DNA of 64,000 nucleotides. It comes from Chrysiogenes arsenatis DSM 11915. Lineage in GTDB: Bacteria; Chrysiogenota; Chrysiogenetes; Chrysiogenales; Chrysiogenaceae. Made by a program: the position numbers and the translations under genes. This document shows positions 1 to 64,000 of this stretch, piece by piece. The notes under the pieces are model-generated. The model saw nothing but the letters and a program-made list of their open reading frames with translations. It had not been told where the DNA came from and did not search any database. The stretch is taken from positions 40,311 through 104,310 of the forward strand of contig NZ_AWNK01000004.1 of the NCBI RefSeq assembly GCF_000469585.1. Reading direction: 5' to 3'. The number at the start of each line of letters is the position of its first letter. Within the stretch, counting starts at the first letter, position 1.

Positions 1-360
1 GTTCCAGAAGTTGAATTCGCTAAACTCGGAACCTACCACCATACCATCAGCTATATTTTAGCGCGGAGCTGGGGTGTTGCGCCGATGATTTCCGAAACGA
101 TCCTCTCCCATCACGAAAACGGTGCTGTGCGCGTCCCTGGCACAATGGCCATGGCGAAAGTTTCCGCTGCGCTCCAACTGGCCGACTATCTCGACTTGAT
201 TTATCAGCATAAGATTGGCAATATCACTGGGGTTGATACTTGGCCTGAAGAAGAATGGGCTGAAACACACGAAGAAACCCTTTTTCAACTTGATCTTGAT
301 GGCGCACAACTGAGCGACTTAATTGATGATTTTTTTATTTTCCTTGGTCAACAGGAGTAA
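1..360 (+). CDS. C-terminal fragment of an HDOD-domain signalling protein (5' end lies outside the window)
   Basis: Frame 1 is open from base 1 to the TAA at 358-360. Motifs resembling the C-terminal half of HDOD domains (..ILSHHEN.., ..LQLADYLDLIY..). The stop lies 3 nt before the next gene. Confidence 0.5.
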   Translation, partial: VPEVEFAKLGTYHHTISYILARSWGVAPMISETILSHHENGAVRVPGTMAMAKVSAALQLADYLDLIYQHKIGNITGVDTWPEEEWAETHEETLFQLDLDGAQLSDLIDDFFIFLGQQE

Positions 361-363
361 CGA

Positions 364-1320
364 TTGTCTAGCCAACCCGAACATTCGACGGAACAGAGCC
401 CCATCTATCCGCTCTGTTCCACGGCGCTTACGAAAAAATATCACGCATTTACCGCACTCCATCCACTTGATTTAACACTCAATTCTGGCGAAATCTTTGG
501 CCTTCTTGGACCGAATGGTGCGGGAAAAACTACGTTTATCTCCATGATTTCTGGCCTTATCGCACCGGATAGCGGCTCGATTACCATCGGTGGGTACAAT
601 CTTACAGAAAATCCAATTGAAGCGCGAATGCAGGTCGGCGTTGTACCACAGGAGATTGTTTCGCACGGTTTCTTTACCGTTAACCAGGTGTTGAATTTTC
701 ACTCCGGCTACTACGGCTTGCTGCGCAATCAAGAGCGGATTGATTATTTGTTGCATAAGTTGGCACTGTTTGAACACCGCAAAAAACTCGTACGTCAGCT
801 CTCAGGCGGCATGAAACGACGCTTGCTTATTGCTAAAGCGTTAGTTCACTTTCCACCTCTTTTACTCCTTGACGAACCAACGGCAGGTGTCGACGTTGAA
901 CTGCGTAATGATCTCTGGGAGTTTGTCGAAGAGCTCAATCGCGAACTGAAAACGACTATCCTCTTGACAACTCACTACCTTGAAGAGGCGGAAAAGCTCT
1001 GTCAACGCATTGGCGTGCTCCATCATGGTCGTTTGATTGCGCTTAATGATACCGCTGCGCTGATCCACCAGTTAACGTTGCGTCGTGTCACCTTAACGCT
1101 TGCCAACATTCCACCTCACCTGACGACGGTTGCGGGGATTTCATGTAATGGACACACGGTGAAGATCAACATCAAGCATGATGAAACGATTGGCCAACTC
1201 CTCAGTCGTCTTGCCATTCCATTGGACTCTCTCCACGACATTGTCGTGGATGAAGGTCGATTGGAAGAAGCCTTTAAAACGCTGATTCAGCAACATGGAA
1301 CAACAGGTGTACCACAATGA
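364..1320 (+). CDS. ABC transporter ATP-binding protein (ABC-2 type exporter ATPase)
   Basis: Walker A GPNGAGKTT, ABC signature LSGGMKRR, Walker B LLLLDEPT, H-loop TTHY. Probable TTG start with a CAGGAG RBS 6 nt upstream. Overlaps the downstream permease by 4 nt. Confidence 0.9.
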   Translation: MSSQPEHSTEQSPIYPLCSTALTKKYHAFTALHPLDLTLNSGEIFGLLGPNGAGKTTFISMISGLIAPDSGSITIGGYNLTENPIEARMQVGVVPQEIVSHGFFTVNQVLNFHSGYYGLLRNQERIDYLLHKLALFEHRKKLVRQLSGGMKRRLLIAKALVHFPPLLLLDEPTAGVDVELRNDLWEFVEELNRELKTTILLTTHYLEEAEKLCQRIGVLHHGRLIALNDTAALIHQLTLRRVTLTLANIPPHLTTVAGISCNGHTVKINIKHDETIGQLLSRLAIPLDSLHDIVVDEGRLEEAFKTLIQQHGTTGVPQ

Positions 1321-2105
1321 ATGGTCGAATTTTTGCTGGTTTCTACTCGCTCCTAAGCAAAGAAGTACTCCGTTTTTACCGCGTTGCCGGACAAACGATC
1401 TTTAGCCCGTTAATTAACGCGGCGCTTTACCTCCTGATTTTTGGTGTCAATCTGGCAGATAAAATTGACACGATGAATGGTGTAAATTATCTTCTTTTCA
1501 TCATCCCCGGCTTGATGGCGATGGCGCTGCTCAACAACGCCTTTCAAAATGCTTCCAGTTCGATAATCACGTCCAAATTTCATGGCGATTTTCAGGATCT
1601 GCGGGTCGTACCACTGCAACCGCTACAAATTGTCGCGGCGTACGGTCTGGCAGCGACGCTGCGCGGCGCCCTCGTTGGTGTCTGCGTTGGGATCGTGGGA
1701 CAACTCTTCCATTACAGCATGTATAGCACACTCATACCCATTGCAGCGCCTGGCTGGTTGCTCCTGTTTATGCTCATGGGTGGTTTGACTTTCGGCTTTT
1801 TGGGGCTATGTATTGCGATCTTCTCCACAAGTTTTGACCAAGTGAGTGCTATCAGCACCTTTGTGATTCTTCCACTTATCTACCTTGGCGGGGTGTTTTT
1901 CAGCATTGAATCAATGCACCCGTTCTGGCAGCATCTTTCGTACCTCAACCCACTATTTTATATCATTAATGGCGTTCGCTACGGAGTACTTGGTGTGAGC
2001 GATCTGGCGCCGTACGTGTCCATCATGTTGGCCACGGTTTTCATTCTGCTGGCAGGCAGTTTAGCCTTTTGGGCGGTAAAAAAAGGGAGCTACACAAAAT
2101 TCTAA
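1317..2105 (+). CDS. ABC-2 family transporter permease
   Basis: 262 aa, six hydrophobic helices, translationally coupled (ATGA overlap) to the upstream ABC ATPase. Typical ABC-2 permease size and topology. Confidence 0.8.
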   Translation: MNGRIFAGFYSLLSKEVLRFYRVAGQTIFSPLINAALYLLIFGVNLADKIDTMNGVNYLLFIIPGLMAMALLNNAFQNASSSIITSKFHGDFQDLRVVPLQPLQIVAAYGLAATLRGALVGVCVGIVGQLFHYSMYSTLIPIAAPGWLLLFMLMGGLTFGFLGLCIAIFSTSFDQVSAISTFVILPLIYLGGVFFSIESMHPFWQHLSYLNPLFYIINGVRYGVLGVSDLAPYVSIMLATVFILLAGSLAFWAVKKGSYTKF

Positions 2106-2163
2106 CGGATCATATTGTTGTGCAGTACACATTCTATTATGCGATAACGAAAAATCATATTCC

Positions 2164-2179
2164 GTCTCATATATGAGAC
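2164..2179. promoter_or_regulatory. Perfect 16-bp palindrome GTCTCATATATGAGAC, ~95 nt upstream of the hemerythrin-MCP start. Candidate operator.
   Basis: The reverse complement is identical to the forward sequence. It sits in the 167-nt intergenic region before the 2273 start (GGAGGG RBS at ~2260). Confidence 0.3.
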
Positions 2180-2272
2180 TTTCAGATTGCGTGCCGAAAG
2201 TGCTTCTGTTACATTTTTGCCTGCCAATATTGACGGCAGTCAATTGATCAAGTTCTATCTTGGAGGGGTACA

Positions 2273-3904
2273 ATGTCGGCATTCGGGAGAGTTATTGGTT
2301 TAGCAGGGGTAGCAACAGGGGTGATAACCATTGGGGTTTCGGTTCTCGCCACCATTATTGGAAGTAGTTCGCTTTGGATTCCGATTTTCATCACTGCACT
2401 CTTAGTATTCGGCGTATGTACCGTATTTGCCCAACAGGGTTTCAAAAAACAACTCAATGAACTTCAGCATGCCACGGAATCATTCCAAGCACATGGTACG
2501 ATTGACCTACGGGTGCAAATGAATTCAGGCAACAGCCGAGAGCTGGCAGAGTTCGACACCATTATCCGTTCGATTCACGATGGTGTTGCCAATGCGCAAG
2601 GAGCGGTTCACGAGATGAGTAACCTTGCGGCACCATTGGTTCATGATACCCGTGATGTCACCCATGAGTTTCGTTCCCATGTCGCTACCGTCAACTCAAT
2701 TGCGCAAGCGATGGGACAAATTGCTGCCAGCTCGCGCGATGTGATGGATACCCTGAATGAAATGATTCAGAAAACTGACTTCGCGAGTGGGCGCACTGAA
2801 GAAGGGAAGAGCCAGCTTGAGCTTGCCACCAGAAACATCGCGCTTATCCGTGACCGGACAGTCAAACTTTCCAGCACGATTCAGGAACTTTCCAACTCTT
2901 CTTCAAAAATCAACGCCATTTTAAATGTAATCAACGACATTGCCGATCAAACGAACCTGCTCGCGCTGAATGCGGCGATTGAAGCAGCACGTGCTGGTGA
3001 AGCAGGACGGGGATTCGCCGTTGTCGCTGATGAGGTGCGTAAACTGGCGGAACGGACGCAGAATGCCACCAAAGAGGTTTCCAGCATCATTGCTAATCTC
3101 TACAACGAAACCGAACTCGCCTTTAGTGAAATGGAACAATCTCGCAAAAGTGTTGAAGAAGGGGTTGAAGTTATCGGAAAAACCGAAACGATTTTTGCTG
3201 AAATTGTTGAATCGGTCAGCGAGATTGACCAAGGCAATGGGGTGATTGGCTTCGCTGTCCGCGAGCAGAACCAAACCATTCAGAAAATCAACGATTCATT
3301 GCAATCGATGGTCAGTGGCGTCGAACGGAGCACGTTAGCCCTGTCGACACTGGGCGATAGTGTCGATTCGCTGGCACACATTTCTCGCGAAGCTGAAGGG
3401 ATACTTGGTCAATTTACCGTTCATGGTGGCACAAAGTCACCATCGCCCGTAAGTTCAAGTAAATCAATGCGTCTTGTCAGCGGTGCGCACAAAGGTGGGC
3501 CGTTCATCGTCTGGAGCGATGCGCTCAATTCTGGGGTCAACTTTATTGATTCTGAACATAAACAACTGGTTAAAATAGTGAATAAATTAGCCGATGCCGT
3601 TCGCGCCGGTGCAGGGAAAGAAGTTCTTGGTAAAGTGTTTAACGAGTTACTCGGCTACACGGCGGATCACTTCAAAGATGAAGAGACCCATATGCACAAA
3701 TATCAGTATCCAGAGTACTCCGCGCATAAAGCAGAGCACGAAAAACTGGTGCAACAGGCTCTGACACTCAAAAGTAAGTTTGAAGCTGGAGACTTACTGG
3801 TCGCCAGCGATACGCTCGACTTTCTTAAAAGCTGGTTGACAGAACACATCATGGGCAGAGATATTAAACTTGGAGAATACCTCAGGAGTAAAGGAGTTAA
3901 ATAA
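2273..3904 (+). CDS. Methyl-accepting chemotaxis protein with a C-terminal hemerythrin-like domain (DcrH-like O2/iron sensor)
   Basis: Two N-terminal TM helices with no periplasmic domain. MCP signalling domain (..[32 protein letters not shown]..). The C-terminal ~130 aa carry hemerythrin His/Glu ligand spacing ([24 protein letters not shown]). Confidence 0.85.
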
Positions 3905-3912
3905 CGCACATC

Positions 3913-5379
3913 ATGCAAACATTTATTGTCGTCAACAACCCAGATGATTGGCTCTTTGATATTGATGGAGTAGAGGTTCTCTCTGCGTGGGAGTACCTTA
4001 CGAATCCGTACTACAGCAAACTTAAAGGGGTTCAACTCTTTAATCTCTGCCGTTCGTATATGTATCAGAGCTATGGCTACTATGTATCGTTGCTTGCATC
4101 ATCGCGAGGACATAAACCGTTGCCGACAGTAATGACAATGCAAGATCTTGCGACTCCTGGCCTCCTACGAGTAGCAACGCCTGAGCTTGACCATTTAATT
4201 CAAAAAACGCTCGAATCACTGCAACCAGATACCTTTACCCTTTCGATTTATTTCGGTCGTAATTTTGCGAAACGGTACGACAAACTCTGTCGCCATCTGT
4301 ATCGCTTATTTGAAGCACCCTTCGTGCGTGCCAATTTCGAGCGCATTGCGGGACGTTGGCATTTAACGCATATTGCGCCCATTTCGGCGAATAACGTCCC
4401 AGAAGACCATCGGGAATTTATTGCCCTCTCGGCGCAAGAGTACTTTAGTAAACGCCGCCAAAGTCTTCCACGTCGCAGTAAGTACCGCTATGACTTGGCG
4501 ATCTTGCATGACCCAGACGACCCTATGCCGCCATCTGACCCAAAAGCCATTGCAAAATTTATCAAGGCCGCTAATGCCTTAGGCATTGCCACGGAAATGA
4601 TTACCAAAGATGACTACAACCGCTTGAGTGAATTCGATATGCTCTTTATTCGCGAAACCACTCATGTGAACCATCATACGTACCAGTTCGCCAGAAGAGC
4701 AGAATCAGAAGGGCTGGTCACAATTGACGACCCGCAATCTATCCTGCGTTGCACCAATAAAGTGTACCTTGCCGAGCTATTGCAAACGAATCGCGTCCCA
4801 ACGCCGCATACCGTAATTGTCCATCGTGGCAATCTGGATAATGTGGAAGAGGAGCTCGACTATCCGATGATCCTGAAACAGCCTGATAGTTCTTTTTCGC
4901 AAGGGGTAAAAAAAGTCAATACCCCCAAAGAGTACCGTACCGTCGCGTTGCAAATGCTGGAAACATCTGCCCTGCTGATTGCGCAGGAGTTTATCCCAAC
5001 GACGTTTGACTGGCGCATTGGCGTGTTTGATCATCAGCCATTGTACGTGTGCAAATACTACATGGCGGCCAAGCACTGGCAAATCATTAAAAGCGATTCC
5101 AACGGGAAAGCGCAAGTCGGTCGATTCGAAGCAATAGCCGTCGAACACGCACCACCCAAAGTCATTAAAATGGCGCTGAAAGCCTGCGACCTGATTGGTG
5201 ACGGATTTTATGGAGTCGACATCAAGCAGGTAGATAACAAACTCTACCTGATTGAAGTCAACGATAATCCCAACATCGATGCGGGCGTGGAAGACTCTAT
5301 TGAAAAAGATGAGCTCTATTCACGAATTATGCGAATCATGCTACGCCGCGTGGAGCGGCGCAAAGAGCAACGCTACTAA
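3913..5379 (+). CDS. RimK-family ATP-grasp ligase with an N-terminal accessory domain
   Basis: C-terminal ATP-grasp fold (..MILKQPDSSFSQGVKKV.., ..GVDIKQVDNKLYLIEVNDNPNID..) preceded by a ~230-aa conserved N-domain. Starts 9 nt after the MCP stop, so likely co-transcribed. Confidence 0.7.
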   Translation: MQTFIVVNNPDDWLFDIDGVEVLSAWEYLTNPYYSKLKGVQLFNLCRSYMYQSYGYYVSLLASSRGHKPLPTVMTMQDLATPGLLRVATPELDHLIQKTLESLQPDTFTLSIYFGRNFAKRYDKLCRHLYRLFEAPFVRANFERIAGRWHLTHIAPISANNVPEDHREFIALSAQEYFSKRRQSLPRRSKYRYDLAILHDPDDPMPPSDPKAIAKFIKAANALGIATEMITKDDYNRLSEFDMLFIRETTHVNHHTYQFARRAESEGLVTIDDPQSILRCTNKVYLAELLQTNRVPTPHTVIVHRGNLDNVEEELDYPMILKQPDSSFSQGVKKVNTPKEYRTVALQMLETSALLIAQEFIPTTFDWRIGVFDHQPLYVCKYYMAAKHWQIIKSDSNGKAQVGRFEAIAVEHAPPKVIKMALKACDLIGDGFYGVDIKQVDNKLYLIEVNDNPNIDAGVEDSIEKDELYSRIMRIMLRRVERRKEQRY

Positions 5380-5396
5380 CCGATAGCGAGTTATTT

Positions 5397-7526
5397 TTAT
5401 TCCACAAATGGCAAGGTAAAGTAAAACGTAGACCCCTCGCCATACACTGAGTCAAAGCCTATCGTTCCACCCATTTTATGGATAATTTCACGCGAAATAG
5501 CCAGTCCCAGTCCGGTACCGCCTTTTGGGCGCGTATCGGATGAGTCGGCTTGCGAGAACCGTTTAAATATGCGCTCGCGAAACTCATCGGGAATGCCGCT
5601 CCCATAATCACGGATGGCCACCCGTACGTTCTGCCCTTCGCGCGTACAGTGAATTTCCACAGTACTTCCAGCCGGAGAGAATTTTGCAGCATTGGATAAA
5701 AGATTGGCTATCACCTGTTGCAGCCGCTTTTCATCAGCGTTCACGAACAAGTTATCGTCACGCGTCATCAGCACAAAGGTTGAGCTATGCTCTTGAGCAA
5801 AGGTTTGGTGCGTATTAATGGACTCGACAGCAATCGCCCCTACTTCAAGCCGTTTCATGGCGAATTCCATACGACCTGAGGCTATTTTTTCAATATCGAG
5901 AAGGTCGTTGATCAGTAAGGTGAGTCTGTCACTATTACTTTTCGCAATTTTTATCATTTGTGTTGCCTCGGGTGACAATTGGCCAAGTTGACCGCTGTCA
6001 ATCAACGTAATCGCGCCACGAATAGAGGTTAATGGCGTCCGCAGTTCGTGACTGACAGTGGAAATAAATTGGTTTTTCATCATTTCAACCCGTTTGCGCT
6101 CAGTAATATCAAGGTTTGTGCCGATCATGCGCACGGCCTTACCCTCCTCGTTGCGAATCACACACGCATCGGCCTGAATCCAACGGACGGTTATCCCATC
6201 GGGGTGAATGACACGAAATTCTGTTTTGAACTCCTTCCCCCCTTGTATAGCTTGTTGGATAAGAGCATGCGCTGATGCCGCATCATCTGGATGCAGCCCG
6301 TTTTGCCACGCTTCATAGGCAGCGCCAAAATTGCTTTTAGAAAGGCCGTAGAGCCGATACATATTGTCGTCCCACGTCAGTTTATTCTGGAGAATGTCAT
6401 AGTCCCAAATACCAATCCCAGTACCTGAAGTCGCCAGATAGAGGCGTTGTCGCTGTTCATCACGCGAAGCTAAAAGTCGGTTAAAAGCGCCAACCAGCTG
6501 ACCAACCTCATCATTTACGTGCACGGGGATCGCCTGAAATGCTTCTCGTTCATTCACCATCGAATCGATGGTCATAATTGACTGACGCAACGGCGCTAAA
6601 ATTCGCCCCAACTGCGAAATTAAGAGGAGAGCAAAAAGAGCTAGCAGTCCCAACGTCGATAGTGCAAGGTTAGAAACTAAATGCGCAACCGGAGCAAGTA
6701 CTTTTTCTTCTGGTAACGCCTTTACGACAATCCATCCCATTTGTGGCATCACAGCACTTGCATAAAGCAATTTTGTTCCATTACGCTCAGTAATAGCTCC
6801 ACTTTGCGACGTAGTTAAGGCAGCATCTATCAGTGGAATGATGCCATGCGGCGGTAAGGGTTGCATGGAGAGCGAAAAGTCGTGCGATGTAACAATCAAC
6901 TTATTAACGGGGTCAATAATATAGAGGAGCTCGTCCGAGCGCAGCACTTGGCCGCTAGGCACTAAAAAATTGTTGACTTCTAAAAAGGTGATACCGATTA
7001 AAAATCCAAGTACCCCTTCGGTTTCTGAAAGAATGGGGACATTGATGAAAAAACTTGGACGATTGGCACGCGAAGCGATTAACGGTTGCGTGATCACCGG
7101 TTGTTTGGTTTTTCGTGCTTCCTGAATATGTTCCCGTTGCGAGATATTTAACCCAATTCTACCACTGTTTTTTGGCGCTTCCCCGACACCAATACCCGCA
7201 GCATCGGCAACCATCAAACCACCGTTAAATGTCTGTCTTACCAGTACAATACCATCAAGCAATTGCGCCATCGAAGCTTCATCAAGTAATTTTCCTCCAT
7301 CTTGCAGGAGCGGCGCGAGTCGCATCAATAAGATTTTTCGCTCTTCTAATGCTTTTGACGCATACGTTACGAGCAACTGTGCTTTCTCTTGCTGTTCCGC
7401 AATCAGTAATTGTTTGACGTCACGTGAGACAGTGACTTGCATGAAAATCACTAATATAAATGCCGCAATGGCGAAAAAAAATAACGATGAGAGAATAATG
7501 CGCCGCGATATTGAGAGTTGCTTCAT
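5397..7526 (-). CDS. Sensor histidine kinase (periplasmic Cache-like sensor, HAMP, PAS, HisKA, HATPase)
   Basis: TM helix, ~260-aa periplasmic region, second TM, a PAS block (..IWDYDILQNKLTWDD..), H-box ..STVSHELRTPLTSIRG.., and N/G1/G2 boxes (..NLLSNAAKFS.., ..DYGSGIP.., GGTGLGLAI). Confidence 0.85.
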   Translation of the reverse strand: MKQLSISRRIILSSLFFFAIAAFILVIFMQVTVSRDVKQLLIAEQQEKAQLLVTYASKALEERKILLMRLAPLLQDGGKLLDEASMAQLLDGIVLVRQTFNGGLMVADAAGIGVGEAPKNSGRIGLNISQREHIQEARKTKQPVITQPLIASRANRPSFFINVPILSETEGVLGFLIGITFLEVNNFLVPSGQVLRSDELLYIIDPVNKLIVTSHDFSLSMQPLPPHGIIPLIDAALTTSQSGAITERNGTKLLYASAVMPQMGWIVVKALPEEKVLAPVAHLVSNLALSTLGLLALFALLLISQLGRILAPLRQSIMTIDSMVNEREAFQAIPVHVNDEVGQLVGAFNRLLASRDEQRQRLYLATSGTGIGIWDYDILQNKLTWDDNMYRLYGLSKSNFGAAYEAWQNGLHPDDAASAHALIQQAIQGGKEFKTEFRVIHPDGITVRWIQADACVIRNEEGKAVRMIGTNLDITERKRVEMMKNQFISTVSHELRTPLTSIRGAITLIDSGQLGQLSPEATQMIKIAKSNSDRLTLLINDLLDIEKIASGRMEFAMKRLEVGAIAVESINTHQTFAQEHSSTFVLMTRDDNLFVNADEKRLQQVIANLLSNAAKFSPAGSTVEIHCTREGQNVRVAIRDYGSGIPDEFRERIFKRFSQADSSDTRPKGGTGLGLAISREIIHKMGGTIGFDSVYGEGSTFYFTLPFVE

Positions 7527-7542
7527 GGTGTCCCTGCTTCGA

Positions 7543-8319
7543 TCAACTTTTTGCTATTGAAGGTTTTTGCTGCAGTGCACGGAGTATCTTGCCTATATTC
7601 TCCAACATAAAAGCATCTCGCTTGACAACATGATCAAGTGGAATGCAAGCCGGGATATTGGAAGTATCGCTCGCTAATACAACGGTTGATGTTGTGCGGT
7701 TGCGATTATCGGAATAACGGATGCCACACAACACACCAAAGGCGCTGATATCACTTAAATGGCGAGCCGTGATGATAAGGTCAAATTTCTCCAGCAGGAG
7801 AACTTCTAACGCTTTCATGCCGGTGGTGACGTGTGTTTCACGTGCATGATGCTCTTGCAGTACCTTGCGGTAGGAATGGGCAAAGGTTTTGGATGGTTCG
7901 ATAACTAACACGGATAATTCACCACCAGTTGCCGTCGCTAAAGAGTCAAGGGCTTCTTGAATCGATGTGATATTCCCGCGCTCACTCGCATCCCGTACTT
8001 GCAGCAAGAGGTCAACATATCGCAAGCTATTATCGGCAAAAGGAGGAGCATAATTCCCGTGAGCAGCAGTTAACGAATTTTCCAGTGCATGACAAATAGA
8101 TGTCACAATCGGCAACCCGAGTGTTCCACCTGTCCCTTTTAAACTATGTACTTTGCGGTACAGCTCATCAAAAATAACGGCATGATGCGCGGTGGGGTCT
8201 TCAAGCTTCAGCAACAACGCTTCGATTTGATAGCATTTTTCTGGAAGTTCATGCAGAAAAGAACCCGTCATTTGCAACATTAGAGCGGCGATAGCGTCGT
8301 GTCCGTTGGTCGCGCTCAT
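7543..8319 (-). CDS. Hpt domain fused to a receiver-like domain (phosphorelay intermediate)
   Basis: Hpt motif ..HSLKGTGGTLGL.., followed by a CheY-like fold with a D in the phospho-acceptor position (..FDLIITA..). I place the start at the ATG at 8319, which has a perfect AGGAGG RBS and an ATGA overlap with the upstream gene. The ORF-track start at 8349 is less likely. Confidence 0.7.
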   Translation of the reverse strand: MSATNGHDAIAALMLQMTGSFLHELPEKCYQIEALLLKLEDPTAHHAVIFDELYRKVHSLKGTGGTLGLPIVTSICHALENSLTAAHGNYAPPFADNSLRYVDLLLQVRDASERGNITSIQEALDSLATATGGELSVLVIEPSKTFAHSYRKVLQEHHARETHVTTGMKALEVLLLEKFDLIITARHLSDISAFGVLCGIRYSDNRNRTTSTVVLASDTSNIPACIPLDHVVKRDAFMLENIGKILRALQQKPSIAKS

Positions 8320-9968
8320 ACTGTTTCCTCCTTGCGGAGAGCGACACATACTTTATTTCTGCCGCTCCGTTTAGCGTCATACAAGGCACCATCAGCGGCT
8401 TCGAGAATAGAAAAATCGGGGTACTCAGTGTTCGTCGCCATGCCACTGCTCAGGGTGCAACTAAATGACAACTCATCGTGCATAAACGGGATCGCGGCAA
8501 ATTTTTCGCGAATATCATTCAGAATATCGCAGGCAGCTTCAACGGTACAGTTCAGGAGCACGGCGGCGAATTCCTCCCCTCCATAACGAGCCACAATATC
8601 GGTTTTTCGTAAGCGTTGTTTTAAAAGGTGCGCTAAAGCTTTGATGACACGATCCCCCATTCCATGTCCATAGGTATCATTCACTTTTTTAAAGTGGTCA
8701 ATATCGAACATGGCCACAACGAGTGGTTCTTGTGTGCGACGTGAACGCTCCAACTCTGTCACCAGCTGTTCTTTGAAATTGACGTGCTTCAGCAGTCCCG
8801 TCATGCTATCGCGTGAAATAAGGTTGTTCAGCTGCCGTGCACGCGCCACACGCGCCGTGACTGCGGCGATAAGATAATTATCAGCTATCGGTTTTGTCAG
8901 AAAATCGTCGCCACCATTCAGCATAGCCTTAATGTGCATCTGTAAATCAGTTTCAGCGGAAAGGTAGACAATAGGGACACCAAGCCACTCATCGCGCATA
9001 CGCAACATGCGGGCTAACTCCGTGCCAGAATATCCTGGCATATGGATATCCATTAAAATCAATTCAGGGCGCAACTCGTCTGCCGCAGCAAAAAGTTCGG
9101 TAGGTTCAGTAACGACACCGACTTCCATGCCTGCCCGTTGTAATACCAACTGGTAATGGCAGGCCAAATCGATATCATCATCAACAATCATAACGCGATA
9201 CGGAGCTACGTCACGTTGATTAAATGTTCTTTCTAAGCGATCAACCAGTTTGGGAATATCGACCGGTTTTTTAAAATATCCCTGCGCCCCGACACGAGCG
9301 GCCATGATTTGAGCGCGAAAATCATCACGATTGGAAATAAAAATGAACTCTGACGGTATTTCCCCTTGAAATAACTCGCGCCCATGCGCAAAATAGTCCG
9401 CAACATCAGCCGAAAAATCGGTATCAATAACAATTGCTTCGGGAATTTTTCCCTGTTTCAGTTCATTAAGATGTGCCGTGTACGTCAAAAAACTGGCTAC
9501 CGAATAGCCGAAGTTCACTAATTCCTTTTTGAGATCGTTCGCCGTTTCAACCTGTGTTGCTAACAGATGAATGGTTCTTGTCTCCGACAGCGAAGGGGGA
9601 ACACAGGCGGGCTTTTCCATTGTTTCTGGTTGGTTGACTGATTTTGCATGTTCGTGGAGTGCCGCAACGCGACTGACAAGATCATCCAGCACAGGCTTAT
9701 TGACCCCATCTTGTGTGTGCAGCAGGGCTTGTACTTGCGTTTCCAGTTCACGTGCCGCTTGACTGAGCTGGGGAAATCCAAACGTTCCACCTGACCCTGC
9801 CAGCTTGTGTAACTTTTGGTGCAGCTCGCTCAAAACTGATTCAATCTCTTGGCTATCCAAAAGAGTGTTTGCTAAGGTATTCAGTGACGCTAATTCGCTG
9901 GCGAGTTTAGCCGCATAGCTTTGCTTGAGCGCCACTAATTGCTGCTGTAATTGTTCTTGGTTATCCAT
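8316..9968 (-). CDS. Hpt-REC-REC-GGDEF diguanylate cyclase
   Basis: N-terminal Hpt (..HKLAGSGGTFGF..), two receiver domains (..MIVDDD.., ..LILMDIHMPGYSG..), then a C-terminal GGDEF domain with an intact GGEEF (..RYGGEEFAAVL..) and an RxxD I-site (RKTD) 5 residues upstream. Confidence 0.85.
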   Translation of the reverse strand: MDNQEQLQQQLVALKQSYAAKLASELASLNTLANTLLDSQEIESVLSELHQKLHKLAGSGGTFGFPQLSQAARELETQVQALLHTQDGVNKPVLDDLVSRVAALHEHAKSVNQPETMEKPACVPPSLSETRTIHLLATQVETANDLKKELVNFGYSVASFLTYTAHLNELKQGKIPEAIVIDTDFSADVADYFAHGRELFQGEIPSEFIFISNRDDFRAQIMAARVGAQGYFKKPVDIPKLVDRLERTFNQRDVAPYRVMIVDDDIDLACHYQLVLQRAGMEVGVVTEPTELFAAADELRPELILMDIHMPGYSGTELARMLRMRDEWLGVPIVYLSAETDLQMHIKAMLNGGDDFLTKPIADNYLIAAVTARVARARQLNNLISRDSMTGLLKHVNFKEQLVTELERSRRTQEPLVVAMFDIDHFKKVNDTYGHGMGDRVIKALAHLLKQRLRKTDIVARYGGEEFAAVLLNCTVEAACDILNDIREKFAAIPFMHDELSFSCTLSSGMATNTEYPDFSILEAADGALYDAKRSGRNKVCVALRKEETV

Positions 9969-10359
9969 TTCCGCGCTCCATATGCCCCCGCCACAATTGG
10001 CGTACCGTATCAGCTAATACCATAGCGTCAAATGGTTTTGCGATCACATCAATAGCGCCAAGTGCCTTATAATGGCTTACTTCTGGCGGCTGCACTTTCG
10101 CCGTCATGAATATCACGGGGATATCTTTCGTTTCTGGGTCGCAGCGCAAATTTTCCAGTGTAGTCGGGCCATCCATTTCAGGCATCATCACATCAAGCAG
10201 AATAAGATCGGGTTGAAAGATTTTTACTATCTCGAGTGCTTTTACCCCATGTTCAGCAACGGATACGGTAAATCCGCCCATCAACTCAAGAGTCATTTTG
10301 GCAATCGTTTGAATGTCCGGTTCATCCTCAACCAAAAGAATTTTATTGAGATCAGGCAC
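9961..10359 (-). CDS. Single-domain CheY-like response regulator (receiver)
   Basis: ..ILLVEDEPDIQ.., ..DLILLDVMMPEMDG.., ..IFMTAK... 132 aa. 8-nt overlap with the downstream Hpt-REC-REC-GGDEF gene. Confidence 0.85.
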   Translation of the reverse strand: MPDLNKILLVEDEPDIQTIAKMTLELMGGFTVSVAEHGVKALEIVKIFQPDLILLDVMMPEMDGPTTLENLRCDPETKDIPVIFMTAKVQPPEVSHYKALGAIDVIAKPFDAMVLADTVRQLWRGHMERGNG

Positions 10360-10373
10360 AAGAACACCTCTTA

Positions 10374-12278
10374 TTATTTCAGGTCGGTTAACGCTTCCGG
10401 AACATGCAAATGAAATCCCTGTAAGTAATCAATTCCAAGCTCGCGCGCTGCCCGTTCCACTTCAGCAGAGTGGACAAATTCGGCAACGGTACGTAACCCG
10501 AGTTCGCGAGCCAGACGAGTAATAGCGCGCACAATAGCATGAGAGTGTTGATCGCAATCCATGTTTTTAATCAGCGAACCGTCAATTTTTACAATATCGG
10601 CCTGCATCCGCAGGATATATTCAAAGTTAGAATAGCCACTTCCAAAATCATCAATAGCGATCAGGCAACCCGCCTCTTTAGCGCGTTGGATAAAAGATTC
10701 AACCTCAGGACTTTCGATAAATGATTGACTTTCGACCAATTCAAGAATGATTCGACCCTGGAAAACAGGATCATTAGCATACTGAAAAATCATTTCCACA
10801 ATCGACTCGTTATTGATGTCATCGAACGTGATATTGATCGAAAACTTCTGCTGATTCTGTCGAAAATATGCAAATAGCTTTTCCATCATTGCGGCTGAAA
10901 GTTTCCCGTAGAGTTTCGACCGTTTCGCCTGTTCTAAAAAAACATATGGGGCAATGACAGTTCCATCATTGCTCAAAATCCGCATCAGCGCTTCAATACG
11001 ATATTCACCACCACTCGCAGTAGCAAATATTTTTTGTCCATACGGAATAATCGCCCCTTTGCGCAATGCCTCTCGCACCATAGCGGTCACTTCAAGTGCA
11101 CGCTGGAGTTCACTTTGAATTTGCTGATTGTTGTCGTAATCAACGAACGAAAGCGTGTGCACTTTTGCATAGTGCATCGCCATATCGGCATTATGGTACG
11201 CCGCTTGACCCTGAGCGGCGGAAACTTTCACGGTTAAATGTAGCTCGTTATCGCCAATTCGGATTGGTTGGCTCTGAAAATGCTCGATAATACTGCTCGC
11301 CAGCATTTCGACATTACAGTAACACTCTACGTGCAGCTCACATTGATCAACGATGATAGCAAATTCGTCACCGACCACGCGATATAAGCGCCCGGCAGAG
11401 CCAATCAGAACACTGACTTGGCGCGCGACTTCTGCGATGACACGGTCGCCATTTTTTTGCCCATACGACTCGTTGATACTGCGGAAGCCATCGATATTCA
11501 CCAGCATGAGCGCGACATTGTCCAAAAGCTCGAGGTCTTCCAGTAGTTGCACTTTATTTGGCAAGTCAGTCAGGGAATCTGTCGTTTGGCGCAGTATCAC
11601 GTCCATCTGCTGAAAGAGGTCGGTAACGTCAGAACGGATGGATGTATACTCAACAAGCTGGTTGTGTTCATCGGTGATGGGGATAATTAACGATTTGACG
11701 TAATAGGCTTCGCCCGATTTCGCCCGATTCTTCGTCACACCACTCCATGTCTCACCATTTTTCAGTTTTTTCCACATCGCGCTAAAAACATGCGATGGCG
11801 TGTCGGGGTGGCGTACAATGCGGTGTGGTTGCCCGACAAGTTCTTCCCGCGAATAGCCGCTCCGTTTACAAAACTGGTCATTTGCATAGGTGATCACACC
11901 CTGAGGGTCAGCTTTAGAAACAATAAAATTATCGTCTATTGCTTGCGTATACTTATTCGTAAAACGGGTTTGCTGAAAATATTGTTCCATCGAGAGCGCC
12001 AAAGTTTTCCACTCATCGTCATGCTGTTTGAGCTGAGTGAGTTTTTCACTATTTAAGTGCTCTAACGCATGCGTCATTTGGAGAATAGGGACAACGGACA
12101 TGCGGTGCAACACGAACGAGAGGATAGCCCATGCAACAAATGTTACCATGGCAAAAGAAACCATATGGATAAAATTGAACAGCTCAGGATGCAACAATGC
12201 CACCCCAAGTACGACGAAAAGGAAATAAATCGCAAATATGATGGCTACCGGCAGGGCAATTTTTGAACGGTACTTCAT
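10374..12278 (-). CDS. Membrane-anchored PAS-GGDEF-EAL protein (probable c-di-GMP phosphodiesterase with a degenerate GGDEF)
   Basis: Two N-terminal TM helices and a PAS domain. GGDEF-like domain with RVVGDEF, so the first Gly of GGDEF is lost. EAL domain with EALMRIL, ..IAIDDFGSGYSN.., ..KIDGSLI... Confidence 0.85.
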   Translation of the reverse strand: MKYRSKIALPVAIIFAIYFLFVVLGVALLHPELFNFIHMVSFAMVTFVAWAILSFVLHRMSVVPILQMTHALEHLNSEKLTQLKQHDDEWKTLALSMEQYFQQTRFTNKYTQAIDDNFIVSKADPQGVITYANDQFCKRSGYSREELVGQPHRIVRHPDTPSHVFSAMWKKLKNGETWSGVTKNRAKSGEAYYVKSLIIPITDEHNQLVEYTSIRSDVTDLFQQMDVILRQTTDSLTDLPNKVQLLEDLELLDNVALMLVNIDGFRSINESYGQKNGDRVIAEVARQVSVLIGSAGRLYRVVGDEFAIIVDQCELHVECYCNVEMLASSIIEHFQSQPIRIGDNELHLTVKVSAAQGQAAYHNADMAMHYAKVHTLSFVDYDNNQQIQSELQRALEVTAMVREALRKGAIIPYGQKIFATASGGEYRIEALMRILSNDGTVIAPYVFLEQAKRSKLYGKLSAAMMEKLFAYFRQNQQKFSINITFDDINNESIVEMIFQYANDPVFQGRIILELVESQSFIESPEVESFIQRAKEAGCLIAIDDFGSGYSNFEYILRMQADIVKIDGSLIKNMDCDQHSHAIVRAITRLARELGLRTVAEFVHSAEVERAARELGIDYLQGFHLHVPEALTDLK

Positions 12279-12320
12279 ATCATTCCTGTGAGAGCGGGTT
12301 CTAAAGGCATATCGTGCACC

Positions 12321-12365
12321 GAAAAATAGTCCCCCAACGTGCCGCAGAATACGACACGCTGGGGG
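12321..12365 (-). terminator. Intrinsic terminator downstream of the haem-MCP gene
   Basis: 11-bp stem (CCCCCAACGTG / CACGCTGGGGG, one mismatch) with a 13-nt loop. On the minus-strand transcript it is followed by ACTATTTTTCGG. Confidence 0.5.
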
Positions 12366-12380
12366 TTGGTAACTGTGATG

Positions 12381-14192
12381 TTAGCGGTTGTGTTTCCCTT
12401 TGTATCCTTTGCCTGCAGGGAGAGCAAGTCCGGTATTGCCTTTCTGCGTAAAGCGGAACTCACTAACCGTATTGCTCATTTCGACGGCTTGGCGGGAAAG
12501 GTTATCAATAGACTGCGCCGACTCTTCTGCACTACTTGCCGTCGTTTCGGCAACATTTTTTACATTCTCAATGCTTTTGGCAATTTCACCAGTAGTGATC
12601 GATTGCTCTTCGCTGGCAGCGGCCACTTGCTGGAATTGATCATTGAGCGACTTCACGACATTGACAATTGTTTGCAGTGCTTCGGCCGCCTGCGTTGCTA
12701 GTTCCGAACCACGGTCAACGCGCGACTGAGTCGCCGTCATCGTTTTATTGGTACGTGCGGCTCCATCCTGAATGGATCGGATTTTATCCGCCACCTCTTT
12801 GGTCGCATTTTGTGTTTTTTCGGCCAGTTTGCGAACTTCATCGGCGACAACCGCAAACCCCCGTCCATGCTCACCAGCACGAGCGGCTTCAATCGCGGCG
12901 TTCAGTGCCAGCAGATTTGTTTGGTCGCTGACTTCGTTAATGACCTGAATAATTTGCCCAATTTCGCTGGCACTCTTATTCAACTGGTCGATCATTTGTG
13001 TCAGTTCTACACTGGCATCCTTCACCGAATTGATCTCGCCAACCGCATTGGCTACCACTCGTTGTCCGTCAGAAGCAATGGTGTTGGCTTCATTCGCTTG
13101 GTCTGCACTTTCAGAAATCAGGCGTGATATTTCAATAACTGTCGAACTCATCTCTTCGGCAGCGCTGGCAATTTGTGCGACTGCATCCGATAACTCATTG
13201 GCACCTTCGGCCATCATCGCCGTGTTTTCGTTCAATTCTGATGCCGCGCGTGCCACATGTGAGCTTGCATTCGTAATAGTCCCGAAAGAGTCGCCAATTT
13301 GATCGAAGGTTGTATTGATCGCGCGTGTCAGAACGCCAATCTCATCGTTTCCACCTTCAGGAGCCCGTTTTGAGAAGTCTTTATGCGATGCGGCGCTCAG
13401 AATTTCAACAACCGTGTTGATTTTATTCGTCAAGGCATTTCTAAGGAAAACCACCATGAAAATCCCCATCCCGATCAACATCACAAGCGCCACACCAATC
13501 GATTTCATCGTGGCAGACAAGACGGCGGACTGCATCGGCTCAAGTTTCATAATAACTTCGTAGGCACCATGAACATCGCCAATTTTCCACCCTTCCATGG
13601 TAAATCCGAGTGGGTCAATGCCGTCGCCATCAGGATCATCAGCTTTTACGCCGTGACACAACATACAAGACTGATTCATTACAATCGGCATCATGTAGTT
13701 CAGCGTATTCGTCTCGCGATTGAAACGGTACAGCTCTGGTAAACGTTTATTTTGGATTTCGCGAATCATTTCCGCTTCAAAAGCATTGGGCTCATTCACC
13801 GGATTACGTGCCTGAAATTTGGGTACGCGGAAGGTGTAGCCGCCCTTTTCAGCGGCATCCATCGCGACACGCCACCCGGCCACAATAGGAATGGTATAAT
13901 AGGCACCCATTTGGCGCAGCTCTTTCATCTTGGCTTCAAAAGGGAGATGCTTGACTTTTTCCAGTTCGCCAAAAAGCCTTTCGTCATTAAAGGCGTTATA
14001 CTTTCCACGCAGATCGCCGATATAGTTCCGCGAGTTTTCCGCCATTGCCGTTATGGCACGAGCACGGTCAACCAACATTTCTTCGGCAATAGCCTCAATT
14101 TCACCACGTGCGACAAAGATAAAAACCAGAGTCATCAGCACAAAACCGATTCCGACACCTAACTGAATGCGCGAGCCGAGTGAATTAAACAT
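12381..14192 (-). CDS. Methyl-accepting chemotaxis protein with a periplasmic c-type haem-binding (CxxCH) sensor domain
   Basis: TM1 (~res 10-32), a ~200-aa periplasmic region containing ..[14 protein letters not shown].. (CxxCH), TM2, HAMP, and an MCP signalling domain (..[32 protein letters not shown]..). Confidence 0.85.
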
Positions 14193-14287
14193 ACCACCTC
14201 CTCAAACGTACCGACTAAAAACCAGAATACATAAGAAATAGATACTACTCTTATTCATGAAAAAAAATCAATGGAAAGCACGTCTAC

Positions 14288-17188
14288 TTAGCTCTTCAAA
14301 CCGTAGGCTGAGGCTAAAATTTGTATTGGATGATGCCCATCTTTGCCACGTGCTAAATCTTGTATCTGCATGCGGCAGGTAGGACAGTCGGTGATACCAT
14401 CGGTGCCAATTGCTGCGATAGTTTCCCCAAGATTCTTCCCGATGGCGACCGATGTCGCATAATTTTGCTTTTTCATTCCCCAACTTCCACTCATACCACA
14501 ACACCCGGCTTGCAGAACATGGAATTGTAAGCCTGGAACCATGCGCAGTAAATCGACGCTGGTCGAACGAATTTTTTGCACTTTCAAATGGCAAGGGGTG
14601 TGATACGAAAAACTGGTAACCCGCTCAGGCATGGTGTACGAAAAATCGGTTTTTAGGAGATTTTCTTCGGCAAGCTTCAGGAGATATTCTGAAATGTGCC
14701 ACGTATTGCGCGCCACCAAATGCGTGTCGTCATTTTCAGTTGTATAGAGCCATTCTTCTTTCAGACTTAAATTACACGAGGTACAGGTCGTAATAATGTC
14801 GTACCCTTTTTTGACATAATAGGCAAAAATTCCCGCATTTGAAATGACATCGTACCGCGCTTCTTTCGCACTCCCATTGGAGAGCTTTGGCAGTCCGCAG
14901 CAGTGTTGCTCTGGAACTTCGACGTGAATGTTATTATGCTCCAACACCCGAATGGCAGCCTTGGCAACGTCAGTCTGCATATAATTGGCGGCACATCCGG
15001 TGAAGTAGACAACTTTACGTATCGGATTCGCCAAATGGCTACGCGTACTGGCATACTTCACCGCCGTTTCCTTATGAAAGATTAATGGCGAGCGCTCTTT
15101 AGCCACACCGACCGTGGCATCCATAACGGTGCGCATCAGTGTTGTTTTCAAGAGCGGATTGACAAGAGACGCCAATGAACTGTTGAGCCGCGCCGTCCGT
15201 TCCACCGCCGTCAGTACTTTATTCTGAAACGTCTGTCCATTCCGAGCCACGTAGCGGGCTTTCGCTTCCAGCATCAGTTTCGGAATATTGACGTTGGAAA
15301 CGCACTCATGATAGCAGCTTTGGCAGGTAATACATTGATCCATGATTTCTTTGGCTTCCGCCGAATACGGAAAGGTTGCGGGGTCTAGGTTCCCCTGAAT
15401 CAGATGGCGCAGCATGTTGGCTTTGGCTTTGGGGGCTGCTTTTTCGTCCCGCTTCAGTTTGTACATCGGGCACATCGTCACCACCGTGTCGACCGTCATA
15501 CACGTCGAACAGCCGTGGCACATTTCAATTTGGGCCTGGTAATCGGCACCCTCTTCTGCCCAATGCAGTACCGTCCGTTTCGTGTCCACCACGGGACGGT
15601 ACTCGGCACCGTAGCGCAGATTGCGGGTGTCGGCTTCATCGTCAGGATTTGTTTTTACGTCAGGATTCAGTAAATGTTTCGGATCAAAAATATCTTTAAT
15701 TTTTAAGAAGTAAGGAAAAAGATTCGGGTAAAGGCACTTGATATACCGTGACCGGACACGGCCATCACCATGTTCGCCACATGGCGTTCCATTTAAGCGC
15801 TCGACAACACGGAAAAGCTCCTGCGATATTTTGCGGAACTTCGCAATATCCTCGGGCTTTTTCATATTCAGAATAGGCCGGACGTGCAAAAGCCCTTTGC
15901 CGGCATGGCCATAGACGGAAAACTCAACGCCATGTCGTGCGGAACATTCATACACTTCACGGTAGTATTCGACAAGATTGTGCAGTGGAACCGCCGCATC
16001 TTCGACAAACCCGATCGCCTTCGCGTCACCCTTCAGCTTGTTCGCCAACGGAACCGCCGCCTTGCGGATTGCCCATAACGACTCCTGTTCTTGTGGCGTG
16101 CGTGCGCTATCAAAGCGGAACGCGTAGGTATTCGTTTCCATGATCTCTTTGCGTACCGCTTCGAGCAGGGCTTCGCATTCACCCAAATCGTCGCCATCAA
16201 ATTCGATCATTAAAACGTTATCGAGCTCTGCGGGAAGGTTTTTATCCAGCACCGGATCAACCGCCCGCGCTTTTTTGACGAGTGAACTATCAAGAATTTC
16301 GACCGCTGCAGCACCAGAGTTGACGGCAATCACCGTCGCTTCGCCACTTGATGCAATGTCGCGAAACATTGCCATACCAAGCACCGTGTGTTTCGGAATA
16401 GGGTTCAAGCGGATTTTTGCACGGACGATTGTTGCCAGCGTCCCTTCACTCCCGACAATCAGAGGAACCAGATTGATGACTCCATCTTGGTACACGCCGC
16501 GTAAATTATAGCCGCACACGTTATAGCGAATATCAGGATACCCGATGGCAATCAAATCACGGCATTCTTCGATCGTGGCCATGACACCGCGATAAATTGC
16601 CGCTTCCAGCGTATTCGCCGTCAGAATTGATTGCATTTCTATCGAATCGACTGGCCGTGGTTTCAGATGAATTTTTTCACCGTTATGCAGCACGACTTCG
16701 AGTTCTTCAACATACTCGCCGGTGATGCCATATTTGATCGAATGCGCACCACTGGTATTATTGGCGATCATCCCGCCAACTGTGCAGTAATTGCCGCTTG
16801 AAGGATCTGGCGGAAAGTACAAACCGTACTGCTTGGCCGCTTTATTTAAATCCGCGTACCGCACACCGGGTTCAACCCACGCGTATCCCGCACGGTTGAT
16901 TTCAAGAATAGCGTGACGATACTTCAGGAAATCCAACACAATGCCACAACCCAAACTTTGTCCGCCAATGGCACTTCCAGCACCACGAGCGTGAATCTGA
17001 ATCCCTTTTTGTGTCGCAAAACGGAGCACATGTTGAATATCGACATCATCTTTGGGGTAAACAACCCCGAGCGGCATTACTTGGTAAATTGAAGCATCGG
17101 TAGAGAAAAGACAGCGCGTGGCTTGATCGAAATATACATCACCCTGAATCAGGCTGTTGAGCTCTTCGGCTATGAGATTTGTATCCAT
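14288..17188 (-). CDS. FAD-linked oxidase fused to an Fe-S/CCG-domain oxidoreductase (YdiJ / GlcD-GlcF fusion type; 2-hydroxyacid dehydrogenase-like)
   Basis: 966 aa. N-terminal FAD-binding PCMH domain, then a central block with two 4Fe-4S-type Cys clusters (..CHGCSTCMTV..CPM.., ..CITCQSCYHEC..), then C-terminal CCG-type cysteine motifs (..CCGLP.., ..GCCGMSGSWG..). Confidence 0.85.
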   Translation of the reverse strand: MDTNLIAEELNSLIQGDVYFDQATRCLFSTDASIYQVMPLGVVYPKDDVDIQHVLRFATQKGIQIHARGAGSAIGGQSLGCGIVLDFLKYRHAILEINRAGYAWVEPGVRYADLNKAAKQYGLYFPPDPSSGNYCTVGGMIANNTSGAHSIKYGITGEYVEELEVVLHNGEKIHLKPRPVDSIEMQSILTANTLEAAIYRGVMATIEECRDLIAIGYPDIRYNVCGYNLRGVYQDGVINLVPLIVGSEGTLATIVRAKIRLNPIPKHTVLGMAMFRDIASSGEATVIAVNSGAAAVEILDSSLVKKARAVDPVLDKNLPAELDNVLMIEFDGDDLGECEALLEAVRKEIMETNTYAFRFDSARTPQEQESLWAIRKAAVPLANKLKGDAKAIGFVEDAAVPLHNLVEYYREVYECSARHGVEFSVYGHAGKGLLHVRPILNMKKPEDIAKFRKISQELFRVVERLNGTPCGEHGDGRVRSRYIKCLYPNLFPYFLKIKDIFDPKHLLNPDVKTNPDDEADTRNLRYGAEYRPVVDTKRTVLHWAEEGADYQAQIEMCHGCSTCMTVDTVVTMCPMYKLKRDEKAAPKAKANMLRHLIQGNLDPATFPYSAEAKEIMDQCITCQSCYHECVSNVNIPKLMLEAKARYVARNGQTFQNKVLTAVERTARLNSSLASLVNPLLKTTLMRTVMDATVGVAKERSPLIFHKETAVKYASTRSHLANPIRKVVYFTGCAANYMQTDVAKAAIRVLEHNNIHVEVPEQHCCGLPKLSNGSAKEARYDVISNAGIFAYYVKKGYDIITTCTSCNLSLKEEWLYTTENDDTHLVARNTWHISEYLLKLAEENLLKTDFSYTMPERVTSFSYHTPCHLKVQKIRSTSVDLLRMVPGLQFHVLQAGCCGMSGSWGMKKQNYATSVAIGKNLGETIAAIGTDGITDCPTCRMQIQDLARGKDGHHPIQILASAYGLKS

Positions 17189-17419
17189 GCACTCTCCATC
17201 CAGTAGGAATTTTCATTGTACATATTGAACAGTCAATTCTATCCCCTCGTTCGTAGAAACTCAACCGCGAAGTGATTGTAACGCCATTCGAAACGTTTCC
17301 CCATGCACCTTTTTTCGCATTAATAATTTTACATTTACAGCGATTCATTTGAGATTTACGTGTGTTAGTATTGCACCAATTTTCTTTACTTCGTTGAAAT
17401 AGGTACGGGGGTTACCACA

Positions 17420-18658
17420 ATGGCGCAACACTACTTGGCACGTCAGCCGATTTTGGATGAAACCAATACCATTCATGCATATGAAATTCTTTTTCGCCAA
17501 TCGCAAGGGATGAATCGGATGATCACGGATCATGACGCCGTCAATGAGCTGCTCATTCGCAACACATTGGGAACCTACACTCGTGAAGACCTGTTAGGGA
17601 CACACCTTGGCTTTATCAATGTCGACCACACTTTTTTTCTGCGCAATTATGGCACGTTATTCCCGAAGAAAAATTTTATCTTTGAAATTCTCGGTTCTAC
17701 ACAAGTCACCCCCGAACTGATCGCTTGCATCGCCTCGCTCCACAGCGAAGGGCACGTTTTTGCCCTCAGCGAGTTTGTTTTTGAAGAGTGGTATATCAAG
17801 AATTTTTCACCACTCTTCCGTTATGTTTCCTACATCAAAGTAGACTTACGCAAAAACAGCATGCAGCGCATTAAACTCTTAGCGGCGAATTTCCAGAAAA
17901 AACTGGGGTGTAAGATGGTCGCGGAAAAGGTTGAAAGCATTCAAGAGTTTGCGGCATGCAAGCAAATTGGCTTTCACTACTTTCAGGGGTATTTCTTTGC
18001 GCAACCACAATTGCTCAGCAAAGAGACGGTCGACCCATCGCTGACGAAGGTGCTGAATATTATCGCCATGCTCAACAGTGATGATACCGATACCGGTGCT
18101 ATTGTGAAGATATTCGAACAGTCGCCAGAACTTTCGCTTTCTTTAGTCAACTTCATGAACAGTGGCGCTTTTGGTTTACGACAAGCAATCCGTTCCATTC
18201 AACATGCCCTTACATTACTTGGCCGAAAAAAATTAGTGAGTTGGTTGACAGTGATTGCCTGCTCAGCTACCCCGAATGGCAAACGCCATCCAGCGCTGAT
18301 TACCGCTTTGGTTCGTGCGAAAATCATGGAATCACTGATGGAAATGTATGAAGACGGGAAATATCGCAATACTGCCGACAGTGCATTTTTTGTCGGCATG
18401 CTCTCTTTAGTCGACGTTATCCTTAACGTCCCCAAAGCACAAGTTTTGGAAAACATCAAAGCCCATGAAAAGATTTGTCAGGCCGTATTGCAAGGCGAAG
18501 GGACTCTGGGCCTCATGCTGCAGGCGATTATTTTCTATGAAAAGGAGGATTTTGCGGCAGCAGATGGAATTATGGAAAATCTTCTCATACCAGCGAAAGC
18601 GCTGAATGAGATTGTGTTGAAAAGCTATATTTGGGCAGATGCGATACTCGCAAGCTAA
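17420..18658 (+). CDS. EAL-like domain fused to an HDOD domain (probably a catalytically degenerate c-di-GMP binding/signalling protein)
   Basis: EAL-like N-terminus (..AYEILFRQ.., C-terminal EAL block ..EKVESIQEFAACKQIGFHYFQGYFF..). The DDFGTGYSS catalytic loop is not recognisable. C-terminal HDOD-like region (..ALTLLGRKKLVSWLTV..). Confidence 0.75.
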   Translation: MAQHYLARQPILDETNTIHAYEILFRQSQGMNRMITDHDAVNELLIRNTLGTYTREDLLGTHLGFINVDHTFFLRNYGTLFPKKNFIFEILGSTQVTPELIACIASLHSEGHVFALSEFVFEEWYIKNFSPLFRYVSYIKVDLRKNSMQRIKLLAANFQKKLGCKMVAEKVESIQEFAACKQIGFHYFQGYFFAQPQLLSKETVDPSLTKVLNIIAMLNSDDTDTGAIVKIFEQSPELSLSLVNFMNSGAFGLRQAIRSIQHALTLLGRKKLVSWLTVIACSATPNGKRHPALITALVRAKIMESLMEMYEDGKYRNTADSAFFVGMLSLVDVILNVPKAQVLENIKAHEKICQAVLQGEGTLGLMLQAIIFYEKEDFAAADGIMENLLIPAKALNEIVLKSYIWADAILAS

Positions 18659-18662
18659 TAAA

Positions 18663-18698
18663 AACGGGCGAGGATTTCGATTCCCCCGCCCGTTCTAC
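18663..18698 (-). terminator. Intrinsic terminator for gyrB (hairpin shared with the convergent EAL-HDOD gene)
   Basis: Perfect 8-bp stem AACGGGCG / CGCCCGTT (18663-18670 / 18687-18694). On the minus-strand transcript it is followed by TTTTTATTAG. It lies 10 nt downstream of the gyrB stop. Confidence 0.55.
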
Positions 18699-18708
18699 TG
18701 TTGCCCCT

Positions 18709-21192
<2,484 letters not shown>

Positions 21193-21209
21193 TCAATGAA
21201 TTCACAGAG

Positions 21210-22895
21210 TTACTCTTCTATAACAACCGCACTCACCTCAAGCACAAAAGCTATGCTGCCGTCAGGGAGAATCGTCGCACCAGCAAAATACGGAACATCC
21301 TGATAGAATTTTCCTAGCGGTTTGACCACAGCTTTCACTTCCCCGTAGAGATATTGTACCAGCAAACCAATCTGTCTACCGGAATGGCGCACAACAATAA
21401 TGTACTGATCCGCTTCGGCGGCTGAATATTCGACATGTAGCAGTCCACGAAGGCGCATACAGGGGAGCACAGCGCCGCGCAGGTTCGTATACCCGATTTC
21501 TTTCATTTTTCGTTCTTCAGCGGGAGATATTGCTATAGTTTCTTGAATCTGCGCTATCGGGATTACAATTTTTGTGGTGCCAACGCCAACCAAAAATGCG
21601 TCGACCACAGAGAGCGAAAGCGGAATGCGGATGGTAAAGCACGTGCCGCTCTGCGGTTCACTGGCAAGTTCCAAGTGCCCGCGCAACGCGCTAATGGTGG
21701 CGCGCACGACATCCATCCCAACACCGCGGCCAGATAACTTACTGGCGACTTCGGTCGTCGAAAATCCTTGCAAGCAGAGTATATCGAGCACTTCTCGATC
21801 GCTGAGTGCCCCTTCTGGCGATGCAATCAGCCCTTTTTGCACGGCACTTGCCACAATCCGCTCGCGCTGAATGCCCCGTCCATCGTCGCGCAACGAAATG
21901 ATCACGTAGCCCGCTTCTTGCGCAGCATGTAAACGGATGATCCCTTGTGTTTGTTTTCCTGACGTTTTTCTTTCCTGTGGCAGTTCCAGTCCATGATCGA
22001 GCGCATTGCGAATCATATGCAACAGTGGGTCGTAGAGTTTATCGGCGACATTTTTTTCCAGCTCCGTCTCGCCTCCATGAAAATGGAGCTGTACTTCCTT
22101 GCCAAGCTCCGCTGCTGTGGACTGCACAATGCGTGGGAAACGGCGAAATAAGGTATGAATTGGAACCATTCGAAACGACATCGTCTTTTCTTGTACCTGC
22201 TTCGCCAAGAGTGAAATGATCCCTACCCCTTCCAAAGCGCGCTGATTACGCTGCTCACGCAGAAGCGATTCAAGCATAGCGGTAGCGGTTACCATTTCGG
22301 CGGAGAGGTCGATTAGTTCATCAAGCCGCAGCGCATCAACGCGAATAAGCCGTTTTTCCTGATTCAGCACCGCATACGCATGTTCCGCATTGGGGCGAGA
22401 GGGAGCAACAATCGGCGGGCTATCCATATCAAATCCCGCCATTTCATCTTCAGAAAGGGTGGCGATTATCGTGTTCTTGTTGGCAACGTCGTGCATCGGC
22501 ACACTGTATTCCTGAATGCGCCGCACGACGTCGTCGTACTTTTGCAGCAGTGCAGCGTCTGATAGTTCAGGAGTATCCAATAATGCATTGATTAACGGAA
22601 TGGCGAGTTGATGAAATTCAACCAGCAAGAGGGTAAAAGGAACGGTCAGACATACCGATTTCTGCCGCAGGGAAACAAGGAGATATTCAACACTGTGACA
22701 CAGCTCTTCTAAGAGCGCAAAACCCATAATCGCGGCGGATCCTTTTAACGTATGCACCGCACGAAAAAGTTGATTCAGTGCTTCGCTATTAGCGTGATCG
22801 TCCTGCAGGCATTGCAAGGCATTTTCAATTTCTTCAAGCAGCTCGCCAACTTCTACGCTGAACGCATATCGTAGCTCCGCTTGTTCGTCCATCAT
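21210..22895 (-). CDS. cheA: Chemotaxis histidine kinase CheA (P1-P3-P4-P5, no P2 domain)
   Basis: Hpt/P1 (..HTLKGSAAIMGF..), dimerisation segment (..IRVDALRLDELIDLSAEMV..), HATPase (..HMIRNALDHGLE.., ..DDGRGI.., ..GRGVGMDVV..), and a C-terminal CheW-like domain. Confidence 0.85.
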   Translation of the reverse strand: MMDEQAELRYAFSVEVGELLEEIENALQCLQDDHANSEALNQLFRAVHTLKGSAAIMGFALLEELCHSVEYLLVSLRQKSVCLTVPFTLLLVEFHQLAIPLINALLDTPELSDAALLQKYDDVVRRIQEYSVPMHDVANKNTIIATLSEDEMAGFDMDSPPIVAPSRPNAEHAYAVLNQEKRLIRVDALRLDELIDLSAEMVTATAMLESLLREQRNQRALEGVGIISLLAKQVQEKTMSFRMVPIHTLFRRFPRIVQSTAAELGKEVQLHFHGGETELEKNVADKLYDPLLHMIRNALDHGLELPQERKTSGKQTQGIIRLHAAQEAGYVIISLRDDGRGIQRERIVASAVQKGLIASPEGALSDREVLDILCLQGFSTTEVASKLSGRGVGMDVVRATISALRGHLELASEPQSGTCFTIRIPLSLSVVDAFLVGVGTTKIVIPIAQIQETIAISPAEERKMKEIGYTNLRGAVLPCMRLRGLLHVEYSAAEADQYIIVVRHSGRQIGLLVQYLYGEVKAVVKPLGKFYQDVPYFAGATILPDGSIAFVLEVSAVVIEE

Positions 22896-23857
22896 TCTTG
22901 CGAAACCAACGGATTTTTATTGGAGGCATCAGCATGAAACTTCGGCGATATATTTCCCACCACAACACGGTTGCGCCCCTGGCGTTTCGCGAGATAGAGG
23001 GCATCGTCTGCCACACCGATCAACATTTCCAAGGTGTTCTCTGTACTCCCTGAATATTCGGCAACACCTATACTAACCGTAATGCGCAGATGAATATCAT
23101 TATAGGTAATGATCGCACATTCAATCGCGGAACGAAGCCGTTCTGCCAATATAAAAGCATTCTCAGCCGATGTTTCTGGCAAAATACAACAAAACTCTTC
23201 GCCCCCATACCGCCCAACAATATCCACAATGCGCACCGCTTGCTGTAAGATGGTCGCCATTTCGCGCAAAACATAATCACCACATAAATGACCGTGGGTA
23301 TCGTTGACCACCTTGAAATGGTCAATATCGATCATAAACAGGCAGATTGATTTACCAAACCGGCGCGCTCTGGCAATTTCTGCGGCAAGACAAGAATCAA
23401 GATGACTTCGGTTGTAAAGCCTCGTCAGATGATCGAGTTTGCTCATTTCAATCAGTCGGTGTTCGTACATGACGTAGTCAGTTGCGTCCTGAATGGTAAT
23501 AAAGATCCGTGTGATGACCCCGCTCTCATCACGAATCGGCCCCGCCGTGCAATTCTGCTGCATAGCAGGAAGATATTCGGCAGAACCATGAGGATTTTTC
23601 ATTGGAATCAGGTAGTGGTGAAGTTTTTGCGAAAAAGTAGAATAATTGCCGAACTGAAATACACTTTGCACAAAACGCTTAAACGCGGCGGTTTTTAATT
23701 CGGGATAAAATTCATAGATCTCTTTCCCGACAATATCCTCTTCGCGAATGCAACTATGCATCGTCATCCAACGGTTCCACGTCGTAACCCGCATTTCGCG
23801 ATCTAAGACGACGATACCCATACTGATGGTGGCAAAAATCTGTTGGTGCTCAAGCAT
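22892..23857 (-). CDS. PAS-GGDEF diguanylate cyclase
   Basis: N-terminal PAS, GGDEF with GGEEF (..RYGGEEFCCIL..) and an RIVD I-site. ATGA overlaps at both ends place it in the che operon. Confidence 0.85.
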   Translation of the reverse strand: MLEHQQIFATISMGIVVLDREMRVTTWNRWMTMHSCIREEDIVGKEIYEFYPELKTAAFKRFVQSVFQFGNYSTFSQKLHHYLIPMKNPHGSAEYLPAMQQNCTAGPIRDESGVITRIFITIQDATDYVMYEHRLIEMSKLDHLTRLYNRSHLDSCLAAEIARARRFGKSICLFMIDIDHFKVVNDTHGHLCGDYVLREMATILQQAVRIVDIVGRYGGEEFCCILPETSAENAFILAERLRSAIECAIITYNDIHLRITVSIGVAEYSGSTENTLEMLIGVADDALYLAKRQGRNRVVVGNISPKFHADASNKNPLVSQE

Positions 23858-24491
23858 ATTTTTCCAAATAGCTGGCGATAGCTTTTTTAAGCCAGTCTAA
23901 CGTAATATCGTTGCTGATTAAAAAGAGGTATCCGCTTGCATTAAAGTGTTCGAGGTGAAAAACCGTCTTAAAATAAATCGCATACGAATTCTGCACTTCA
24001 AAAGCAGAATTCAGCGATGTGTGAATTTGATCTTTCACAAAAAAACGGGGTGGCGAATACGTCACAACATCATCCAGCAACTCAGCAATTTTACTGATAC
24101 ATGCCCCGATGACGATATTACTTACTTCAATCAATCCCTCTTTTTCAAGCACATCGACATCAGGATAATCTGCGATAATGGTGTTGCTGCTGTCAAATAA
24201 CCGCAGAAGCTTCTTCCCTTCGCCATGGGGAAAGAGAAGCAGGCTTGAGCCGCTAAACTTACCACTGAAAAACTGCGTAATCATACTCATATCATTGACA
24301 TCGGGTATTTCTTTGCGAATGCAGCGGAATACCTCTGCAAATGGGATGACCTGAATGACAGGCACCGTCAGCGTGACATGCTGATCAATAACATCTGAAA
24401 TTCCGGCAGCCGCTTGCCCAAAAGAGATATTCATAATTTCTTGCAGAACATCCCGCTCTATTTCATTTAAGTAGCTTTTCTCTGCGTCCAT
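23850..24491 (-). CDS. cheC: CheC-family CheY-P phosphatase
   Basis: Two copies of the CheC signature [D/S]-x3-E-x2-N-x22-P. The first is DVLQEIMN followed by 22 residues then P. The second is EVSN followed by 22 residues then P. 213 aa. Confidence 0.75.
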   Translation of the reverse strand: MDAEKSYLNEIERDVLQEIMNISFGQAAAGISDVIDQHVTLTVPVIQVIPFAEVFRCIRKEIPDVNDMSMITQFFSGKFSGSSLLLFPHGEGKKLLRLFDSSNTIIADYPDVDVLEKEGLIEVSNIVIGACISKIAELLDDVVTYSPPRFFVKDQIHTSLNSAFEVQNSYAIYFKTVFHLEHFNASGYLFLISNDITLDWLKKAIASYLEKYA

Positions 24492-24500
24492 CGTAGCCTC

Positions 24501-24863
24501 CTACTGCGCCAGCACTTGTCGCAAGGCGTCTTGAACACTCTCCTTGACCGGTGGCTTCTTGAGCAGAGCAAATGCGCCAAGTTGCATCGCCCGTTCGGTC
24601 ACACGCTTTTGTATATCTGCAGTTACCACTATTACGTTCGCGGTAGGATGTTCTTGCATGATTTCATGCAGAACATCAAGACCATTCATGTCTGGCATGG
24701 TCAAGTCGAGAAATGTCACGTCAGGGGAAATCTGGCGAAAGGTTTCCAGCGCCGAAGCGCCATCTTTTGCTTCGGTAATTTCGTGCCCCTGATCTTTCGG
24801 GATGGCACTTTTAAGGCTCATGCGTGCCACAATGGAGTCATCAACGATTAAGATTTTAGCCAT
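24501..24863 (-). CDS. cheY: CheY-like single-domain response regulator
   Basis: ..ILIVDDSIVARM.., ..VTFLDLTMPDMNG.., ..VIVVTA.., ..K.. 120 aa. First gene of the cheY-cheC-GGDEF-cheA operon. Confidence 0.85.
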   Translation of the reverse strand: MAKILIVDDSIVARMSLKSAIPKDQGHEITEAKDGASALETFRQISPDVTFLDLTMPDMNGLDVLHEIMQEHPTANVIVVTADIQKRVTERAMQLGAFALLKKPPVKESVQDALRQVLAQ

Positions 24864-24943
24864 TATTTTTCCTTGGATGGGTAGAGATGACGCATCAAAC
24901 CTCTATCAGGATATCTCTATAATTCACGGCCCTTAGTAAACCG

Positions 24944-24973
24944 AAAAAGCCAGCATGAACCATGTTCATGCTG
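24944..24973 (-). terminator. Intrinsic terminator downstream of pnp
   Basis: Perfect 10-bp stem CAGCATGAAC / GTTCATGCTG with a 3-nt loop, followed on the minus-strand transcript by GCTTTTTCGG. Confidence 0.55.
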
Positions 24974-24993
24974 ACTCAGTGAAACGTTATTGC

Positions 24994-27216
24994 TTAGCGG
25001 TTTCGGTTGTAGCCACCGCGATCACCACGATCACGGTCGCCACCACGGTGGTCTCGATCACTGTGAGGGCGGCGTGGTGGACGTTCTCCGCCACCATGAC
25101 TTTCCTCTTCAGCCATCCCTTCAGGGCGCTCTAAGAGTTCCTTGCGGGAAAGTTTAAACTTGCCCGTGCGGCTATCTATCTCAATCAATTTAACATCAAT
25201 AACGTCGCCTTCATTCAGGACGTCAGTCACCTGCGCAATGCGACGGTGATCGATTTGCGAGATATGCAGCAGGCCGTCGGTGTTTGGCAGGAATTCAACG
25301 AAGGCGCCAAACTCAGCAATTTTTTTCACCGTACCACGGTAGACTTTCCCAATCTCAGGTTCGGTGAGAATTCCTTCGATAATGGCAACGGCACGACGGA
25401 GACTTTCGGCATTGCTCGAAGCCACGCGACACAGGCCGCTATCTTCGATATCGATCTTCGCGCCTGTCTCTTCCACAATGCCACGAATGATTTTCCCGCC
25501 GGTACCAATGATGTCACGAATACGATCTGGTTTGACTTGTATCGTAACAATCCGCGGCGCGTGTTCACTCATTTCCGCACGTGGCATAGCGAGTACGTCG
25601 TTCATTTTGCCAAGGATAAACATCCGCCCTTCATGCGCTTTGGCAATCGCGGCTTTCATAATATCGATGGTGATCCCTTCGACTTTGATATCCATCTGCA
25701 AGGCAGTTACGCCACGCGCTGTCCCAGCAACTTTAAAGTCCATATCACCAAGGTGATCTTCAAGACCAAGGATGTCGGAAAGGATAGAGTAGCGATCCCC
25801 TTCAAGAATCAGCCCCATCGCGATCCCAGAAACTGCGCCTGTGACAGGAACACCAGCATCCATCAGTGAAAGTGATGCGCCACAAGCGCTTGCCATGCTG
25901 GAAGAGCCATTTGATTCGGTGATTTCAGAAACAATGCGCAGCGTGTACGGGAAGCTGCCATCTTTCGGAAGAATCGGCTCGATGGCACGACGCGCGAGCG
26001 CCCCGTGGCCGATTTCGCGACGTCCCGGTGAGCGGAGAATGCCGCATTCGCCAACACTGTACGGCGGGAAGTTATAATGAAAGAGGTAGTTGGATTTTGA
26101 TTCCCCTTCGAGATTTTCGACGAATTGTTCATCAGAAGACGTCCCTAAGGTTGTCACAACTATGGCCTGAGTTTCGCCACGCGTAAAGAGAACGCTGCCG
26201 TGTACACGGGGGAGAAACGATGGCTCGATGGTAATCTGACGAATTTCGTCCAGCGCACGACCATCAACACGGCGGCTGTGATCAAGCACGTTCCAACGCA
26301 ACACGCGACGTTCAAGTTCACTGAAAGCGGCTTTATAGTGCTTTTTAAGCGGTTCAAAGGCTTCGGCACCAATCTGAGCGGTAAAGTATTCAGACACTTC
26401 ACTCTTCAGGCGGCTCAGCGCTTCGTAAGTTTCAAGTTTATTGCCAATGCTCAACGCATCGTTAATTTTCTGGCGGAACGCCACATCAACCTGATCCATG
26501 ATCTCGGTTGGAATCGTTAAGAGCGAGTATTCACGTTTTGGATTTCCCGCAATGCGTCGCAGTTCCTCTTGTGCGTCAAGCAGTTTACCAATGGCGTCAT
26601 GGCCATAGGCAATAGCCGCGACGATATCATCGTTCGGCACTTCGTTCGCACCCGCTTCTACCATCAGGATAGCGCCGCGTGTCGAAGCAAGGAAAATATC
26701 AATATCACTTTCGCGCATCTGAGCAAATGTGGGGTTCAGAACAAATTCTCCATTGATGCGACCAATGCGGCAGGCGCCGAGTGGGCCACCAAACGGGATG
26801 TCCGAAATATGGAGCGCACAGGCTGCGCCATACATGGCCAGCGCATCAGCAGGCGTTTCGCCATCGGACGCGAGTACCGTCGCAATCACTTGCGTTTCGT
26901 TAACATACCCTTCAGGGAAAAGTGGACGGAGCGGCCGGTCAATCAGACGGGAAATAAGTGTTTCCCCGTCTGATGGCATGCCTTCGCGCTTCTTGTAACC
27001 ACCAGGGACTTTTCCGGTGCTATACCTTTTCTCTTGGTAGTTTACGGTGAGTGGAAAAAAATCGATCCCGTCACGTGCACTTTTACTGCTTACCGCTGTG
27101 ACCAGCACAACGTTATCACCTTGTTTGACGAGGACTGCCCCATCGGCTTGACGAGCTACTTTGCCCGTTTCGATCTCGATAATTTTCCCGCCGAATTCTA
27201 CTGATACTGAATGCAT
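24994..27216 (-). CDS. pnp: Polyribonucleotide nucleotidyltransferase (PNPase)
   Basis: Two RNase PH domains, KH and S1 (..GKVYRGTVKKIAEFGAFVE..), and a C-terminal RG-rich tail. I place the start at the ATG at 27216 (MHSVSVEFGG..., AGGAG RBS) rather than 27231. Confidence 0.92.
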   Translation of the reverse strand: MHSVSVEFGGKIIEIETGKVARQADGAVLVKQGDNVVLVTAVSSKSARDGIDFFPLTVNYQEKRYSTGKVPGGYKKREGMPSDGETLISRLIDRPLRPLFPEGYVNETQVIATVLASDGETPADALAMYGAACALHISDIPFGGPLGACRIGRINGEFVLNPTFAQMRESDIDIFLASTRGAILMVEAGANEVPNDDIVAAIAYGHDAIGKLLDAQEELRRIAGNPKREYSLLTIPTEIMDQVDVAFRQKINDALSIGNKLETYEALSRLKSEVSEYFTAQIGAEAFEPLKKHYKAAFSELERRVLRWNVLDHSRRVDGRALDEIRQITIEPSFLPRVHGSVLFTRGETQAIVVTTLGTSSDEQFVENLEGESKSNYLFHYNFPPYSVGECGILRSPGRREIGHGALARRAIEPILPKDGSFPYTLRIVSEITESNGSSSMASACGASLSLMDAGVPVTGAVSGIAMGLILEGDRYSILSDILGLEDHLGDMDFKVAGTARGVTALQMDIKVEGITIDIMKAAIAKAHEGRMFILGKMNDVLAMPRAEMSEHAPRIVTIQVKPDRIRDIIGTGGKIIRGIVEETGAKIDIEDSGLCRVASSNAESLRRAVAIIEGILTEPEIGKVYRGTVKKIAEFGAFVEFLPNTDGLLHISQIDHRRIAQVTDVLNEGDVIDVKLIEIDSRTGKFKLSRKELLERPEGMAEEESHGGGERPPRRPHSDRDHRGGDRDRGDRGGYNRNR

Positions 27217-27258
27217 AGCTTCTCCTTCCAATCTCCTCTTTGTGGTTTCCTGCGCTGC

Positions 27259-27528
27259 TTACTTCCGGATGCCGAGTTTGGTAATCAAACTGCGGTAGCG
27301 CTCGATATCTTTCCCTTTCAGGTAGTCGAGCAACCGACGGCGTTTACCGACGAGCATCAGCAGACCACGACGTGAGTGGAAGTCGTGAATGTGCTCTTTA
27401 AAGTGTTCAGTAAGGTAGTTGATCCGCTCTGTGAGGATCGCTACCTGTACCTCGGGGGAGCCAGTGTCGCCACCAGCAAGACCGAATTGAGTAATGAGTT
27501 CGCCTTTGCGTTCTTTCGTGAGTGCCAT
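27259..27528 (-). CDS. rpsO: 30S ribosomal protein S15
   Basis: 89 aa (..[51 protein letters not shown]..). Classic rpsO-pnp arrangement. Confidence 0.95.
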
Positions 27529-27602
27529 TGAAACTACTCCTTGAAATATTAAATAAACCGTGAATATCTAACACGATGAAGCGTATCCGTAAAGTCCTTT
27601 TC

Positions 27603-28199
27603 TTATTGCGACACCATTGCTTCCTCTACCAAATCACAAAAAAGATGGATGAGCGTAATGTGCATTTCCTGAATGCGCGGCGTGTGGGGTGACGGTACCA
27701 CTAAGGCGTGATCAGCCATGGCGGCTATTTTTCCGCCATCACGCCCTGAAAGTGCAACCGTAATTCCCCCAAGGCGTTTTGCCTCTTCCAGCGCCAGTAC
27801 CACATTCGGCGAATTGCCTGACGTGCTTATACCAATCACAATATCTCCCGTCTGACACAACCCTTCAACCTGGCGACGAAACACCTGATCATATCCATAG
27901 TCATTGCCTATCGCCGTCAGCGCCGCATTATCGGCACAGAGCGCAATAGCGGGCCATGCGCGCCGTTCACGGCGAAAGCGGCCAATAATCTCACCCGCCA
28001 AGTGCATAGCGTCTGAGGCTGAACCACCATTACCCATCACCAATATTTTATTCCCTGCTTGCAGGGCAGCGACAGTCGCATGCACTACCTGAAGTAACGG
28101 CTCACTCAGTGCAATGCGTGTGGCGTTTGCTACGGCAAGGTGCTCGTTCCATTGATCATCAATATTGCCGGAAAACTGGTAATTTTCACTCATACACAC
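27603..28199 (-). CDS. gmhA: SIS-domain sedoheptulose-7-phosphate (phosphoheptose) isomerase
   Basis: Near co-linear with GmhA: ..VMGNGGSASDAMHLAGE.., ..IGISTSGNSPNV.., ..GRDGGKIA.., ..RIQEMHITLIH... Adjacent to a glycosyltransferase. A DiaA-like paralogue cannot be excluded. Confidence 0.7.
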   Translation of the reverse strand: MCMSENYQFSGNIDDQWNEHLAVANATRIALSEPLLQVVHATVAALQAGNKILVMGNGGSASDAMHLAGEIIGRFRRERRAWPAIALCADNAALTAIGNDYGYDQVFRRQVEGLCQTGDIVIGISTSGNSPNVVLALEEAKRLGGITVALSGRDGGKIAAMADHALVVPSPHTPRIQEMHITLIHLFCDLVEEAMVSQ

Positions 28200-29314
28200 A
28201 CTCCTCTTTGTTTACTGGCGATAACCGCCTGAATAACCGCTATTGTTTGTTCAACGTTGCTTTCGATGGAAAATTCCTCCGCGATGCATCGTGCTTGCGC
28301 GCCATGCTCGCGTGCTCGTGTGTGATCTAAAAATGGCTCCATTTTATTCGCCAACTCTTCAGGAGTAAAGTGCTCAAGCACTCCAGCATTGTGAAGAAGT
28401 TCCGATGCACCATTATTGCTCGACGTCAACACAGCCGTACCCCATGAAGCTGCTTCAAGACAAGTATTACTAAAAGGGTCGTAGTACGTTGGCAAAACAA
28501 AGAGGTTCGCCGCTGCATAGTACAACGCAGGTTCCTTCACGGGGCCGGTAAACGTCACGCGCTGTTCAATGCCAAGTGTGCGCGCTAACTTCTGGTATGG
28601 GCGGAGATCACCTTTGCCAACAATAAAAGCATGGCAAGGAGCCTTTAATAAGGCGAGACCTTGCAGGAACAACCCTACCCCTTTGCGTTCAAAACCACTC
28701 CCAACATAGGTAAAAATAGGCCTATCAGAGGGAATTCTTGCCTCTGTCAGCACCTGGGTACGCAGCTCATCCCGCGAAGCAATATCCGGCACAACAACAC
28801 CATTATAAATAACCTGTATCCGCTGCTCAGGAACGCCATAATGCTGCATCACATTGCGCTTTACCATTTGGCTATTCGCAATAATAACTGGAGTTTGCGC
28901 AAAGAGTTGCCTTTCTAACGTCAGGATTTCCCTATTCTTGGGATTCAACCACTCTTTCATCCAATTGCCACGCAAATGCTGACGTTTGATATTGAGCCAC
29001 TCGCGATGCACACCATCACCCGCACGGTAGATATCCTGACCAACGGTTCGCTCCAGACTGAACACCACATCAAACGCGTTGCGCGCAAGGATAGTTTCCA
29101 CTGCCATAGCAAAACGCTTCACGCCGCGCCAACGATGCTTTGACACGCGGTGCAACGTCATGTGCGGGACATCCTCCCAGCGCTCGGCAATCACGTGCTG
29201 ATCGTACCGACTCCCAAGTGTTTCGATGAGACGCGAAAGGTAGCGCTCGGCTCCCCCATATAACGAAAAGTGGCGGCGGATAAAACAGAGCGAAAATGGT
29301 TCATTCGGTGTCAC
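28190..29314 (-). CDS. Family-1 glycosyltransferase (LPS-core / heptosyltransferase-type neighbourhood)
   Basis: 374 aa with a GT-B C-terminal half carrying the EX7E-like region (..FVLPTYYDPFSNTCLEAASWGTAVLTS..). Overlaps gmhA by 10 nt. Confidence 0.8.
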   Translation of the reverse strand: MTPNEPFSLCFIRRHFSLYGGAERYLSRLIETLGSRYDQHVIAERWEDVPHMTLHRVSKHRWRGVKRFAMAVETILARNAFDVVFSLERTVGQDIYRAGDGVHREWLNIKRQHLRGNWMKEWLNPKNREILTLERQLFAQTPVIIANSQMVKRNVMQHYGVPEQRIQVIYNGVVVPDIASRDELRTQVLTEARIPSDRPIFTYVGSGFERKGVGLFLQGLALLKAPCHAFIVGKGDLRPYQKLARTLGIEQRVTFTGPVKEPALYYAAANLFVLPTYYDPFSNTCLEAASWGTAVLTSSNNGASELLHNAGVLEHFTPEELANKMEPFLDHTRAREHGAQARCIAEEFSIESNVEQTIAVIQAVIASKQRGVCV

Positions 29315-29374
29315 AACTGCTCCAAATATGTATCATTATCATTGCTTACAAGTAGCGTTTTGTTTCAAAGGCGG

Positions 29375-30661
29375 CTAACGCACAACGGGCAACTCATCCC
29401 ATTTTGTAGTATAACGCGGCGACAGGTTGACCTGTCGCGTATCCCACGTGTGCTCTTTGGGTTTCCCTTGGGCAGCAAACCAGATTGTGCCGCGTCCGCC
29501 ACGGTTAATACGATCAAGGGCTTGCATCAGTTGTTGGCTCTTTTGGATTTCCCCTTCGTCTTCAAAAAGACTCCGCACTTTACGGTGGCGTGGGAGTATT
29601 TCACCCAGCATAACTCCAGCTTTACTATACGCATGCCCTTCGCGCCAAATGCTTTGTAAGAGTGAGCTGGCAGCACTGATAATGTCACGACTATCGTCAG
29701 TGGCCATGCCAAGCGCCATACTTGCACTATTCGCATAATAAGGCTGGCTTTCACTAAAAGGGCTGGTTTGAAGAAAAATGGTAACGTGCTGGGTAAGAAG
29801 TTTTTGCTCGCGCAGTTTCGCTGTCGCATTTCCGGCATAAGTACAGACGGCTTCTTGCATATCAACGTTTGCCGTAATCCGTTTCCCAAAGGAGCGCGAA
29901 CAGATGAGTTGCTTTTGTATCGGAGGGCTTTCTTCGAAGGCAAAACACGGGATACCATTCAGTTCATGGATAGTACGCGACAGGGTTACGGAAAAGCGCC
30001 GCTTGATTTCTTGCGGGTTCGCCTGCGCTAGTTGCAGCGCGGTTTTAATGCCGTAGAGGTGCAGTTTTTCGGTGGTCTTTTTCCCGACACCCCACACATC
30101 TGAAACGGGGGTGATTTCCATCAGCTTTCTTTGACGTATAGAGTCGGTAAGATCGACGACACCATTCGTCGCAGGGTATTTTTTCGCAGCATAGTTGGCG
30201 AGTTTCGCAAGGGTTTTTGTAGGGCCGATCCCAATGCCTACCGTGATACCAATCCACTTGGATACAGTTTGGCGTACACGTTGCCCATATTCGGCAAGTG
30301 GTTCAACGTTGCCGATACCACTGACATCAAGGAACGCTTCATCGATCGAATATATTTCCATCCTCGGTGCAAGGGTTTCGAGAATCGCCATCATCCGTGC
30401 CGACATATCGGCGTAGAGTGGATAGTTGGAGGAAAACGCCACAATCCCATGCCGCTCAATTTCATTTTTGATTTGAAACGCAGGTACCCCCATTTTGATA
30501 CCTAATGCTTTGGCTTCCTTGGAACGAGCCACCACGCAACCATCGTTATTGGAAAAAACGACAACAGGAGTCTCTTTGAGATCAGGTCGAAAGATTTTTT
30601 CGCAACTGGCGTAAAAATTATTACCGTCGATCAAGGCATAGAGGGGCATTGGAGAAATCAT
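29375..30661 (-). CDS. umuC: Error-prone Y-family DNA polymerase V catalytic subunit UmuC
   Basis: ..YALIDGNNFYASCEKIFRPDLKETPVVVFSNNDGCVVARSKEAKALGIKMG.. is co-linear with the UmuC N-terminus. ATGA-coupled to the upstream S24-peptidase gene. Confidence 0.85.
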   Translation of the reverse strand: MISPMPLYALIDGNNFYASCEKIFRPDLKETPVVVFSNNDGCVVARSKEAKALGIKMGVPAFQIKNEIERHGIVAFSSNYPLYADMSARMMAILETLAPRMEIYSIDEAFLDVSGIGNVEPLAEYGQRVRQTVSKWIGITVGIGIGPTKTLAKLANYAAKKYPATNGVVDLTDSIRQRKLMEITPVSDVWGVGKKTTEKLHLYGIKTALQLAQANPQEIKRRFSVTLSRTIHELNGIPCFAFEESPPIQKQLICSRSFGKRITANVDMQEAVCTYAGNATAKLREQKLLTQHVTIFLQTSPFSESQPYYANSASMALGMATDDSRDIISAASSLLQSIWREGHAYSKAGVMLGEILPRHRKVRSLFEDEGEIQKSQQLMQALDRINRGGRGTIWFAAQGKPKEHTWDTRQVNLSPRYTTKWDELPVVR

Positions 30662-31095
30662 AACAGTCGCTTCACCGCATGAATAATAGTGGTGACAACC
30701 CCGAAGATATCAACGTCGGCGCCATCTGGCACCTCAATCGGAGCATAGAACGAATTCATGGGAACCAGTCGCACGGTTGGTCTCATTTCGAGTTTTTTCA
30801 CCGTCAGCTCTCCATGAAACCCGGCAACCACAATATCACCGTGCTGAGCCTCAAGCGAACGATCAACAATCAAAATATCGCCCGGAGCAATACCCGCTTC
30901 TCTCATCGAATCCCCTTCCGCACGGACAAAAAAAGTGGCCGTAGGGTTGCGAATACACAGCTCATTAAGATCAAGCATCTTCTCTATATAATCTTGCGCA
31001 GGGGATGGAAAACCTGCCCGCACCGCTTCTACATACAGCGGAATTTGCAATGGTTTATCAGGGAGTTGGCATGTGCCAAGTATGGCAATACTCAT
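30658..31095 (-). CDS. umuD: UmuD (LexA-like S24 self-cleaving peptidase, Pol V accessory subunit)
   Basis: 145 aa. Ser/Lys dyad context (..AEGDSMREAGI.., ..GDIVVAGFHGELTVKKL..). Sits directly upstream of, and overlapping, umuC. Confidence 0.85.
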   Translation of the reverse strand: MSIAILGTCQLPDKPLQIPLYVEAVRAGFPSPAQDYIEKMLDLNELCIRNPTATFFVRAEGDSMREAGIAPGDILIVDRSLEAQHGDIVVAGFHGELTVKKLEMRPTVRLVPMNSFYAPIEVPDGADVDIFGVVTTIIHAVKRLL

Positions 31096-31122
31096 GGAAA
31101 GCTCCTTAAGAGGGCAATGACG

Positions 31123-31548
31123 TTACGGCTGTAATTCCCGTACAGTCAGCCGGTTTTCATCAATAGCCATCACTTCGACTTTGGTTCCATCAGGAAATGG
31201 GACAGTACTTTGTGCATCGTATCGCCAAAGCGTTCCACTGTATTCCACGAATTCCCCCTTCACGATACCAATTCCATGTGTGTTGATGGCTTCTATTTCG
31301 GGATGCGGCGTGGTGTCAATAAACCGTTTGCGCAGCAAGAGGAGCAAGACCAGCCCGACGGCTGCCGCAAGGGCACTTTGCAATGCCCAGTGACCAAGCA
31401 GTGCTGGAAAAAGGGCGTGAATAAGTGCCGTTGCCGCAAATCCAGCTCCAAACCACATCATGACAAAAGTGCCAGGAAAAAAAATGAGTTCGATAATGAT
31501 CAACGCGGCGGCAATGCCACCAAGCCAGAGTGGTGCCAGTGGCATCAT
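31123..31548 (-). CDS. NfeD-family membrane protein (short form, C-terminal OB-fold)
   Basis: Three hydrophobic helices then a ~60-aa beta-rich C-terminus. 4-nt overlap with the upstream SPFH gene. Confidence 0.7.
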   Translation of the reverse strand: MMPLAPLWLGGIAAALIIIELIFFPGTFVMMWFGAGFAATALIHALFPALLGHWALQSALAAAVGLVLLLLLRKRFIDTTPHPEIEAINTHGIGIVKGEFVEYSGTLWRYDAQSTVPFPDGTKVEVMAIDENRLTVRELQP

Positions 31549-32456
31549 GGCTGTTTGCCTTTATTGAACAAGTCTGAAAGAAGGCCGATGCCGGATGCCA
31601 TGCTCGACATTTCGGCAGGGACGACCCATTTACTAACAGCATCATTTTTCGCAAGGGTATTCCAAGCGGCAATACGGTCTTTTTCGAGCAGGAACTGGGC
31701 CGCAAGTTGATTATCTTGCATCGCGCTGTTGATCATTTCCATCGCCGCTTTCTGCCCTTCGGCAGTAGCCTTTTGGGCAAAGGCATCAGCTTGCGCAAGA
31801 CGCTCTTGGGCTTCTGCTTTCTTTTGCGCCTGATAGAGATCCGCATCTGACTCTTTTTGCACCTTCACTTTATCCGCTTCGGCACGAGTTTCGATGGCTC
31901 GCTTTTCACGCTCGGCAGTCATTTGCATTTCCATCGCTCTTTTGACCTGATCGGGAACGGAAATTTCGCTCACTTCAACCCGCATGATTTTAGTACCCCA
32001 AGAACTTGAGGCGAGATCAAGCTGCATCATCACTTTGGTATTGATGACGTCGCGACCGGAAAGGATCTGGTCAAGATCCATTTCACCGATGACAGCCCGC
32101 ATATTGGTGATCGCAAGATTTGAAATAGAGCTGTAGAGATCGAGCACTTTATACGTCGCATCAACCGCATTATGGGTAACGATAAAACACACACCATCGA
32201 TAGTGATAGTAACGTTATCGCGCGTAATTACCGACTGCTTGGGAATATTCACCATCGCCTCTTTGGTAGAAATCTTACTTACTACTTTATCAACAAACGG
32301 GATAATAAGACTCAGCCCCGGCGCAAGCGTCCGATGATATTTTCCAAGGCGCTCTACAATCATGTAGTGCGCTTGGGGTACAATGCGAACCGCAAATGAC
32401 GTCACCAAAAAAAGTGCTGCCGCCAGCGTTACCCAAAACGTAAGTGATTCGTACAT
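31545..32456 (-). CDS. SPFH/band-7 (stomatin/prohibitin-like) membrane protein
   Basis: N-terminal TM helix, SPFH domain (..YMIVERLGKYHRTLAPGL.., ..ITRDNVTITIDGV..), and a coiled-coil Ala/Glu/Lys-rich C-terminus. I place the start at the ATG at 32456 (GGAGG RBS) rather than 32528. Confidence 0.8.
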   Translation of the reverse strand: MYESLTFWVTLAAALFLVTSFAVRIVPQAHYMIVERLGKYHRTLAPGLSLIIPFVDKVVSKISTKEAMVNIPKQSVITRDNVTITIDGVCFIVTHNAVDATYKVLDLYSSISNLAITNMRAVIGEMDLDQILSGRDVINTKVMMQLDLASSSWGTKIMRVEVSEISVPDQVKRAMEMQMTAEREKRAIETRAEADKVKVQKESDADLYQAQKKAEAQERLAQADAFAQKATAEGQKAAMEMINSAMQDNQLAAQFLLEKDRIAAWNTLAKNDAVSKWVVPAEMSSMASGIGLLSDLFNKGKQP

Positions 32457-32769
32457 CGCAAAACCTCCAGCAAAGAATAAAAACCATTTTTCAGCATAGT
32501 AACTGACCCATTCCTGACAGAACACCACAACAGACTAGTACGCTCAACAGCAGGAATCAACACTATTCATATTTCAGAAGAGTTGGTGAAGCACCTCCCC
32601 ACACCGAATATAAGACACATGAGAGTAAAGACATTAGGACTTGCGAAGCGGTATAAATCACTTATAGTACCCATGCGAAAAAGATCCACCACGCGGCAAC
32701 AAATCAAGATCCATTTATTTGACGCCTTTGTGCCGCCCAACCGAAACAAACTCAAGGAGTTTCCTAACC

Positions 32770-33540
32770 ATGCCACAACCGGTAGCCCTTATTACAGGAG
32801 CCGCCCAAACTATTGGGCGCAGTATTGTAGAGAAGCTGCGTCAACACCACTGGCGAGTGGCCGCACTTGACTGTGATGAGGACGCTATTGCGGACGCACA
32901 AAACACATGGGCTGCTGGTGATAATGAGATTCTGTGGCTCACCGCTGACGTGGCGAGTGAAACTGATGTGGCAAATTGCATTCAGCGCATAGTCAGCCAG
33001 TGGGAGCGGCTGGACGCCGTCGTGAACAATGCTGCCATAACGAACCCCGTTAGCGAACGGCCAGAAGACCTTCAGTTTGATTTCTGGCAACGGGTAATAG
33101 CGGTCAACCTGAGCGGATCATTTTTGGTATGCAAATACGCCATTCCCTTCTTAAAAAAATACAACGGCGCCATTATCAACATCGCCTCTACCCGCGCCTT
33201 ACAATCAGAACCCAACTGCGAAGCCTACGCCGCAAGTAAAGGAGGCCTACTCAGCCTGACCCATGCCCTTGCCGCATCGCTTGCCGGAAACGTACGCGTC
33301 AATGCCATTAGCCCCGGATGGATCGACACTGGGCCATGGAAATCTACCACCAAACGTCAGTCATTGCTGAGCAATCCTGCCGACCACGCATGGCATTGGA
33401 CTGGACGTATCGGATTACCCGAAGATGTCGCATCGATGGTGCATTATCTCTTTTCGCCAGCAGCAGGATTTATCACAGGGCAGAACTTTATTATTGATGG
33501 GGGAGTAACGCGCAAAATGGTTTACCCACCAGAAACATGA
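32770..33540 (+). CDS. Short-chain dehydrogenase/reductase (SDR)
   Basis: Rossmann TGAAQTIG, NNAG, catalytic S..YxxxK (..YAASKGG..). I place the start at the ATG at 32770 with an AAGGAG RBS 10 nt upstream; the ORF-track start at 32719 is less likely. Confidence 0.85.
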   Translation: MPQPVALITGAAQTIGRSIVEKLRQHHWRVAALDCDEDAIADAQNTWAAGDNEILWLTADVASETDVANCIQRIVSQWERLDAVVNNAAITNPVSERPEDLQFDFWQRVIAVNLSGSFLVCKYAIPFLKKYNGAIINIASTRALQSEPNCEAYAASKGGLLSLTHALAASLAGNVRVNAISPGWIDTGPWKSTTKRQSLLSNPADHAWHWTGRIGLPEDVASMVHYLFSPAAGFITGQNFIIDGGVTRKMVYPPET

Positions 33541-33696
33541 TTCACGCTGAGTTTGCATAGAGACAGTCACAATTGTGTTTAAAATAACGATATGAGACGG
33601 AGAGAGTGCTGGCAGAAATTTTGGACAATAAAACAGGCAGCGCCATAATAAACACTGCCCGTAGATAACCTAAATCGACTTTTTGCACACACCTCA

Positions 33697-34551
33697 TTAT
33701 TCCCGCAGGGATATTTCTTTGTCCCACTCCCAGTAAAACGTGAGGTAAGGTTCGTTTGGGCGCCTCCACCCGAGTGAGATATGGCCAAGCATGGCATCGG
33801 GAAATCTTGAGAGGATCTGGATCACCGATGCGCGGCGAGAAATACTCAAGATCTCAAAGCATTGATCCTGCACGCACGGTAAGATATCCCTAATGGCTAC
33901 GTTTAAATCATACACTCGCAAATCCACCCCTTGGCTCTGTGGCGGAGTGTTGACGTACAGAATGTCCAGTTTTTTTTCGCCATCCACAGTTGCGACACCA
34001 ATCCGATCAAGTAGGCTACCGAAGATCGGTTCAGTAACAACCTCAGGAAGCAGTAAGGGAATCGTGGCTATGGTAGCACCGGGAACCATGTGGTAAGAAG
34101 TCACGCGCTCAAGTTTCCCACTTCGAGCCCGCCATTTGTAGCCACGACACCACAATGCCGATGGTTGCCAATAAAGTTGTTCTCCAACTTGCGTGGACAA
34201 ATGAACGGGAAATTCAAGATAGAGCTTGATGACCTCTGGCGTCGCTGACGACACGTTTTCCGGAGAGACTACCGCCGATTCAATTGCCAGATAACAAAAA
34301 TTTGCACGATCCCAATCGGCAAGAATTGATTCAGATACTATGTTCGGAACACCGCCAATCTCCTGAAAATGGGAAAACAATTCCATAGGGTCGAGATTCT
34401 GTTTATCAAACCCAAAAAGCAATCTACTGCCATCAAAGCCATTTGGTGTAATTTGCAGCGAACGTTCCCACCCTACCACTCTTGAACCCAACCAATGAGC
34501 GATTTGATAATAAACATCAAGAGTCAGAAGCTTATTGGAGTGGTTACTCAT
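33697..34551 (-). CDS. Hypothetical protein, last gene of the export operon (no recognisable domain)
   Basis: 284-aa ORF overlapping the SecA-like gene by 8 nt. No TM helix or signal peptide is obvious and no motifs are recognised. Confidence 0.5.
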   Translation of the reverse strand: MSNHSNKLLTLDVYYQIAHWLGSRVVGWERSLQITPNGFDGSRLLFGFDKQNLDPMELFSHFQEIGGVPNIVSESILADWDRANFCYLAIESAVVSPENVSSATPEVIKLYLEFPVHLSTQVGEQLYWQPSALWCRGYKWRARSGKLERVTSYHMVPGATIATIPLLLPEVVTEPIFGSLLDRIGVATVDGEKKLDILYVNTPPQSQGVDLRVYDLNVAIRDILPCVQDQCFEILSISRRASVIQILSRFPDAMLGHISLGWRRPNEPYLTFYWEWDKEISLRE

Positions 34552-36502
34552 AACTGGTAAATGTCATCCTTTTTTGACTTTCGCGTGTTGCCGTGTTCAT
34601 AAATCGACGTAAGCGAAAGGCTTTTAACTCAGCTCGGTGCTGTGTAAGTCGAATCATTGTTGTCCATAATTTATTATGGGGCCAGTGTTCTGCCAAAGAA
34701 CACAGAACGCGCAAAACGCATTTTGGCAACACGGCTCGCATAATCCCATCCTCAAGCGAAACCAGTGGGTACGCTTCGCCCGGATTTCCCTGCCGCCCAG
34801 CGCGACCGAAAAGTTGCCAGTCAATGCGAGCCGACTCATGCGGCTCCATCATGATGACGCGTAACCCTCCTGCTGCCATTACTTCCCTCGAAAGCTTAAT
34901 GTCCGTTCCCCTTCCCGCCATGTTCGTCGCTATCGTGAGTTGCCCTTTCTCGCCTGCACGGGCAACAATATCGGCCTCTTCGGTGAGCTTTTTGGCGTTC
35001 AAGAGCTGATATTTTACCCTCTCCCGATCAAGCCGACCGGCAAGTTGTTCGCTATCTTCAATGGTACGTGTTCCTACCAGCACAGGAATCTCCCGCACAA
35101 GCAATTCCCGCAAAAGATTCAATAAACCAAGCTCTTTTTCCTGTTTCGTTACAAACAGCTGAAAAGGCTGCACGATCAGTTGCGATGGAAGTCGTGAAGG
35201 AATTCGGAGTGTGCGTATCCGATAGTTAAAAAACAGCTCATGAGCAATATTCTGCAGTGTGCCACTCGCACCCGTCAGGCGCACATAATGTTTAAAATAA
35301 TTCTGAAAACTCATCCGCGCTAACGTTTTATTCGGGTGAGTGAGTGGTACACCAGCGCGAGCCTCTACTGCTTGATGCAGGCCGTAGCTCCACGATCTAC
35401 CCGGCATAGGACGGCCAGTGCCTTCATCAACAATCACCACCTCGTCGTCAAGCACTACATAATGCTGATCCTGAAGAAAGTAATCACGCGCTAGCACAGC
35501 CTGCGTAAATAAATCATGGCGTCTATGTCGGCCTCGCCAAATAGGGGGAAGCTCTTGAGCCATCTTTTCCATTAACTGTTCACCATGTGTCGTCCAACGC
35601 ACATCTCGGTGCAGCGAACTACACTGATAATCTCGGGGCGACTGTAATCTATCGACCAGCGTGCGTGCGACAAGAATAGCTTCGTGTAGTACTGGATTAT
35701 GATCTGCTCCAGAAATAATCATCGGAGTAATGGCTTCATCAATCAAAATATTATCGGCTTCATCGACAATTGCGGTATGAATGCCGCGCATCAGTAATCG
35801 ATGTGCGGTTTGCCCTTGAAGCATACGCACACTCATGGTCAGAGGCGTCACGGAGCCGCCGAAAGTGATTTGATCGGTCAGATAGTCGGCTAAGAGCTGC
35901 TTGGCCGTTGAATACACAACATCGGCAAGATACTGCGTTGGCTTCTCTTCCTGAGTATGGGTTTGCAGCACCGTAGCAACGGAAACACTGCAAAATTCGT
36001 AGAGCGGTGCCAACTCAGTAGCGTCACGCTCGGCTAAGTAGTCATTGGCAGTAATGACGTGACAAGGTCGGTTGCTCCACCCGAAAAGAATAGCGAGTAA
36101 GCCAATCGTAAGAGTTTTCCCCTCCCCTGGTGCTAGCTGTACCAAATATCCATCAAACATGGCGAGAATGGCTGCCATTTGCACTTGATATGGTTCCATG
36201 CCCAGCAGTCGCACCGATGCAAGTTGAAGGAGAGCAAGTGTTTTATGCAATAACAACCGTTCTGCAGAGAGTTGACCGGCAAGCGCGTGCAAGCGCATTG
36301 CATTCAGCTGATGGATCAATGCTTCTGGAGTCAAATCAGCGAGAGCGCGATAGTGCCGACCAATACCATCTGCTTCTTGCAGATAGTCACTCACTAGTTT
36401 TTTTTCTCGCCAGCGATGCCGCACCAGATGCCATTTTACGATGCACCAATACGGCTCTTTCGGGAGTTTTTTTAACGATGGAAGTTGCAACGATGCGAGC
36501 AT
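34544..36502 (-). CDS. Truncated SecA-family ATPase (SecA DEAD motor, ~650 aa, lacks the C-terminal scaffold/wing/tail)
   Basis: Co-linear SecA motor motifs: ..LAPGEGKTLT.. (Walker A), ..HVITANDYLAERDA.., ..VDEADNILIDEAITPMIISG.., ..LTGASGTL.., ..VLVGTRTIEDSEQLAGRL.., ..LLNAKKLTEEADIVARAGEKGQLTIATNMAGRGTDIKL... The protein ends ~80 aa after the last motif. Confidence 0.8.
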   Translation of the reverse strand: MLASLQLPSLKKLPKEPYWCIVKWHLVRHRWREKKLVSDYLQEADGIGRHYRALADLTPEALIHQLNAMRLHALAGQLSAERLLLHKTLALLQLASVRLLGMEPYQVQMAAILAMFDGYLVQLAPGEGKTLTIGLLAILFGWSNRPCHVITANDYLAERDATELAPLYEFCSVSVATVLQTHTQEEKPTQYLADVVYSTAKQLLADYLTDQITFGGSVTPLTMSVRMLQGQTAHRLLMRGIHTAIVDEADNILIDEAITPMIISGADHNPVLHEAILVARTLVDRLQSPRDYQCSSLHRDVRWTTHGEQLMEKMAQELPPIWRGRHRRHDLFTQAVLARDYFLQDQHYVVLDDEVVIVDEGTGRPMPGRSWSYGLHQAVEARAGVPLTHPNKTLARMSFQNYFKHYVRLTGASGTLQNIAHELFFNYRIRTLRIPSRLPSQLIVQPFQLFVTKQEKELGLLNLLRELLVREIPVLVGTRTIEDSEQLAGRLDRERVKYQLLNAKKLTEEADIVARAGEKGQLTIATNMAGRGTDIKLSREVMAAGGLRVIMMEPHESARIDWQLFGRAGRQGNPGEAYPLVSLEDGIMRAVLPKCVLRVLCSLAEHWPHNKLWTTMIRLTQHRAELKAFRLRRFMNTATRESQKRMTFTSYE

Positions 36503-36504
36503 GC

Positions 36505-38652
36505 TTACTGGATCTGATAGCGTGATTGTAATAGCTGCCGCACTGCCAGAGCTATTTGCTCCAGAAGCGGTCTGGGCGACAATGCAATACGCATGACACC
36601 AGGAGCACCATCATAGAAAGCCGTTGGTGATTCTGAAAAACGCGCAATCACCTCAAAAAACGGCTCATCAGTTCGTAATCTCCCTTGAGCATCAGCTTGA
36701 GCAAAGAGCGTACCACCTCCTTGAAGTGCGAGTGCCGAAGAAGGGAGCTCGTGCTTCTGATACGGAATAAACTGCAGATCATGACTCTCCAGTGGCGAAG
36801 TAAACTGCCCAGGCAGACGGATTTCGGCACGTAGCAAGTTCGATCCGAAAAGATCTCCTGCCTGCTCTTGGGTAACAACACCGACAAACTGCTGCTTGCC
36901 CGGAGTAATCATTACCCCTAAACGCTCTCCACGCATAAAATGCGAATTGACCCGCGCCGGCATCACATCACTTACCCAGATCCCATCAGTCGGTGCCACC
37001 GTCTTGAGTCGATCAAGTCGTTTGTCAAGTTCATCCAGACGCCCCACCAGAAACGACTCGCGGTCATAGAGCGCTTTTAAATCACCCTGCTTACCATCCG
37101 TTGCTTTGCGGATAAGCCAACGAGTTTCCACCAATTGTTGCCCTGTCAGTTCATACTCCAGTTCTAATTCTGGATTGATAAACTCCATCAACACACTGCC
37201 TTGCTGCACGGTATCGCCAGAACGAACGACCAGCGCTGTCAAGGTTCCACCGGCTTCCGCATACAACGGCATCCGCTGCTCAGACAAAAGCACCCCCGGC
37301 GCAACAAGGGCATACGGCAGAGGAAATGTTGCCAATACCAGCAGAATGAGCAGCGGGGTAACGGCAGAAACAACGATGGCACGACGGCGATTCTGCCGTA
37401 ATTCGCTGCTTTTACGAAGATATTGCACGAGTTTCAACGTGGGGCCAATGAGCCACATGTAGCACATTGCGAGTAACATTAAAACACCGAGAAACAGTGA
37501 AAGGTCGGCCATATAAAGCAAAATCGCCACCATAACGAACAGGCGGTAACCAAAACTTGCGGCACCATACCCATAATACCAGTAACGTTCGTTACGGTTT
37601 TCCGCCGGCTCCTGCGCATCTTTGGTGCCAAGAAGTACTACGTTCGCAATATAATGCCACTGACGCCCCGCTTTCTGATAGAGATTCGGCAAATCAATCA
37701 GATCGGAGAGGACATAATAGGCATCAAATTTCAGCAACGGATTTCCATTAAAAACAAAACTCGAAATAGAACCAATAATCATGATGTTAAAAGCAAGACC
37801 ATTGACAAACCCGGGTGCTGTCAACCCCCAAACAATCGCCGCCAACGCCGCAAAAAACAACTCAACATACAGACCAGAGACTCCGACAAATGCGCGGTGC
37901 CACTTACTGCGCATTGACCATGACGAGCTCACATCAATGTAAGGAAGCGGAGCCAGCGCGATAAACATCACCCCAAGCGTATAGACATCACCACCAGAAC
38001 GGCGACATGCTATTGCATGCCCCATTTCATGAAGAAATTTCAAGAGAAACATGGCGACATAAAGCCACAAAAGGTTATCGACGGCTAAAATCCCTTGTGC
38101 CTGACTCGTAAACGATCCGAAATGGTCAATCACCGACTTCGCACCAAACAAAACCACAAGCAACCAACCAACAAAAGACCATCGCGAAAAAAAACGTTGC
38201 AGCCATCCGATATTGTTCTTCAGAAATTCATTCGGATTCCAAAGTGGAATTCTAAAATAGAGAAATGCCAGCAGGTGAGAAAGCTTTTCCTTGCGCCGCT
38301 GCTCCGCGTAGCGCTCGAAAATTGATTCGCTCTTGCCCTGTGAGCGGAAGAACAGAAGGCTCATCTGATGCAGTTGGGATAATAACATAATGACGGCATC
38401 TTGACTCGGTGCATCTTCGGGATACTCTTCCGTAAATGCTATCCAAAGCTCTTCAACCGTTCTTTCCGGAGTAAGGCGCGCAAGGAACAGATACGCCGGT
38501 TCCTGAACGCGGTAGTACTTCTCAGAACAACTATCTTGCAGCACATACCAGACCTGATCGCGATAGATCTGTTTATGAATGCGGATCGTCGGCAGTAAAC
38601 CAAGCCGCAGTGTCGCAACCTGATACCAAGATTCGCTGAATGTCGCAGACAA
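36505..38652 (-). CDS. Fusion of a site-2-protease-like M50 intramembrane metalloprotease and an HlyD-type periplasmic adaptor (MFP)
   Basis: ~170-aa cytoplasmic N-domain. Polytopic region with HExxH (..LHEMGHAIAC..) and a downstream NPLLKFD (third zinc ligand). A later TM helix and a ~300-aa C-terminal region with biotinyl/lipoyl-like and beta-barrel MFP character (..GTLTALVVRSGDTVQQGSVLMEF..). Confidence 0.75.
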   Translation of the reverse strand: MSATFSESWYQVATLRLGLLPTIRIHKQIYRDQVWYVLQDSCSEKYYRVQEPAYLFLARLTPERTVEELWIAFTEEYPEDAPSQDAVIMLLSQLHQMSLLFFRSQGKSESIFERYAEQRRKEKLSHLLAFLYFRIPLWNPNEFLKNNIGWLQRFFSRWSFVGWLLVVLFGAKSVIDHFGSFTSQAQGILAVDNLLWLYVAMFLLKFLHEMGHAIACRRSGGDVYTLGVMFIALAPLPYIDVSSSWSMRSKWHRAFVGVSGLYVELFFAALAAIVWGLTAPGFVNGLAFNIMIIGSISSFVFNGNPLLKFDAYYVLSDLIDLPNLYQKAGRQWHYIANVVLLGTKDAQEPAENRNERYWYYGYGAASFGYRLFVMVAILLYMADLSLFLGVLMLLAMCYMWLIGPTLKLVQYLRKSSELRQNRRRAIVVSAVTPLLILLVLATFPLPYALVAPGVLLSEQRMPLYAEAGGTLTALVVRSGDTVQQGSVLMEFINPELELEYELTGQQLVETRWLIRKATDGKQGDLKALYDRESFLVGRLDELDKRLDRLKTVAPTDGIWVSDVMPARVNSHFMRGERLGVMITPGKQQFVGVVTQEQAGDLFGSNLLRAEIRLPGQFTSPLESHDLQFIPYQKHELPSSALALQGGGTLFAQADAQGRLRTDEPFFEVIARFSESPTAFYDGAPGVMRIALSPRPLLEQIALAVRQLLQSRYQIQ

Positions 38653-38655
38653 TTC

Positions 38656-40536
38656 CTACCTCCAGAGCGCAAGACGGATACGATTCAGCGTCTTGTGTGT
38701 ATAGATCCAGAAGTACGACCGTGGTTGCACATGAATTTTTGCCACCCCAGTCATACCAGGGCGCCACCACGTTTCACCATCCTCTTCAAGTTGAGCAATC
38801 ACGGTAAACCGCGCCCCCTCCTGCGACTTCACCTCAGCCATTGGAATTACGCGACTGATTCGCAGGGGAATTTTCCGCCCTGGCTGGCTGACCAGCGCAA
38901 ATTCGCCAATACTCCCCTCGCGCACATGGTGAATGTCGTCATGCGCTACTTCAACTACCACATATACATCTTCGGTTTGTGCAATACGCAGCAGGGGTTG
39001 CCCTTTGGAAACAGGTGCTGAAATCAGCTCGCGCCGCTCCCCTTCGACCACTACCCCAGTAAAGGGAGCGTGCATATGTGCTTGCGAAAGCTGATAATTC
39101 ACCCGCTCCATACGGGCTTTCACCTGCTCAATCCGTGCCAAAGCAATCGCCAAGTCCACACTGGTAAACTCTGCCCGAGCCCGATCAGCTTCGGTTACGT
39201 TTCGCTGTAACTCCGCTTGGAGTTCGGCAAGTTGCATCAGCAAATCTTGCACATCAAGCGTCAGCAACGGATCACCTTCCACCACCTCGTCACCACTGGT
39301 GACATAGGCATCGATGATCACCCCCTCAAAAGGGGCCGTAATGAGCCGAGTATTGTCCGTAACAAACTGCCCAGTCCCTTCAACAGTATGCATGGTGGAG
39401 AATGTCAGCGAGCCAAACAACAGTAAAGATCCAGCCAGTACCAACGACTTAACCAGCAGATTTTCTGCCCCCGCAAGACGGCCAATTGTGCGCAGAGCAA
39501 CCGTCCGCAACCGATCGCGCCATTCGGCATCTTGCAAATACAATTGTTCCAGCCGCGGCATCACGGTTCGTGCCAGAAAGTGCACCGCCTCGCAAGGAAG
39601 TTCCGGCAAATCATCACGGTAGTTGACGAGTGTCAATGCGAACACGGTATGGCCGTGAGAGTTCACAAGCGGAAAAGTCATAATAGATCGTGCCGCAAGG
39701 TGGGTTTGTAGTTGTTGATGAGCAAGGGTAATTACCTTTCCATCCGAAGCACGGTGACTTGAATAATGAATGGCGGCAACCTGATCCACCGACTCCTCTA
39801 AAGCCGCTTCAAACAGTCTAACGGTATCGGTTTTTTGCTCAAAGCGCTCATAGTGGCTGATCCCCTTTACCCGTGTATACGCCCCCTCTTTCCAGCCCAG
39901 CACGACCTGATCAAAGGCGCTCTGGTAATTAACGATGCCATTGGCTAACGCATACACAGCCGCTTGAAAGTTTTCGGATTGATATATTTCGCTCAGCAAG
40001 TCGAGCAAGCTTGCGAGCATGTTTTCGTGCGCCGTTTTCCGCGCATCAACTGCTTTTGACTCTGTACCTAACAACGCTGACGTGTTCAAGACGGACTCAT
40101 CCTGCACAAAGTCGAGCATTAACTGGGCACGCACAAGAATGTCGTTCAAACGTGTTGCAGCATCACAATCAATCGCTAAAATCAAAAAATATGGGGTAGG
40201 ACACAACGCACGGAGCGCGACGAAGCCGATTGACCCATCGATATGGGGATGGGGTGGACGGTGGGCAAATCCACTGGCTTCGGCCCGCTGCAGAAAAAGG
40301 AAAAATTCCTGCGTGTCTAACAAAGGCTTTGACGGGCTTTTCTGTTCTAAATCGCTGGTAGCAACCAAAAGCAGTTGATGTTCCTGTACCAAAATGAGTT
40401 CCGCACTCGGCACACGGCATACGTTCTTGACGAGCACCAGATAATCTATCCACGATGCTTGACCTGCTTGAGACTGAGTGACCCGTACGTGGTATAATTC
40501 CTGTAATCGTTGGCGAAATGCTTCTTTAGAGGCCAT
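38656..40536 (-). CDS. HlyD-type periplasmic adaptor with a large (~370 aa) N-terminal cytoplasmic sensory-like domain (GAF-like; uncertain)
   Basis: Single TM helix (..LLVKSLVLAGSLLLFGSLTF..) followed by a coiled-coil and MFP lipoyl/beta-barrel segments (..APFEGVIIDAYVTSGDEVVEGDPLLTLD.., ..APFTGVVVEGE..). The N-terminal 370 aa are soluble and alpha/beta-like. Confidence 0.7.
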   Translation of the reverse strand: MASKEAFRQRLQELYHVRVTQSQAGQASWIDYLVLVKNVCRVPSAELILVQEHQLLLVATSDLEQKSPSKPLLDTQEFFLFLQRAEASGFAHRPPHPHIDGSIGFVALRALCPTPYFLILAIDCDAATRLNDILVRAQLMLDFVQDESVLNTSALLGTESKAVDARKTAHENMLASLLDLLSEIYQSENFQAAVYALANGIVNYQSAFDQVVLGWKEGAYTRVKGISHYERFEQKTDTVRLFEAALEESVDQVAAIHYSSHRASDGKVITLAHQQLQTHLAARSIMTFPLVNSHGHTVFALTLVNYRDDLPELPCEAVHFLARTVMPRLEQLYLQDAEWRDRLRTVALRTIGRLAGAENLLVKSLVLAGSLLLFGSLTFSTMHTVEGTGQFVTDNTRLITAPFEGVIIDAYVTSGDEVVEGDPLLTLDVQDLLMQLAELQAELQRNVTEADRARAEFTSVDLAIALARIEQVKARMERVNYQLSQAHMHAPFTGVVVEGERRELISAPVSKGQPLLRIAQTEDVYVVVEVAHDDIHHVREGSIGEFALVSQPGRKIPLRISRVIPMAEVKSQEGARFTVIAQLEEDGETWWRPGMTGVAKIHVQPRSYFWIYTHKTLNRIRLALWR

Positions 40537-40548
40537 AAAACCACACCA

Positions 40549-41433
40549 TCACAGCTGCACTCGCGCTTTTAATCCTGGCCGAAACCGATTATCCACGTTG
40601 CGATATTCAACCTTCACTTCGACTAATCCACTTGCCGGATCAGCTACTGGTGAGAGAAAAGAAATCGCCCCTTGTGCGCGCGTGGATTCCACTGCAAAAT
40701 CAACTTTTTGCCCTATCGTAAGCTTCGCTGCGATAGCACTCGGAATACTGATGCGGATGTAAATATACGAAGTATCAACCAGTTCGATGATCGGCTCACC
40801 CGCCTGAGCCCATTCCCCTTTTTTGAGGCGAATTTGGGTGATAAATCCTTTACTGGGCGCGAGTAGAGTCCGTTGGGCAAGGACTTGTCGGCCAATTTTA
40901 TAATCGTAGTCTTGTTTTTTTTCTTCTAACTCAAGCAGTGCAACTTCGCTCTCTGTTGTGACTCTATTGATGATCATTTGATTGAGCTCATCAAGACTGA
41001 TTGATCTACTTTCATGGTACAACTCAAGAGCGGATTTTACTTGCTCCACTTGCAGCAGTAACCGAGCGCGAGCCCCGTCCAATGCACTCTTGTCCCGCAT
41101 CAGCGTTTCAAGGCGCGACAGTTCAAGTTGCTCAATATGTTGCTCCAGCACCAAGAGCGGTGTTCCCTGATCGACGTAGGCTCCTTCTGCGATCTTGACT
41201 TCACTGACCACACCGCTAACCGCCATTGCGAGCAAGTAGCGCTCACGAGGGTACACCACACCTACCATCGCATCACTTATTGCAACCGTCTCATGTGGAC
41301 TCACCTCTGGACTAAATGAACGGAAATCGCCACGCGAACGAGTGCTTGGAGCCTCGCTCGCTATAGCGAATACATTCAAGGACAAAAACAGCAGGAAAAA
41401 AATACAGTTGGTCAATCGCATAGTGCCCTTCAA
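40549..41433 (-). CDS. HlyD/RND-type periplasmic adaptor subunit (membrane fusion protein), secreted or lipid-anchored
   Basis: N-terminal signal/anchor (..CIFFLLFLSLNVFAIA..), lipoyl motif (..ISDAMVGVVYPRERYLL.., ..APSKGFITQIRLKKGEWAQAGEPIIEL..), and an alpha-hairpin. Confidence 0.8.
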   Translation of the reverse strand: MKGTMRLTNCIFFLLFLSLNVFAIASEAPSTRSRGDFRSFSPEVSPHETVAISDAMVGVVYPRERYLLAMAVSGVVSEVKIAEGAYVDQGTPLLVLEQHIEQLELSRLETLMRDKSALDGARARLLLQVEQVKSALELYHESRSISLDELNQMIINRVTTESEVALLELEEKKQDYDYKIGRQVLAQRTLLAPSKGFITQIRLKKGEWAQAGEPIIELVDTSYIYIRISIPSAIAAKLTIGQKVDFAVESTRAQGAISFLSPVADPASGLVEVKVEYRNVDNRFRPGLKARVQL

Positions 41434-41437
41434 AATT

Positions 41438-43060
41438 CTACAGTGCTTCTACGTCAAACTGAATGCCGAGTTCCTGCAACAGGCTACCATCCGAAAGCTG
41501 AAGACTGATTTTTGCCAGTTCATATTGAATCTCGGCATCCACCATACGGATTATACCCACGTTGAGATTATCTTCGCGCTCAATCATATCAATGTAGCGC
41601 GCTACACCGCGGTCAAACCGTTCCCGCTCAATTTCAAGCAGTTCCTTGAGGACAGTGGTATTCTGCCGATGACGATCCAACTCTTGATACGCTTGATCTA
41701 CCTGTGCAAGCCGCAACTGAAGTTGATTTGAAAGGTCTACCTTTACCGCTTCAGCCTGATATTGATTTTGGGTAATTCGTGAAAGCGCTATGGATTCTTT
41801 CGAACGCGCACTTTGATTACCACCTAAAGGGATGGAAAACTCAACACCAGCATACCAGTTGGGATAACGCTCCGAAAATGCTTCTTCAAAAGTTCTGCCG
41901 TAGCGCTCATCATACCGAAGGCTACTTTGGCCATAGCCCGCAACAAAATCGAGTTTTGGACGCAACTCATCGCGGGCTATCGCCAGAGAATGTTCTTCCA
42001 GCGCAATACGTTCTATTGCAATTCCGTAATTCGGCCAAACACTGAGAACCTGCTCAAAGTAAGTCTGAAAACTTTCCGGCTGTTGCCACGCGGTAGTGTC
42101 AGGCTCTGAAGTCGTCTGAAAAACAACGTGCTGATATTCATTGGCTGAGAGGTTGAGAACCCCCTTAATCGCACTTTTCACTTGTTCATACCCGCGCTCT
42201 ACGACAAATGATTCTGCCTGACGAAGTAGAAGGGTAGAACGGGCTTCGGTCATAGCAGTTTGCGGTAAGCGCCCAGCTTGCACGCGCCGCTCAATATCGG
42301 TGAGGATATTATTCGCATTTTTCAATGAATCTGCATTCAAAGCTTTCATCTGTTCGGCACGGTACAGCCGCCAGTAGAGGCTGAGCGCATCGTATGACTT
42401 ACTCAGAATCTGTTGCTGAGTTTCCTGTTTGCGGATTTCAATCTGTTTTTCTGATTGTGCGATCCGATTCTCAATTTGAGCCGCCCCAAATCCGCGCAAA
42501 ATTGGTTGACGGATACGGAAATTCAGCGAACCGACATTGTCGTTAATCCCAGTAGGATCATTCACCGAGCTCGTATTATTATAGCGTTTATGCCCTTCAT
42601 ATTCGACAGAGACCTCAGCCCCAGAAACGACTAACGTGCGCACGCCAAACTGAAAACGACCATTGCGGTCTATCGTCGTGTCATTAGGGGCTAACGGATT
42701 ATTTTCGGTTTTTCGCTCATCAGCACGGAGTATTGAAAAAAATTCCATCTCGTATGCGGCGCGATCATGCTGTAGTTGCGCCTCAGCAATTTTTTTCTGC
42801 TCTGCACTTACGAGCACCTCAGGATTGCGTAGGAGCACAAGGTGCACGAAAGACTCTTTATTTAGAGCCACAGCACCTTGTTGTATTTGCGTCAGCACTT
42901 GTTCGTGGCGATTCATGTCACCATGAGAAGGTTGACTCTCGGCCCACGCGGGAATGGCCAGACACGCTGCCGAAACCGCTAAACCTGCAAAAACTTTTTG
43001 GGGGCAAGAAAGTATATTCCGTATCATCGTCAACCTCTTTGTATCGGCATAGATGGCCAT
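41438..43060 (-). CDS. TolC-like outer-membrane efflux factor
   Basis: Signal peptide. 540 aa with the two-fold repeated helical/beta structure and coiled-coil-rich Q/L/E/R repeats typical of outer-membrane factors. 4 nt upstream of the MFP gene. Confidence 0.85.
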   Translation of the reverse strand: MAIYADTKRLTMIRNILSCPQKVFAGLAVSAACLAIPAWAESQPSHGDMNRHEQVLTQIQQGAVALNKESFVHLVLLRNPEVLVSAEQKKIAEAQLQHDRAAYEMEFFSILRADERKTENNPLAPNDTTIDRNGRFQFGVRTLVVSGAEVSVEYEGHKRYNNTSSVNDPTGINDNVGSLNFRIRQPILRGFGAAQIENRIAQSEKQIEIRKQETQQQILSKSYDALSLYWRLYRAEQMKALNADSLKNANNILTDIERRVQAGRLPQTAMTEARSTLLLRQAESFVVERGYEQVKSAIKGVLNLSANEYQHVVFQTTSEPDTTAWQQPESFQTYFEQVLSVWPNYGIAIERIALEEHSLAIARDELRPKLDFVAGYGQSSLRYDERYGRTFEEAFSERYPNWYAGVEFSIPLGGNQSARSKESIALSRITQNQYQAEAVKVDLSNQLQLRLAQVDQAYQELDRHRQNTTVLKELLEIERERFDRGVARYIDMIEREDNLNVGIIRMVDAEIQYELAKISLQLSDGSLLQELGIQFDVEAL

Positions 43061-43081
43061 GGCTCAAAAAAATATAAACTT

Positions 43082-43120
43082 ACCACCGTAAACTCCATTT
43101 ATTATAGAGATTACGGTGGT
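43082..43120 (-). terminator. Strong hairpin between sapC and the tolC-like gene. Candidate intra-operon attenuator or partial terminator.
   Basis: Perfect 10-bp inverted repeat ACCACCGTAA / TTACGGTGGT with a 19-nt loop. The minus-strand transcript continues AAGTTTATATTTTTTTGAG. Confidence 0.4.
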
Positions 43121-43128
43121 GAATGTTT

Positions 43129-43875
43129 TTATGACTCAGCGATTACAGGCTCTGTTTCACCTGGCTTCAGGCTCGTCTGCCCATCTTTTAGCATCGCCAA
43201 GCGTTCAAGTTGGCTGAGTGAGGTTAAATGAGCAAAGATAGGCGCAAAGTAGCGCTTTTCGCGTATTTCAAGAAAGCGCTTATCGGAAAGATTATTCAAA
43301 CGCTCCTCATTGATCACATAACAACCAGTTACGTTGCGAATCTGCCCACCGTAGCGCACACGCATACTGAGCGGAGTAAAGAGATTATTTTCAGCCATGA
43401 ACGTACAGAATGCCTTCGTGAAGATCTCCATTTGTTGCATTTCGCCAAGGTATTTTTTTACATTGTCGATGATCACGGTTGGCTCACCTTTTTCAAACAA
43501 CGCTTGGCCATCTTTTGTCCCAACACAGTCCGCATCTTCATCAATGCAAACTGTAAATTGATCAGCTTGATCACTTTTAGCGAGGGCAAAAGGGTAACGG
43601 CGGATAATGGCTGGCACATATGAAGCCTTCCAACTCCCATCTTCAGCGATAAATAGATTTTCTCCGGCATCAAGGCCAAACATCACAACAGGCTTAAATT
43701 CATCCTGCTCTTTGTCTTCAAGGAAAACAATCGGATACACCGATGCCGCCCGAGCAAATTCATGCACCATGAGTGACGCAATATGAAACTTACTGGCAAA
43801 GGCAAAGCTGCTAATAGGTGTCACTTTTGTCTTCGCATGTTTGTCCTTGTTAAGCGGAACCAATTTTTTAAACAT
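43129..43875 (-). CDS. SapC-family protein
   Basis: 248 aa, co-linear with SapC-family (PF07277-type) proteins (..FARAASVYPIVF.., ..AIIRRYPFAL..). GGAGG RBS. 26 nt downstream of the giant gene. Confidence 0.7.
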   Translation of the reverse strand: MFKKLVPLNKDKHAKTKVTPISSFAFASKFHIASLMVHEFARAASVYPIVFLEDKEQDEFKPVVMFGLDAGENLFIAEDGSWKASYVPAIIRRYPFALAKSDQADQFTVCIDEDADCVGTKDGQALFEKGEPTVIIDNVKKYLGEMQQMEIFTKAFCTFMAENNLFTPLSMRVRYGGQIRNVTGCYVINEERLNNLSDKRFLEIREKRYFAPIFAHLTSLSQLERLAMLKDGQTSLKPGETEPVIAES

Positions 43876-43901
43876 TCTTGTCCTCCATAACGATATGAAA
43901 T

Positions 43902-46900
43902 TTAAAACTCAAATTCTTCCTCTGTGTAGAAGTCGAAAATGAAACTATCTTGAATACTTGAGCCAAAGCTCGAAAACTGGAAGTCTCCATAGAAGTTAAC
44001 CACCTTGCTGGAAGTATACGGCATTTGCAGGTTGAAACCTGGCTCTAAGCCTACTGGCGCTTGCTGCATAAATCCAAAGTCGAAGTTGATGCCACCAAAC
44101 ATTCCGTCAGAGATGCCAAGATCGCTCAAGTTCATAAAGGAACTCATGGTGGCTTTCTGTAAACGTGACAAGCTTGCATGATCAAGGAATGTTGTCGCAT
44201 TGTGCAAACGCAGAGCATCCATATTTTCTATCGATAATTCTTGGATTGTTTTACTTGCACTAGCCGAAGCGCCTCCCCCTTGAGATCCACTGAAGCGCAC
44301 TGACTCAAAAGCACTCAATTTGAATTCCGCTCTCACTGGACCATGAACAACGGCGTGATTACCCACAGAAATCACGTACACTCGCTGATCAATACCACGG
44401 ATACCAAATATATAGCTATCACCAGTAGCATCATCAACAACACTATACAGTTGCCCAGGACCGACAATGCCATGAATCTGCGCTGCATCTATCTTCAGTA
44501 AGTCAGCGCGGATAGCTTCAAGTTGAGGTATCAGGCTTGCTACTGGCTGATCAATAAAAAACGGTATCGTCTTGATAAACACCTGATTGGCAACAATATT
44601 GGCTGCTTGTGTCCCGAGCGAACTCTGGATACGATATTCCGAACTTTCAAGCCACACATCACCACCCGTCGCAACGTGAGCAATCAACAAAATACTATCG
44701 GTCGAGGTAAAGTAAATATCGCCTCGCTCTGATAATGTCTGTGCACTTGCTTTCATCTCTATGACCGGAGCCGTGTAACGAACTTCCCCCTGCCCCGTCA
44801 GCGACAGAGTGGCCTCTTGCACAATACTTTTTCCAGATGAAAGGACAACGGTACTATCGACGCCTGAGATATTCATAGCAAGAATCAGTGAACCATGTAC
44901 GGCATGGAGTTCGATAGTGCCATGACTACTCGTTCCATTCAGCATTGAATCCGTAATTTCTTCAACAAGAGCTTCATTGGTCATCCGCAGCACCGTTAGC
45001 TCACCGAACTGGTCATTATCACCAATGCGCAAATCTTCTTGGGCGGCAAGGAAGATACCACCATGACCAATATCCGCACTCAGTGAATCGACTTCAACCA
45101 CAAAAGGACGCCCTGATTCACCAAGTTGACTACCAGTAACCCGCAGATACTTTGCTAGGATATTCACGGTACTTGAAGGAGCACTGGTTATGACGCCACC
45201 AACCAGACTGACCGCAGTTGGAGTTGTTACATGAGAGATGGACATACTGTGAGTTGCTTCGATGCGAATATTGTTCTGAGTTTGCAATAGAGCTTTAGCT
45301 GTCATGGAGACTGATTGGGCACTAATGTCGAGCGTCGCATCTCCTGTAATATGAACCAGACTGTCGATAAACTCCACATTGCCGTTCCGCGCTAACAACG
45401 ACACATTACCACTGCTGGCAATGTCGCTCTGCACGATAATGGATCCATTTTCAACTTCTATTTGTAAGTGCTCGCCAGAGAAATTCAACGCACCATCAAG
45501 TATAAAGTTTCGCTGCTCACCGGAAACGCCTGCCTGCACCATTATGACAGTTACGGTGTCGGTTGCCAATTCAAGCTCAGACAAACGCAGATCACCACTA
45601 GTGGTAATGGTATTTAACCCCGCTATGGTGAATACCCCCTGCAGGGTAGTAGTCCCGCCACTGTGAGCACTTAGATCGCCACCAACCGTGAGGTTTCCTT
45701 CAATTGTCAAAGTTTCATCGGTTTTGATAGTCGTGTCACCGGTGATAGTGATTGCATCGCTGAGTATTACTGCTCCGGTTCCGGTGATAGCAAGGTCGCC
45801 GCCAATCTCTAGTGTGCCTTCGACGGTAGTTGCTCCGCCGACTGTCAGGGTAACATTGGCGCTGGTGAAAGTTCCTTCTATCAGCAGGGCATCGGTTGAT
45901 GTTAGTTCAGTACTTCCTTCAACGATAAAGATTCCGTCTAGGATGCTCTCGCCTGCACTGCTTGTGGTAAGGGCGCCACCAACAGTGAAGTTTCCTTCAA
46001 GTGTCAGGTCAGCATCGGTCTCGATAGTCGCGTCACCAATAATAGTGATTGTATCGTTGAGCATCACCGCTCCGGTTCCGGTGATAGCAAGGTCGCCGCC
46101 AATATCTAGTGTGCCTTCGACGGTAGTTGCTCCGCCGACTGTCAGGGTAATGTTGGCGCTGGTGAAAGTTCCTTCTATCAGCAGGGCACCGGTTGATGTT
46201 AGTTCAGTACTTCCTTCAACGATAAAGGTTCCATCTAGGATGCTCTTGCCAACACTGCTTGTGATGAGGGCGCCACCAACAGTGAAGTTTCCTTCAATCG
46301 TCAGGTCGGCATCGGTCTCGATAGTCGCGTCACCGCTAATGGTGATTGCATCGCTGAGCATCACCGCTCCAGTTCCGGTGATAGCAAGGTCGCCGCCAAT
46401 ATCGAGCGTACCTTCGACTGTAGTTGCTCCACCGACTGTCAGGGTGACGTTGGCACCGCTGAAGGTTCCGGTAATCGATAAGTCTGCTTTCGCATCGATA
46501 GTCGTGTCACCGCTAATGGTGATTGCATCGCTGAGTATTACTGCTCCGGTTCCAATGATAGCAAGGCTGCCTGCAACATCCAGCTCACCTTCGATAGTGG
46601 TTGTTCCGCCGATTGTCAGGGTGACATTGGCGCTGGTGAAAGTTCCTTCTATCAGCAGGGCACCGGTTGATGTTAGTTCAGTACTTCCGTCAACGATAAA
46701 GGTTCCATCTAGGATGCTCTTGCCAACACTGCTTGTGATGAGGGCGCCACCAACAGTGAAGTTTCCTTCAAGTGTCAGGTCGGCATCAGTCTCGATAGTC
46801 GCGTCACCGCTAATGGTGATTGCATCGCTGAGCATCACCGCTCCGGTTCCGGTGATAGCAAGGTCGCCGCCAATATCTAGTGTGCCTTCGACGGTAGTTG

Positions 46901-49900
46901 CTCCGCCGACTGTCAGGGTAACGTTGGCGCTGGTGAAAGTTCCTTCTATCAGCAGGGCACCGGTTGATGTTAGTTCAGTACTTCCGTCAACGATAAAGGT
47001 TCCGTCTAGGATGCTCTTGCCAACACTGCTTGTGATGAGGGCGCCACCAACAGTGAAGGTTCCGGTAATCGATAAGTCTGCTTTCGCATCAATGTTGATG
47101 TCACCGTCAATGGCTATTGCATTACTGAGTATCACCGCTCCGGTTCCAGTGATATCAAAGTTGCCAGCAACATCCAGCTCACCTTCAATAGTGGTTGCTC
47201 CACCAACTGTCAGGGTGACGTTGGCACCGCTGAAGGTTCCAGTAATCGATAAGTCTGCTTTCGCATCGATGTTGGTGTCACCGTCAATGGCGATTGCATT
47301 ACTGAGTATCACCGCTCCGGTTCCAGTGATGCCAAGGTTGCCAGCAACATCCAGCTCACCTTCGATAGTGGTTGTTCCGCCGACTGTCAGGGTGACCTTG
47401 GCACCGCTGAAGGTTCCGGTAATCGATAAGTCTACTTTCGCATCGATGTTGGTGTCTCCGTCAATGGCGATTGCATTACTGAGTATCACTGCTCCGGTTC
47501 CAGTGATATCAAAGTTGCCAGCAACATCCAGCTCACCTTCAATGGTAGTTGTTCCTCCGACAGTCATGGTGACGTTGGCACCGTTGAAATCTCCGTCAAT
47601 CGTCAGGGCTGCATCAGTATCGATAGTCGTGTCACCGGTGATAGTGATCGAATCGCTGAGCATTACCGCTCCAGTTCCGGTGATGCCAAGGTTGCCGCTA
47701 ATATCCAATGTGCCAGCGACTGCGGTTGTTCCACCGACTGCCAAGGTGACGTTGGCGCCAGTAAAGGTTCCGATAATCGCCAAGCCTGCTTTCGCATCGA
47801 TGGTCGTGTCACCGGTGATAGTGATCATATCGCTGAGCGTTACCGCTCCGGTTCCGGTGATGCCAAGGTTGCCGCTAATATCCAGTGTACCAGCGACTGC
47901 GGTTGTTCCACCGACTGTCAGGGTGACATTGGCACCGCTGAAGGTTCCGATAATCGCCAAGCCTGCTTTCGCATCGATAGTCGTGTCACCGCTAATGGTG
48001 ATTGCATCGCTGAGCGTTACCGCTCCGGTTCCGGTGATAGCAAGGTTGCCTGCAACATCCAGCTCACCTTCAATAGTGGTTGCTCCACCGACTGTCAGGG
48101 TGACGGCGGCGCCGGTAAAGTCTCCTTCTATCAGCAGGGCACCGGTTGATGTTAGTTCAGTACTTCCTTCAACGATAAAGGTTCCGTCTAGGATGCTCTT
48201 GCCAACACTGCTTGTGATGAGGGCGCCACCAACAGTGAAGTTTCCTTCAAGTGTCAGGTCGGCATCGGTCTCGATAGTCGCGTCACCGCTAATGGTGATT
48301 GTATCGCTGAGCATCGCCGCTCCGGTTCCGGTGATAGCAAGGTCGCCGCCAATATCGAGCGTACCTTCGACGGTAGTTGTTCCTCCGACTGTCATGGTGA
48401 TGTTGACACCAGTGAAATCTCCATCTATCGTCAAGTCTGCTTTCGCATCGATGTTGGTGTTGCCGTCAATGGTGATTGCATTGCTAAGTGCAACGTTTCC
48501 GGTTCCGGTGATGCCAAGGTCGCCGGTACTCACCAGCCTACCTTCGACGTTAGTTGCGCCTCCGACAGTCATGGTGACACCACCGCCGGTGTATCTCCCT
48601 TTAAGTGTTAAATCATTTGTGGCAGAAAGGTTGCTACTTCCTGTTGTGCTAAAAGTACCGCGCAAGATACTTGCACCATCGCTGTTCGCGACGAAGTCGC
48701 CAGCAACGGTTAACTCGCCTATGATTGTCAGGTCTGCTTTCGAATCGATGGTCGTGTCACTGCGCAGCTTGAAATCACCAATAAGAACCATATTGCCCTG
48801 ACTGTTGATTGTACTGGTGCCGCTTACCGTGAGTGACAGCGCACTTGCCTGATTGCTGGTGAGCGCTCCAAGGGTATCAATGTGCAACGTTCCGGCAACT
48901 GCATTTCTACCAAAGAGGTACGTGTCGCCATCTATAAAGAGCGTCGCATCACCGTTGAGCGTAGTGACGTTCAGGCTCGCAATGCGCACCTCGCTCTGAG
49001 TATTTGCGCCAAGGGAAATATCGCCATTGGTGGCGCGCATGGTGGTTTTGCCACCAAGTCGCAATACATCATCGGTATCATTGGCCAGTGCTATTGATTG
49101 GGCGGTGAATGAGTTATCGCCCGTCACGATAAGCTGTGTACTGGCGCCAGCGGTAATACTCTCTGGCGTAGTCACATTAAGGCGTCCCGCCGTATTGCTG
49201 CCTACAAACGTCACGGCATTATCAAGTTCCAATACCACTGCGCCAGCACTGTTGACCGTCAAGGTTCCGGCAGAGAAAAAGTCACCAACAGCATTGCCAA
49301 GACGAATTTCCCCGCCAGAGAATGCGGCATGACCTGTAATCGTAAGTTGTGCTTGCGTCAGGTTGGAAAGCACATTGACCGCTTGCGCACGAAGATCTCC
49401 ACCGACAGTGATATTCGATAGGGTTAAATTGTTGGCAGCCTTCAAATGGACATTTTTGGCTTGATGCACCGTCACGGCACCACCAAAGTTATGACTATTG
49501 TCAAATACAATATCCGATGCCGCATCAGCCGTGAGCTTTGTGATTCCCGTGACCGACAACTTGCCCGTCGCGCCATCATTAAGAGAACCCGATACCACCA
49601 GTTCTAGTGTTTTAGCAGTGCTTTCCCCCGCTAACACCATATCGCCATCGTGTGTTATGCGCACATTGCCATTGCTCACAAAGGTCAGAGTGCCAGTAGT
49701 GAAGGAATCGGTATCGATAGTAACGGCACTGCCTGAGAAACGGGAATTCTCTTCAACCGCAATCTGCGCCCCCTCTAGAGTACTCAGCTCATGAACCGCT
49801 GTCGCAACAAGATTGCCGGTGACGGTCAGATTTGCCAGTGTCAAGGTATTCACATCGCTGAGTGTTACATTCCGAGCGCCGAGCACGGTCACTGCGCCAC

Positions 49901-52900
49901 CAAAGTTGTGCGCGTTATCCAAAATGATATCGGCAGTCTCCGTTGCCTGCAGTGTTGTGGAGCCTGTAACCGTCAGGGTAGCATCAGTTCTGTTGGTAAC
50001 GGTGCCTTGTGCCGTCAAAGAAAGATTACCGCCGGCAAAGCTTGCACCGGCTAAGGTGAGCGGTGCGCTTTGGGTAATCACAACATTGCCAGTGGTACTG
50101 AATTGGAGTGCACCAAACGTAACATTTGATTCCGTGCCAATCACAATATCCGAACCGTCGCCAACCAGCAACGCTACCACACCAGCGACATCAATAGTCA
50201 CGTTAGCTTCGGTTTCAATACTTCCATCCGTTTCTAGGATAAGATCATTCGTCACATTCACAGCACCAAGATGAATAGACTGGGTATTTTTTAACGCCAC
50301 ATCATACGCATTGGTTATATGAATCGCACCACCCAGACTATGATTATTGTCAAGGTGGATAGCTTTTTCGTCTGCCACACGAAGTAATGTAGCGTTGATA
50401 ACGTGAAGCACACCGGTATCACCATCCGTGATATTGCCCGTCGCATGTAACGTCAGTTGCTGAGTAGAACTCGCTTGCAACAGGAGTAGATCACCCGTGT
50501 GAGAGATCTCAACCGCACCCGTCGTCGTAAATTGCAGCGAGCCAAAACGTGCCGTTACCGGCTCATCAATCGTAATATCTGCCCCACTGCCCGCCGTGAA
50601 AGAGGCGTGACCAAGTACGGTAATAATTGTTTCATTGCGTGTACCGATCGCACCATCCACTGTCGTCAGCACCAGTGACCCGGCTGTATTATTACCTGTC
50701 ATGATGGCATCAGCACCAGCCGCTACGTTTACAATAACCTCGCCCTCACTGGAAAACCGCATGGTTTCGGTGCTAAAATTATTCTCAATACCCAAAGTAA
50801 TGCTGGCAGCGGTAACATCTGTCAATCCACCAACTTCAATGGTATCCACTTGGCTTACGTGCCCGCCAGCATGAACTTTCAAATCACTATTGCTAGTAAT
50901 TGCGCCTAGCTTTACGTCATCAATATCAGCAATCGAAATGGCATGCTCGCCATCATTCAAAATCAATACAACGCCAGTAAAGTTATTTGTACTATTAGTT
51001 AAAGCAATCTCACCCGCCTGAGTGGTAAACGTTACCAAACCAGCATTGAGAGCTTGTACCAATGCGCCCGTTTGCGTTATGGCACCGGTGGCCGCAATGG
51101 TTAACGACCCACTCCCCACACTTGATGTCCCCAACTCCAGTGCTCCATCCTGCGTCAGCGTAACCGCATAGTCACCAGAGTTATGTAAATGCACCGTACT
51201 CGCGAACTGATTCGAAGTATCATCAAGTGTTATAACCCCAGCACCCGCGCTCAGGTGTGCCACTCCACCCACCGTAATGGCGCCAGACTGCACAATTCCT
51301 TGACCAGCTACGCGCAAGTCACCACGTATCGATGAGACACCCAATTCAAGTTGCTCATTTGTTGCTACCGTGACATTCGCACCTATCAACGCCACCGCAC
51401 CAACAAAGCGGTTTTGCGCATCAGTCAGCGTGATGTCAAATCGTTCATCACCACTTGCGGCAGTGATGCGACTCTCACCACTAATCACCATAACCCCTGC
51501 TTGCGAAATCACACCATGAGCATAAATATCCATATCACCTGTTATCGTAAGCTCTCCAAGTTCCAGCGCACGGTTGTTCACAATGTTAGCGCTCGCTGCC
51601 ACAAGGGACACATTACCCGAAAACTCGTTTGCTAGATTCTCAAGTACAACCGACCCCGTTGCATGGAGTGCCATATCACCACTGACGTCTAACGCGCCAG
51701 ATTGTGTAATATTTCCTGCTGTCACAACGGTGAAGTCGCCACTTATGGTTGATGCACTCAGTTGAGTGTTCAACATATTGTGCACGGTTACATTGTGCGC
51801 ATTAGCAAACGTCACAGAACCGGCCAGGCGATTATTTTCATTTTCCAGAAGAACATTCGATCCCGCCGTGACCGTGAGTAGCGTCGTACCACCCACCTCT
51901 AGCCAAGCCGCAGTATTTGCTAAAATTCCACCAACCGTTGACGAGAGAGCGACACCTCCTGTCACCACACTCTGCCCCGTGAGGGTGATCGCCGAACCCG
52001 TATCGCAAAGCGTAACGTCCGTTGCCTTCAATTGCAGTAATCCGGACGTGAACCCATCGCTATCATCAATTCCCAGTGTAATATCAGTTGTGGCCGTCAA
52101 GTCAGCAAGCCCCGCCACACTAATAGCCGTTCCGGTAGCCTGTATAATCGCACCAGCAGTCGCATCGAGTGTGAGCGAGCCACTGAGCGTCACATTCGCC
52201 AGCGAGACTGACTGATCCACGAGAGATGCATTTTTGCCACGCAAGGCCACTGAGCCAGTAAAGTTATTGCCTACATGAGTTAAGGTAATATCATAATCGG
52301 TTATGCCATCAAGACTACGAGCCTCTATCTCACTCCAACCGGTAACAGTAAGTGAACCACTTTGAGTAATATCGCCCGCCGCACTTATATCGAGATCTCC
52401 ACCAACCTGACTTTCAAGCAGTGTCAACGCCTGTTGATTCTGCAACGTTACATTTCCGCTGACATCAAGCTGTAAACTATCCGTTGCCAGTGTTGTCCCT
52501 GAAGCCTGTGCCACATCACCAGTGGCTAGAATAGTTAGGTTTCCATCAACTACGGTATTGCCGAGTGTAAGCCCGTGCGTCGTAATCAGGCTCAGATTGC
52601 TGGCAGAAGTCGCGACAGCTTTCAGAGTAAGCGTGGTGCCATACACGGTAGTGTCCGTATGTAACATTGCAGCCGCATCCAGCGACGCGCCCACAGTAAC
52701 CACACCACTAGCCGTTTCGTTGCCCTGCCATTCACCTCCGGCCTTTTCAAGATGACCGAAAATGAACTGGCTAAAGCCATGAGAATTTGCCAGCATCGAA
52801 TTGCTGATATTCAGCGCATCGCCAGCACTTACGCCAATATTCACGTTGCGCTCAGCGCTATACGCTCCGATGATCAACTCGGAACCATCACTTCCGGTGA

Positions 52901-55900
52901 AAGTTTTCCCGTCTGCCAAATGAACAGCATCGACGATAAGAGTCAGATCCTCAGAGACCGACACATTATCGTTGAAATTCGCAACCGTGGCACCGGTGAT
53001 CGCCAGTGTTGCCGCTTGTACTTTCGCATTGAATTTGATCGTGCCACCATTGAGGGCAATATTCAAATCAGCATCGGCGGTCACAATGTCAGCGGTAATG
53101 GCAATATTCCCCGCCGTGCTGCCACTGAGCGTCACCATGCCACTACCAAAGCCTACCGTTCCACCTATAATCGTCAATGAACCGCCATCCAGCAGGGTTA
53201 CACCTTTTTTGAAAATGACATCGCCCGTCGCATTGATGACCAGATCGCCAGCTATCGTCACCGCTTCTTCAAAGGTGACGTCGCTTGCACCGGTGATGTT
53301 CATACCAGCCAAATACCCTGTGGCCGGAGCCGTACCACTGCCTGAGCCCACTTCGCTCCAAACAATGACACGACCACCATCACTGAGATTTAGATTGAAT
53401 GTCGTCTCCACCCCGCCACTATTCGCGGCTAAGTAGTAACCAGCACTCTCACCACCCAGTGTAATATCGCCCCCACTGGTTACCGACACGCTGGAACCTA
53501 CGATCCGTAACGAGTCATGAATCGTATACTCTCCGGCAAATAAGTGTCTTCCACTAAGGTTGGTAGTTGCACCAGAACCGGTGATATTCAGCGATCCACC
53601 TTGAACCGTTCCACCCAAGTAGGTGGTATCGGAGTTCACTACAAAATCCCCTGCACCAACATTGATATCGCCATCGAGTTTTAATACCGTGTCGCCACTA
53701 TTGTCGACGGTCAAACCTTCGGACTTCAGCTGCGTCACGGTGAGCTGATTCGCGTTATTGCCCGTCAGGTTCAGTGCAACCGTTTTGGTTGTTTCCAGAT
53801 TCAGTGCGCCCGTCGCACCAGTAGAGACCTCGCCACTGATATTCAATGCCGCATTACTACGAATATGCGTATTGGCATTGGCCGAATTTACCCCATTGAG
53901 GGTGACAGACGTATTCGTACTATCGGCAAGAGTAAAGTCAACTTTCAGCTCCGCACCACCAGCACTGCTATTGGTGAGATTGGTTAACTGAGCATTACCA
54001 GAAACCTGTAAATTCAGGCTTCCCCCTTGCATCGCTACCGTACCACCAGCTAAATCCCCCTGTTGTTGAACGGTGAGTGCCACACCCGCCGTCGCCTGAG
54101 TATTCAGGTTTAAGTTCGCCGTTTGCGTACTCAGGGTCGTATCTTGCGTCACGGCAACGGTTAGATTTTTTGCAGTAATGGTGCCCGAAGAGAGGACGGT
54201 ATTCCCCGTCAGACTAATATCTGAATTTCCAGTACCAACGTTACTTCCGAGCACAATATCGCCACCAGAACTTGCTAAGTCGAGTGACTGCCCATCTCCC
54301 AATGGCAAATCGGTTACCCATATGTTGCCAGTAGCCGTAGCGGTTAGCGGTACATATCCATCACCACCTAAACCCACCTGCGAGTTCAGAATCGGTTTCG
54401 GGATACTCACCACGTAATCGCCTTGCACGTCTGTTTCCAGTTGCGCCAAGCTCAATGCAGATTGAGAGACCATGTTACGAGTAAATTCACCGCTGGAGGT
54501 TGCAATATTGAGAGTATCCAAAGCCCCAGTTGCACCAAGGATAGACACCGTATCCCCTACAATATGCACCGCACCACTTGGGGCGGCTTCCATGCGCTGA
54601 ATAGTGCCAATGGTATCCAACGTCACAGCACCGGCGGGCGCCGACACAAGACCAACTTTAATATCCCCTAAAGTTGCAACCGAAATGGTGTTCGTAACGC
54701 TATTGGTCATAGAACGGACATCAACCAGTGTCAAATCATCCTTCGTGCGGAGGTCGATCGCCCCATTGCCCGTGATCATTTGCTCGACTTTCAGCACACC
54801 GCTCTGCCGCACGGTGAGGTTACCGGAGTCCGTCTGCACATCTAACGACTTGACATTGGTAAACAGTGTCACATCGTCGGTTGCCCTTACCCGCAGTGTC
54901 TCTGACTTCAGCAATCCGCCCGTATTCATACTGATACGGTCGGCATGGAGTTCAATCAAGCTACTCGCATTGATGACACCGGCGGCTAAGTTGAGGTGCG
55001 CCGCTTCTATTTTAAGCGAATTTAGTGGCTCTAAACTTGTCAGACCGGCGATAACGCCATTGAGATAGAGATCATTCGTGGTTGCAATAGAGACACTTTC
55101 TTTGGCGCGCATATCCAGCACATGAACCATCAGCGTTGGTGCAATTACCCGAATAAAACCGCTTGGGCTACTTTCTGTAGGAGAACCTTCAGTTGGTGTA
55201 CCTGGATTTTCCCCTTCAAGATTCACCACGGCAATATCTGACAATCCCGATGCCCGCATTACCAATTTATCTATTTTTCCGGCTGGATTATCCAAACGGA
55301 GCAGATCTCCCTCGAACATGATGTTGGCATCTGACACCAGCTCTACCAGAGCATTGGCACGGATGGCAGCGTTGAGAGTGAGTGTTTGACCAGAATCATC
55401 GACACCAGTACCCGAATGCACCGCATGGATAATAACCTTGTCCGCCGACATATCCTCATCAAAGCTTGTCACTTGACTACCCGCATTACCAAAGGCAAAG
55501 GCGCTGGCACGGTATTCCAACGTACCGGCCGCCTGATTAAACTGACGGTAGAGGTTGACACTCCCTTGCGTAGCTACCAATGCCAGATTGGTATAGCCGG
55601 TAACCGAGTCATCGGCACTACTGCTCCAACCATCCGGTTTTTCGACCAGTACATTGCCCTCTTCCGACTGTAAACGGATCGTGTGGCCACTTACCTGAGC
55701 CTCTTTATCGAGACGCACATCATCCTGCGCACTTATATGCAAAAGGCCAGAACCTTGTAATGCTACCGTACCAAGTAACAGTCCGGGTGAAGTTTGCCCC
55801 GCTAACGAACGGTCGCGTACAATCAAATCGCCGCTGTCACTACTGGCTTGTAGGTGATTGACCGCTACCTCTAGCCCACTTACACCAGTACCAGCATCCA

Positions 55901-58900
55901 GAATTAACTGGTCGGCACGGATCATAGCCTGATCAACAGTGGCGCCTACAATATCTGCCGTAGTGGTTACGCTGACGAAGTCACGCACGCCATTATTACC
56001 ACCGCGAATCCAGATATTTTCGACCACCAAACGGTCATTACTGACAACCGCTACGTTGCCTGCATCAAGGAGGATATCCCCCAGAATCAGGGCACGGCCA
56101 CTTTGATTCAGTGTCAGATCGCCAGAGGCCAATTCTGCATCAATACGACCCGCTTGCGTGCGCAAACTCGTAGCCGTCCCCAACGACAAGTGCAGCTGCT
56201 CTACCGCAATGGCTGGGGTATTTTCATCGATATTTTGCACCCTACCCGGTGTGATCAAATGCACGTAACCACTACTAACAAGAGTGCCAATAGCAATTTG
56301 CGCCTGAGCCGCGTTCACGGCAACCGTGTCACCAACATTGAAGCCCTCACCCAGCACCGTCTGCACTTCCAGCGTCAGGCGATTCTGGCTCACATCACCA
56401 CTCAGTTGAGCGTCTACTACCCGCAAATTGCCGGTATTTGTCAGGGTGACCAGCATGTCCACCGCATTGACAAGCGAAAGATCAAGGTTGCCCACATGGC
56501 TGATATCCATAGTGCTCCCCGTGCCAGAAAGCTTCAGCGACTGAACATCGTTCAGCACCAGCGTTGCTGTACCACCAGCCGCAAGGTGGAGCGTTTCGCC
56601 CTGCAAGTAAGCCCGTGCCATCAAAGTATCACCAGTAAAGCTCGCTTGCTGTATCAGATCCCCTTGGGTACTGATAAGCGTAACGGTATTTCCCGCACCA
56701 ATCCCTTCGACAAAGCTACTGGCATCCAGTACGATATCACCCGTATTGGCCTGCAGGGTAATATGGTGGGCATATACCTCACCCAAAATATGCAGATGGT
56801 GCTGCGCCTCCACTACCACTTGGCCGTCAACCAGCGCGGCACTACCAATTTGGCCTGCGAGCGAAGCATCTTGCGCACTGTTCAGGCTAATGTTGCTCGC
56901 CAGCAGGGTGGAAGTATTCGCAAGCGCAAGCTCACCAGCGATTAAGGACAAACTCTCTGCCGTTAAAATCGATTGCGAAGCAAGTACGCCCGAACCTTCC
57001 ACGGCCGCTTGCCCCTGCACACTCAGCAATCCACCAGCTTCCACTGTCAGCGCCTGTGTCGCCGTTACTAAGCCGCGCAAATCGACAGCACCGGCACTCT
57101 CCAAACGGATATTCCCCGCCTGCAATGATTGCCCCGCAAAAGCCGCTTGTTCTTGCACCTGACTTTCAAACCCAGGCACCTGCTCTGCACGCCCCTCTAA
57201 ACCATACGTATTCTGTGTTTCCCACTGAGTTACCGTTTCATCTACAACGGTAGCGACTTGGGTTGTAATGGCGCCATACTGCGAAACAAGCTGGGTGACA
57301 TCGTTCGGCTCGTACACCACCTGATAATGTAATTTCATACGCTGATCGCGCAAATCTGTGGTATTCGAAGTCCAGTCATAGGTGTAATCGGTAAAGGTTT
57401 CAAGTGGGGCATTTTTCGTTTGCCAGTCATCAATATGATAGAAAATTGACAACGTCGTATCGAGGCCAGTACCTGGAACTAATGCAGTATCATGATGTTT
57501 CCAAGAGAAACCAATTTGTAGAGTTCCATAAAGGTCACCACTAACTAGGCGACTAAATATATCAAGCTTTTCTCTTAACGATACATGACCACTTGCAACG
57601 TGCGAAGCGTGGTCTTGAATAGAATTGCTAAAATTATCAATAGAATTAAAATAATGGGCTGTATAAATATGACGAGGACTCATACTTGTGTTCCATGAAT
57701 ATGTAACAAGTCTGTCGATTAAATTGGAGTACAGTGTACTTTGGGTAGCGTCAAGTGTTGCAATACTTGTATTAGGATCAAGTTCAGCATCAAGTAGTGT
57801 AGAAAAATTCTGTTTCAATAACTCCATCATGCTTCCAGCAGTTGGAGTTGTGTAGTTTTCCCCTACTATAACTATATAGATTGCGCTTGTTTCTGGTGTA
57901 TAGAGATCAGCTATGCGATAGCTCCCCGCATACTGATTACTACGCGGAGTAGTAACCACTACGTTCATATTGCCCGTATTATTAATGAGCGCCTCTACAA
58001 AACGGTTATCGGCGCGGATGAGCTGGGTTGCCGGTTCACTAGGAGTAAACCCTGCCGTTACAACATTTGAATTGATTCCATAGTCCACTGCCCACGTTGG
58101 CAGTAGACCGGAACTGAATCCAGCGCTACCCACGACGCTATATTCGCGACTACCACCACCCACATAGGTTACATCCCAATAGGCAGGGTCATTACCATCA
58201 ATCACCTCATTGGCGGCGCTAATGATATCAGGAAAAGGAATAACACCCGTCCACTGCGATGCTGCCTGAGTATATTTAACCTGCGCAACGTCTTTGAAGT
58301 TTCCAACGAATTCACCCAAAAGATCGCCACCAGCTACCGGTGAGCTAAACAGCGGTACATACCCCAGCGTGTCGGCGACTGCCATTTTCTGCGCGTCGCT
58401 TAAAGCGGCAAAAGTTGTTCCAGCGGTGGGCGCACTGAGGCCATAGTTCCCCCAGACAATATTCTCATTGGTGTAGTGCGTTCCGTGCACAAAGCTCGCT
58501 TGAGTGTGACCAACGGCATTGCGATAAGTGACAGTAACCCCAAGTTCAGCCGCCGATTTCCATGTGCCACTATTATTGCCATTCATTGTGGTGTCGTTTA
58601 CCAGATATTGTGGCCCACCTTGCGACACAACGCGCAAGATATCGGCCTCAGCTCCCTGCGGCAGGCTGATCAACATATCGCGCCAACCGGCAACATCGAC
58701 GGAAGTCACCTGTTGCGCATTCCCATGCCATGACGGAGTATGGGCAGTAGCCGTCGCGGTGCCGTTCGTAACCGTCACTTTCTGTGCATTGCTGTAACTG
58801 AACTGAAACAGTGGCTTGTACCCCAGATAGTTAAGCACAGCCTGACGTTGCGCCTCGTTTAACTGGTCAAAACGGGTGTTGGCACTTGGTGCCGTCGCCG

Positions 58901-61900
58901 TGCGGTTCGGCAGGAGTTCGGTAGCCGCATTGTTCCAGTTGACTACACTGTTCTGATAATCCTGCCCTTCGATAAAGAATTCTTTGAAGTTGGTGCCATT
59001 ATGGTAGCCGGTCTGCTCCAGCGCGACATTCATCATGACATATTCGTAGCCGACCGTCACACGCGACTGCGAGACTATTTCCATCCTGGTGGTTTCCGAC
59101 CAGACAATTTTGGGAATGGTTATCGTGCCAACAGCAACACTCTGCGTGCCGGTTACAATTGGCACAAAAGTTATTTGCGTGATCAAGGTTGGCACACGGA
59201 TCGTCCGCTCCTGGGTGCCAGCAATACTCGCTTGGAGTATCAAATCGCCTCCGGTCTGAATATTGAGGTCACGGGCGGCGGTGGCTCCGCCGATACCCAG
59301 CACATACACATTACCAGCCGCCTGCAGGCTCGCGGTGGTTTGTGCCGCTTGCAATGCAACATGACCAAGGCTGAGGTCGACACCAGCACGGATATCGATA
59401 TCTCCGCTTGAATCAAGCAGCCCATTCAATACCAGTTGCCCTGCAGTGTTGATTAACAGCCGGGCTACGTTTTCGCCACTTGGGAGATCAGTCACTTTCA
59501 CCTCGCCATTTATGGCGATCGCCTGACTGAGGAGGTGGAGCAATGCACCGGACTGCAAGCGAGCGGAACCGTCTATCAGCAATTCGGCATCAGCTTGGGC
59601 GCGAAGCGTGCTCCCCGTGCCTGTGGTTTCGACCAGTGCGGCCGCAAGTATATTCAGTTGCTGAGCGGCATGGAGCGCAATGGTGTTGGCCGCATGGAGT
59701 TGACCGGCATGGGCGGCTATGCCTTCGCCATCGACGATACCATCGCCGATATAAATGCTGCCAGCACTGGAGTGTAGATGTATGTCGCTGACGAGATGGA
59801 GATACTCTCCACCCTCATTGATTTCAGCACCAAGGCGGGTTTTTACAAAAATATCATCTACTGCGGTGAGTGTCAGCGTGCCGCCAGCGACCCGCAACGT
59901 ATGCCCCGCTTCAACCAATAAGCCAAGATCTGGGTGGCTCGAAACGCCTGTGCCGCCGTGGAGTTCTAGGCTCGTGGTTGCCCAAACTTCGCCCCCAGCC
60001 ATCCAGAGCAAACCACTGGTTGTGATGGTGACATTATTACCCACTATGCGGCTAAAAGGGTTGAATTTCAAAAGGTCATCGGTGCTATCCAGGCCCGTTT
60101 GAAGCTGAATGTTGCCACTCGCCTGAATCAGCGCCAAGCTCGCTACGAGTTCGTTTGTAGTGGTGTTTAATACTTGACCACCCATTTGCAATTGTCCGTC
60201 AAGATTGAATGTCACGTGGGCGATGTTTCCAGCCGACCAGTCGGCTTCGGTTGGGTTTTCCGCGTCAAAGCGGGCACCAGCATAGGCTTGACCGACCCAG
60301 AAGGCATCGTGTGCCGTCACGGTGAGTTCACTGCCATCACCACGGAGGTAGAGCGCTGCATTTCCTGCTAAGTGCAACGTTGCCCCGGCATCAATGTGCA
60401 AATCATTAGCAACTTGTATGGTCACACTGCTTGGATCTAGCTGGCCAACGTGTGGCGTAGTGTTGCCGATATTGATATCGTTTCCAGCCTTCAGCGTTAA
60501 TGATTGCAAGAGGGCAGCGGCTTCAGTCACGTCGGTCTGGTGCGTACTGCGGACGCCAAGCATGGCATTGGCCAGCGACAGGGTATCGCCTGCTTCTAGC
60601 ATTATGGTTCCACCGCGCACATTCCCAGAGAGGGTCAGATTTTCACTGGCAAAGAGTGTTGAGATCACAGAACTGGTGGCGTTGCGGACGACGAGTGCCC
60701 CCTGGAAGTCAATAGTGCGCCCACTTAAACTGACGGCATCGTCGGCTATCAGGTAGCCGTCCGTCGTTACGGTAATGTCGCCTTGGCTCTGAAGCGAGAG
60801 GTGGGTAACGCCAAAGTCACTTCCATCAAGCGTTGAGTTAATGATCAGGTTTTGAGTTGAACCAATTTGCAGTCCGCCAGCCGCCACAATTTGACCAGCA
60901 CCCAACTCCATTTGCGCCGTGGTAGCAACTATAATCTTAACACTTCCGGCAGACTGGACGGTTGCGGGGTCACCGCTGTTGGCTTTCGGCTGTATAACGG
61001 TGCGCCCTTCAGACTCTAACCGGATGGTACTGTGAGCTTCGCTTGTTTTGAGTAGCGCCGCTCCACCAATGGTAATGGTATCCGTAGCGATCAGCGAAAT
61101 ATCGCTATTTGCTCGCACAGTGCCAAGCACGGTGAGAGTTCCGTCAACTTCAAAATGGACGGCTCCGCTCGCTCCGGCATGTTGGGTGTAGAGCGCATCG
61201 ATCTGTTCTCCGTCGGCATTGTAAATAGGTTGTAACTCGCCACCGCTCGCGGCAAAGCCCCAGATTTGCGCATCGGCATCGGCAATCATTTTAAGGATGC
61301 CATCGGGATTTTTCACGACGGCAACGGCGGTTGCTGGCATTTTAATGGCGAGGTTATCATCGCCCGCTCCGTGATTGCGGCCACTGCCACCCTGCAAGGT
61401 CATGGCACCTCCGGCACGCAGGGTACCGCCAACTTCGATTGTGCCGCCACCGGTTGCAGCGGCCTTGCCTCCGAGATAGAGTTGCCCCAGAGCTACAATA
61501 GTCATGGTGGCTTCGGTATTGATCCAGTGAATGCTTTCGGTTGGTACACCACCAGCAATAGTACGGTTTACGCTGCCACCAGCCAGCAGGTTGCCCATCA
61601 CTTCAATATGTCCAGCCGTGGTGAGCGTCAGTGTGCCCGTCTGCGTGTTTGGTTGCGGCGTAGCGCTGATACCCCCGCCAACGGTGATCCCTCCGGCAGC
61701 CGTTACTTGTATGCCAACGCCATCATAAATGCTGTTTTGTGGTATCCCGGCACGTATTTCGGCATTGCCAGACGCCGCGAGTCCGGAATCGATACGGACT
61801 TGTTGATGAAGCGATTCAAGGTAAAGACGATTATTGGCAGCGTTAAAGACAAAACCAGTGCTACCAATATTTCCGCCTGCCACGATTTCGCCGTTTGTGT

Positions 61901-64000
61901 GCACCGTTTGCGAGCCGATCAGTCTGATTTCGCTCCCGCTGCCGGTCGTGGTGATTTGACTGGTGCGAGCGATCAGAATACTCACGCCATCGCTGTTTGC
62001 TCCGTTAAGGTCTATCAGCTCAATACCGCTTTTGCGCACGCCACCGTAAATTTCGACGTTGCCGCTAATGGCGGTCTGCCCTTCCCAATAGACCCAGTGG
62101 TCGGATTGTAAAGAGAGGTCGGCATTAAGCCCGCGAGTTTCAATATTGCCCAGCATAAAGAGGGCGCCTGCTCCGCCAATGTGGATATCCGCATTGTTCC
62201 CAAGCGTCGTGAGTGTGCCCGTGAGCAAGAAACCAAAGTTTGGTTGGGCACTGCCCGTCGCTTGGTAGAGTGGGTGGGGAGTGCCGAGCGTGCTAAAATA
62301 CGCATCAACATAATTTACACTCGAAGCGATACCGGCACGTGGCGTCCCCATATCAAGCGTAAGTTGGCCGCTGGCACTCACGGTGCCAGCAATCCACATT
62401 TCCGCTTGCGAGTAGAGGTAGACACTGGCCTGCGCCCCTGTTTGGTAGGCAATTGATTCATTGAAGGCCACGCCAGCATTGATGGCCGAACCACTGCCGA
62501 TGATCATGGCCTGGCTTGATTCAAGGTAAATGCTGGAATTTTGTGCGAGTGCCGAGATTTCGGATTGAGCGTTCAGGATAAGTTCACCACCCGAAACCAA
62601 ACGGATAGTGCCGCCATTCGGGTTGGTGGCTACGATGCTATCAACAATAACGCTCTGGTTAGTTTGGATAATGACGTCGTCACCACGTGCGGTGAGTCCG
62701 CTCGCGTTTGGATCATTAAAGCCGATATTGACGTCCTCGGCCACTTGCAACACGAGGCTATCAATGCGGTATTTATTGGCAATGAGCATACCCGATTCTA
62801 ACGCCAGTGTGCCGCCATCGGTTGCATCATCGGCAATAATTTGCTGCCAAATATTGGTATTGGAAAAATCTTGTTTACTCAAATCAAGAGTCGCTGCGGC
62901 TCCAACATACTCGTACAGGCCGTATTCGGACTTGGAGTATTGCACTTGCACCAGTGCACCCGTATTGAGGCCCAGCGCACTGTTTTGGCTGCTTTCGGTG
63001 CGTCGATCGGTACCAGTACTATAATCAGCAGTAATGCGTTGCCAAAGAGTCGTATTGTCAAAGGGATTTTCTAGCGTGGTTAGATCGACCTGCTCATTCG
63101 AGCCGAGATAGCGATACAATTCATACGCCACGCCAATGACATCACCGGCTCCGGCGCTAGCCAAGGCGCGTTGTTCGGCGACACTCAGTTCGTCAAAGCG
63201 ATGTGGTGCGGTAATGACGAGCACGTCACCAAGTTGACCAACTTGTCCACCGCCCCACGCTTCAGCGATAACGCTATTGGCTTTGATGTTGAGGAAATCG
63301 TTCGAGGTGGCTGCGCCGAGCTGACGGGTATCAATATGTGGGTTCAGGAACCCAGCAAAGCCCGCATTGAGGCGATATTGGGCACGCGAACTTGATATGC
63401 CAGACTCTACTATTAAACTGGCAACACCAGCATTCACCTGATTGGCATTTGTTTGTACACCATTGGCACCATCAATTATGGAACCGCTAAGAGTAATTAA
63501 CGTTACATTGCCGTTCTCTGAAGCTACCGAGGCGGCGGCATTCTCCCACGCTGTGGGGCGTACCAACACCATATCACCTTCAGTTTGGGTAATGCGGACA
63601 TTGCCTTCGGCACGCACCGCTAATCCACCGTCGCCCTGTGTATTGCTGACGAGATGGATATGGCTCACTTCACCGTTAATGGCATCAAGGTGTACTACGT
63701 TACCCCGAATGCTCATGTACTCAGTTTCACCCTGCCCTTGGCTGACTATCCCCTCTGCAGCGCGGATAGTGACATCGCCGGTAGTTGATTCAACTTTAGT
63801 AGCTTGGAAGAGACTGCTCAGGTTATCGCTCGATATAACTTGAACGAAAATATCATCGCCTGCGGTGATACTGGCAAAGCCTCTATTCCCTTCCATCATC
63901 AAAGTGACACTGCCACCGGCCGTAATGCTCGGCGCTATCCCATAATACGCAGCGCCGTCAGCAAAAGTAACATTGCCCTGGCTGTTTATCGCCATGAACA
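43902..64000 (-). CDS. Giant repeat-rich beta-helical surface protein (putative adhesin/S-layer-like filament, probable cargo of the adjacent export genes). More than 6,697 aa, with the 5' end outside the window.
   Basis: A single uninterrupted minus-strand frame of 20.1 kb ends with TAA at 43902-43904. Composition is T/G/S/A/V/N/I/L-rich with hundreds of degenerate ~20-25-aa beta-strand repeats (..TLTVGGATTVEGTLDIGGDLAITGTG..). Beta-helix repeats run to the window edge, so the N-terminus is further upstream. No RTX GGxGxD nonapeptides are seen. Confidence 0.85.
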   Translation of the reverse strand, partial: FMAINSQGNVTFADGAAYYGIAPSITAGGSVTLMMEGNRGFASITAGDDIFVQVISSDNLSSLFQATKVESTTGDVTIRAAEGIVSQGQGETEYMSIRGNVVHLDAINGEVSHIHLVSNTQGDGGLAVRAEGNVRITQTEGDMVLVRPTAWENAAASVASENGNVTLITLSGSIIDGANGVQTNANQVNAGVASLIVESGISSSRAQYRLNAGFAGFLNPHIDTRQLGAATSNDFLNIKANSVIAEAWGGGQVGQLGDVLVITAPHRFDELSVAEQRALASAGAGDVIGVAYELYRYLGSNEQVDLTTLENPFDNTTLWQRITADYSTGTDRRTESSQNSALGLNTGALVQVQYSKSEYGLYEYVGAAATLDLSKQDFSNTNIWQQIIADDATDGGTLALESGMLIANKYRIDSLVLQVAEDVNIGFNDPNASGLTARGDDVIIQTNQSVIVDSIVATNPNGGTIRLVSGGELILNAQSEISALAQNSSIYLESSQAMIIGSGSAINAGVAFNESIAYQTGAQASVYLYSQAEMWIAGTVSASGQLTLDMGTPRAGIASSVNYVDAYFSTLGTPHPLYQATGSAQPNFGFLLTGTLTTLGNNADIHIGGAGALFMLGNIETRGLNADLSLQSDHWVYWEGQTAISGNVEIYGGVRKSGIELIDLNGANSDGVSILIARTSQITTTGSGSEIRLIGSQTVHTNGEIVAGGNIGSTGFVFNAANNRLYLESLHQQVRIDSGLAASGNAEIRAGIPQNSIYDGVGIQVTAAGGITVGGGISATPQPNTQTGTLTLTTAGHIEVMGNLLAGGSVNRTIAGGVPTESIHWINTEATMTIVALGQLYLGGKAAATGGGTIEVGGTLRAGGAMTLQGGSGRNHGAGDDNLAIKMPATAVAVVKNPDGILKMIADADAQIWGFAASGGELQPIYNADGEQIDALYTQHAGASGAVHFEVDGTLTVLGTVRANSDISLIATDTITIGGAALLKTSEAHSTIRLESEGRTVIQPKANSGDPATVQSAGSVKIIVATTAQMELGAGQIVAAGGLQIGSTQNLIINSTLDGSDFGVTHLSLQSQGDITVTTDGYLIADDAVSLSGRTIDFQGALVVRNATSSVISTLFASENLTLSGNVRGGTIMLEAGDTLSLANAMLGVRSTHQTDVTEAAALLQSLTLKAGNDINIGNTTPHVGQLDPSSVTIQVANDLHIDAGATLHLAGNAALYLRGDGSELTVTAHDAFWVGQAYAGARFDAENPTEADWSAGNIAHVTFNLDGQLQMGGQVLNTTTNELVASLALIQASGNIQLQTGLDSTDDLLKFNPFSRIVGNNVTITTSGLLWMAGGEVWATTSLELHGGTGVSSHPDLGLLVEAGHTLRVAGGTLTLTAVDDIFVKTRLGAEINEGGEYLHLVSDIHLHSSAGSIYIGDGIVDGEGIAAHAGQLHAANTIALHAAQQLNILAAALVETTGTGSTLRAQADAELLIDGSARLQSGALLHLLSQAIAINGEVKVTDLPSGENVARLLINTAGQLVLNGLLDSSGDIDIRAGVDLSLGHVALQAAQTTASLQAAGNVYVLGIGGATAARDLNIQTGGDLILQASIAGTQERTIRVPTLITQITFVPIVTGTQSVAVGTITIPKIVWSETTRMEIVSQSRVTVGYEYVMMNVALEQTGYHNGTNFKEFFIEGQDYQNSVVNWNNAATELLPNRTATAPSANTRFDQLNEAQRQAVLNYLGYKPLFQFSYSNAQKVTVTNGTATATAHTPSWHGNAQQVTSVDVAGWRDMLISLPQGAEADILRVVSQGGPQYLVNDTTMNGNNSGTWKSAAELGVTVTYRNAVGHTQASFVHGTHYTNENIVWGNYGLSAPTAGTTFAALSDAQKMAVADTLGYVPLFSSPVAGGDLLGEFVGNFKDVAQVKYTQAASQWTGVIPFPDIISAANEVIDGNDPAYWDVTYVGGGSREYSVVGSAGFSSGLLPTWAVDYGINSNVVTAGFTPSEPATQLIRADNRFVEALINNTGNMNVVVTTPRSNQYAGSYRIADLYTPETSAIYIVIVGENYTTPTAGSMMELLKQNFSTLLDAELDPNTSIATLDATQSTLYSNLIDRLVTYSWNTSMSPRHIYTAHYFNSIDNFSNSIQDHASHVASGHVSLREKLDIFSRLVSGDLYGTLQIGFSWKHHDTALVPGTGLDTTLSIFYHIDDWQTKNAPLETFTDYTYDWTSNTTDLRDQRMKLHYQVVYEPNDVTQLVSQYGAITTQVATVVDETVTQWETQNTYGLEGRAEQVPGFESQVQEQAAFAGQSLQAGNIRLESAGAVDLRGLVTATQALTVEAGGLLSVQGQAAVEGSGVLASQSILTAESLSLIAGELALANTSTLLASNISLNSAQDASLAGQIGSAALVDGQVVVEAQHHLHILGEVYAHHITLQANTGDIVLDASSFVEGIGAGNTVTLISTQGDLIQQASFTGDTLMARAYLQGETLHLAAGGTATLVLNDVQSLKLSGTGSTMDISHVGNLDLSLVNAVDMLVTLTNTGNLRVVDAQLSGDVSQNRLTLEVQTVLGEGFNVGDTVAVNAAQAQIAIGTLVSSGYVHLITPGRVQNIDENTPAIAVEQLHLSLGTATSLRTQAGRIDAELASGDLTLNQSGRALILGDILLDAGNVAVVSNDRLVVENIWIRGGNNGVRDFVSVTTTADIVGATVDQAMIRADQLILDAGTGVSGLEVAVNHLQASSDSGDLIVRDRSLAGQTSPGLLLGTVALQGSGLLHISAQDDVRLDKEAQVSGHTIRLQSEEGNVLVEKPDGWSSSADDSVTGYTNLALVATQGSVNLYRQFNQAAGTLEYRASAFAFGNAGSQVTSFDEDMSADKVIIHAVHSGTGVDDSGQTLTLNAAIRANALVELVSDANIMFEGDLLRLDNPAGKIDKLVMRASGLSDIAVVNLEGENPGTPTEGSPTESSPSGFIRVIAPTLMVHVLDMRAKESVSIATTNDLYLNGVIAGLTSLEPLNSLKIEAAHLNLAAGVINASSLIELHADRISMNTGGLLKSETLRVRATDDVTLFTNVKSLDVQTDSGNLTVRQSGVLKVEQMITGNGAIDLRTKDDLTLVDVRSMTNSVTNTISVATLGDIKVGLVSAPAGAVTLDTIGTIQRMEAAPSGAVHIVGDTVSILGATGALDTLNIATSSGEFTRNMVSQSALSLAQLETDVQGDYVVSIPKPILNSQVGLGGDGYVPLTATATGNIWVTDLPLGDGQSLDLASSGGDIVLGSNVGTGNSDISLTGNTVLSSGTITAKNLTVAVTQDTTLSTQTANLNLNTQATAGVALTVQQQGDLAGGTVAMQGGSLNLQVSGNAQLTNLTNSSAGGAELKVDFTLADSTNTSVTLNGVNSANANTHIRSNAALNISGEVSTGATGALNLETTKTVALNLTGNNANQLTVTQLKSEGLTVDNSGDTVLKLDGDINVGAGDFVVNSDTTYLGGTVQGGSLNITGSGATTNLSGRHLFAGEYTIHDSLRIVGSSVSVTSGGDITLGGESAGYYLAANSGGVETTFNLNLSDGGRVIVWSEVGSGSGTAPATGYLAGMNITGASDVTFEEAVTIAGDLVINATGDVIFKKGVTLLDGGSLTIIGGTVGFGSGMVTLSGSTAGNIAITADIVTADADLNIALNGGTIKFNAKVQAATLAITGATVANFNDNVSVSEDLTLIVDAVHLADGKTFTGSDGSELIIGAYSAERNVNIGVSAGDALNISNSMLANSHGFSQFIFGHLEKAGGEWQGNETASGVVTVGASLDAAAMLHTDTTVYGTTLTLKAVATSASNLSLITTHGLTLGNTVVDGNLTILATGDVAQASGTTLATDSLQLDVSGNVTLQNQQALTLLESQVGGDLDISAAGDITQSGSLTVTGWSEIEARSLDGITDYDITLTHVGNNFTGSVALRGKNASLVDQSVSLANVTLSGSLTLDATAGAIIQATGTAISVAGLADLTATTDITLGIDDSDGFTSGLLQLKATDVTLCDTGSAITLTGQSVVTGGVALSSTVGGILANTAAWLEVGGTTLLTVTAGSNVLLENENNRLAGSVTFANAHNVTVHNMLNTQLSASTISGDFTVVTAGNITQSGALDVSGDMALHATGSVVLENLANEFSGNVSLVAASANIVNNRALELGELTITGDMDIYAHGVISQAGVMVISGESRITAASGDERFDITLTDAQNRFVGAVALIGANVTVATNEQLELGVSSIRGDLRVAGQGIVQSGAITVGGVAHLSAGAGVITLDDTSNQFASTVHLHNSGDYAVTLTQDGALELGTSSVGSGSLTIAATGAITQTGALVQALNAGLVTFTTQAGEIALTNSTNNFTGVVLILNDGEHAISIADIDDVKLGAITSNSDLKVHAGGHVSQVDTIEVGGLTDVTAASITLGIENNFSTETMRFSSEGEVIVNVAAGADAIMTGNNTAGSLVLTTVDGAIGTRNETIITVLGHASFTAGSGADITIDEPVTARFGSLQFTTTGAVEISHTGDLLLLQASSTQQLTLHATGNITDGDTGVLHVINATLLRVADEKAIHLDNNHSLGGAIHITNAYDVALKNTQSIHLGAVNVTNDLILETDGSIETEANVTIDVAGVVALLVGDGSDIVIGTESNVTFGALQFSTTGNVVITQSAPLTLAGASFAGGNLSLTAQGTVTNRTDATLTVTGSTTLQATETADIILDNAHNFGGAVTVLGARNVTLSDVNTLTLANLTVTGNLVATAVHELSTLEGAQIAVEENSRFSGSAVTIDTDSFTTGTLTFVSNGNVRITHDGDMVLAGESTAKTLELVVSGSLNDGATGKLSVTGITKLTADAASDIVFDNSHNFGGAVTVHQAKNVHLKAANNLTLSNITVGGDLRAQAVNVLSNLTQAQLTITGHAAFSGGEIRLGNAVGDFFSAGTLTVNSAGAVVLELDNAVTFVGSNTAGRLNVTTPESITAGASTQLIVTGDNSFTAQSIALANDTDDVLRLGGKTTMRATNGDISLGANTQSEVRIASLNVTTLNGDATLFIDGDTYLFGRNAVAGTLHIDTLGALTSNQASALSLTVSGTSTINSQGNMVLIGDFKLRSDTTIDSKADLTIIGELTVAGDFVANSDGASILRGTFSTTGSSNLSATNDLTLKGRYTGGGVTMTVGGATNVEGRLVSTGDLGITGTGNVALSNAITIDGNTNIDAKADLTIDGDFTGVNITMTVGGTTTVEGTLDIGGDLAITGTGAAMLSDTITISGDATIETDADLTLEGNFTVGGALITSSVGKSILDGTFIVEGSTELTSTGALLIEGDFTGAAVTLTVGGATTIEGELDVAGNLAITGTGAVTLSDAITISGDTTIDAKAGLAIIGTFSGANVTLTVGGTTAVAGTLDISGNLGITGTGAVTLSDMITITGDTTIDAKAGLAIIGTFTGANVTLAVGGTTAVAGTLDISGNLGITGTGAVMLSDSITITGDTTIDTDAALTIDGDFNGANVTMTVGGTTTIEGELDVAGNFDITGTGAVILSNAIAIDGDTNIDAKVDLSITGTFSGAKVTLTVGGTTTIEGELDVAGNLGITGTGAVILSNAIAIDGDTNIDAKADLSITGTFSGANVTLTVGGATTIEGELDVAGNFDITGTGAVILSNAIAIDGDINIDAKADLSITGTFTVGGALITSSVGKSILDGTFIVDGSTELTSTGALLIEGTFTSANVTLTVGGATTVEGTLDIGGDLAITGTGAVMLSDAITISGDATIETDADLTLEGNFTVGGALITSSVGKSILDGTFIVDGSTELTSTGALLIEGTFTSANVTLTIGGTTTIEGELDVAGSLAIIGTGAVILSDAITISGDTTIDAKADLSITGTFSGANVTLTVGGATTVEGTLDIGGDLAITGTGAVMLSDAITISGDATIETDADLTIEGNFTVGGALITSSVGKSILDGTFIVEGSTELTSTGALLIEGTFTSANITLTVGGATTVEGTLDIGGDLAITGTGAVMLNDTITIIGDATIETDADLTLEGNFTVGGALTTSSAGESILDGIFIVEGSTELTSTDALLIEGTFTSANVTLTVGGATTVEGTLEIGGDLAITGTGAVILSDAITITGDTTIKTDETLTIEGNLTVGGDLSAHSGGTTTLQGVFTIAGLNTITTSGDLRLSELELATDTVTVIMVQAGVSGEQRNFILDGALNFSGEHLQIEVENGSIIVQSDIASSGNVSLLARNGNVEFIDSLVHITGDATLDISAQSVSMTAKALLQTQNNIRIEATHSMSISHVTTPTAVSLVGGVITSAPSSTVNILAKYLRVTGSQLGESGRPFVVEVDSLSADIGHGGIFLAAQEDLRIGDNDQFGELTVLRMTNEALVEEITDSMLNGTSSHGTIELHAVHGSLILAMNISGVDSTVVLSSGKSIVQEATLSLTGQGEVRYTAPVIEMKASAQTLSERGDIYFTSTDSILLIAHVATGGDVWLESSEYRIQSSLGTQAANIVANQVFIKTIPFFIDQPVASLIPQLEAIRADLLKIDAAQIHGIVGPGQLYSVVDDATGDSYIFGIRGIDQRVYVISVGNHAVVHGPVRAEFKLSAFESVRFSGSQGGGASASASKTIQELSIENMDALRLHNATTFLDHASLSRLQKATMSSFMNLSDLGISDGMFGGINFDFGFMQQAPVGLEPGFNLQMPYTSSKVVNFYGDFQFSSFGSSIQDSFIFDFYTEEEFEF
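45650..48850. repeat. About 3.2 kb of near-identical tandem DNA repeats (units ~300 bp and ~180 bp) inside the giant gene
   Basis: Example: 45781-45950 versus 46081-46250 versus 46852-47020 are almost base-for-base identical. They encode alternating ~99-aa and ~60-aa modules (..ETDADLTLEGNFTVGGALITSSVGKSILDGTFIVEGSTELTSTGALLIEGTFTSANVTLTVGGATTVEGTLDIGGDLAITGTGAVMLSDAITISGDATI.. and ..DAKADLSITGTFSGANVTLTVGGTTTIEGELDVAGNLGITGTGAVILSNAIAIDGDTNI..). Confidence 0.8.

Follow-up and report, generated by a model that had tools for sequence, protein, structure and literature searches.

The means by which proteins of 10,000-37,000 residues are moved across two bacterial membranes is an open question. 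The largest known bacterial proteins are the giants of Chlorobium chlorochromatii, the epibiont of 'Chlorochromatium aggregatum': Cag_663 with 36,806 aa and Cag_665 with 20,647 aa (bioRxiv 10.64898/2026.03.19.712371). They carry an N-terminal 24-aa LEPRxLL domain and a predicted long C-terminal parallel beta-helix; sapC and tolC are their neighbours, a horizontally acquired secA is co-expressed and export is to the partner cell (10.64898/2026.03.19.712371). They showed none of the classical signals of known secretion systems, and a C-terminus-first, sap-like type I secretion system (T1SS) was proposed (10.64898/2026.03.19.712371). In Omnitrophota and Actinobacteriota, giants have SecA DEAD and preprotein-binding domains within their own chain, without scaffold or wing, and a role of these domains in exporting the giant itself was suggested (bioRxiv 10.1101/2023.11.21.568195).

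We analyzed a window of 64,000 nucleotides from Chrysiogenes arsenatis DSM 11915 (contig NZ_AWNK01000004.1). On its minus strand a frame stays open from base 63998 until the TAA stop at 43902-43904, giving 6,698 sense codons, and the chance of a stop-free run of this length is (61/64)^6698, or about e^-321. Translation bore out both the coordinates and the size originally predicted for a giant single frame that runs past the window edge. An ATG at 63995 was rejected as the gene start: it is merely the first in-frame ATG, and since no upstream stop occurs before the edge of the window the giant gene continues upstream of it. The features of the locus are collected in Table 1.

Table 1. The giant gene of C. 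arsenatis, regions of its product and the downstream genes (window coordinates)
Feature	Position	Strand	Evidence or remark
Giant gene, 3' 20.1 kb (6,698 codons + stop)	43902..64000	-	5' end beyond window
aa 1-1600: non-tandem, solenoid-like conserved module	59199..63998	-	46-57% identity to Spiribacter L001
aa 1601-2250: aromatic-rich non-repeat 'island'	57249..59198	-	composition, self-BLAST
aa 2251-5000: divergent solenoid repeats including main DUF5649 array (from ~aa 3850)	48999..57248	-	PF18886, 15 stretches, E 2.8e-113
aa 5001-6150: recently expanded near-identical tandem repeats	45549..48998	-	TRF, self-comparison, autocorrelation
aa 6151-6698: non-repeat C-terminal region with acidic/aromatic tail	43905..45548	-	tail shared with relatives
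SapC-family protein, 248 aa	43129..43875	-	Pfam PF07277, E 3.3e-69
TolC-like outer-membrane factor, 540 aa	41438..43060	-	Pfam OEP E 6.3e-27; TIGR01844 E 7.9e-12 (below model cut-off)
Short periplasmic adaptor (membrane fusion protein), 294 aa	40549..41433	-	TIGR01730, 95.4 bits, at cut-off; Pfam HlyD_3, HlyD_D23
Long adaptor, 626 aa	38656..40536	-	HlyD_D23 + HlyD_3 at aa 385-594
PqqD-like / site-2-protease-like (M50, HEMGH) / periplasmic-adaptor fusion, 715 aa	36505..38652	-	Pfam M50 E 1.8e-5, PqqD E 0.003
Truncated SecA-like ATPase, 652 aa	34544..36502	-	Pfam SecA_DEAD E 4.5e-71, SecA_PP_bind, P-loop_SecA
284-aa protein, last operon gene	33697..34551	-	start overlaps SecA-like stop by 8 nt
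Terminator-like hairpin closing operon	33633..33662	-	12-bp stem, 6 G-C pairs, then TTTATTGT; 35 nt past last stop

The fragment is rich in G (11.8%), T (11.7%), A (10.6%), L (10.1%), S (8.4%), V (8.2%), I (7.1%), D (6.2%) and N (5.7%), contains one Cys and has 675 D+E against 245 K+R. No segment resembling a transmembrane helix was found in it. The calcium-binding motif GGxGxD had been described as missing from the last ~600 residues; it does not occur in any of the 6,698 residues (0.7 expected from composition), although 'without RTX repeats' covers only the part of the giant protein inside the window. The collinear stretches of the Spiribacter relative described below (7,315 and 1,636 aa) are likewise free of GGxGxD. 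Blocks of this motif are present elsewhere in some distant relatives of the N-proximal module.

Short repeats of the hydrophobic-x-hydrophobic-x-G/N type had been predicted throughout the protein. The h-x-h-x-[GNDST][GNDS] motif is 1.8-2.5 times commoner than in shuffled sequences in residues 1-1600 (40 occurrences against 22), 3201-5000 and 5001-6150, and shows no excess over shuffles in residues 1601-2250. This island differs in composition, with 10-12% aromatic residues against 2-5% elsewhere in the fragment. It contains an internal duplication (aa 1675-1731 and 1836-1884 by self-BLAST) and a module, VTGYQ.VA.GTI.VP...TEQVG...GYYNP...LGY.PLF, found again in the relatives P0129, P0141, P0145 and others; no match to it was obtained in Pfam or among PDB sequences.

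The repeats themselves are organized in rungs of about 20 residues. Periodicity at lag 20 was seen in residues 2251-3200 and the self-similarity map shows repeats across residues 2251-5000. In residues 5001-6150 hydrophobic autocorrelation peaks at lags 6, 14, 20 and 59 (0.29-0.52; shuffled sequences reach at most 0.07), and the tandem units of 59, 99 and 158 aa equal 3, 5 and 8 such rungs. At the nucleotide level TRF reported periods of 177, 297 and 474 nt with 81-89% matches over 45677-48578; the copies are 72-87% identical. A 1,037-aa plus-strand frame at 45688-48801 was not accepted as a coding gene: it is wholly antisense to the tandem-repeat array (45677-48578) and is probably a by-product of the repeats. 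The only Pfam family detected in the fragment was DUF5649 (PF18886), with 19 stretches: 15 scoring 370.7 bits (E 2.8e-113) and four scoring 70.2 bits (E 1.9e-19) with a 68-residue repeat model whose gathering cut-off is 25. By this measure the fragment is a DUF5649 repeat protein.

A single-sequence AlphaFold model of residues 5500-6698 had a mean pLDDT of 41.7. Regular three-strand rungs were modelled at pLDDT 50-78 over about 325 residues (aa ~5929-6254); pLDDT of the C-terminal region was below 35, and in this low-confidence part the last 450 aa were not modelled as a beta-barrel. A Foldseek search of the PDB with this model gave a best E of 0.088, which is not significant; all the weak matches were beta-helix proteins (EtpA, HxuA, HMW1). 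The original prediction of a beta-helix or solenoid-type repeat protein, for which repeat analysis and structure prediction on segments had been suggested, agrees with the DUF5649 stretches, the 20-residue periodicity, strands every 6-8 residues and the modelled rungs, at moderate model confidence. Beta-solenoid rungs of about 20 residues are the best explanation for most of the giant protein, and a parallel beta-helix fold is likely, judging from the periodicity and the moderate-confidence model. The giant may be a surface fibre, adhesin or S-layer-like protein, as predicted.

The giant gene had also been placed at the head of an export operon. Seven genes follow on the same strand, at distances of 26, 68, 4, 12, 3, 2 and -8 nt in order, and end at a terminator-like hairpin; the total of terminator-type hairpins in the region does not exceed that of shuffled sequences and the one at 33662-33633 is argued from its position. 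The SapC gene, 26 nt past the giant gene's stop, is preceded by a GGAGGA Shine-Dalgarno sequence. The TolC-like protein begins with a segment resembling a signal peptide. In the long adaptor a cytoplasmic N-domain of ~358 aa, which had no Pfam match (faint GAF matches were seen in relatives), is followed by a transmembrane-like segment at aa 359-382 and then the periplasmic adaptor. The last gene product, of 284 aa, had no match in Pfam or NCBIfam and no similarity to the products of same-position genes in relatives.

Two members of the operon are unusual. The M50 fusion had its best NCBIfam match with the daptide HExxH intramembrane protease (E 6.8e-45, below cut-off), and its matches to the daptide and LiaK models lie well below their cut-offs. 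Residues H208, E209, H212, N302, N304 and D310 are invariant among 82 homologues. The whole fusion is 100% identical to a protein recorded for Chrysiogenes arsenatis. Its AlphaFold model had pLDDT 87.3, and its C-terminal part matched MacA, MexA and AcrA (E 9e-12); on these grounds the fusion carries a true adaptor fold. The SecA-like protein consists of NBD1, the preprotein cross-linking domain and NBD2; wing domain, two-helix finger and C-terminal tail are absent. It aligns solely to residues 33-558 of the 841 of B. subtilis SecA and stays far short of every SecA or SecA2 cut-off in NCBIfam, with GEGKT and DEAD motifs kept. Judged from its sequence, the protein has retained the ATPase motifs and the clamp and has lost the parts that dock on SecY. 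No ABC exporter gene was found in the operon by Pfam or NCBIfam. An ABC-2 type ATPase/permease pair at 364-2105, the window's sole ABC genes, was rejected as the exporter: its architecture is not of the HlyB type, and it lies on the other strand, 42 kb away.

The same cluster follows a very large open frame in 16 other loci, of which 10 are distinct loci from genomes or metagenomes and 6 are plasmids of Alphaproteobacteria, with hosts in Gammaproteobacteria, Betaproteobacteria, Alphaproteobacteria and Desulfobacterota. The upstream frames are 8,847-13,361 aa long where complete in six and 4,033 aa in one; the others run into contig ends or, in the case of one plasmid, lack annotation. Immediately upstream of the cluster they measure 10,763 aa in Spiribacter, 13,222 in Desulfobacteraceae, 13,361 in Hydrogenophaga and 12,389 in a JGI metagenome, and 10,603, 10,518, 12,737, 8,847 and 4,033 aa on alphaproteobacterial plasmids; contig ends cut them in Thiomicrospira, Oceanospirillum, Burkholderiaceae, an ENA metagenome contig and a Logan metagenome contig. 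This adjacency persists despite rearranged gene order. Thus, the association of the giant with the atypical genes downstream is the best supported of the earlier claims, as the cluster follows a very large open frame in every locus examined. A HlyB-type ABC gene was found in none of the 16 related clusters.

Residues 2-3743 of the Chrysiogenes fragment are collinear with an open frame of Spiribacter salilacus (35-57% identity); for residues 3762-6698 the collinear partner is the C-terminal end of the giant frame in Spiribacter. By sequence comparison the two giants are homologous over the whole length seen, and from collinearity with relatives the complete Chrysiogenes protein probably exceeds 10,000 aa. 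An exhaustive HMMER search of 1.84 billion representative proteins with residues 1-1200 returned 205 relatives, all of them fragmentary, no longer than 5,152 aa and lacking true termini. Word-indexed protein searches with the C-terminal 499 aa and the first 1,200 aa gave no match; the 57%-identical Spiribacter protein was missed as well, so that we read this result as a limit with low-complexity queries or giant proteins and not as a lack of relatives. The C-terminal 600 aa had no match among PDB sequences, and a tblastn search of plasmids with the first 1,667 aa gave none either.

The N-terminus of the Chrysiogenes giant lies beyond window base 64000. All nine relatives with a visible N-terminus start with a basic stretch and LEPRxLLSAD (NCBIfam LEPR-XLL, NF012209): the six cluster-adjacent proteins whose start is visible (L010, E 1.8e-8, and five plasmid giants) and all three metagenomic proteins homologous to the Spiribacter upstream part. 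The plasmid equivalents of the giant gene are named 'LEPR-XLL domain-containing protein' by PGAP. These leaders have no hydrophobic core of the kind typical of Sec signals. The very large repetitive Chrysiogenes protein (>6,698 aa) adjoins the PqqD/M50-adaptor fusion directly upstream, as in LEPR-XLL loci; this adjacency, with or without the SecA-like gene, is an association from the present analysis and not a curated criterion. The best reading is that the Chrysiogenes giant belongs to the LEPR-XLL class ('LEPR-8K'), its leader being assigned from its relatives.

At the other end the giant protein terminates in ...SFIFDFYTEEEFEF-COOH, the last 20 aa being encoded at 43905-43964. A tail of the type [FY][DE]x[FWY]x[DE][DE]-hydrophobic-x-hydrophobic is common to the ten substrates beside closer clusters, none of which has an internal 20-aa window as extreme as the tail (Fisher p 2.5e-21). 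SapC is also present in the related loci L002, L004, L006, L008, L010 and L013. A strict pairing of the tail with SapC was rejected, as no SapC gene accompanies the tail within the visible stretch of loci L003, L005 and L012. In the alphaproteobacterial versions DUF3467 takes the place of SapC and the acidic tail is missing. At the Thalassospira plasmid locus the M50 fusion, the adaptors and TolC are present without a SecA-like gene within 20 kb, so that the motor may be dispensable or encoded elsewhere.

Among described systems, the giant RTX adhesins (LapA of Pseudomonas fluorescens, MpIBP of Marinomonas primoryensis, SiiE, BapA) are likewise long, acidic, Cys-poor and repetitive and lie near adaptor and TolC-type genes; passage in one step through a tripartite duct is the likely common route. 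However, they have GGxGxD nonapeptides and a HlyB-type ABC transporter, neither of which was found in the Chrysiogenes fragment and operon, and their repeats are mostly Ig-like, whereas those of Chrysiogenes form ~20-residue solenoid rungs. The view of the giant as something other than a classical RTX/T1SS substrate is thus upheld. Two-partner-secretion (type Vb) exoproteins (FhaB, CdiA, EtpA, HMW1, HxuA) also form a fibre of short beta-strand rungs but start with a Sec signal and a TPS domain, whereas the Chrysiogenes relatives start with LEPR-XLL. Pfam detected neither Fil_haemagg repeats nor a TpsB (POTRA + ShlB) transporter in any scanned open frame of the window. A TPS domain with its TpsB transporter, or a T1SS ABC-HlyD set elsewhere, would according to the original prediction have separated the giant from the downstream cluster; the window holds no TpsB and no such set, and the relatives do not begin with a TPS domain. 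An Autotransporter domain, the C-terminal 12-strand beta-barrel translocator of classical (type Va) autotransporters, was not detected in the last 1,698 residues, where DUF5649 was the only Pfam match.

Taken together, these data make it fairly probable that the 6,698 residues form the C-terminal part of an extracellular giant of the LEPR-XLL class, acidic and poor in Cys, that this giant is the cargo of the seven downstream genes, and that it is exported by an ABC-less, TolC-dependent machine driven by the SecA-like protein. In the mechanism we propose, the basic and LEPRxLLSAD leader would find its docking site on the M50/adaptor fusion in the cytoplasmic PqqD-like domain, much as leader peptides of ribosomal natural products do on such domains. 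The truncated SecA-like ATPase would grip the unfolded chain with its cross-linking-domain clamp and feed it N-terminus first, possibly during translation, into an inner-membrane assembly of the site-2-protease-like core and the transmembrane-anchored long adaptor. The leader would be cut off by the conserved HExxH...D site, and the fused adaptor and two free adaptors would bridge to the TolC-like channel. On emerging, the chain would fold outside into a beta-helix fibre; the acidic/aromatic tail and SapC may act in recognition, release or retention. The whole machine would resemble a tripartite one-step type I system in which the ABC transporter is replaced by the SecA-like motor and the protease-adaptor fusion. 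No description of an export set with a SecA-like motor, a membrane protease/adaptor fusion and a TolC-like channel was found in the literature searched.

A C-terminus-first, T1SS-like route would agree just as well with the conserved tail. The giant could then be an ordinary T1SS substrate, its tail the uncleaved signal, located in such substrates in the last ~50-60 residues, for an ABC exporter encoded elsewhere, leaving C-terminus first via the operon adaptors and the TolC-like channel, with the SecA-like and M50-like proteins as accessories (unfolding, quality control, processing). Some ABC-exported proteins end in acidic and then hydrophobic residues, and the tail, conserved in all ten closer substrates, resembles such ends. 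Adaptors and an outer-membrane factor are present in the operon, and SapC was reportedly first described in the S-layer T1SS operon of Campylobacter fetus; a C-terminus-first, sap-like T1SS is the route proposed for the Chlorobium giants (10.64898/2026.03.19.712371). Yet a HlyB-type ABC gene is absent from the operon and the 16 related loci, GGxGxD is absent from all the residues seen, and alphaproteobacterial substrates without the tail still have M50 and SecA-like genes and the N-terminal leader. With a C-terminal signal, moreover, export could start only after more than 10,000 residues had been completed and held unfolded in the cytoplasm. We consider this explanation unlikely. Export in two steps has about the same low probability: the SecA-like ATPase and the housekeeping SecYEG would carry the protein into the periplasm, LEPR-XLL being an unusual signal removed by the M50 protease, and the adaptors and TolC-like channel would complete the passage, as MacAB-TolC does with some substrates. 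The SecA-like protein is clearly SecA-derived, with motor and preprotein clamp intact, and intramembrane M50 proteases act on membrane-embedded segments. Nevertheless, the SecA-like protein has none of the parts through which SecY and SecB are engaged (wing domain, two-helix finger, C-terminal region), the leaders have no Sec-type hydrophobic core, and the protease is physically fused to an adaptor, which argues for an inner-membrane entry point within the TolC-linked machine itself.

PqqD-like domains and HExxH intramembrane proteases are best known from peptide natural-product pathways, and the below-cut-off daptide match of the M50 fusion points the same way. Such leader systems (PqqD-like elements; daptide and YydH-type HExxH proteases; peptidase-containing ABC exporters) share with Chrysiogenes-type loci the logic of recognition, cleavage and export, the two protein types named and a short conserved N-terminal substrate motif. 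The cluster might hence export or mature another cargo, such as a small leader-bearing peptide, its adjacency to the giant gene being non-functional and the giant using another route or staying unsecreted. This is very improbable: a same-strand, very large open frame adjoins the cluster in every locus examined, from Chrysiogenota to Desulfobacterota, the intergenic gaps here are short (2-68 nt), and modification enzymes typical of peptide natural-product clusters are absent. The cargo of Chrysiogenes-type systems has thousands of residues and not tens, and their protease, unlike that of peptide systems, forms one chain with a periplasmic adaptor and has a SecA-like ATPase and a TolC-like channel as partners.

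Returning to SecA-driven export through the TolC-linked machine, the Omnitrophota and Actinobacteriota giants are by analogy an independent link between giant size and truncated SecA. There the SecA-like domains sit within a giant with many transmembrane segments, whereas Chrysiogenes has a separate 652-aa protein, adaptors and a TolC-like channel. The Chlorobium chlorochromatii giants, likened by their published features, would belong to the same LEPR-XLL class as the Chrysiogenes giant: giant size, adjacent sapC and tolC, LEPRxLL (here in the nine relatives) and secA are common to both. They differ in that the Chlorobium adaptor and secA genes lie elsewhere in the genome and an M50 fusion is not mentioned in the paper, whereas in Chrysiogenes all are in the operon; Chrysiogenes is free-living and C. 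chlorochromatii a consortium epibiont.

More tentatively, and with somewhat less than even confidence, we suggest that the operon and its counterparts in at least four phyla represent a distinct, undescribed class of Gram-negative secretion system for giants. In this class the LEPR-XLL leader would be read by the PqqD-like domain, the chain threaded N-to-C by the SecA-like motor (possibly co-translationally), the leader clipped in the membrane and the exit made via adaptors and a TolC-like channel without an ABC, RND or MFS transporter; the C. chlorochromatii giants would take the same route. Annotations such as 'PqqD family', 'M50', 'DEAD-box helicase' or 'prepilin peptidase', which we regard as erroneous for these genes, are widespread on rhizobial and roseobacter plasmids. 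The proposal would unite the LEPR-XLL domain (listed as uncharacterised by NCBI), the Chlorobium sapC, tolC and secA, the in-chain truncated SecA of Omnitrophota and these plasmid mis-annotations. Chrysiogenes arsenatis, Spiribacter, Mesorhizobium and Thalassospira are cultured, which makes genetics and proteomics feasible. Overall, the Chrysiogenes locus and the 16 syntenic loci point to a specific machine, a TolC-linked tripartite duct with a SecA-derived ATPase and a protease-adaptor fusion as its inner-membrane engine. If this is true, operons of this type would be the missing export route for the largest known bacterial proteins, the giants of C. chlorochromatii.

The giant minus-strand frame enters at the window edge and meets its first stop, a TAA, at 43902-43904, after 6,698 sense codons (fragment residues are numbered from the window edge). 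No stop was present upstream, so the ATG at 63995 is merely the first in-frame ATG and the giant gene runs past base 64000; a single frame that occupies the last third of the window and continues outside it, as described in the original prediction, was therefore found. The composition also agreed with the description (rich in T, G, S, A and V, no Cys clusters): G, T, A, L, S and V were abundant and the fragment contained one Cys. It is strongly acidic (675 D+E versus 245 K+R) and none of its 6,698 residues lie in a TM-like segment. RTX nonapeptides, said to be missing from the last ~600 residues, were missing throughout, the GGxGxD count being zero in all 6,698. A plus-strand ORF of 1,037 aa (45688-48801), antisense to the tandem-repeat array of the giant, is probably not a gene but a side effect of the repeats.

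Self-comparison and TRF were used to subdivide the fragment (see the Table). DUF5649, which has been placed among the stalk domains of fibrillar adhesin-like proteins (PMC8286594), was the sole Pfam family detected, in 15 stretches with E 2.8e-113 and four more with E 1.9e-19; an NCBIfam scan of the fragment gave no meaningful match. The tandem array has periods of 177, 297 and 474 nt with copies 81-89% identical in DNA, which indicates that it expanded recently. Tandem arrays probably account for the position of the relatives' giant genes at draft contig ends (loci L003, L004, L010, L012 and L013).

A beta-helical or solenoid fibre had been proposed from short h-x-h-x-G/N repeats, and these were indeed enriched 1.8-2.5-fold outside the aromatic island. 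Autocorrelation of hydrophobic and G/N residues in the tandem array peaked at lags of 6, 14, 20 and 59 (0.29-0.52 versus 0.07 after shuffling), and the lag-20 signal was also prominent in residues 2251-3200. Three-strand rungs of ~20 residues match the sizes of the units, 59 aa corresponding to three rungs and 99 aa to five. AlphaFold without an alignment gave an overall pLDDT of 41.7, with three-strand rungs at residues ~5929-6254 (pLDDT 50-78). The periodicity and the modelled rungs favour the proposed fold, whereas a Foldseek search of this poor-confidence model found nothing significant in the PDB; the non-significant matches were all beta-helix proteins (EtpA, MpAFP, HxuA, HMW1 and RsaA). 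Taken together, the periodicity, the rungs and the exclusively beta-helical weak matches make a beta-solenoid fibre likely but not proven.

The aromatic island contains a duplicated motif, F..L..AQ...V...LGY.PLF, and a conserved block, VTG.Q.VA.GTI.VP...TEQVG...GYYNP. Pfam and PDB searches with the island gave no match. The module was found again in many relatives, and the LGY motif occurs in many copies in P0140, P0145, P0149 and P0169, proteins recovered by a HMMER search with the N-proximal module. The island could be the functional head of the fibre, either binding or enzymatic.

A 7,315-codon Spiribacter open frame is collinear with the fragment, its residues 3334-7314 corresponding to fragment residues 2-3743 (35-57% identity). 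Fragment residues 3762-6698 correspond likewise to the last 1,636 residues of the Spiribacter giant. This collinearity suggests that at least 3,333 further residues of the Chrysiogenes giant are encoded upstream of the window, and the complete protein may be near 13,000 aa, as in relatives. In Spiribacter salilacus (NZ_WJPP01000006.1, 17681-77342; loci L001 and L002) the 10,763-aa called gene has a second frame upstream on its strand, stop-free over more than 7,315 codons; together they come to more than 18,000 codons, as one gene or two in tandem, the intervening 49,972-55,396 being outside the sequence read. A word-indexed protein search with two pieces of the giant found no match despite this 57%-identical relative in an NCBI genome; such negatives are unreliable for giants, as low-complexity words fill the limit of 8,000 candidates or the giants are missing from the index.

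Seven genes follow the giant gene on the same strand with successive gaps of 26, 68, 4, 12, 3, 2 and -8 nt, and the giant gene thus heads an export operon, as had been proposed.

Regions of the giant fragment, genes of the operon behind it, and variant genes at related loci
Feature	Position	Strand	Remarks
Solenoid-like module	fragment aa 1-1600		non-tandem
Aromatic island	fragment aa 1601-2250; 57249-59198	minus	aromatic-rich, non-repeat
Divergent repeats	fragment aa 2251-5000		
Tandem repeats	fragment aa 5001-6150; 45677-48578		near-identical; units 59/99/158 aa, 72-87% identical
C-terminal region	last ~550 aa of fragment		non-repeat
SapC	first gene after giant	minus	PF07277, E 3.3e-69
TolC-like outer-membrane factor	second gene	minus	
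294-aa adaptor	third gene	minus	
626-aa adaptor	fourth gene	minus	cytoplasmic N-domain, one TM segment
715-aa M50 fusion	fifth gene; 36505-38652	minus	PqqD-like, M50 (HEMGH) and HlyD-like parts; 100% identical to a Chrysiogenes arsenatis protein
652-aa SecA-like protein	sixth gene	minus	
284-aa protein	seventh, last gene	minus	family unassigned
Terminator-like hairpin	33662-33633	minus	3' of last operon gene
Lcl_C-domain and ShlB/POTRA_2 genes, Hydrogenophaga L006 and L007	locus 5958-7298 and 17955-19562		

Housekeeping and signalling genes make up the remainder of the window. Between the operon and the PNPase gene there are genes for a UmuD-like S24 peptidase (30658-31095, minus) and a UmuC-like Y-family polymerase (29375-30661, minus), and a pair encoding NfeD (31123-31548, minus) and an SPFH (Band 7) protein (31545-32528, minus), all of them ordinary genes. 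Near the operon, stretches 5397-12278, 17420-18658 and 21210-24863 are crowded with c-di-GMP genes (encoding several GGDEF/EAL proteins and one EAL-HDOD) and with chemotaxis-type signalling genes (CheA-like, CheC/CheX, MCPs and Hpt proteins). Control by c-di-GMP is common for large adhesins.

At least 1,355 proteins belong to the M50-like family. Six residues, H208, E209, H212, N302, N304 and D310, do not vary across 82 aligned homologues of the fusion and make up the site-2 protease signature HExxH...NxxPxxxxD. A confident AlphaFold model built from the homologue alignment (pLDDT 87.3) began with a small alpha/beta domain, followed by a helical core in the membrane and, in the periplasm, a lipoyl/hairpin/barrel module, the last resembling the adaptors MacA, MexA and AcrA (E 9e-12, predicted structure). 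No dedicated model for the fusion or for the SecA-like protein exists in NCBIfam release 20.

In all relatives with a visible start, xEPR[VIL]LL[SN][AGS] comes after an initial basic stretch. These relatives are six cluster-adjacent proteins (a 2,076-aa protein of locus L010 and the giants of Pontibrevibacter, M. ciceri, Pseudosulfitobacter, Methylosinus and Thalassospira) and three metagenomic homologues of the Spiribacter upstream region, which start ~3,100 residues further up. The L010 protein matches NF012209, the LEPR-XLL domain (E 1.8e-8). At the other end, an acidic/aromatic tail with F or L as its last residue is common to the ten substrates beside the closer clusters, and in Chrysiogenes it reads ...FIFDFYTEEEFEF; none of the ten has an internal 20-residue window equally extreme (Fisher p 2.5e-21). 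The tail is absent from the alphaproteobacterial giants and the L010 protein. At its C-terminus the Pontibrevibacter giant has DDADWLIED, then a stretch of hydrophobic residues and a cluster of basic ones, an order that resembles a tripartite sorting-signal or anchor motif; its last 5,950 residues include 21 GGxGxD motifs.

The neighbourhoods of M50-like homologues were then surveyed. The export cluster lies directly after a 10,763-aa called ORF in Spiribacter sp. C176 and after ORFs of 13,222 aa in Desulfobacteraceae Eth-SRB1, 13,361 aa in Hydrogenophaga and 12,389 aa in a JGI metagenome contig; in Thiomicrospira, Oceanospirillum, Burkholderiaceae and the ENA and Logan metagenome contigs the upstream ORF is truncated at the contig end. 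More distant versions of the cluster (~30% identity) are found on alphaproteobacterial plasmids, behind genes of 10,603 aa in Pontibrevibacter (annotated 'LEPR-XLL domain-containing protein'), 10,518 aa in Mesorhizobium ciceri, 12,737 aa in Pseudosulfitobacter, 8,847 aa in Methylosinus and 4,033 aa (LEPR-XLL) in Thalassospira. Plasmid genes annotated 'DEAD/DEAH box helicase', 'translocase' and 'prepilin peptidase' encode proteins that share 37-39% identity with the SecA-like protein encoded in the window. At each of these loci the cluster sits directly behind a very large ORF, which supports the view that the atypical export genes belong with the giant; a chance neighbourhood is very improbable.

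An ABC exporter was absent from every related cluster examined, whether chromosomal, metagenomic or plasmid-borne. The window itself was searched for the systems that would have made the operon unrelated to secretion of the giant, and neither a TpsB gene nor an HlyB-type ABC exporter was found in it. Its sole ABC genes, an ABC-2 pair at 364-2105 (plus) encoding a 318-aa ATPase and a 262-aa ABC-2 type permease, are on the opposite strand to the giant gene, 42 kb from its stop, and their architecture is not of the HlyB type. A T1SS-like route that exports the giant C-terminus first through an unlinked ABC exporter is considered unlikely. Two-step export through SecYEG is given an equally small chance. 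The SecA-like protein retains GEGKT, DEAD and the preprotein cross-linking domain; its alignment with B. subtilis SecA is confined to residues 33-558, so the wing domain, two-helix finger and C-terminal region are lacking, and it scores far under every NCBIfam SecA/SecA2 cut-off.

The related loci differ in detail. In the plasmids L014, L017, L019, L020 and L021 a ~100-aa DUF3467 protein directly follows the giant, in the place of SapC. An Lcl_C-domain protein separates the giant gene from SapC in Hydrogenophaga (L006, L007) and Burkholderiaceae (L012), and in Hydrogenophaga the cluster is closely followed, on the opposite strand, by a ShlB/POTRA_2 (TpsB-like) gene. Some clusters have a choline-kinase/APH-like kinase gene among the adaptor genes (L003 12922-13839, L004 6639-7625 and L010 7046-8035); the Chrysiogenes operon has none, its 284-aa last gene being unrelated to those kinases.

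Giants of 36,806 and 20,647 aa have been described in Chlorobium chlorochromatii, with N-terminal LEPRxLL domains, long C-terminal parallel beta-helices, flanking sapC and tolC and a co-expressed, horizontally acquired secA; they move into the partner cell, and a sap-like T1SS was proposed for them with no mention of an M50 protein (preprint, 10.64898/2026.03.19.712371). SecA DEAD and preprotein-binding domains, with scaffold and wing absent, are built into giants of Omnitrophota and Actinobacteriota and were suggested to aid export of the giant itself (preprint, 10.1101/2023.11.21.568195). Beyond the Chlorobium study, open-access literature and bioRxiv gave only passing mentions of 'LEPR-XLL', in two papers, and 'SecA-like' did not occur in the 15 top-ranked of 1,677 matching papers.

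Based on these data, we propose that the Chrysiogenes giant also begins with a LEPR-XLL leader, which the M50 fusion would bind through its PqqD-like domain and cut at its M50 site. The SecA-like ATPase would then thread the chain from its N-terminus into a TolC-linked duct, giving a surface or extracellular fibre. The clearest misfit to this model is the small but complete Thalassospira marina plasmid cluster (NZ_CP024200.1, 193606-212571; LEPR-XLL giant, DUF3467, adaptor, M50 fusion, second adaptor, TolC), in which tblastn found no SecA-like gene within 20 kb; the motor is either encoded elsewhere or unneeded for the shorter cargo. Overall, the observation behind the original prediction is real, and its reading is supported and sharpened: judging from the LEPR-XLL starts of its relatives, the protein would join the LEPR-XLL giants as a new member, and the operon appears to represent a new version of the tripartite exporters, with a SecA-like motor and a protease-adaptor fusion in place of the ABC transporter.
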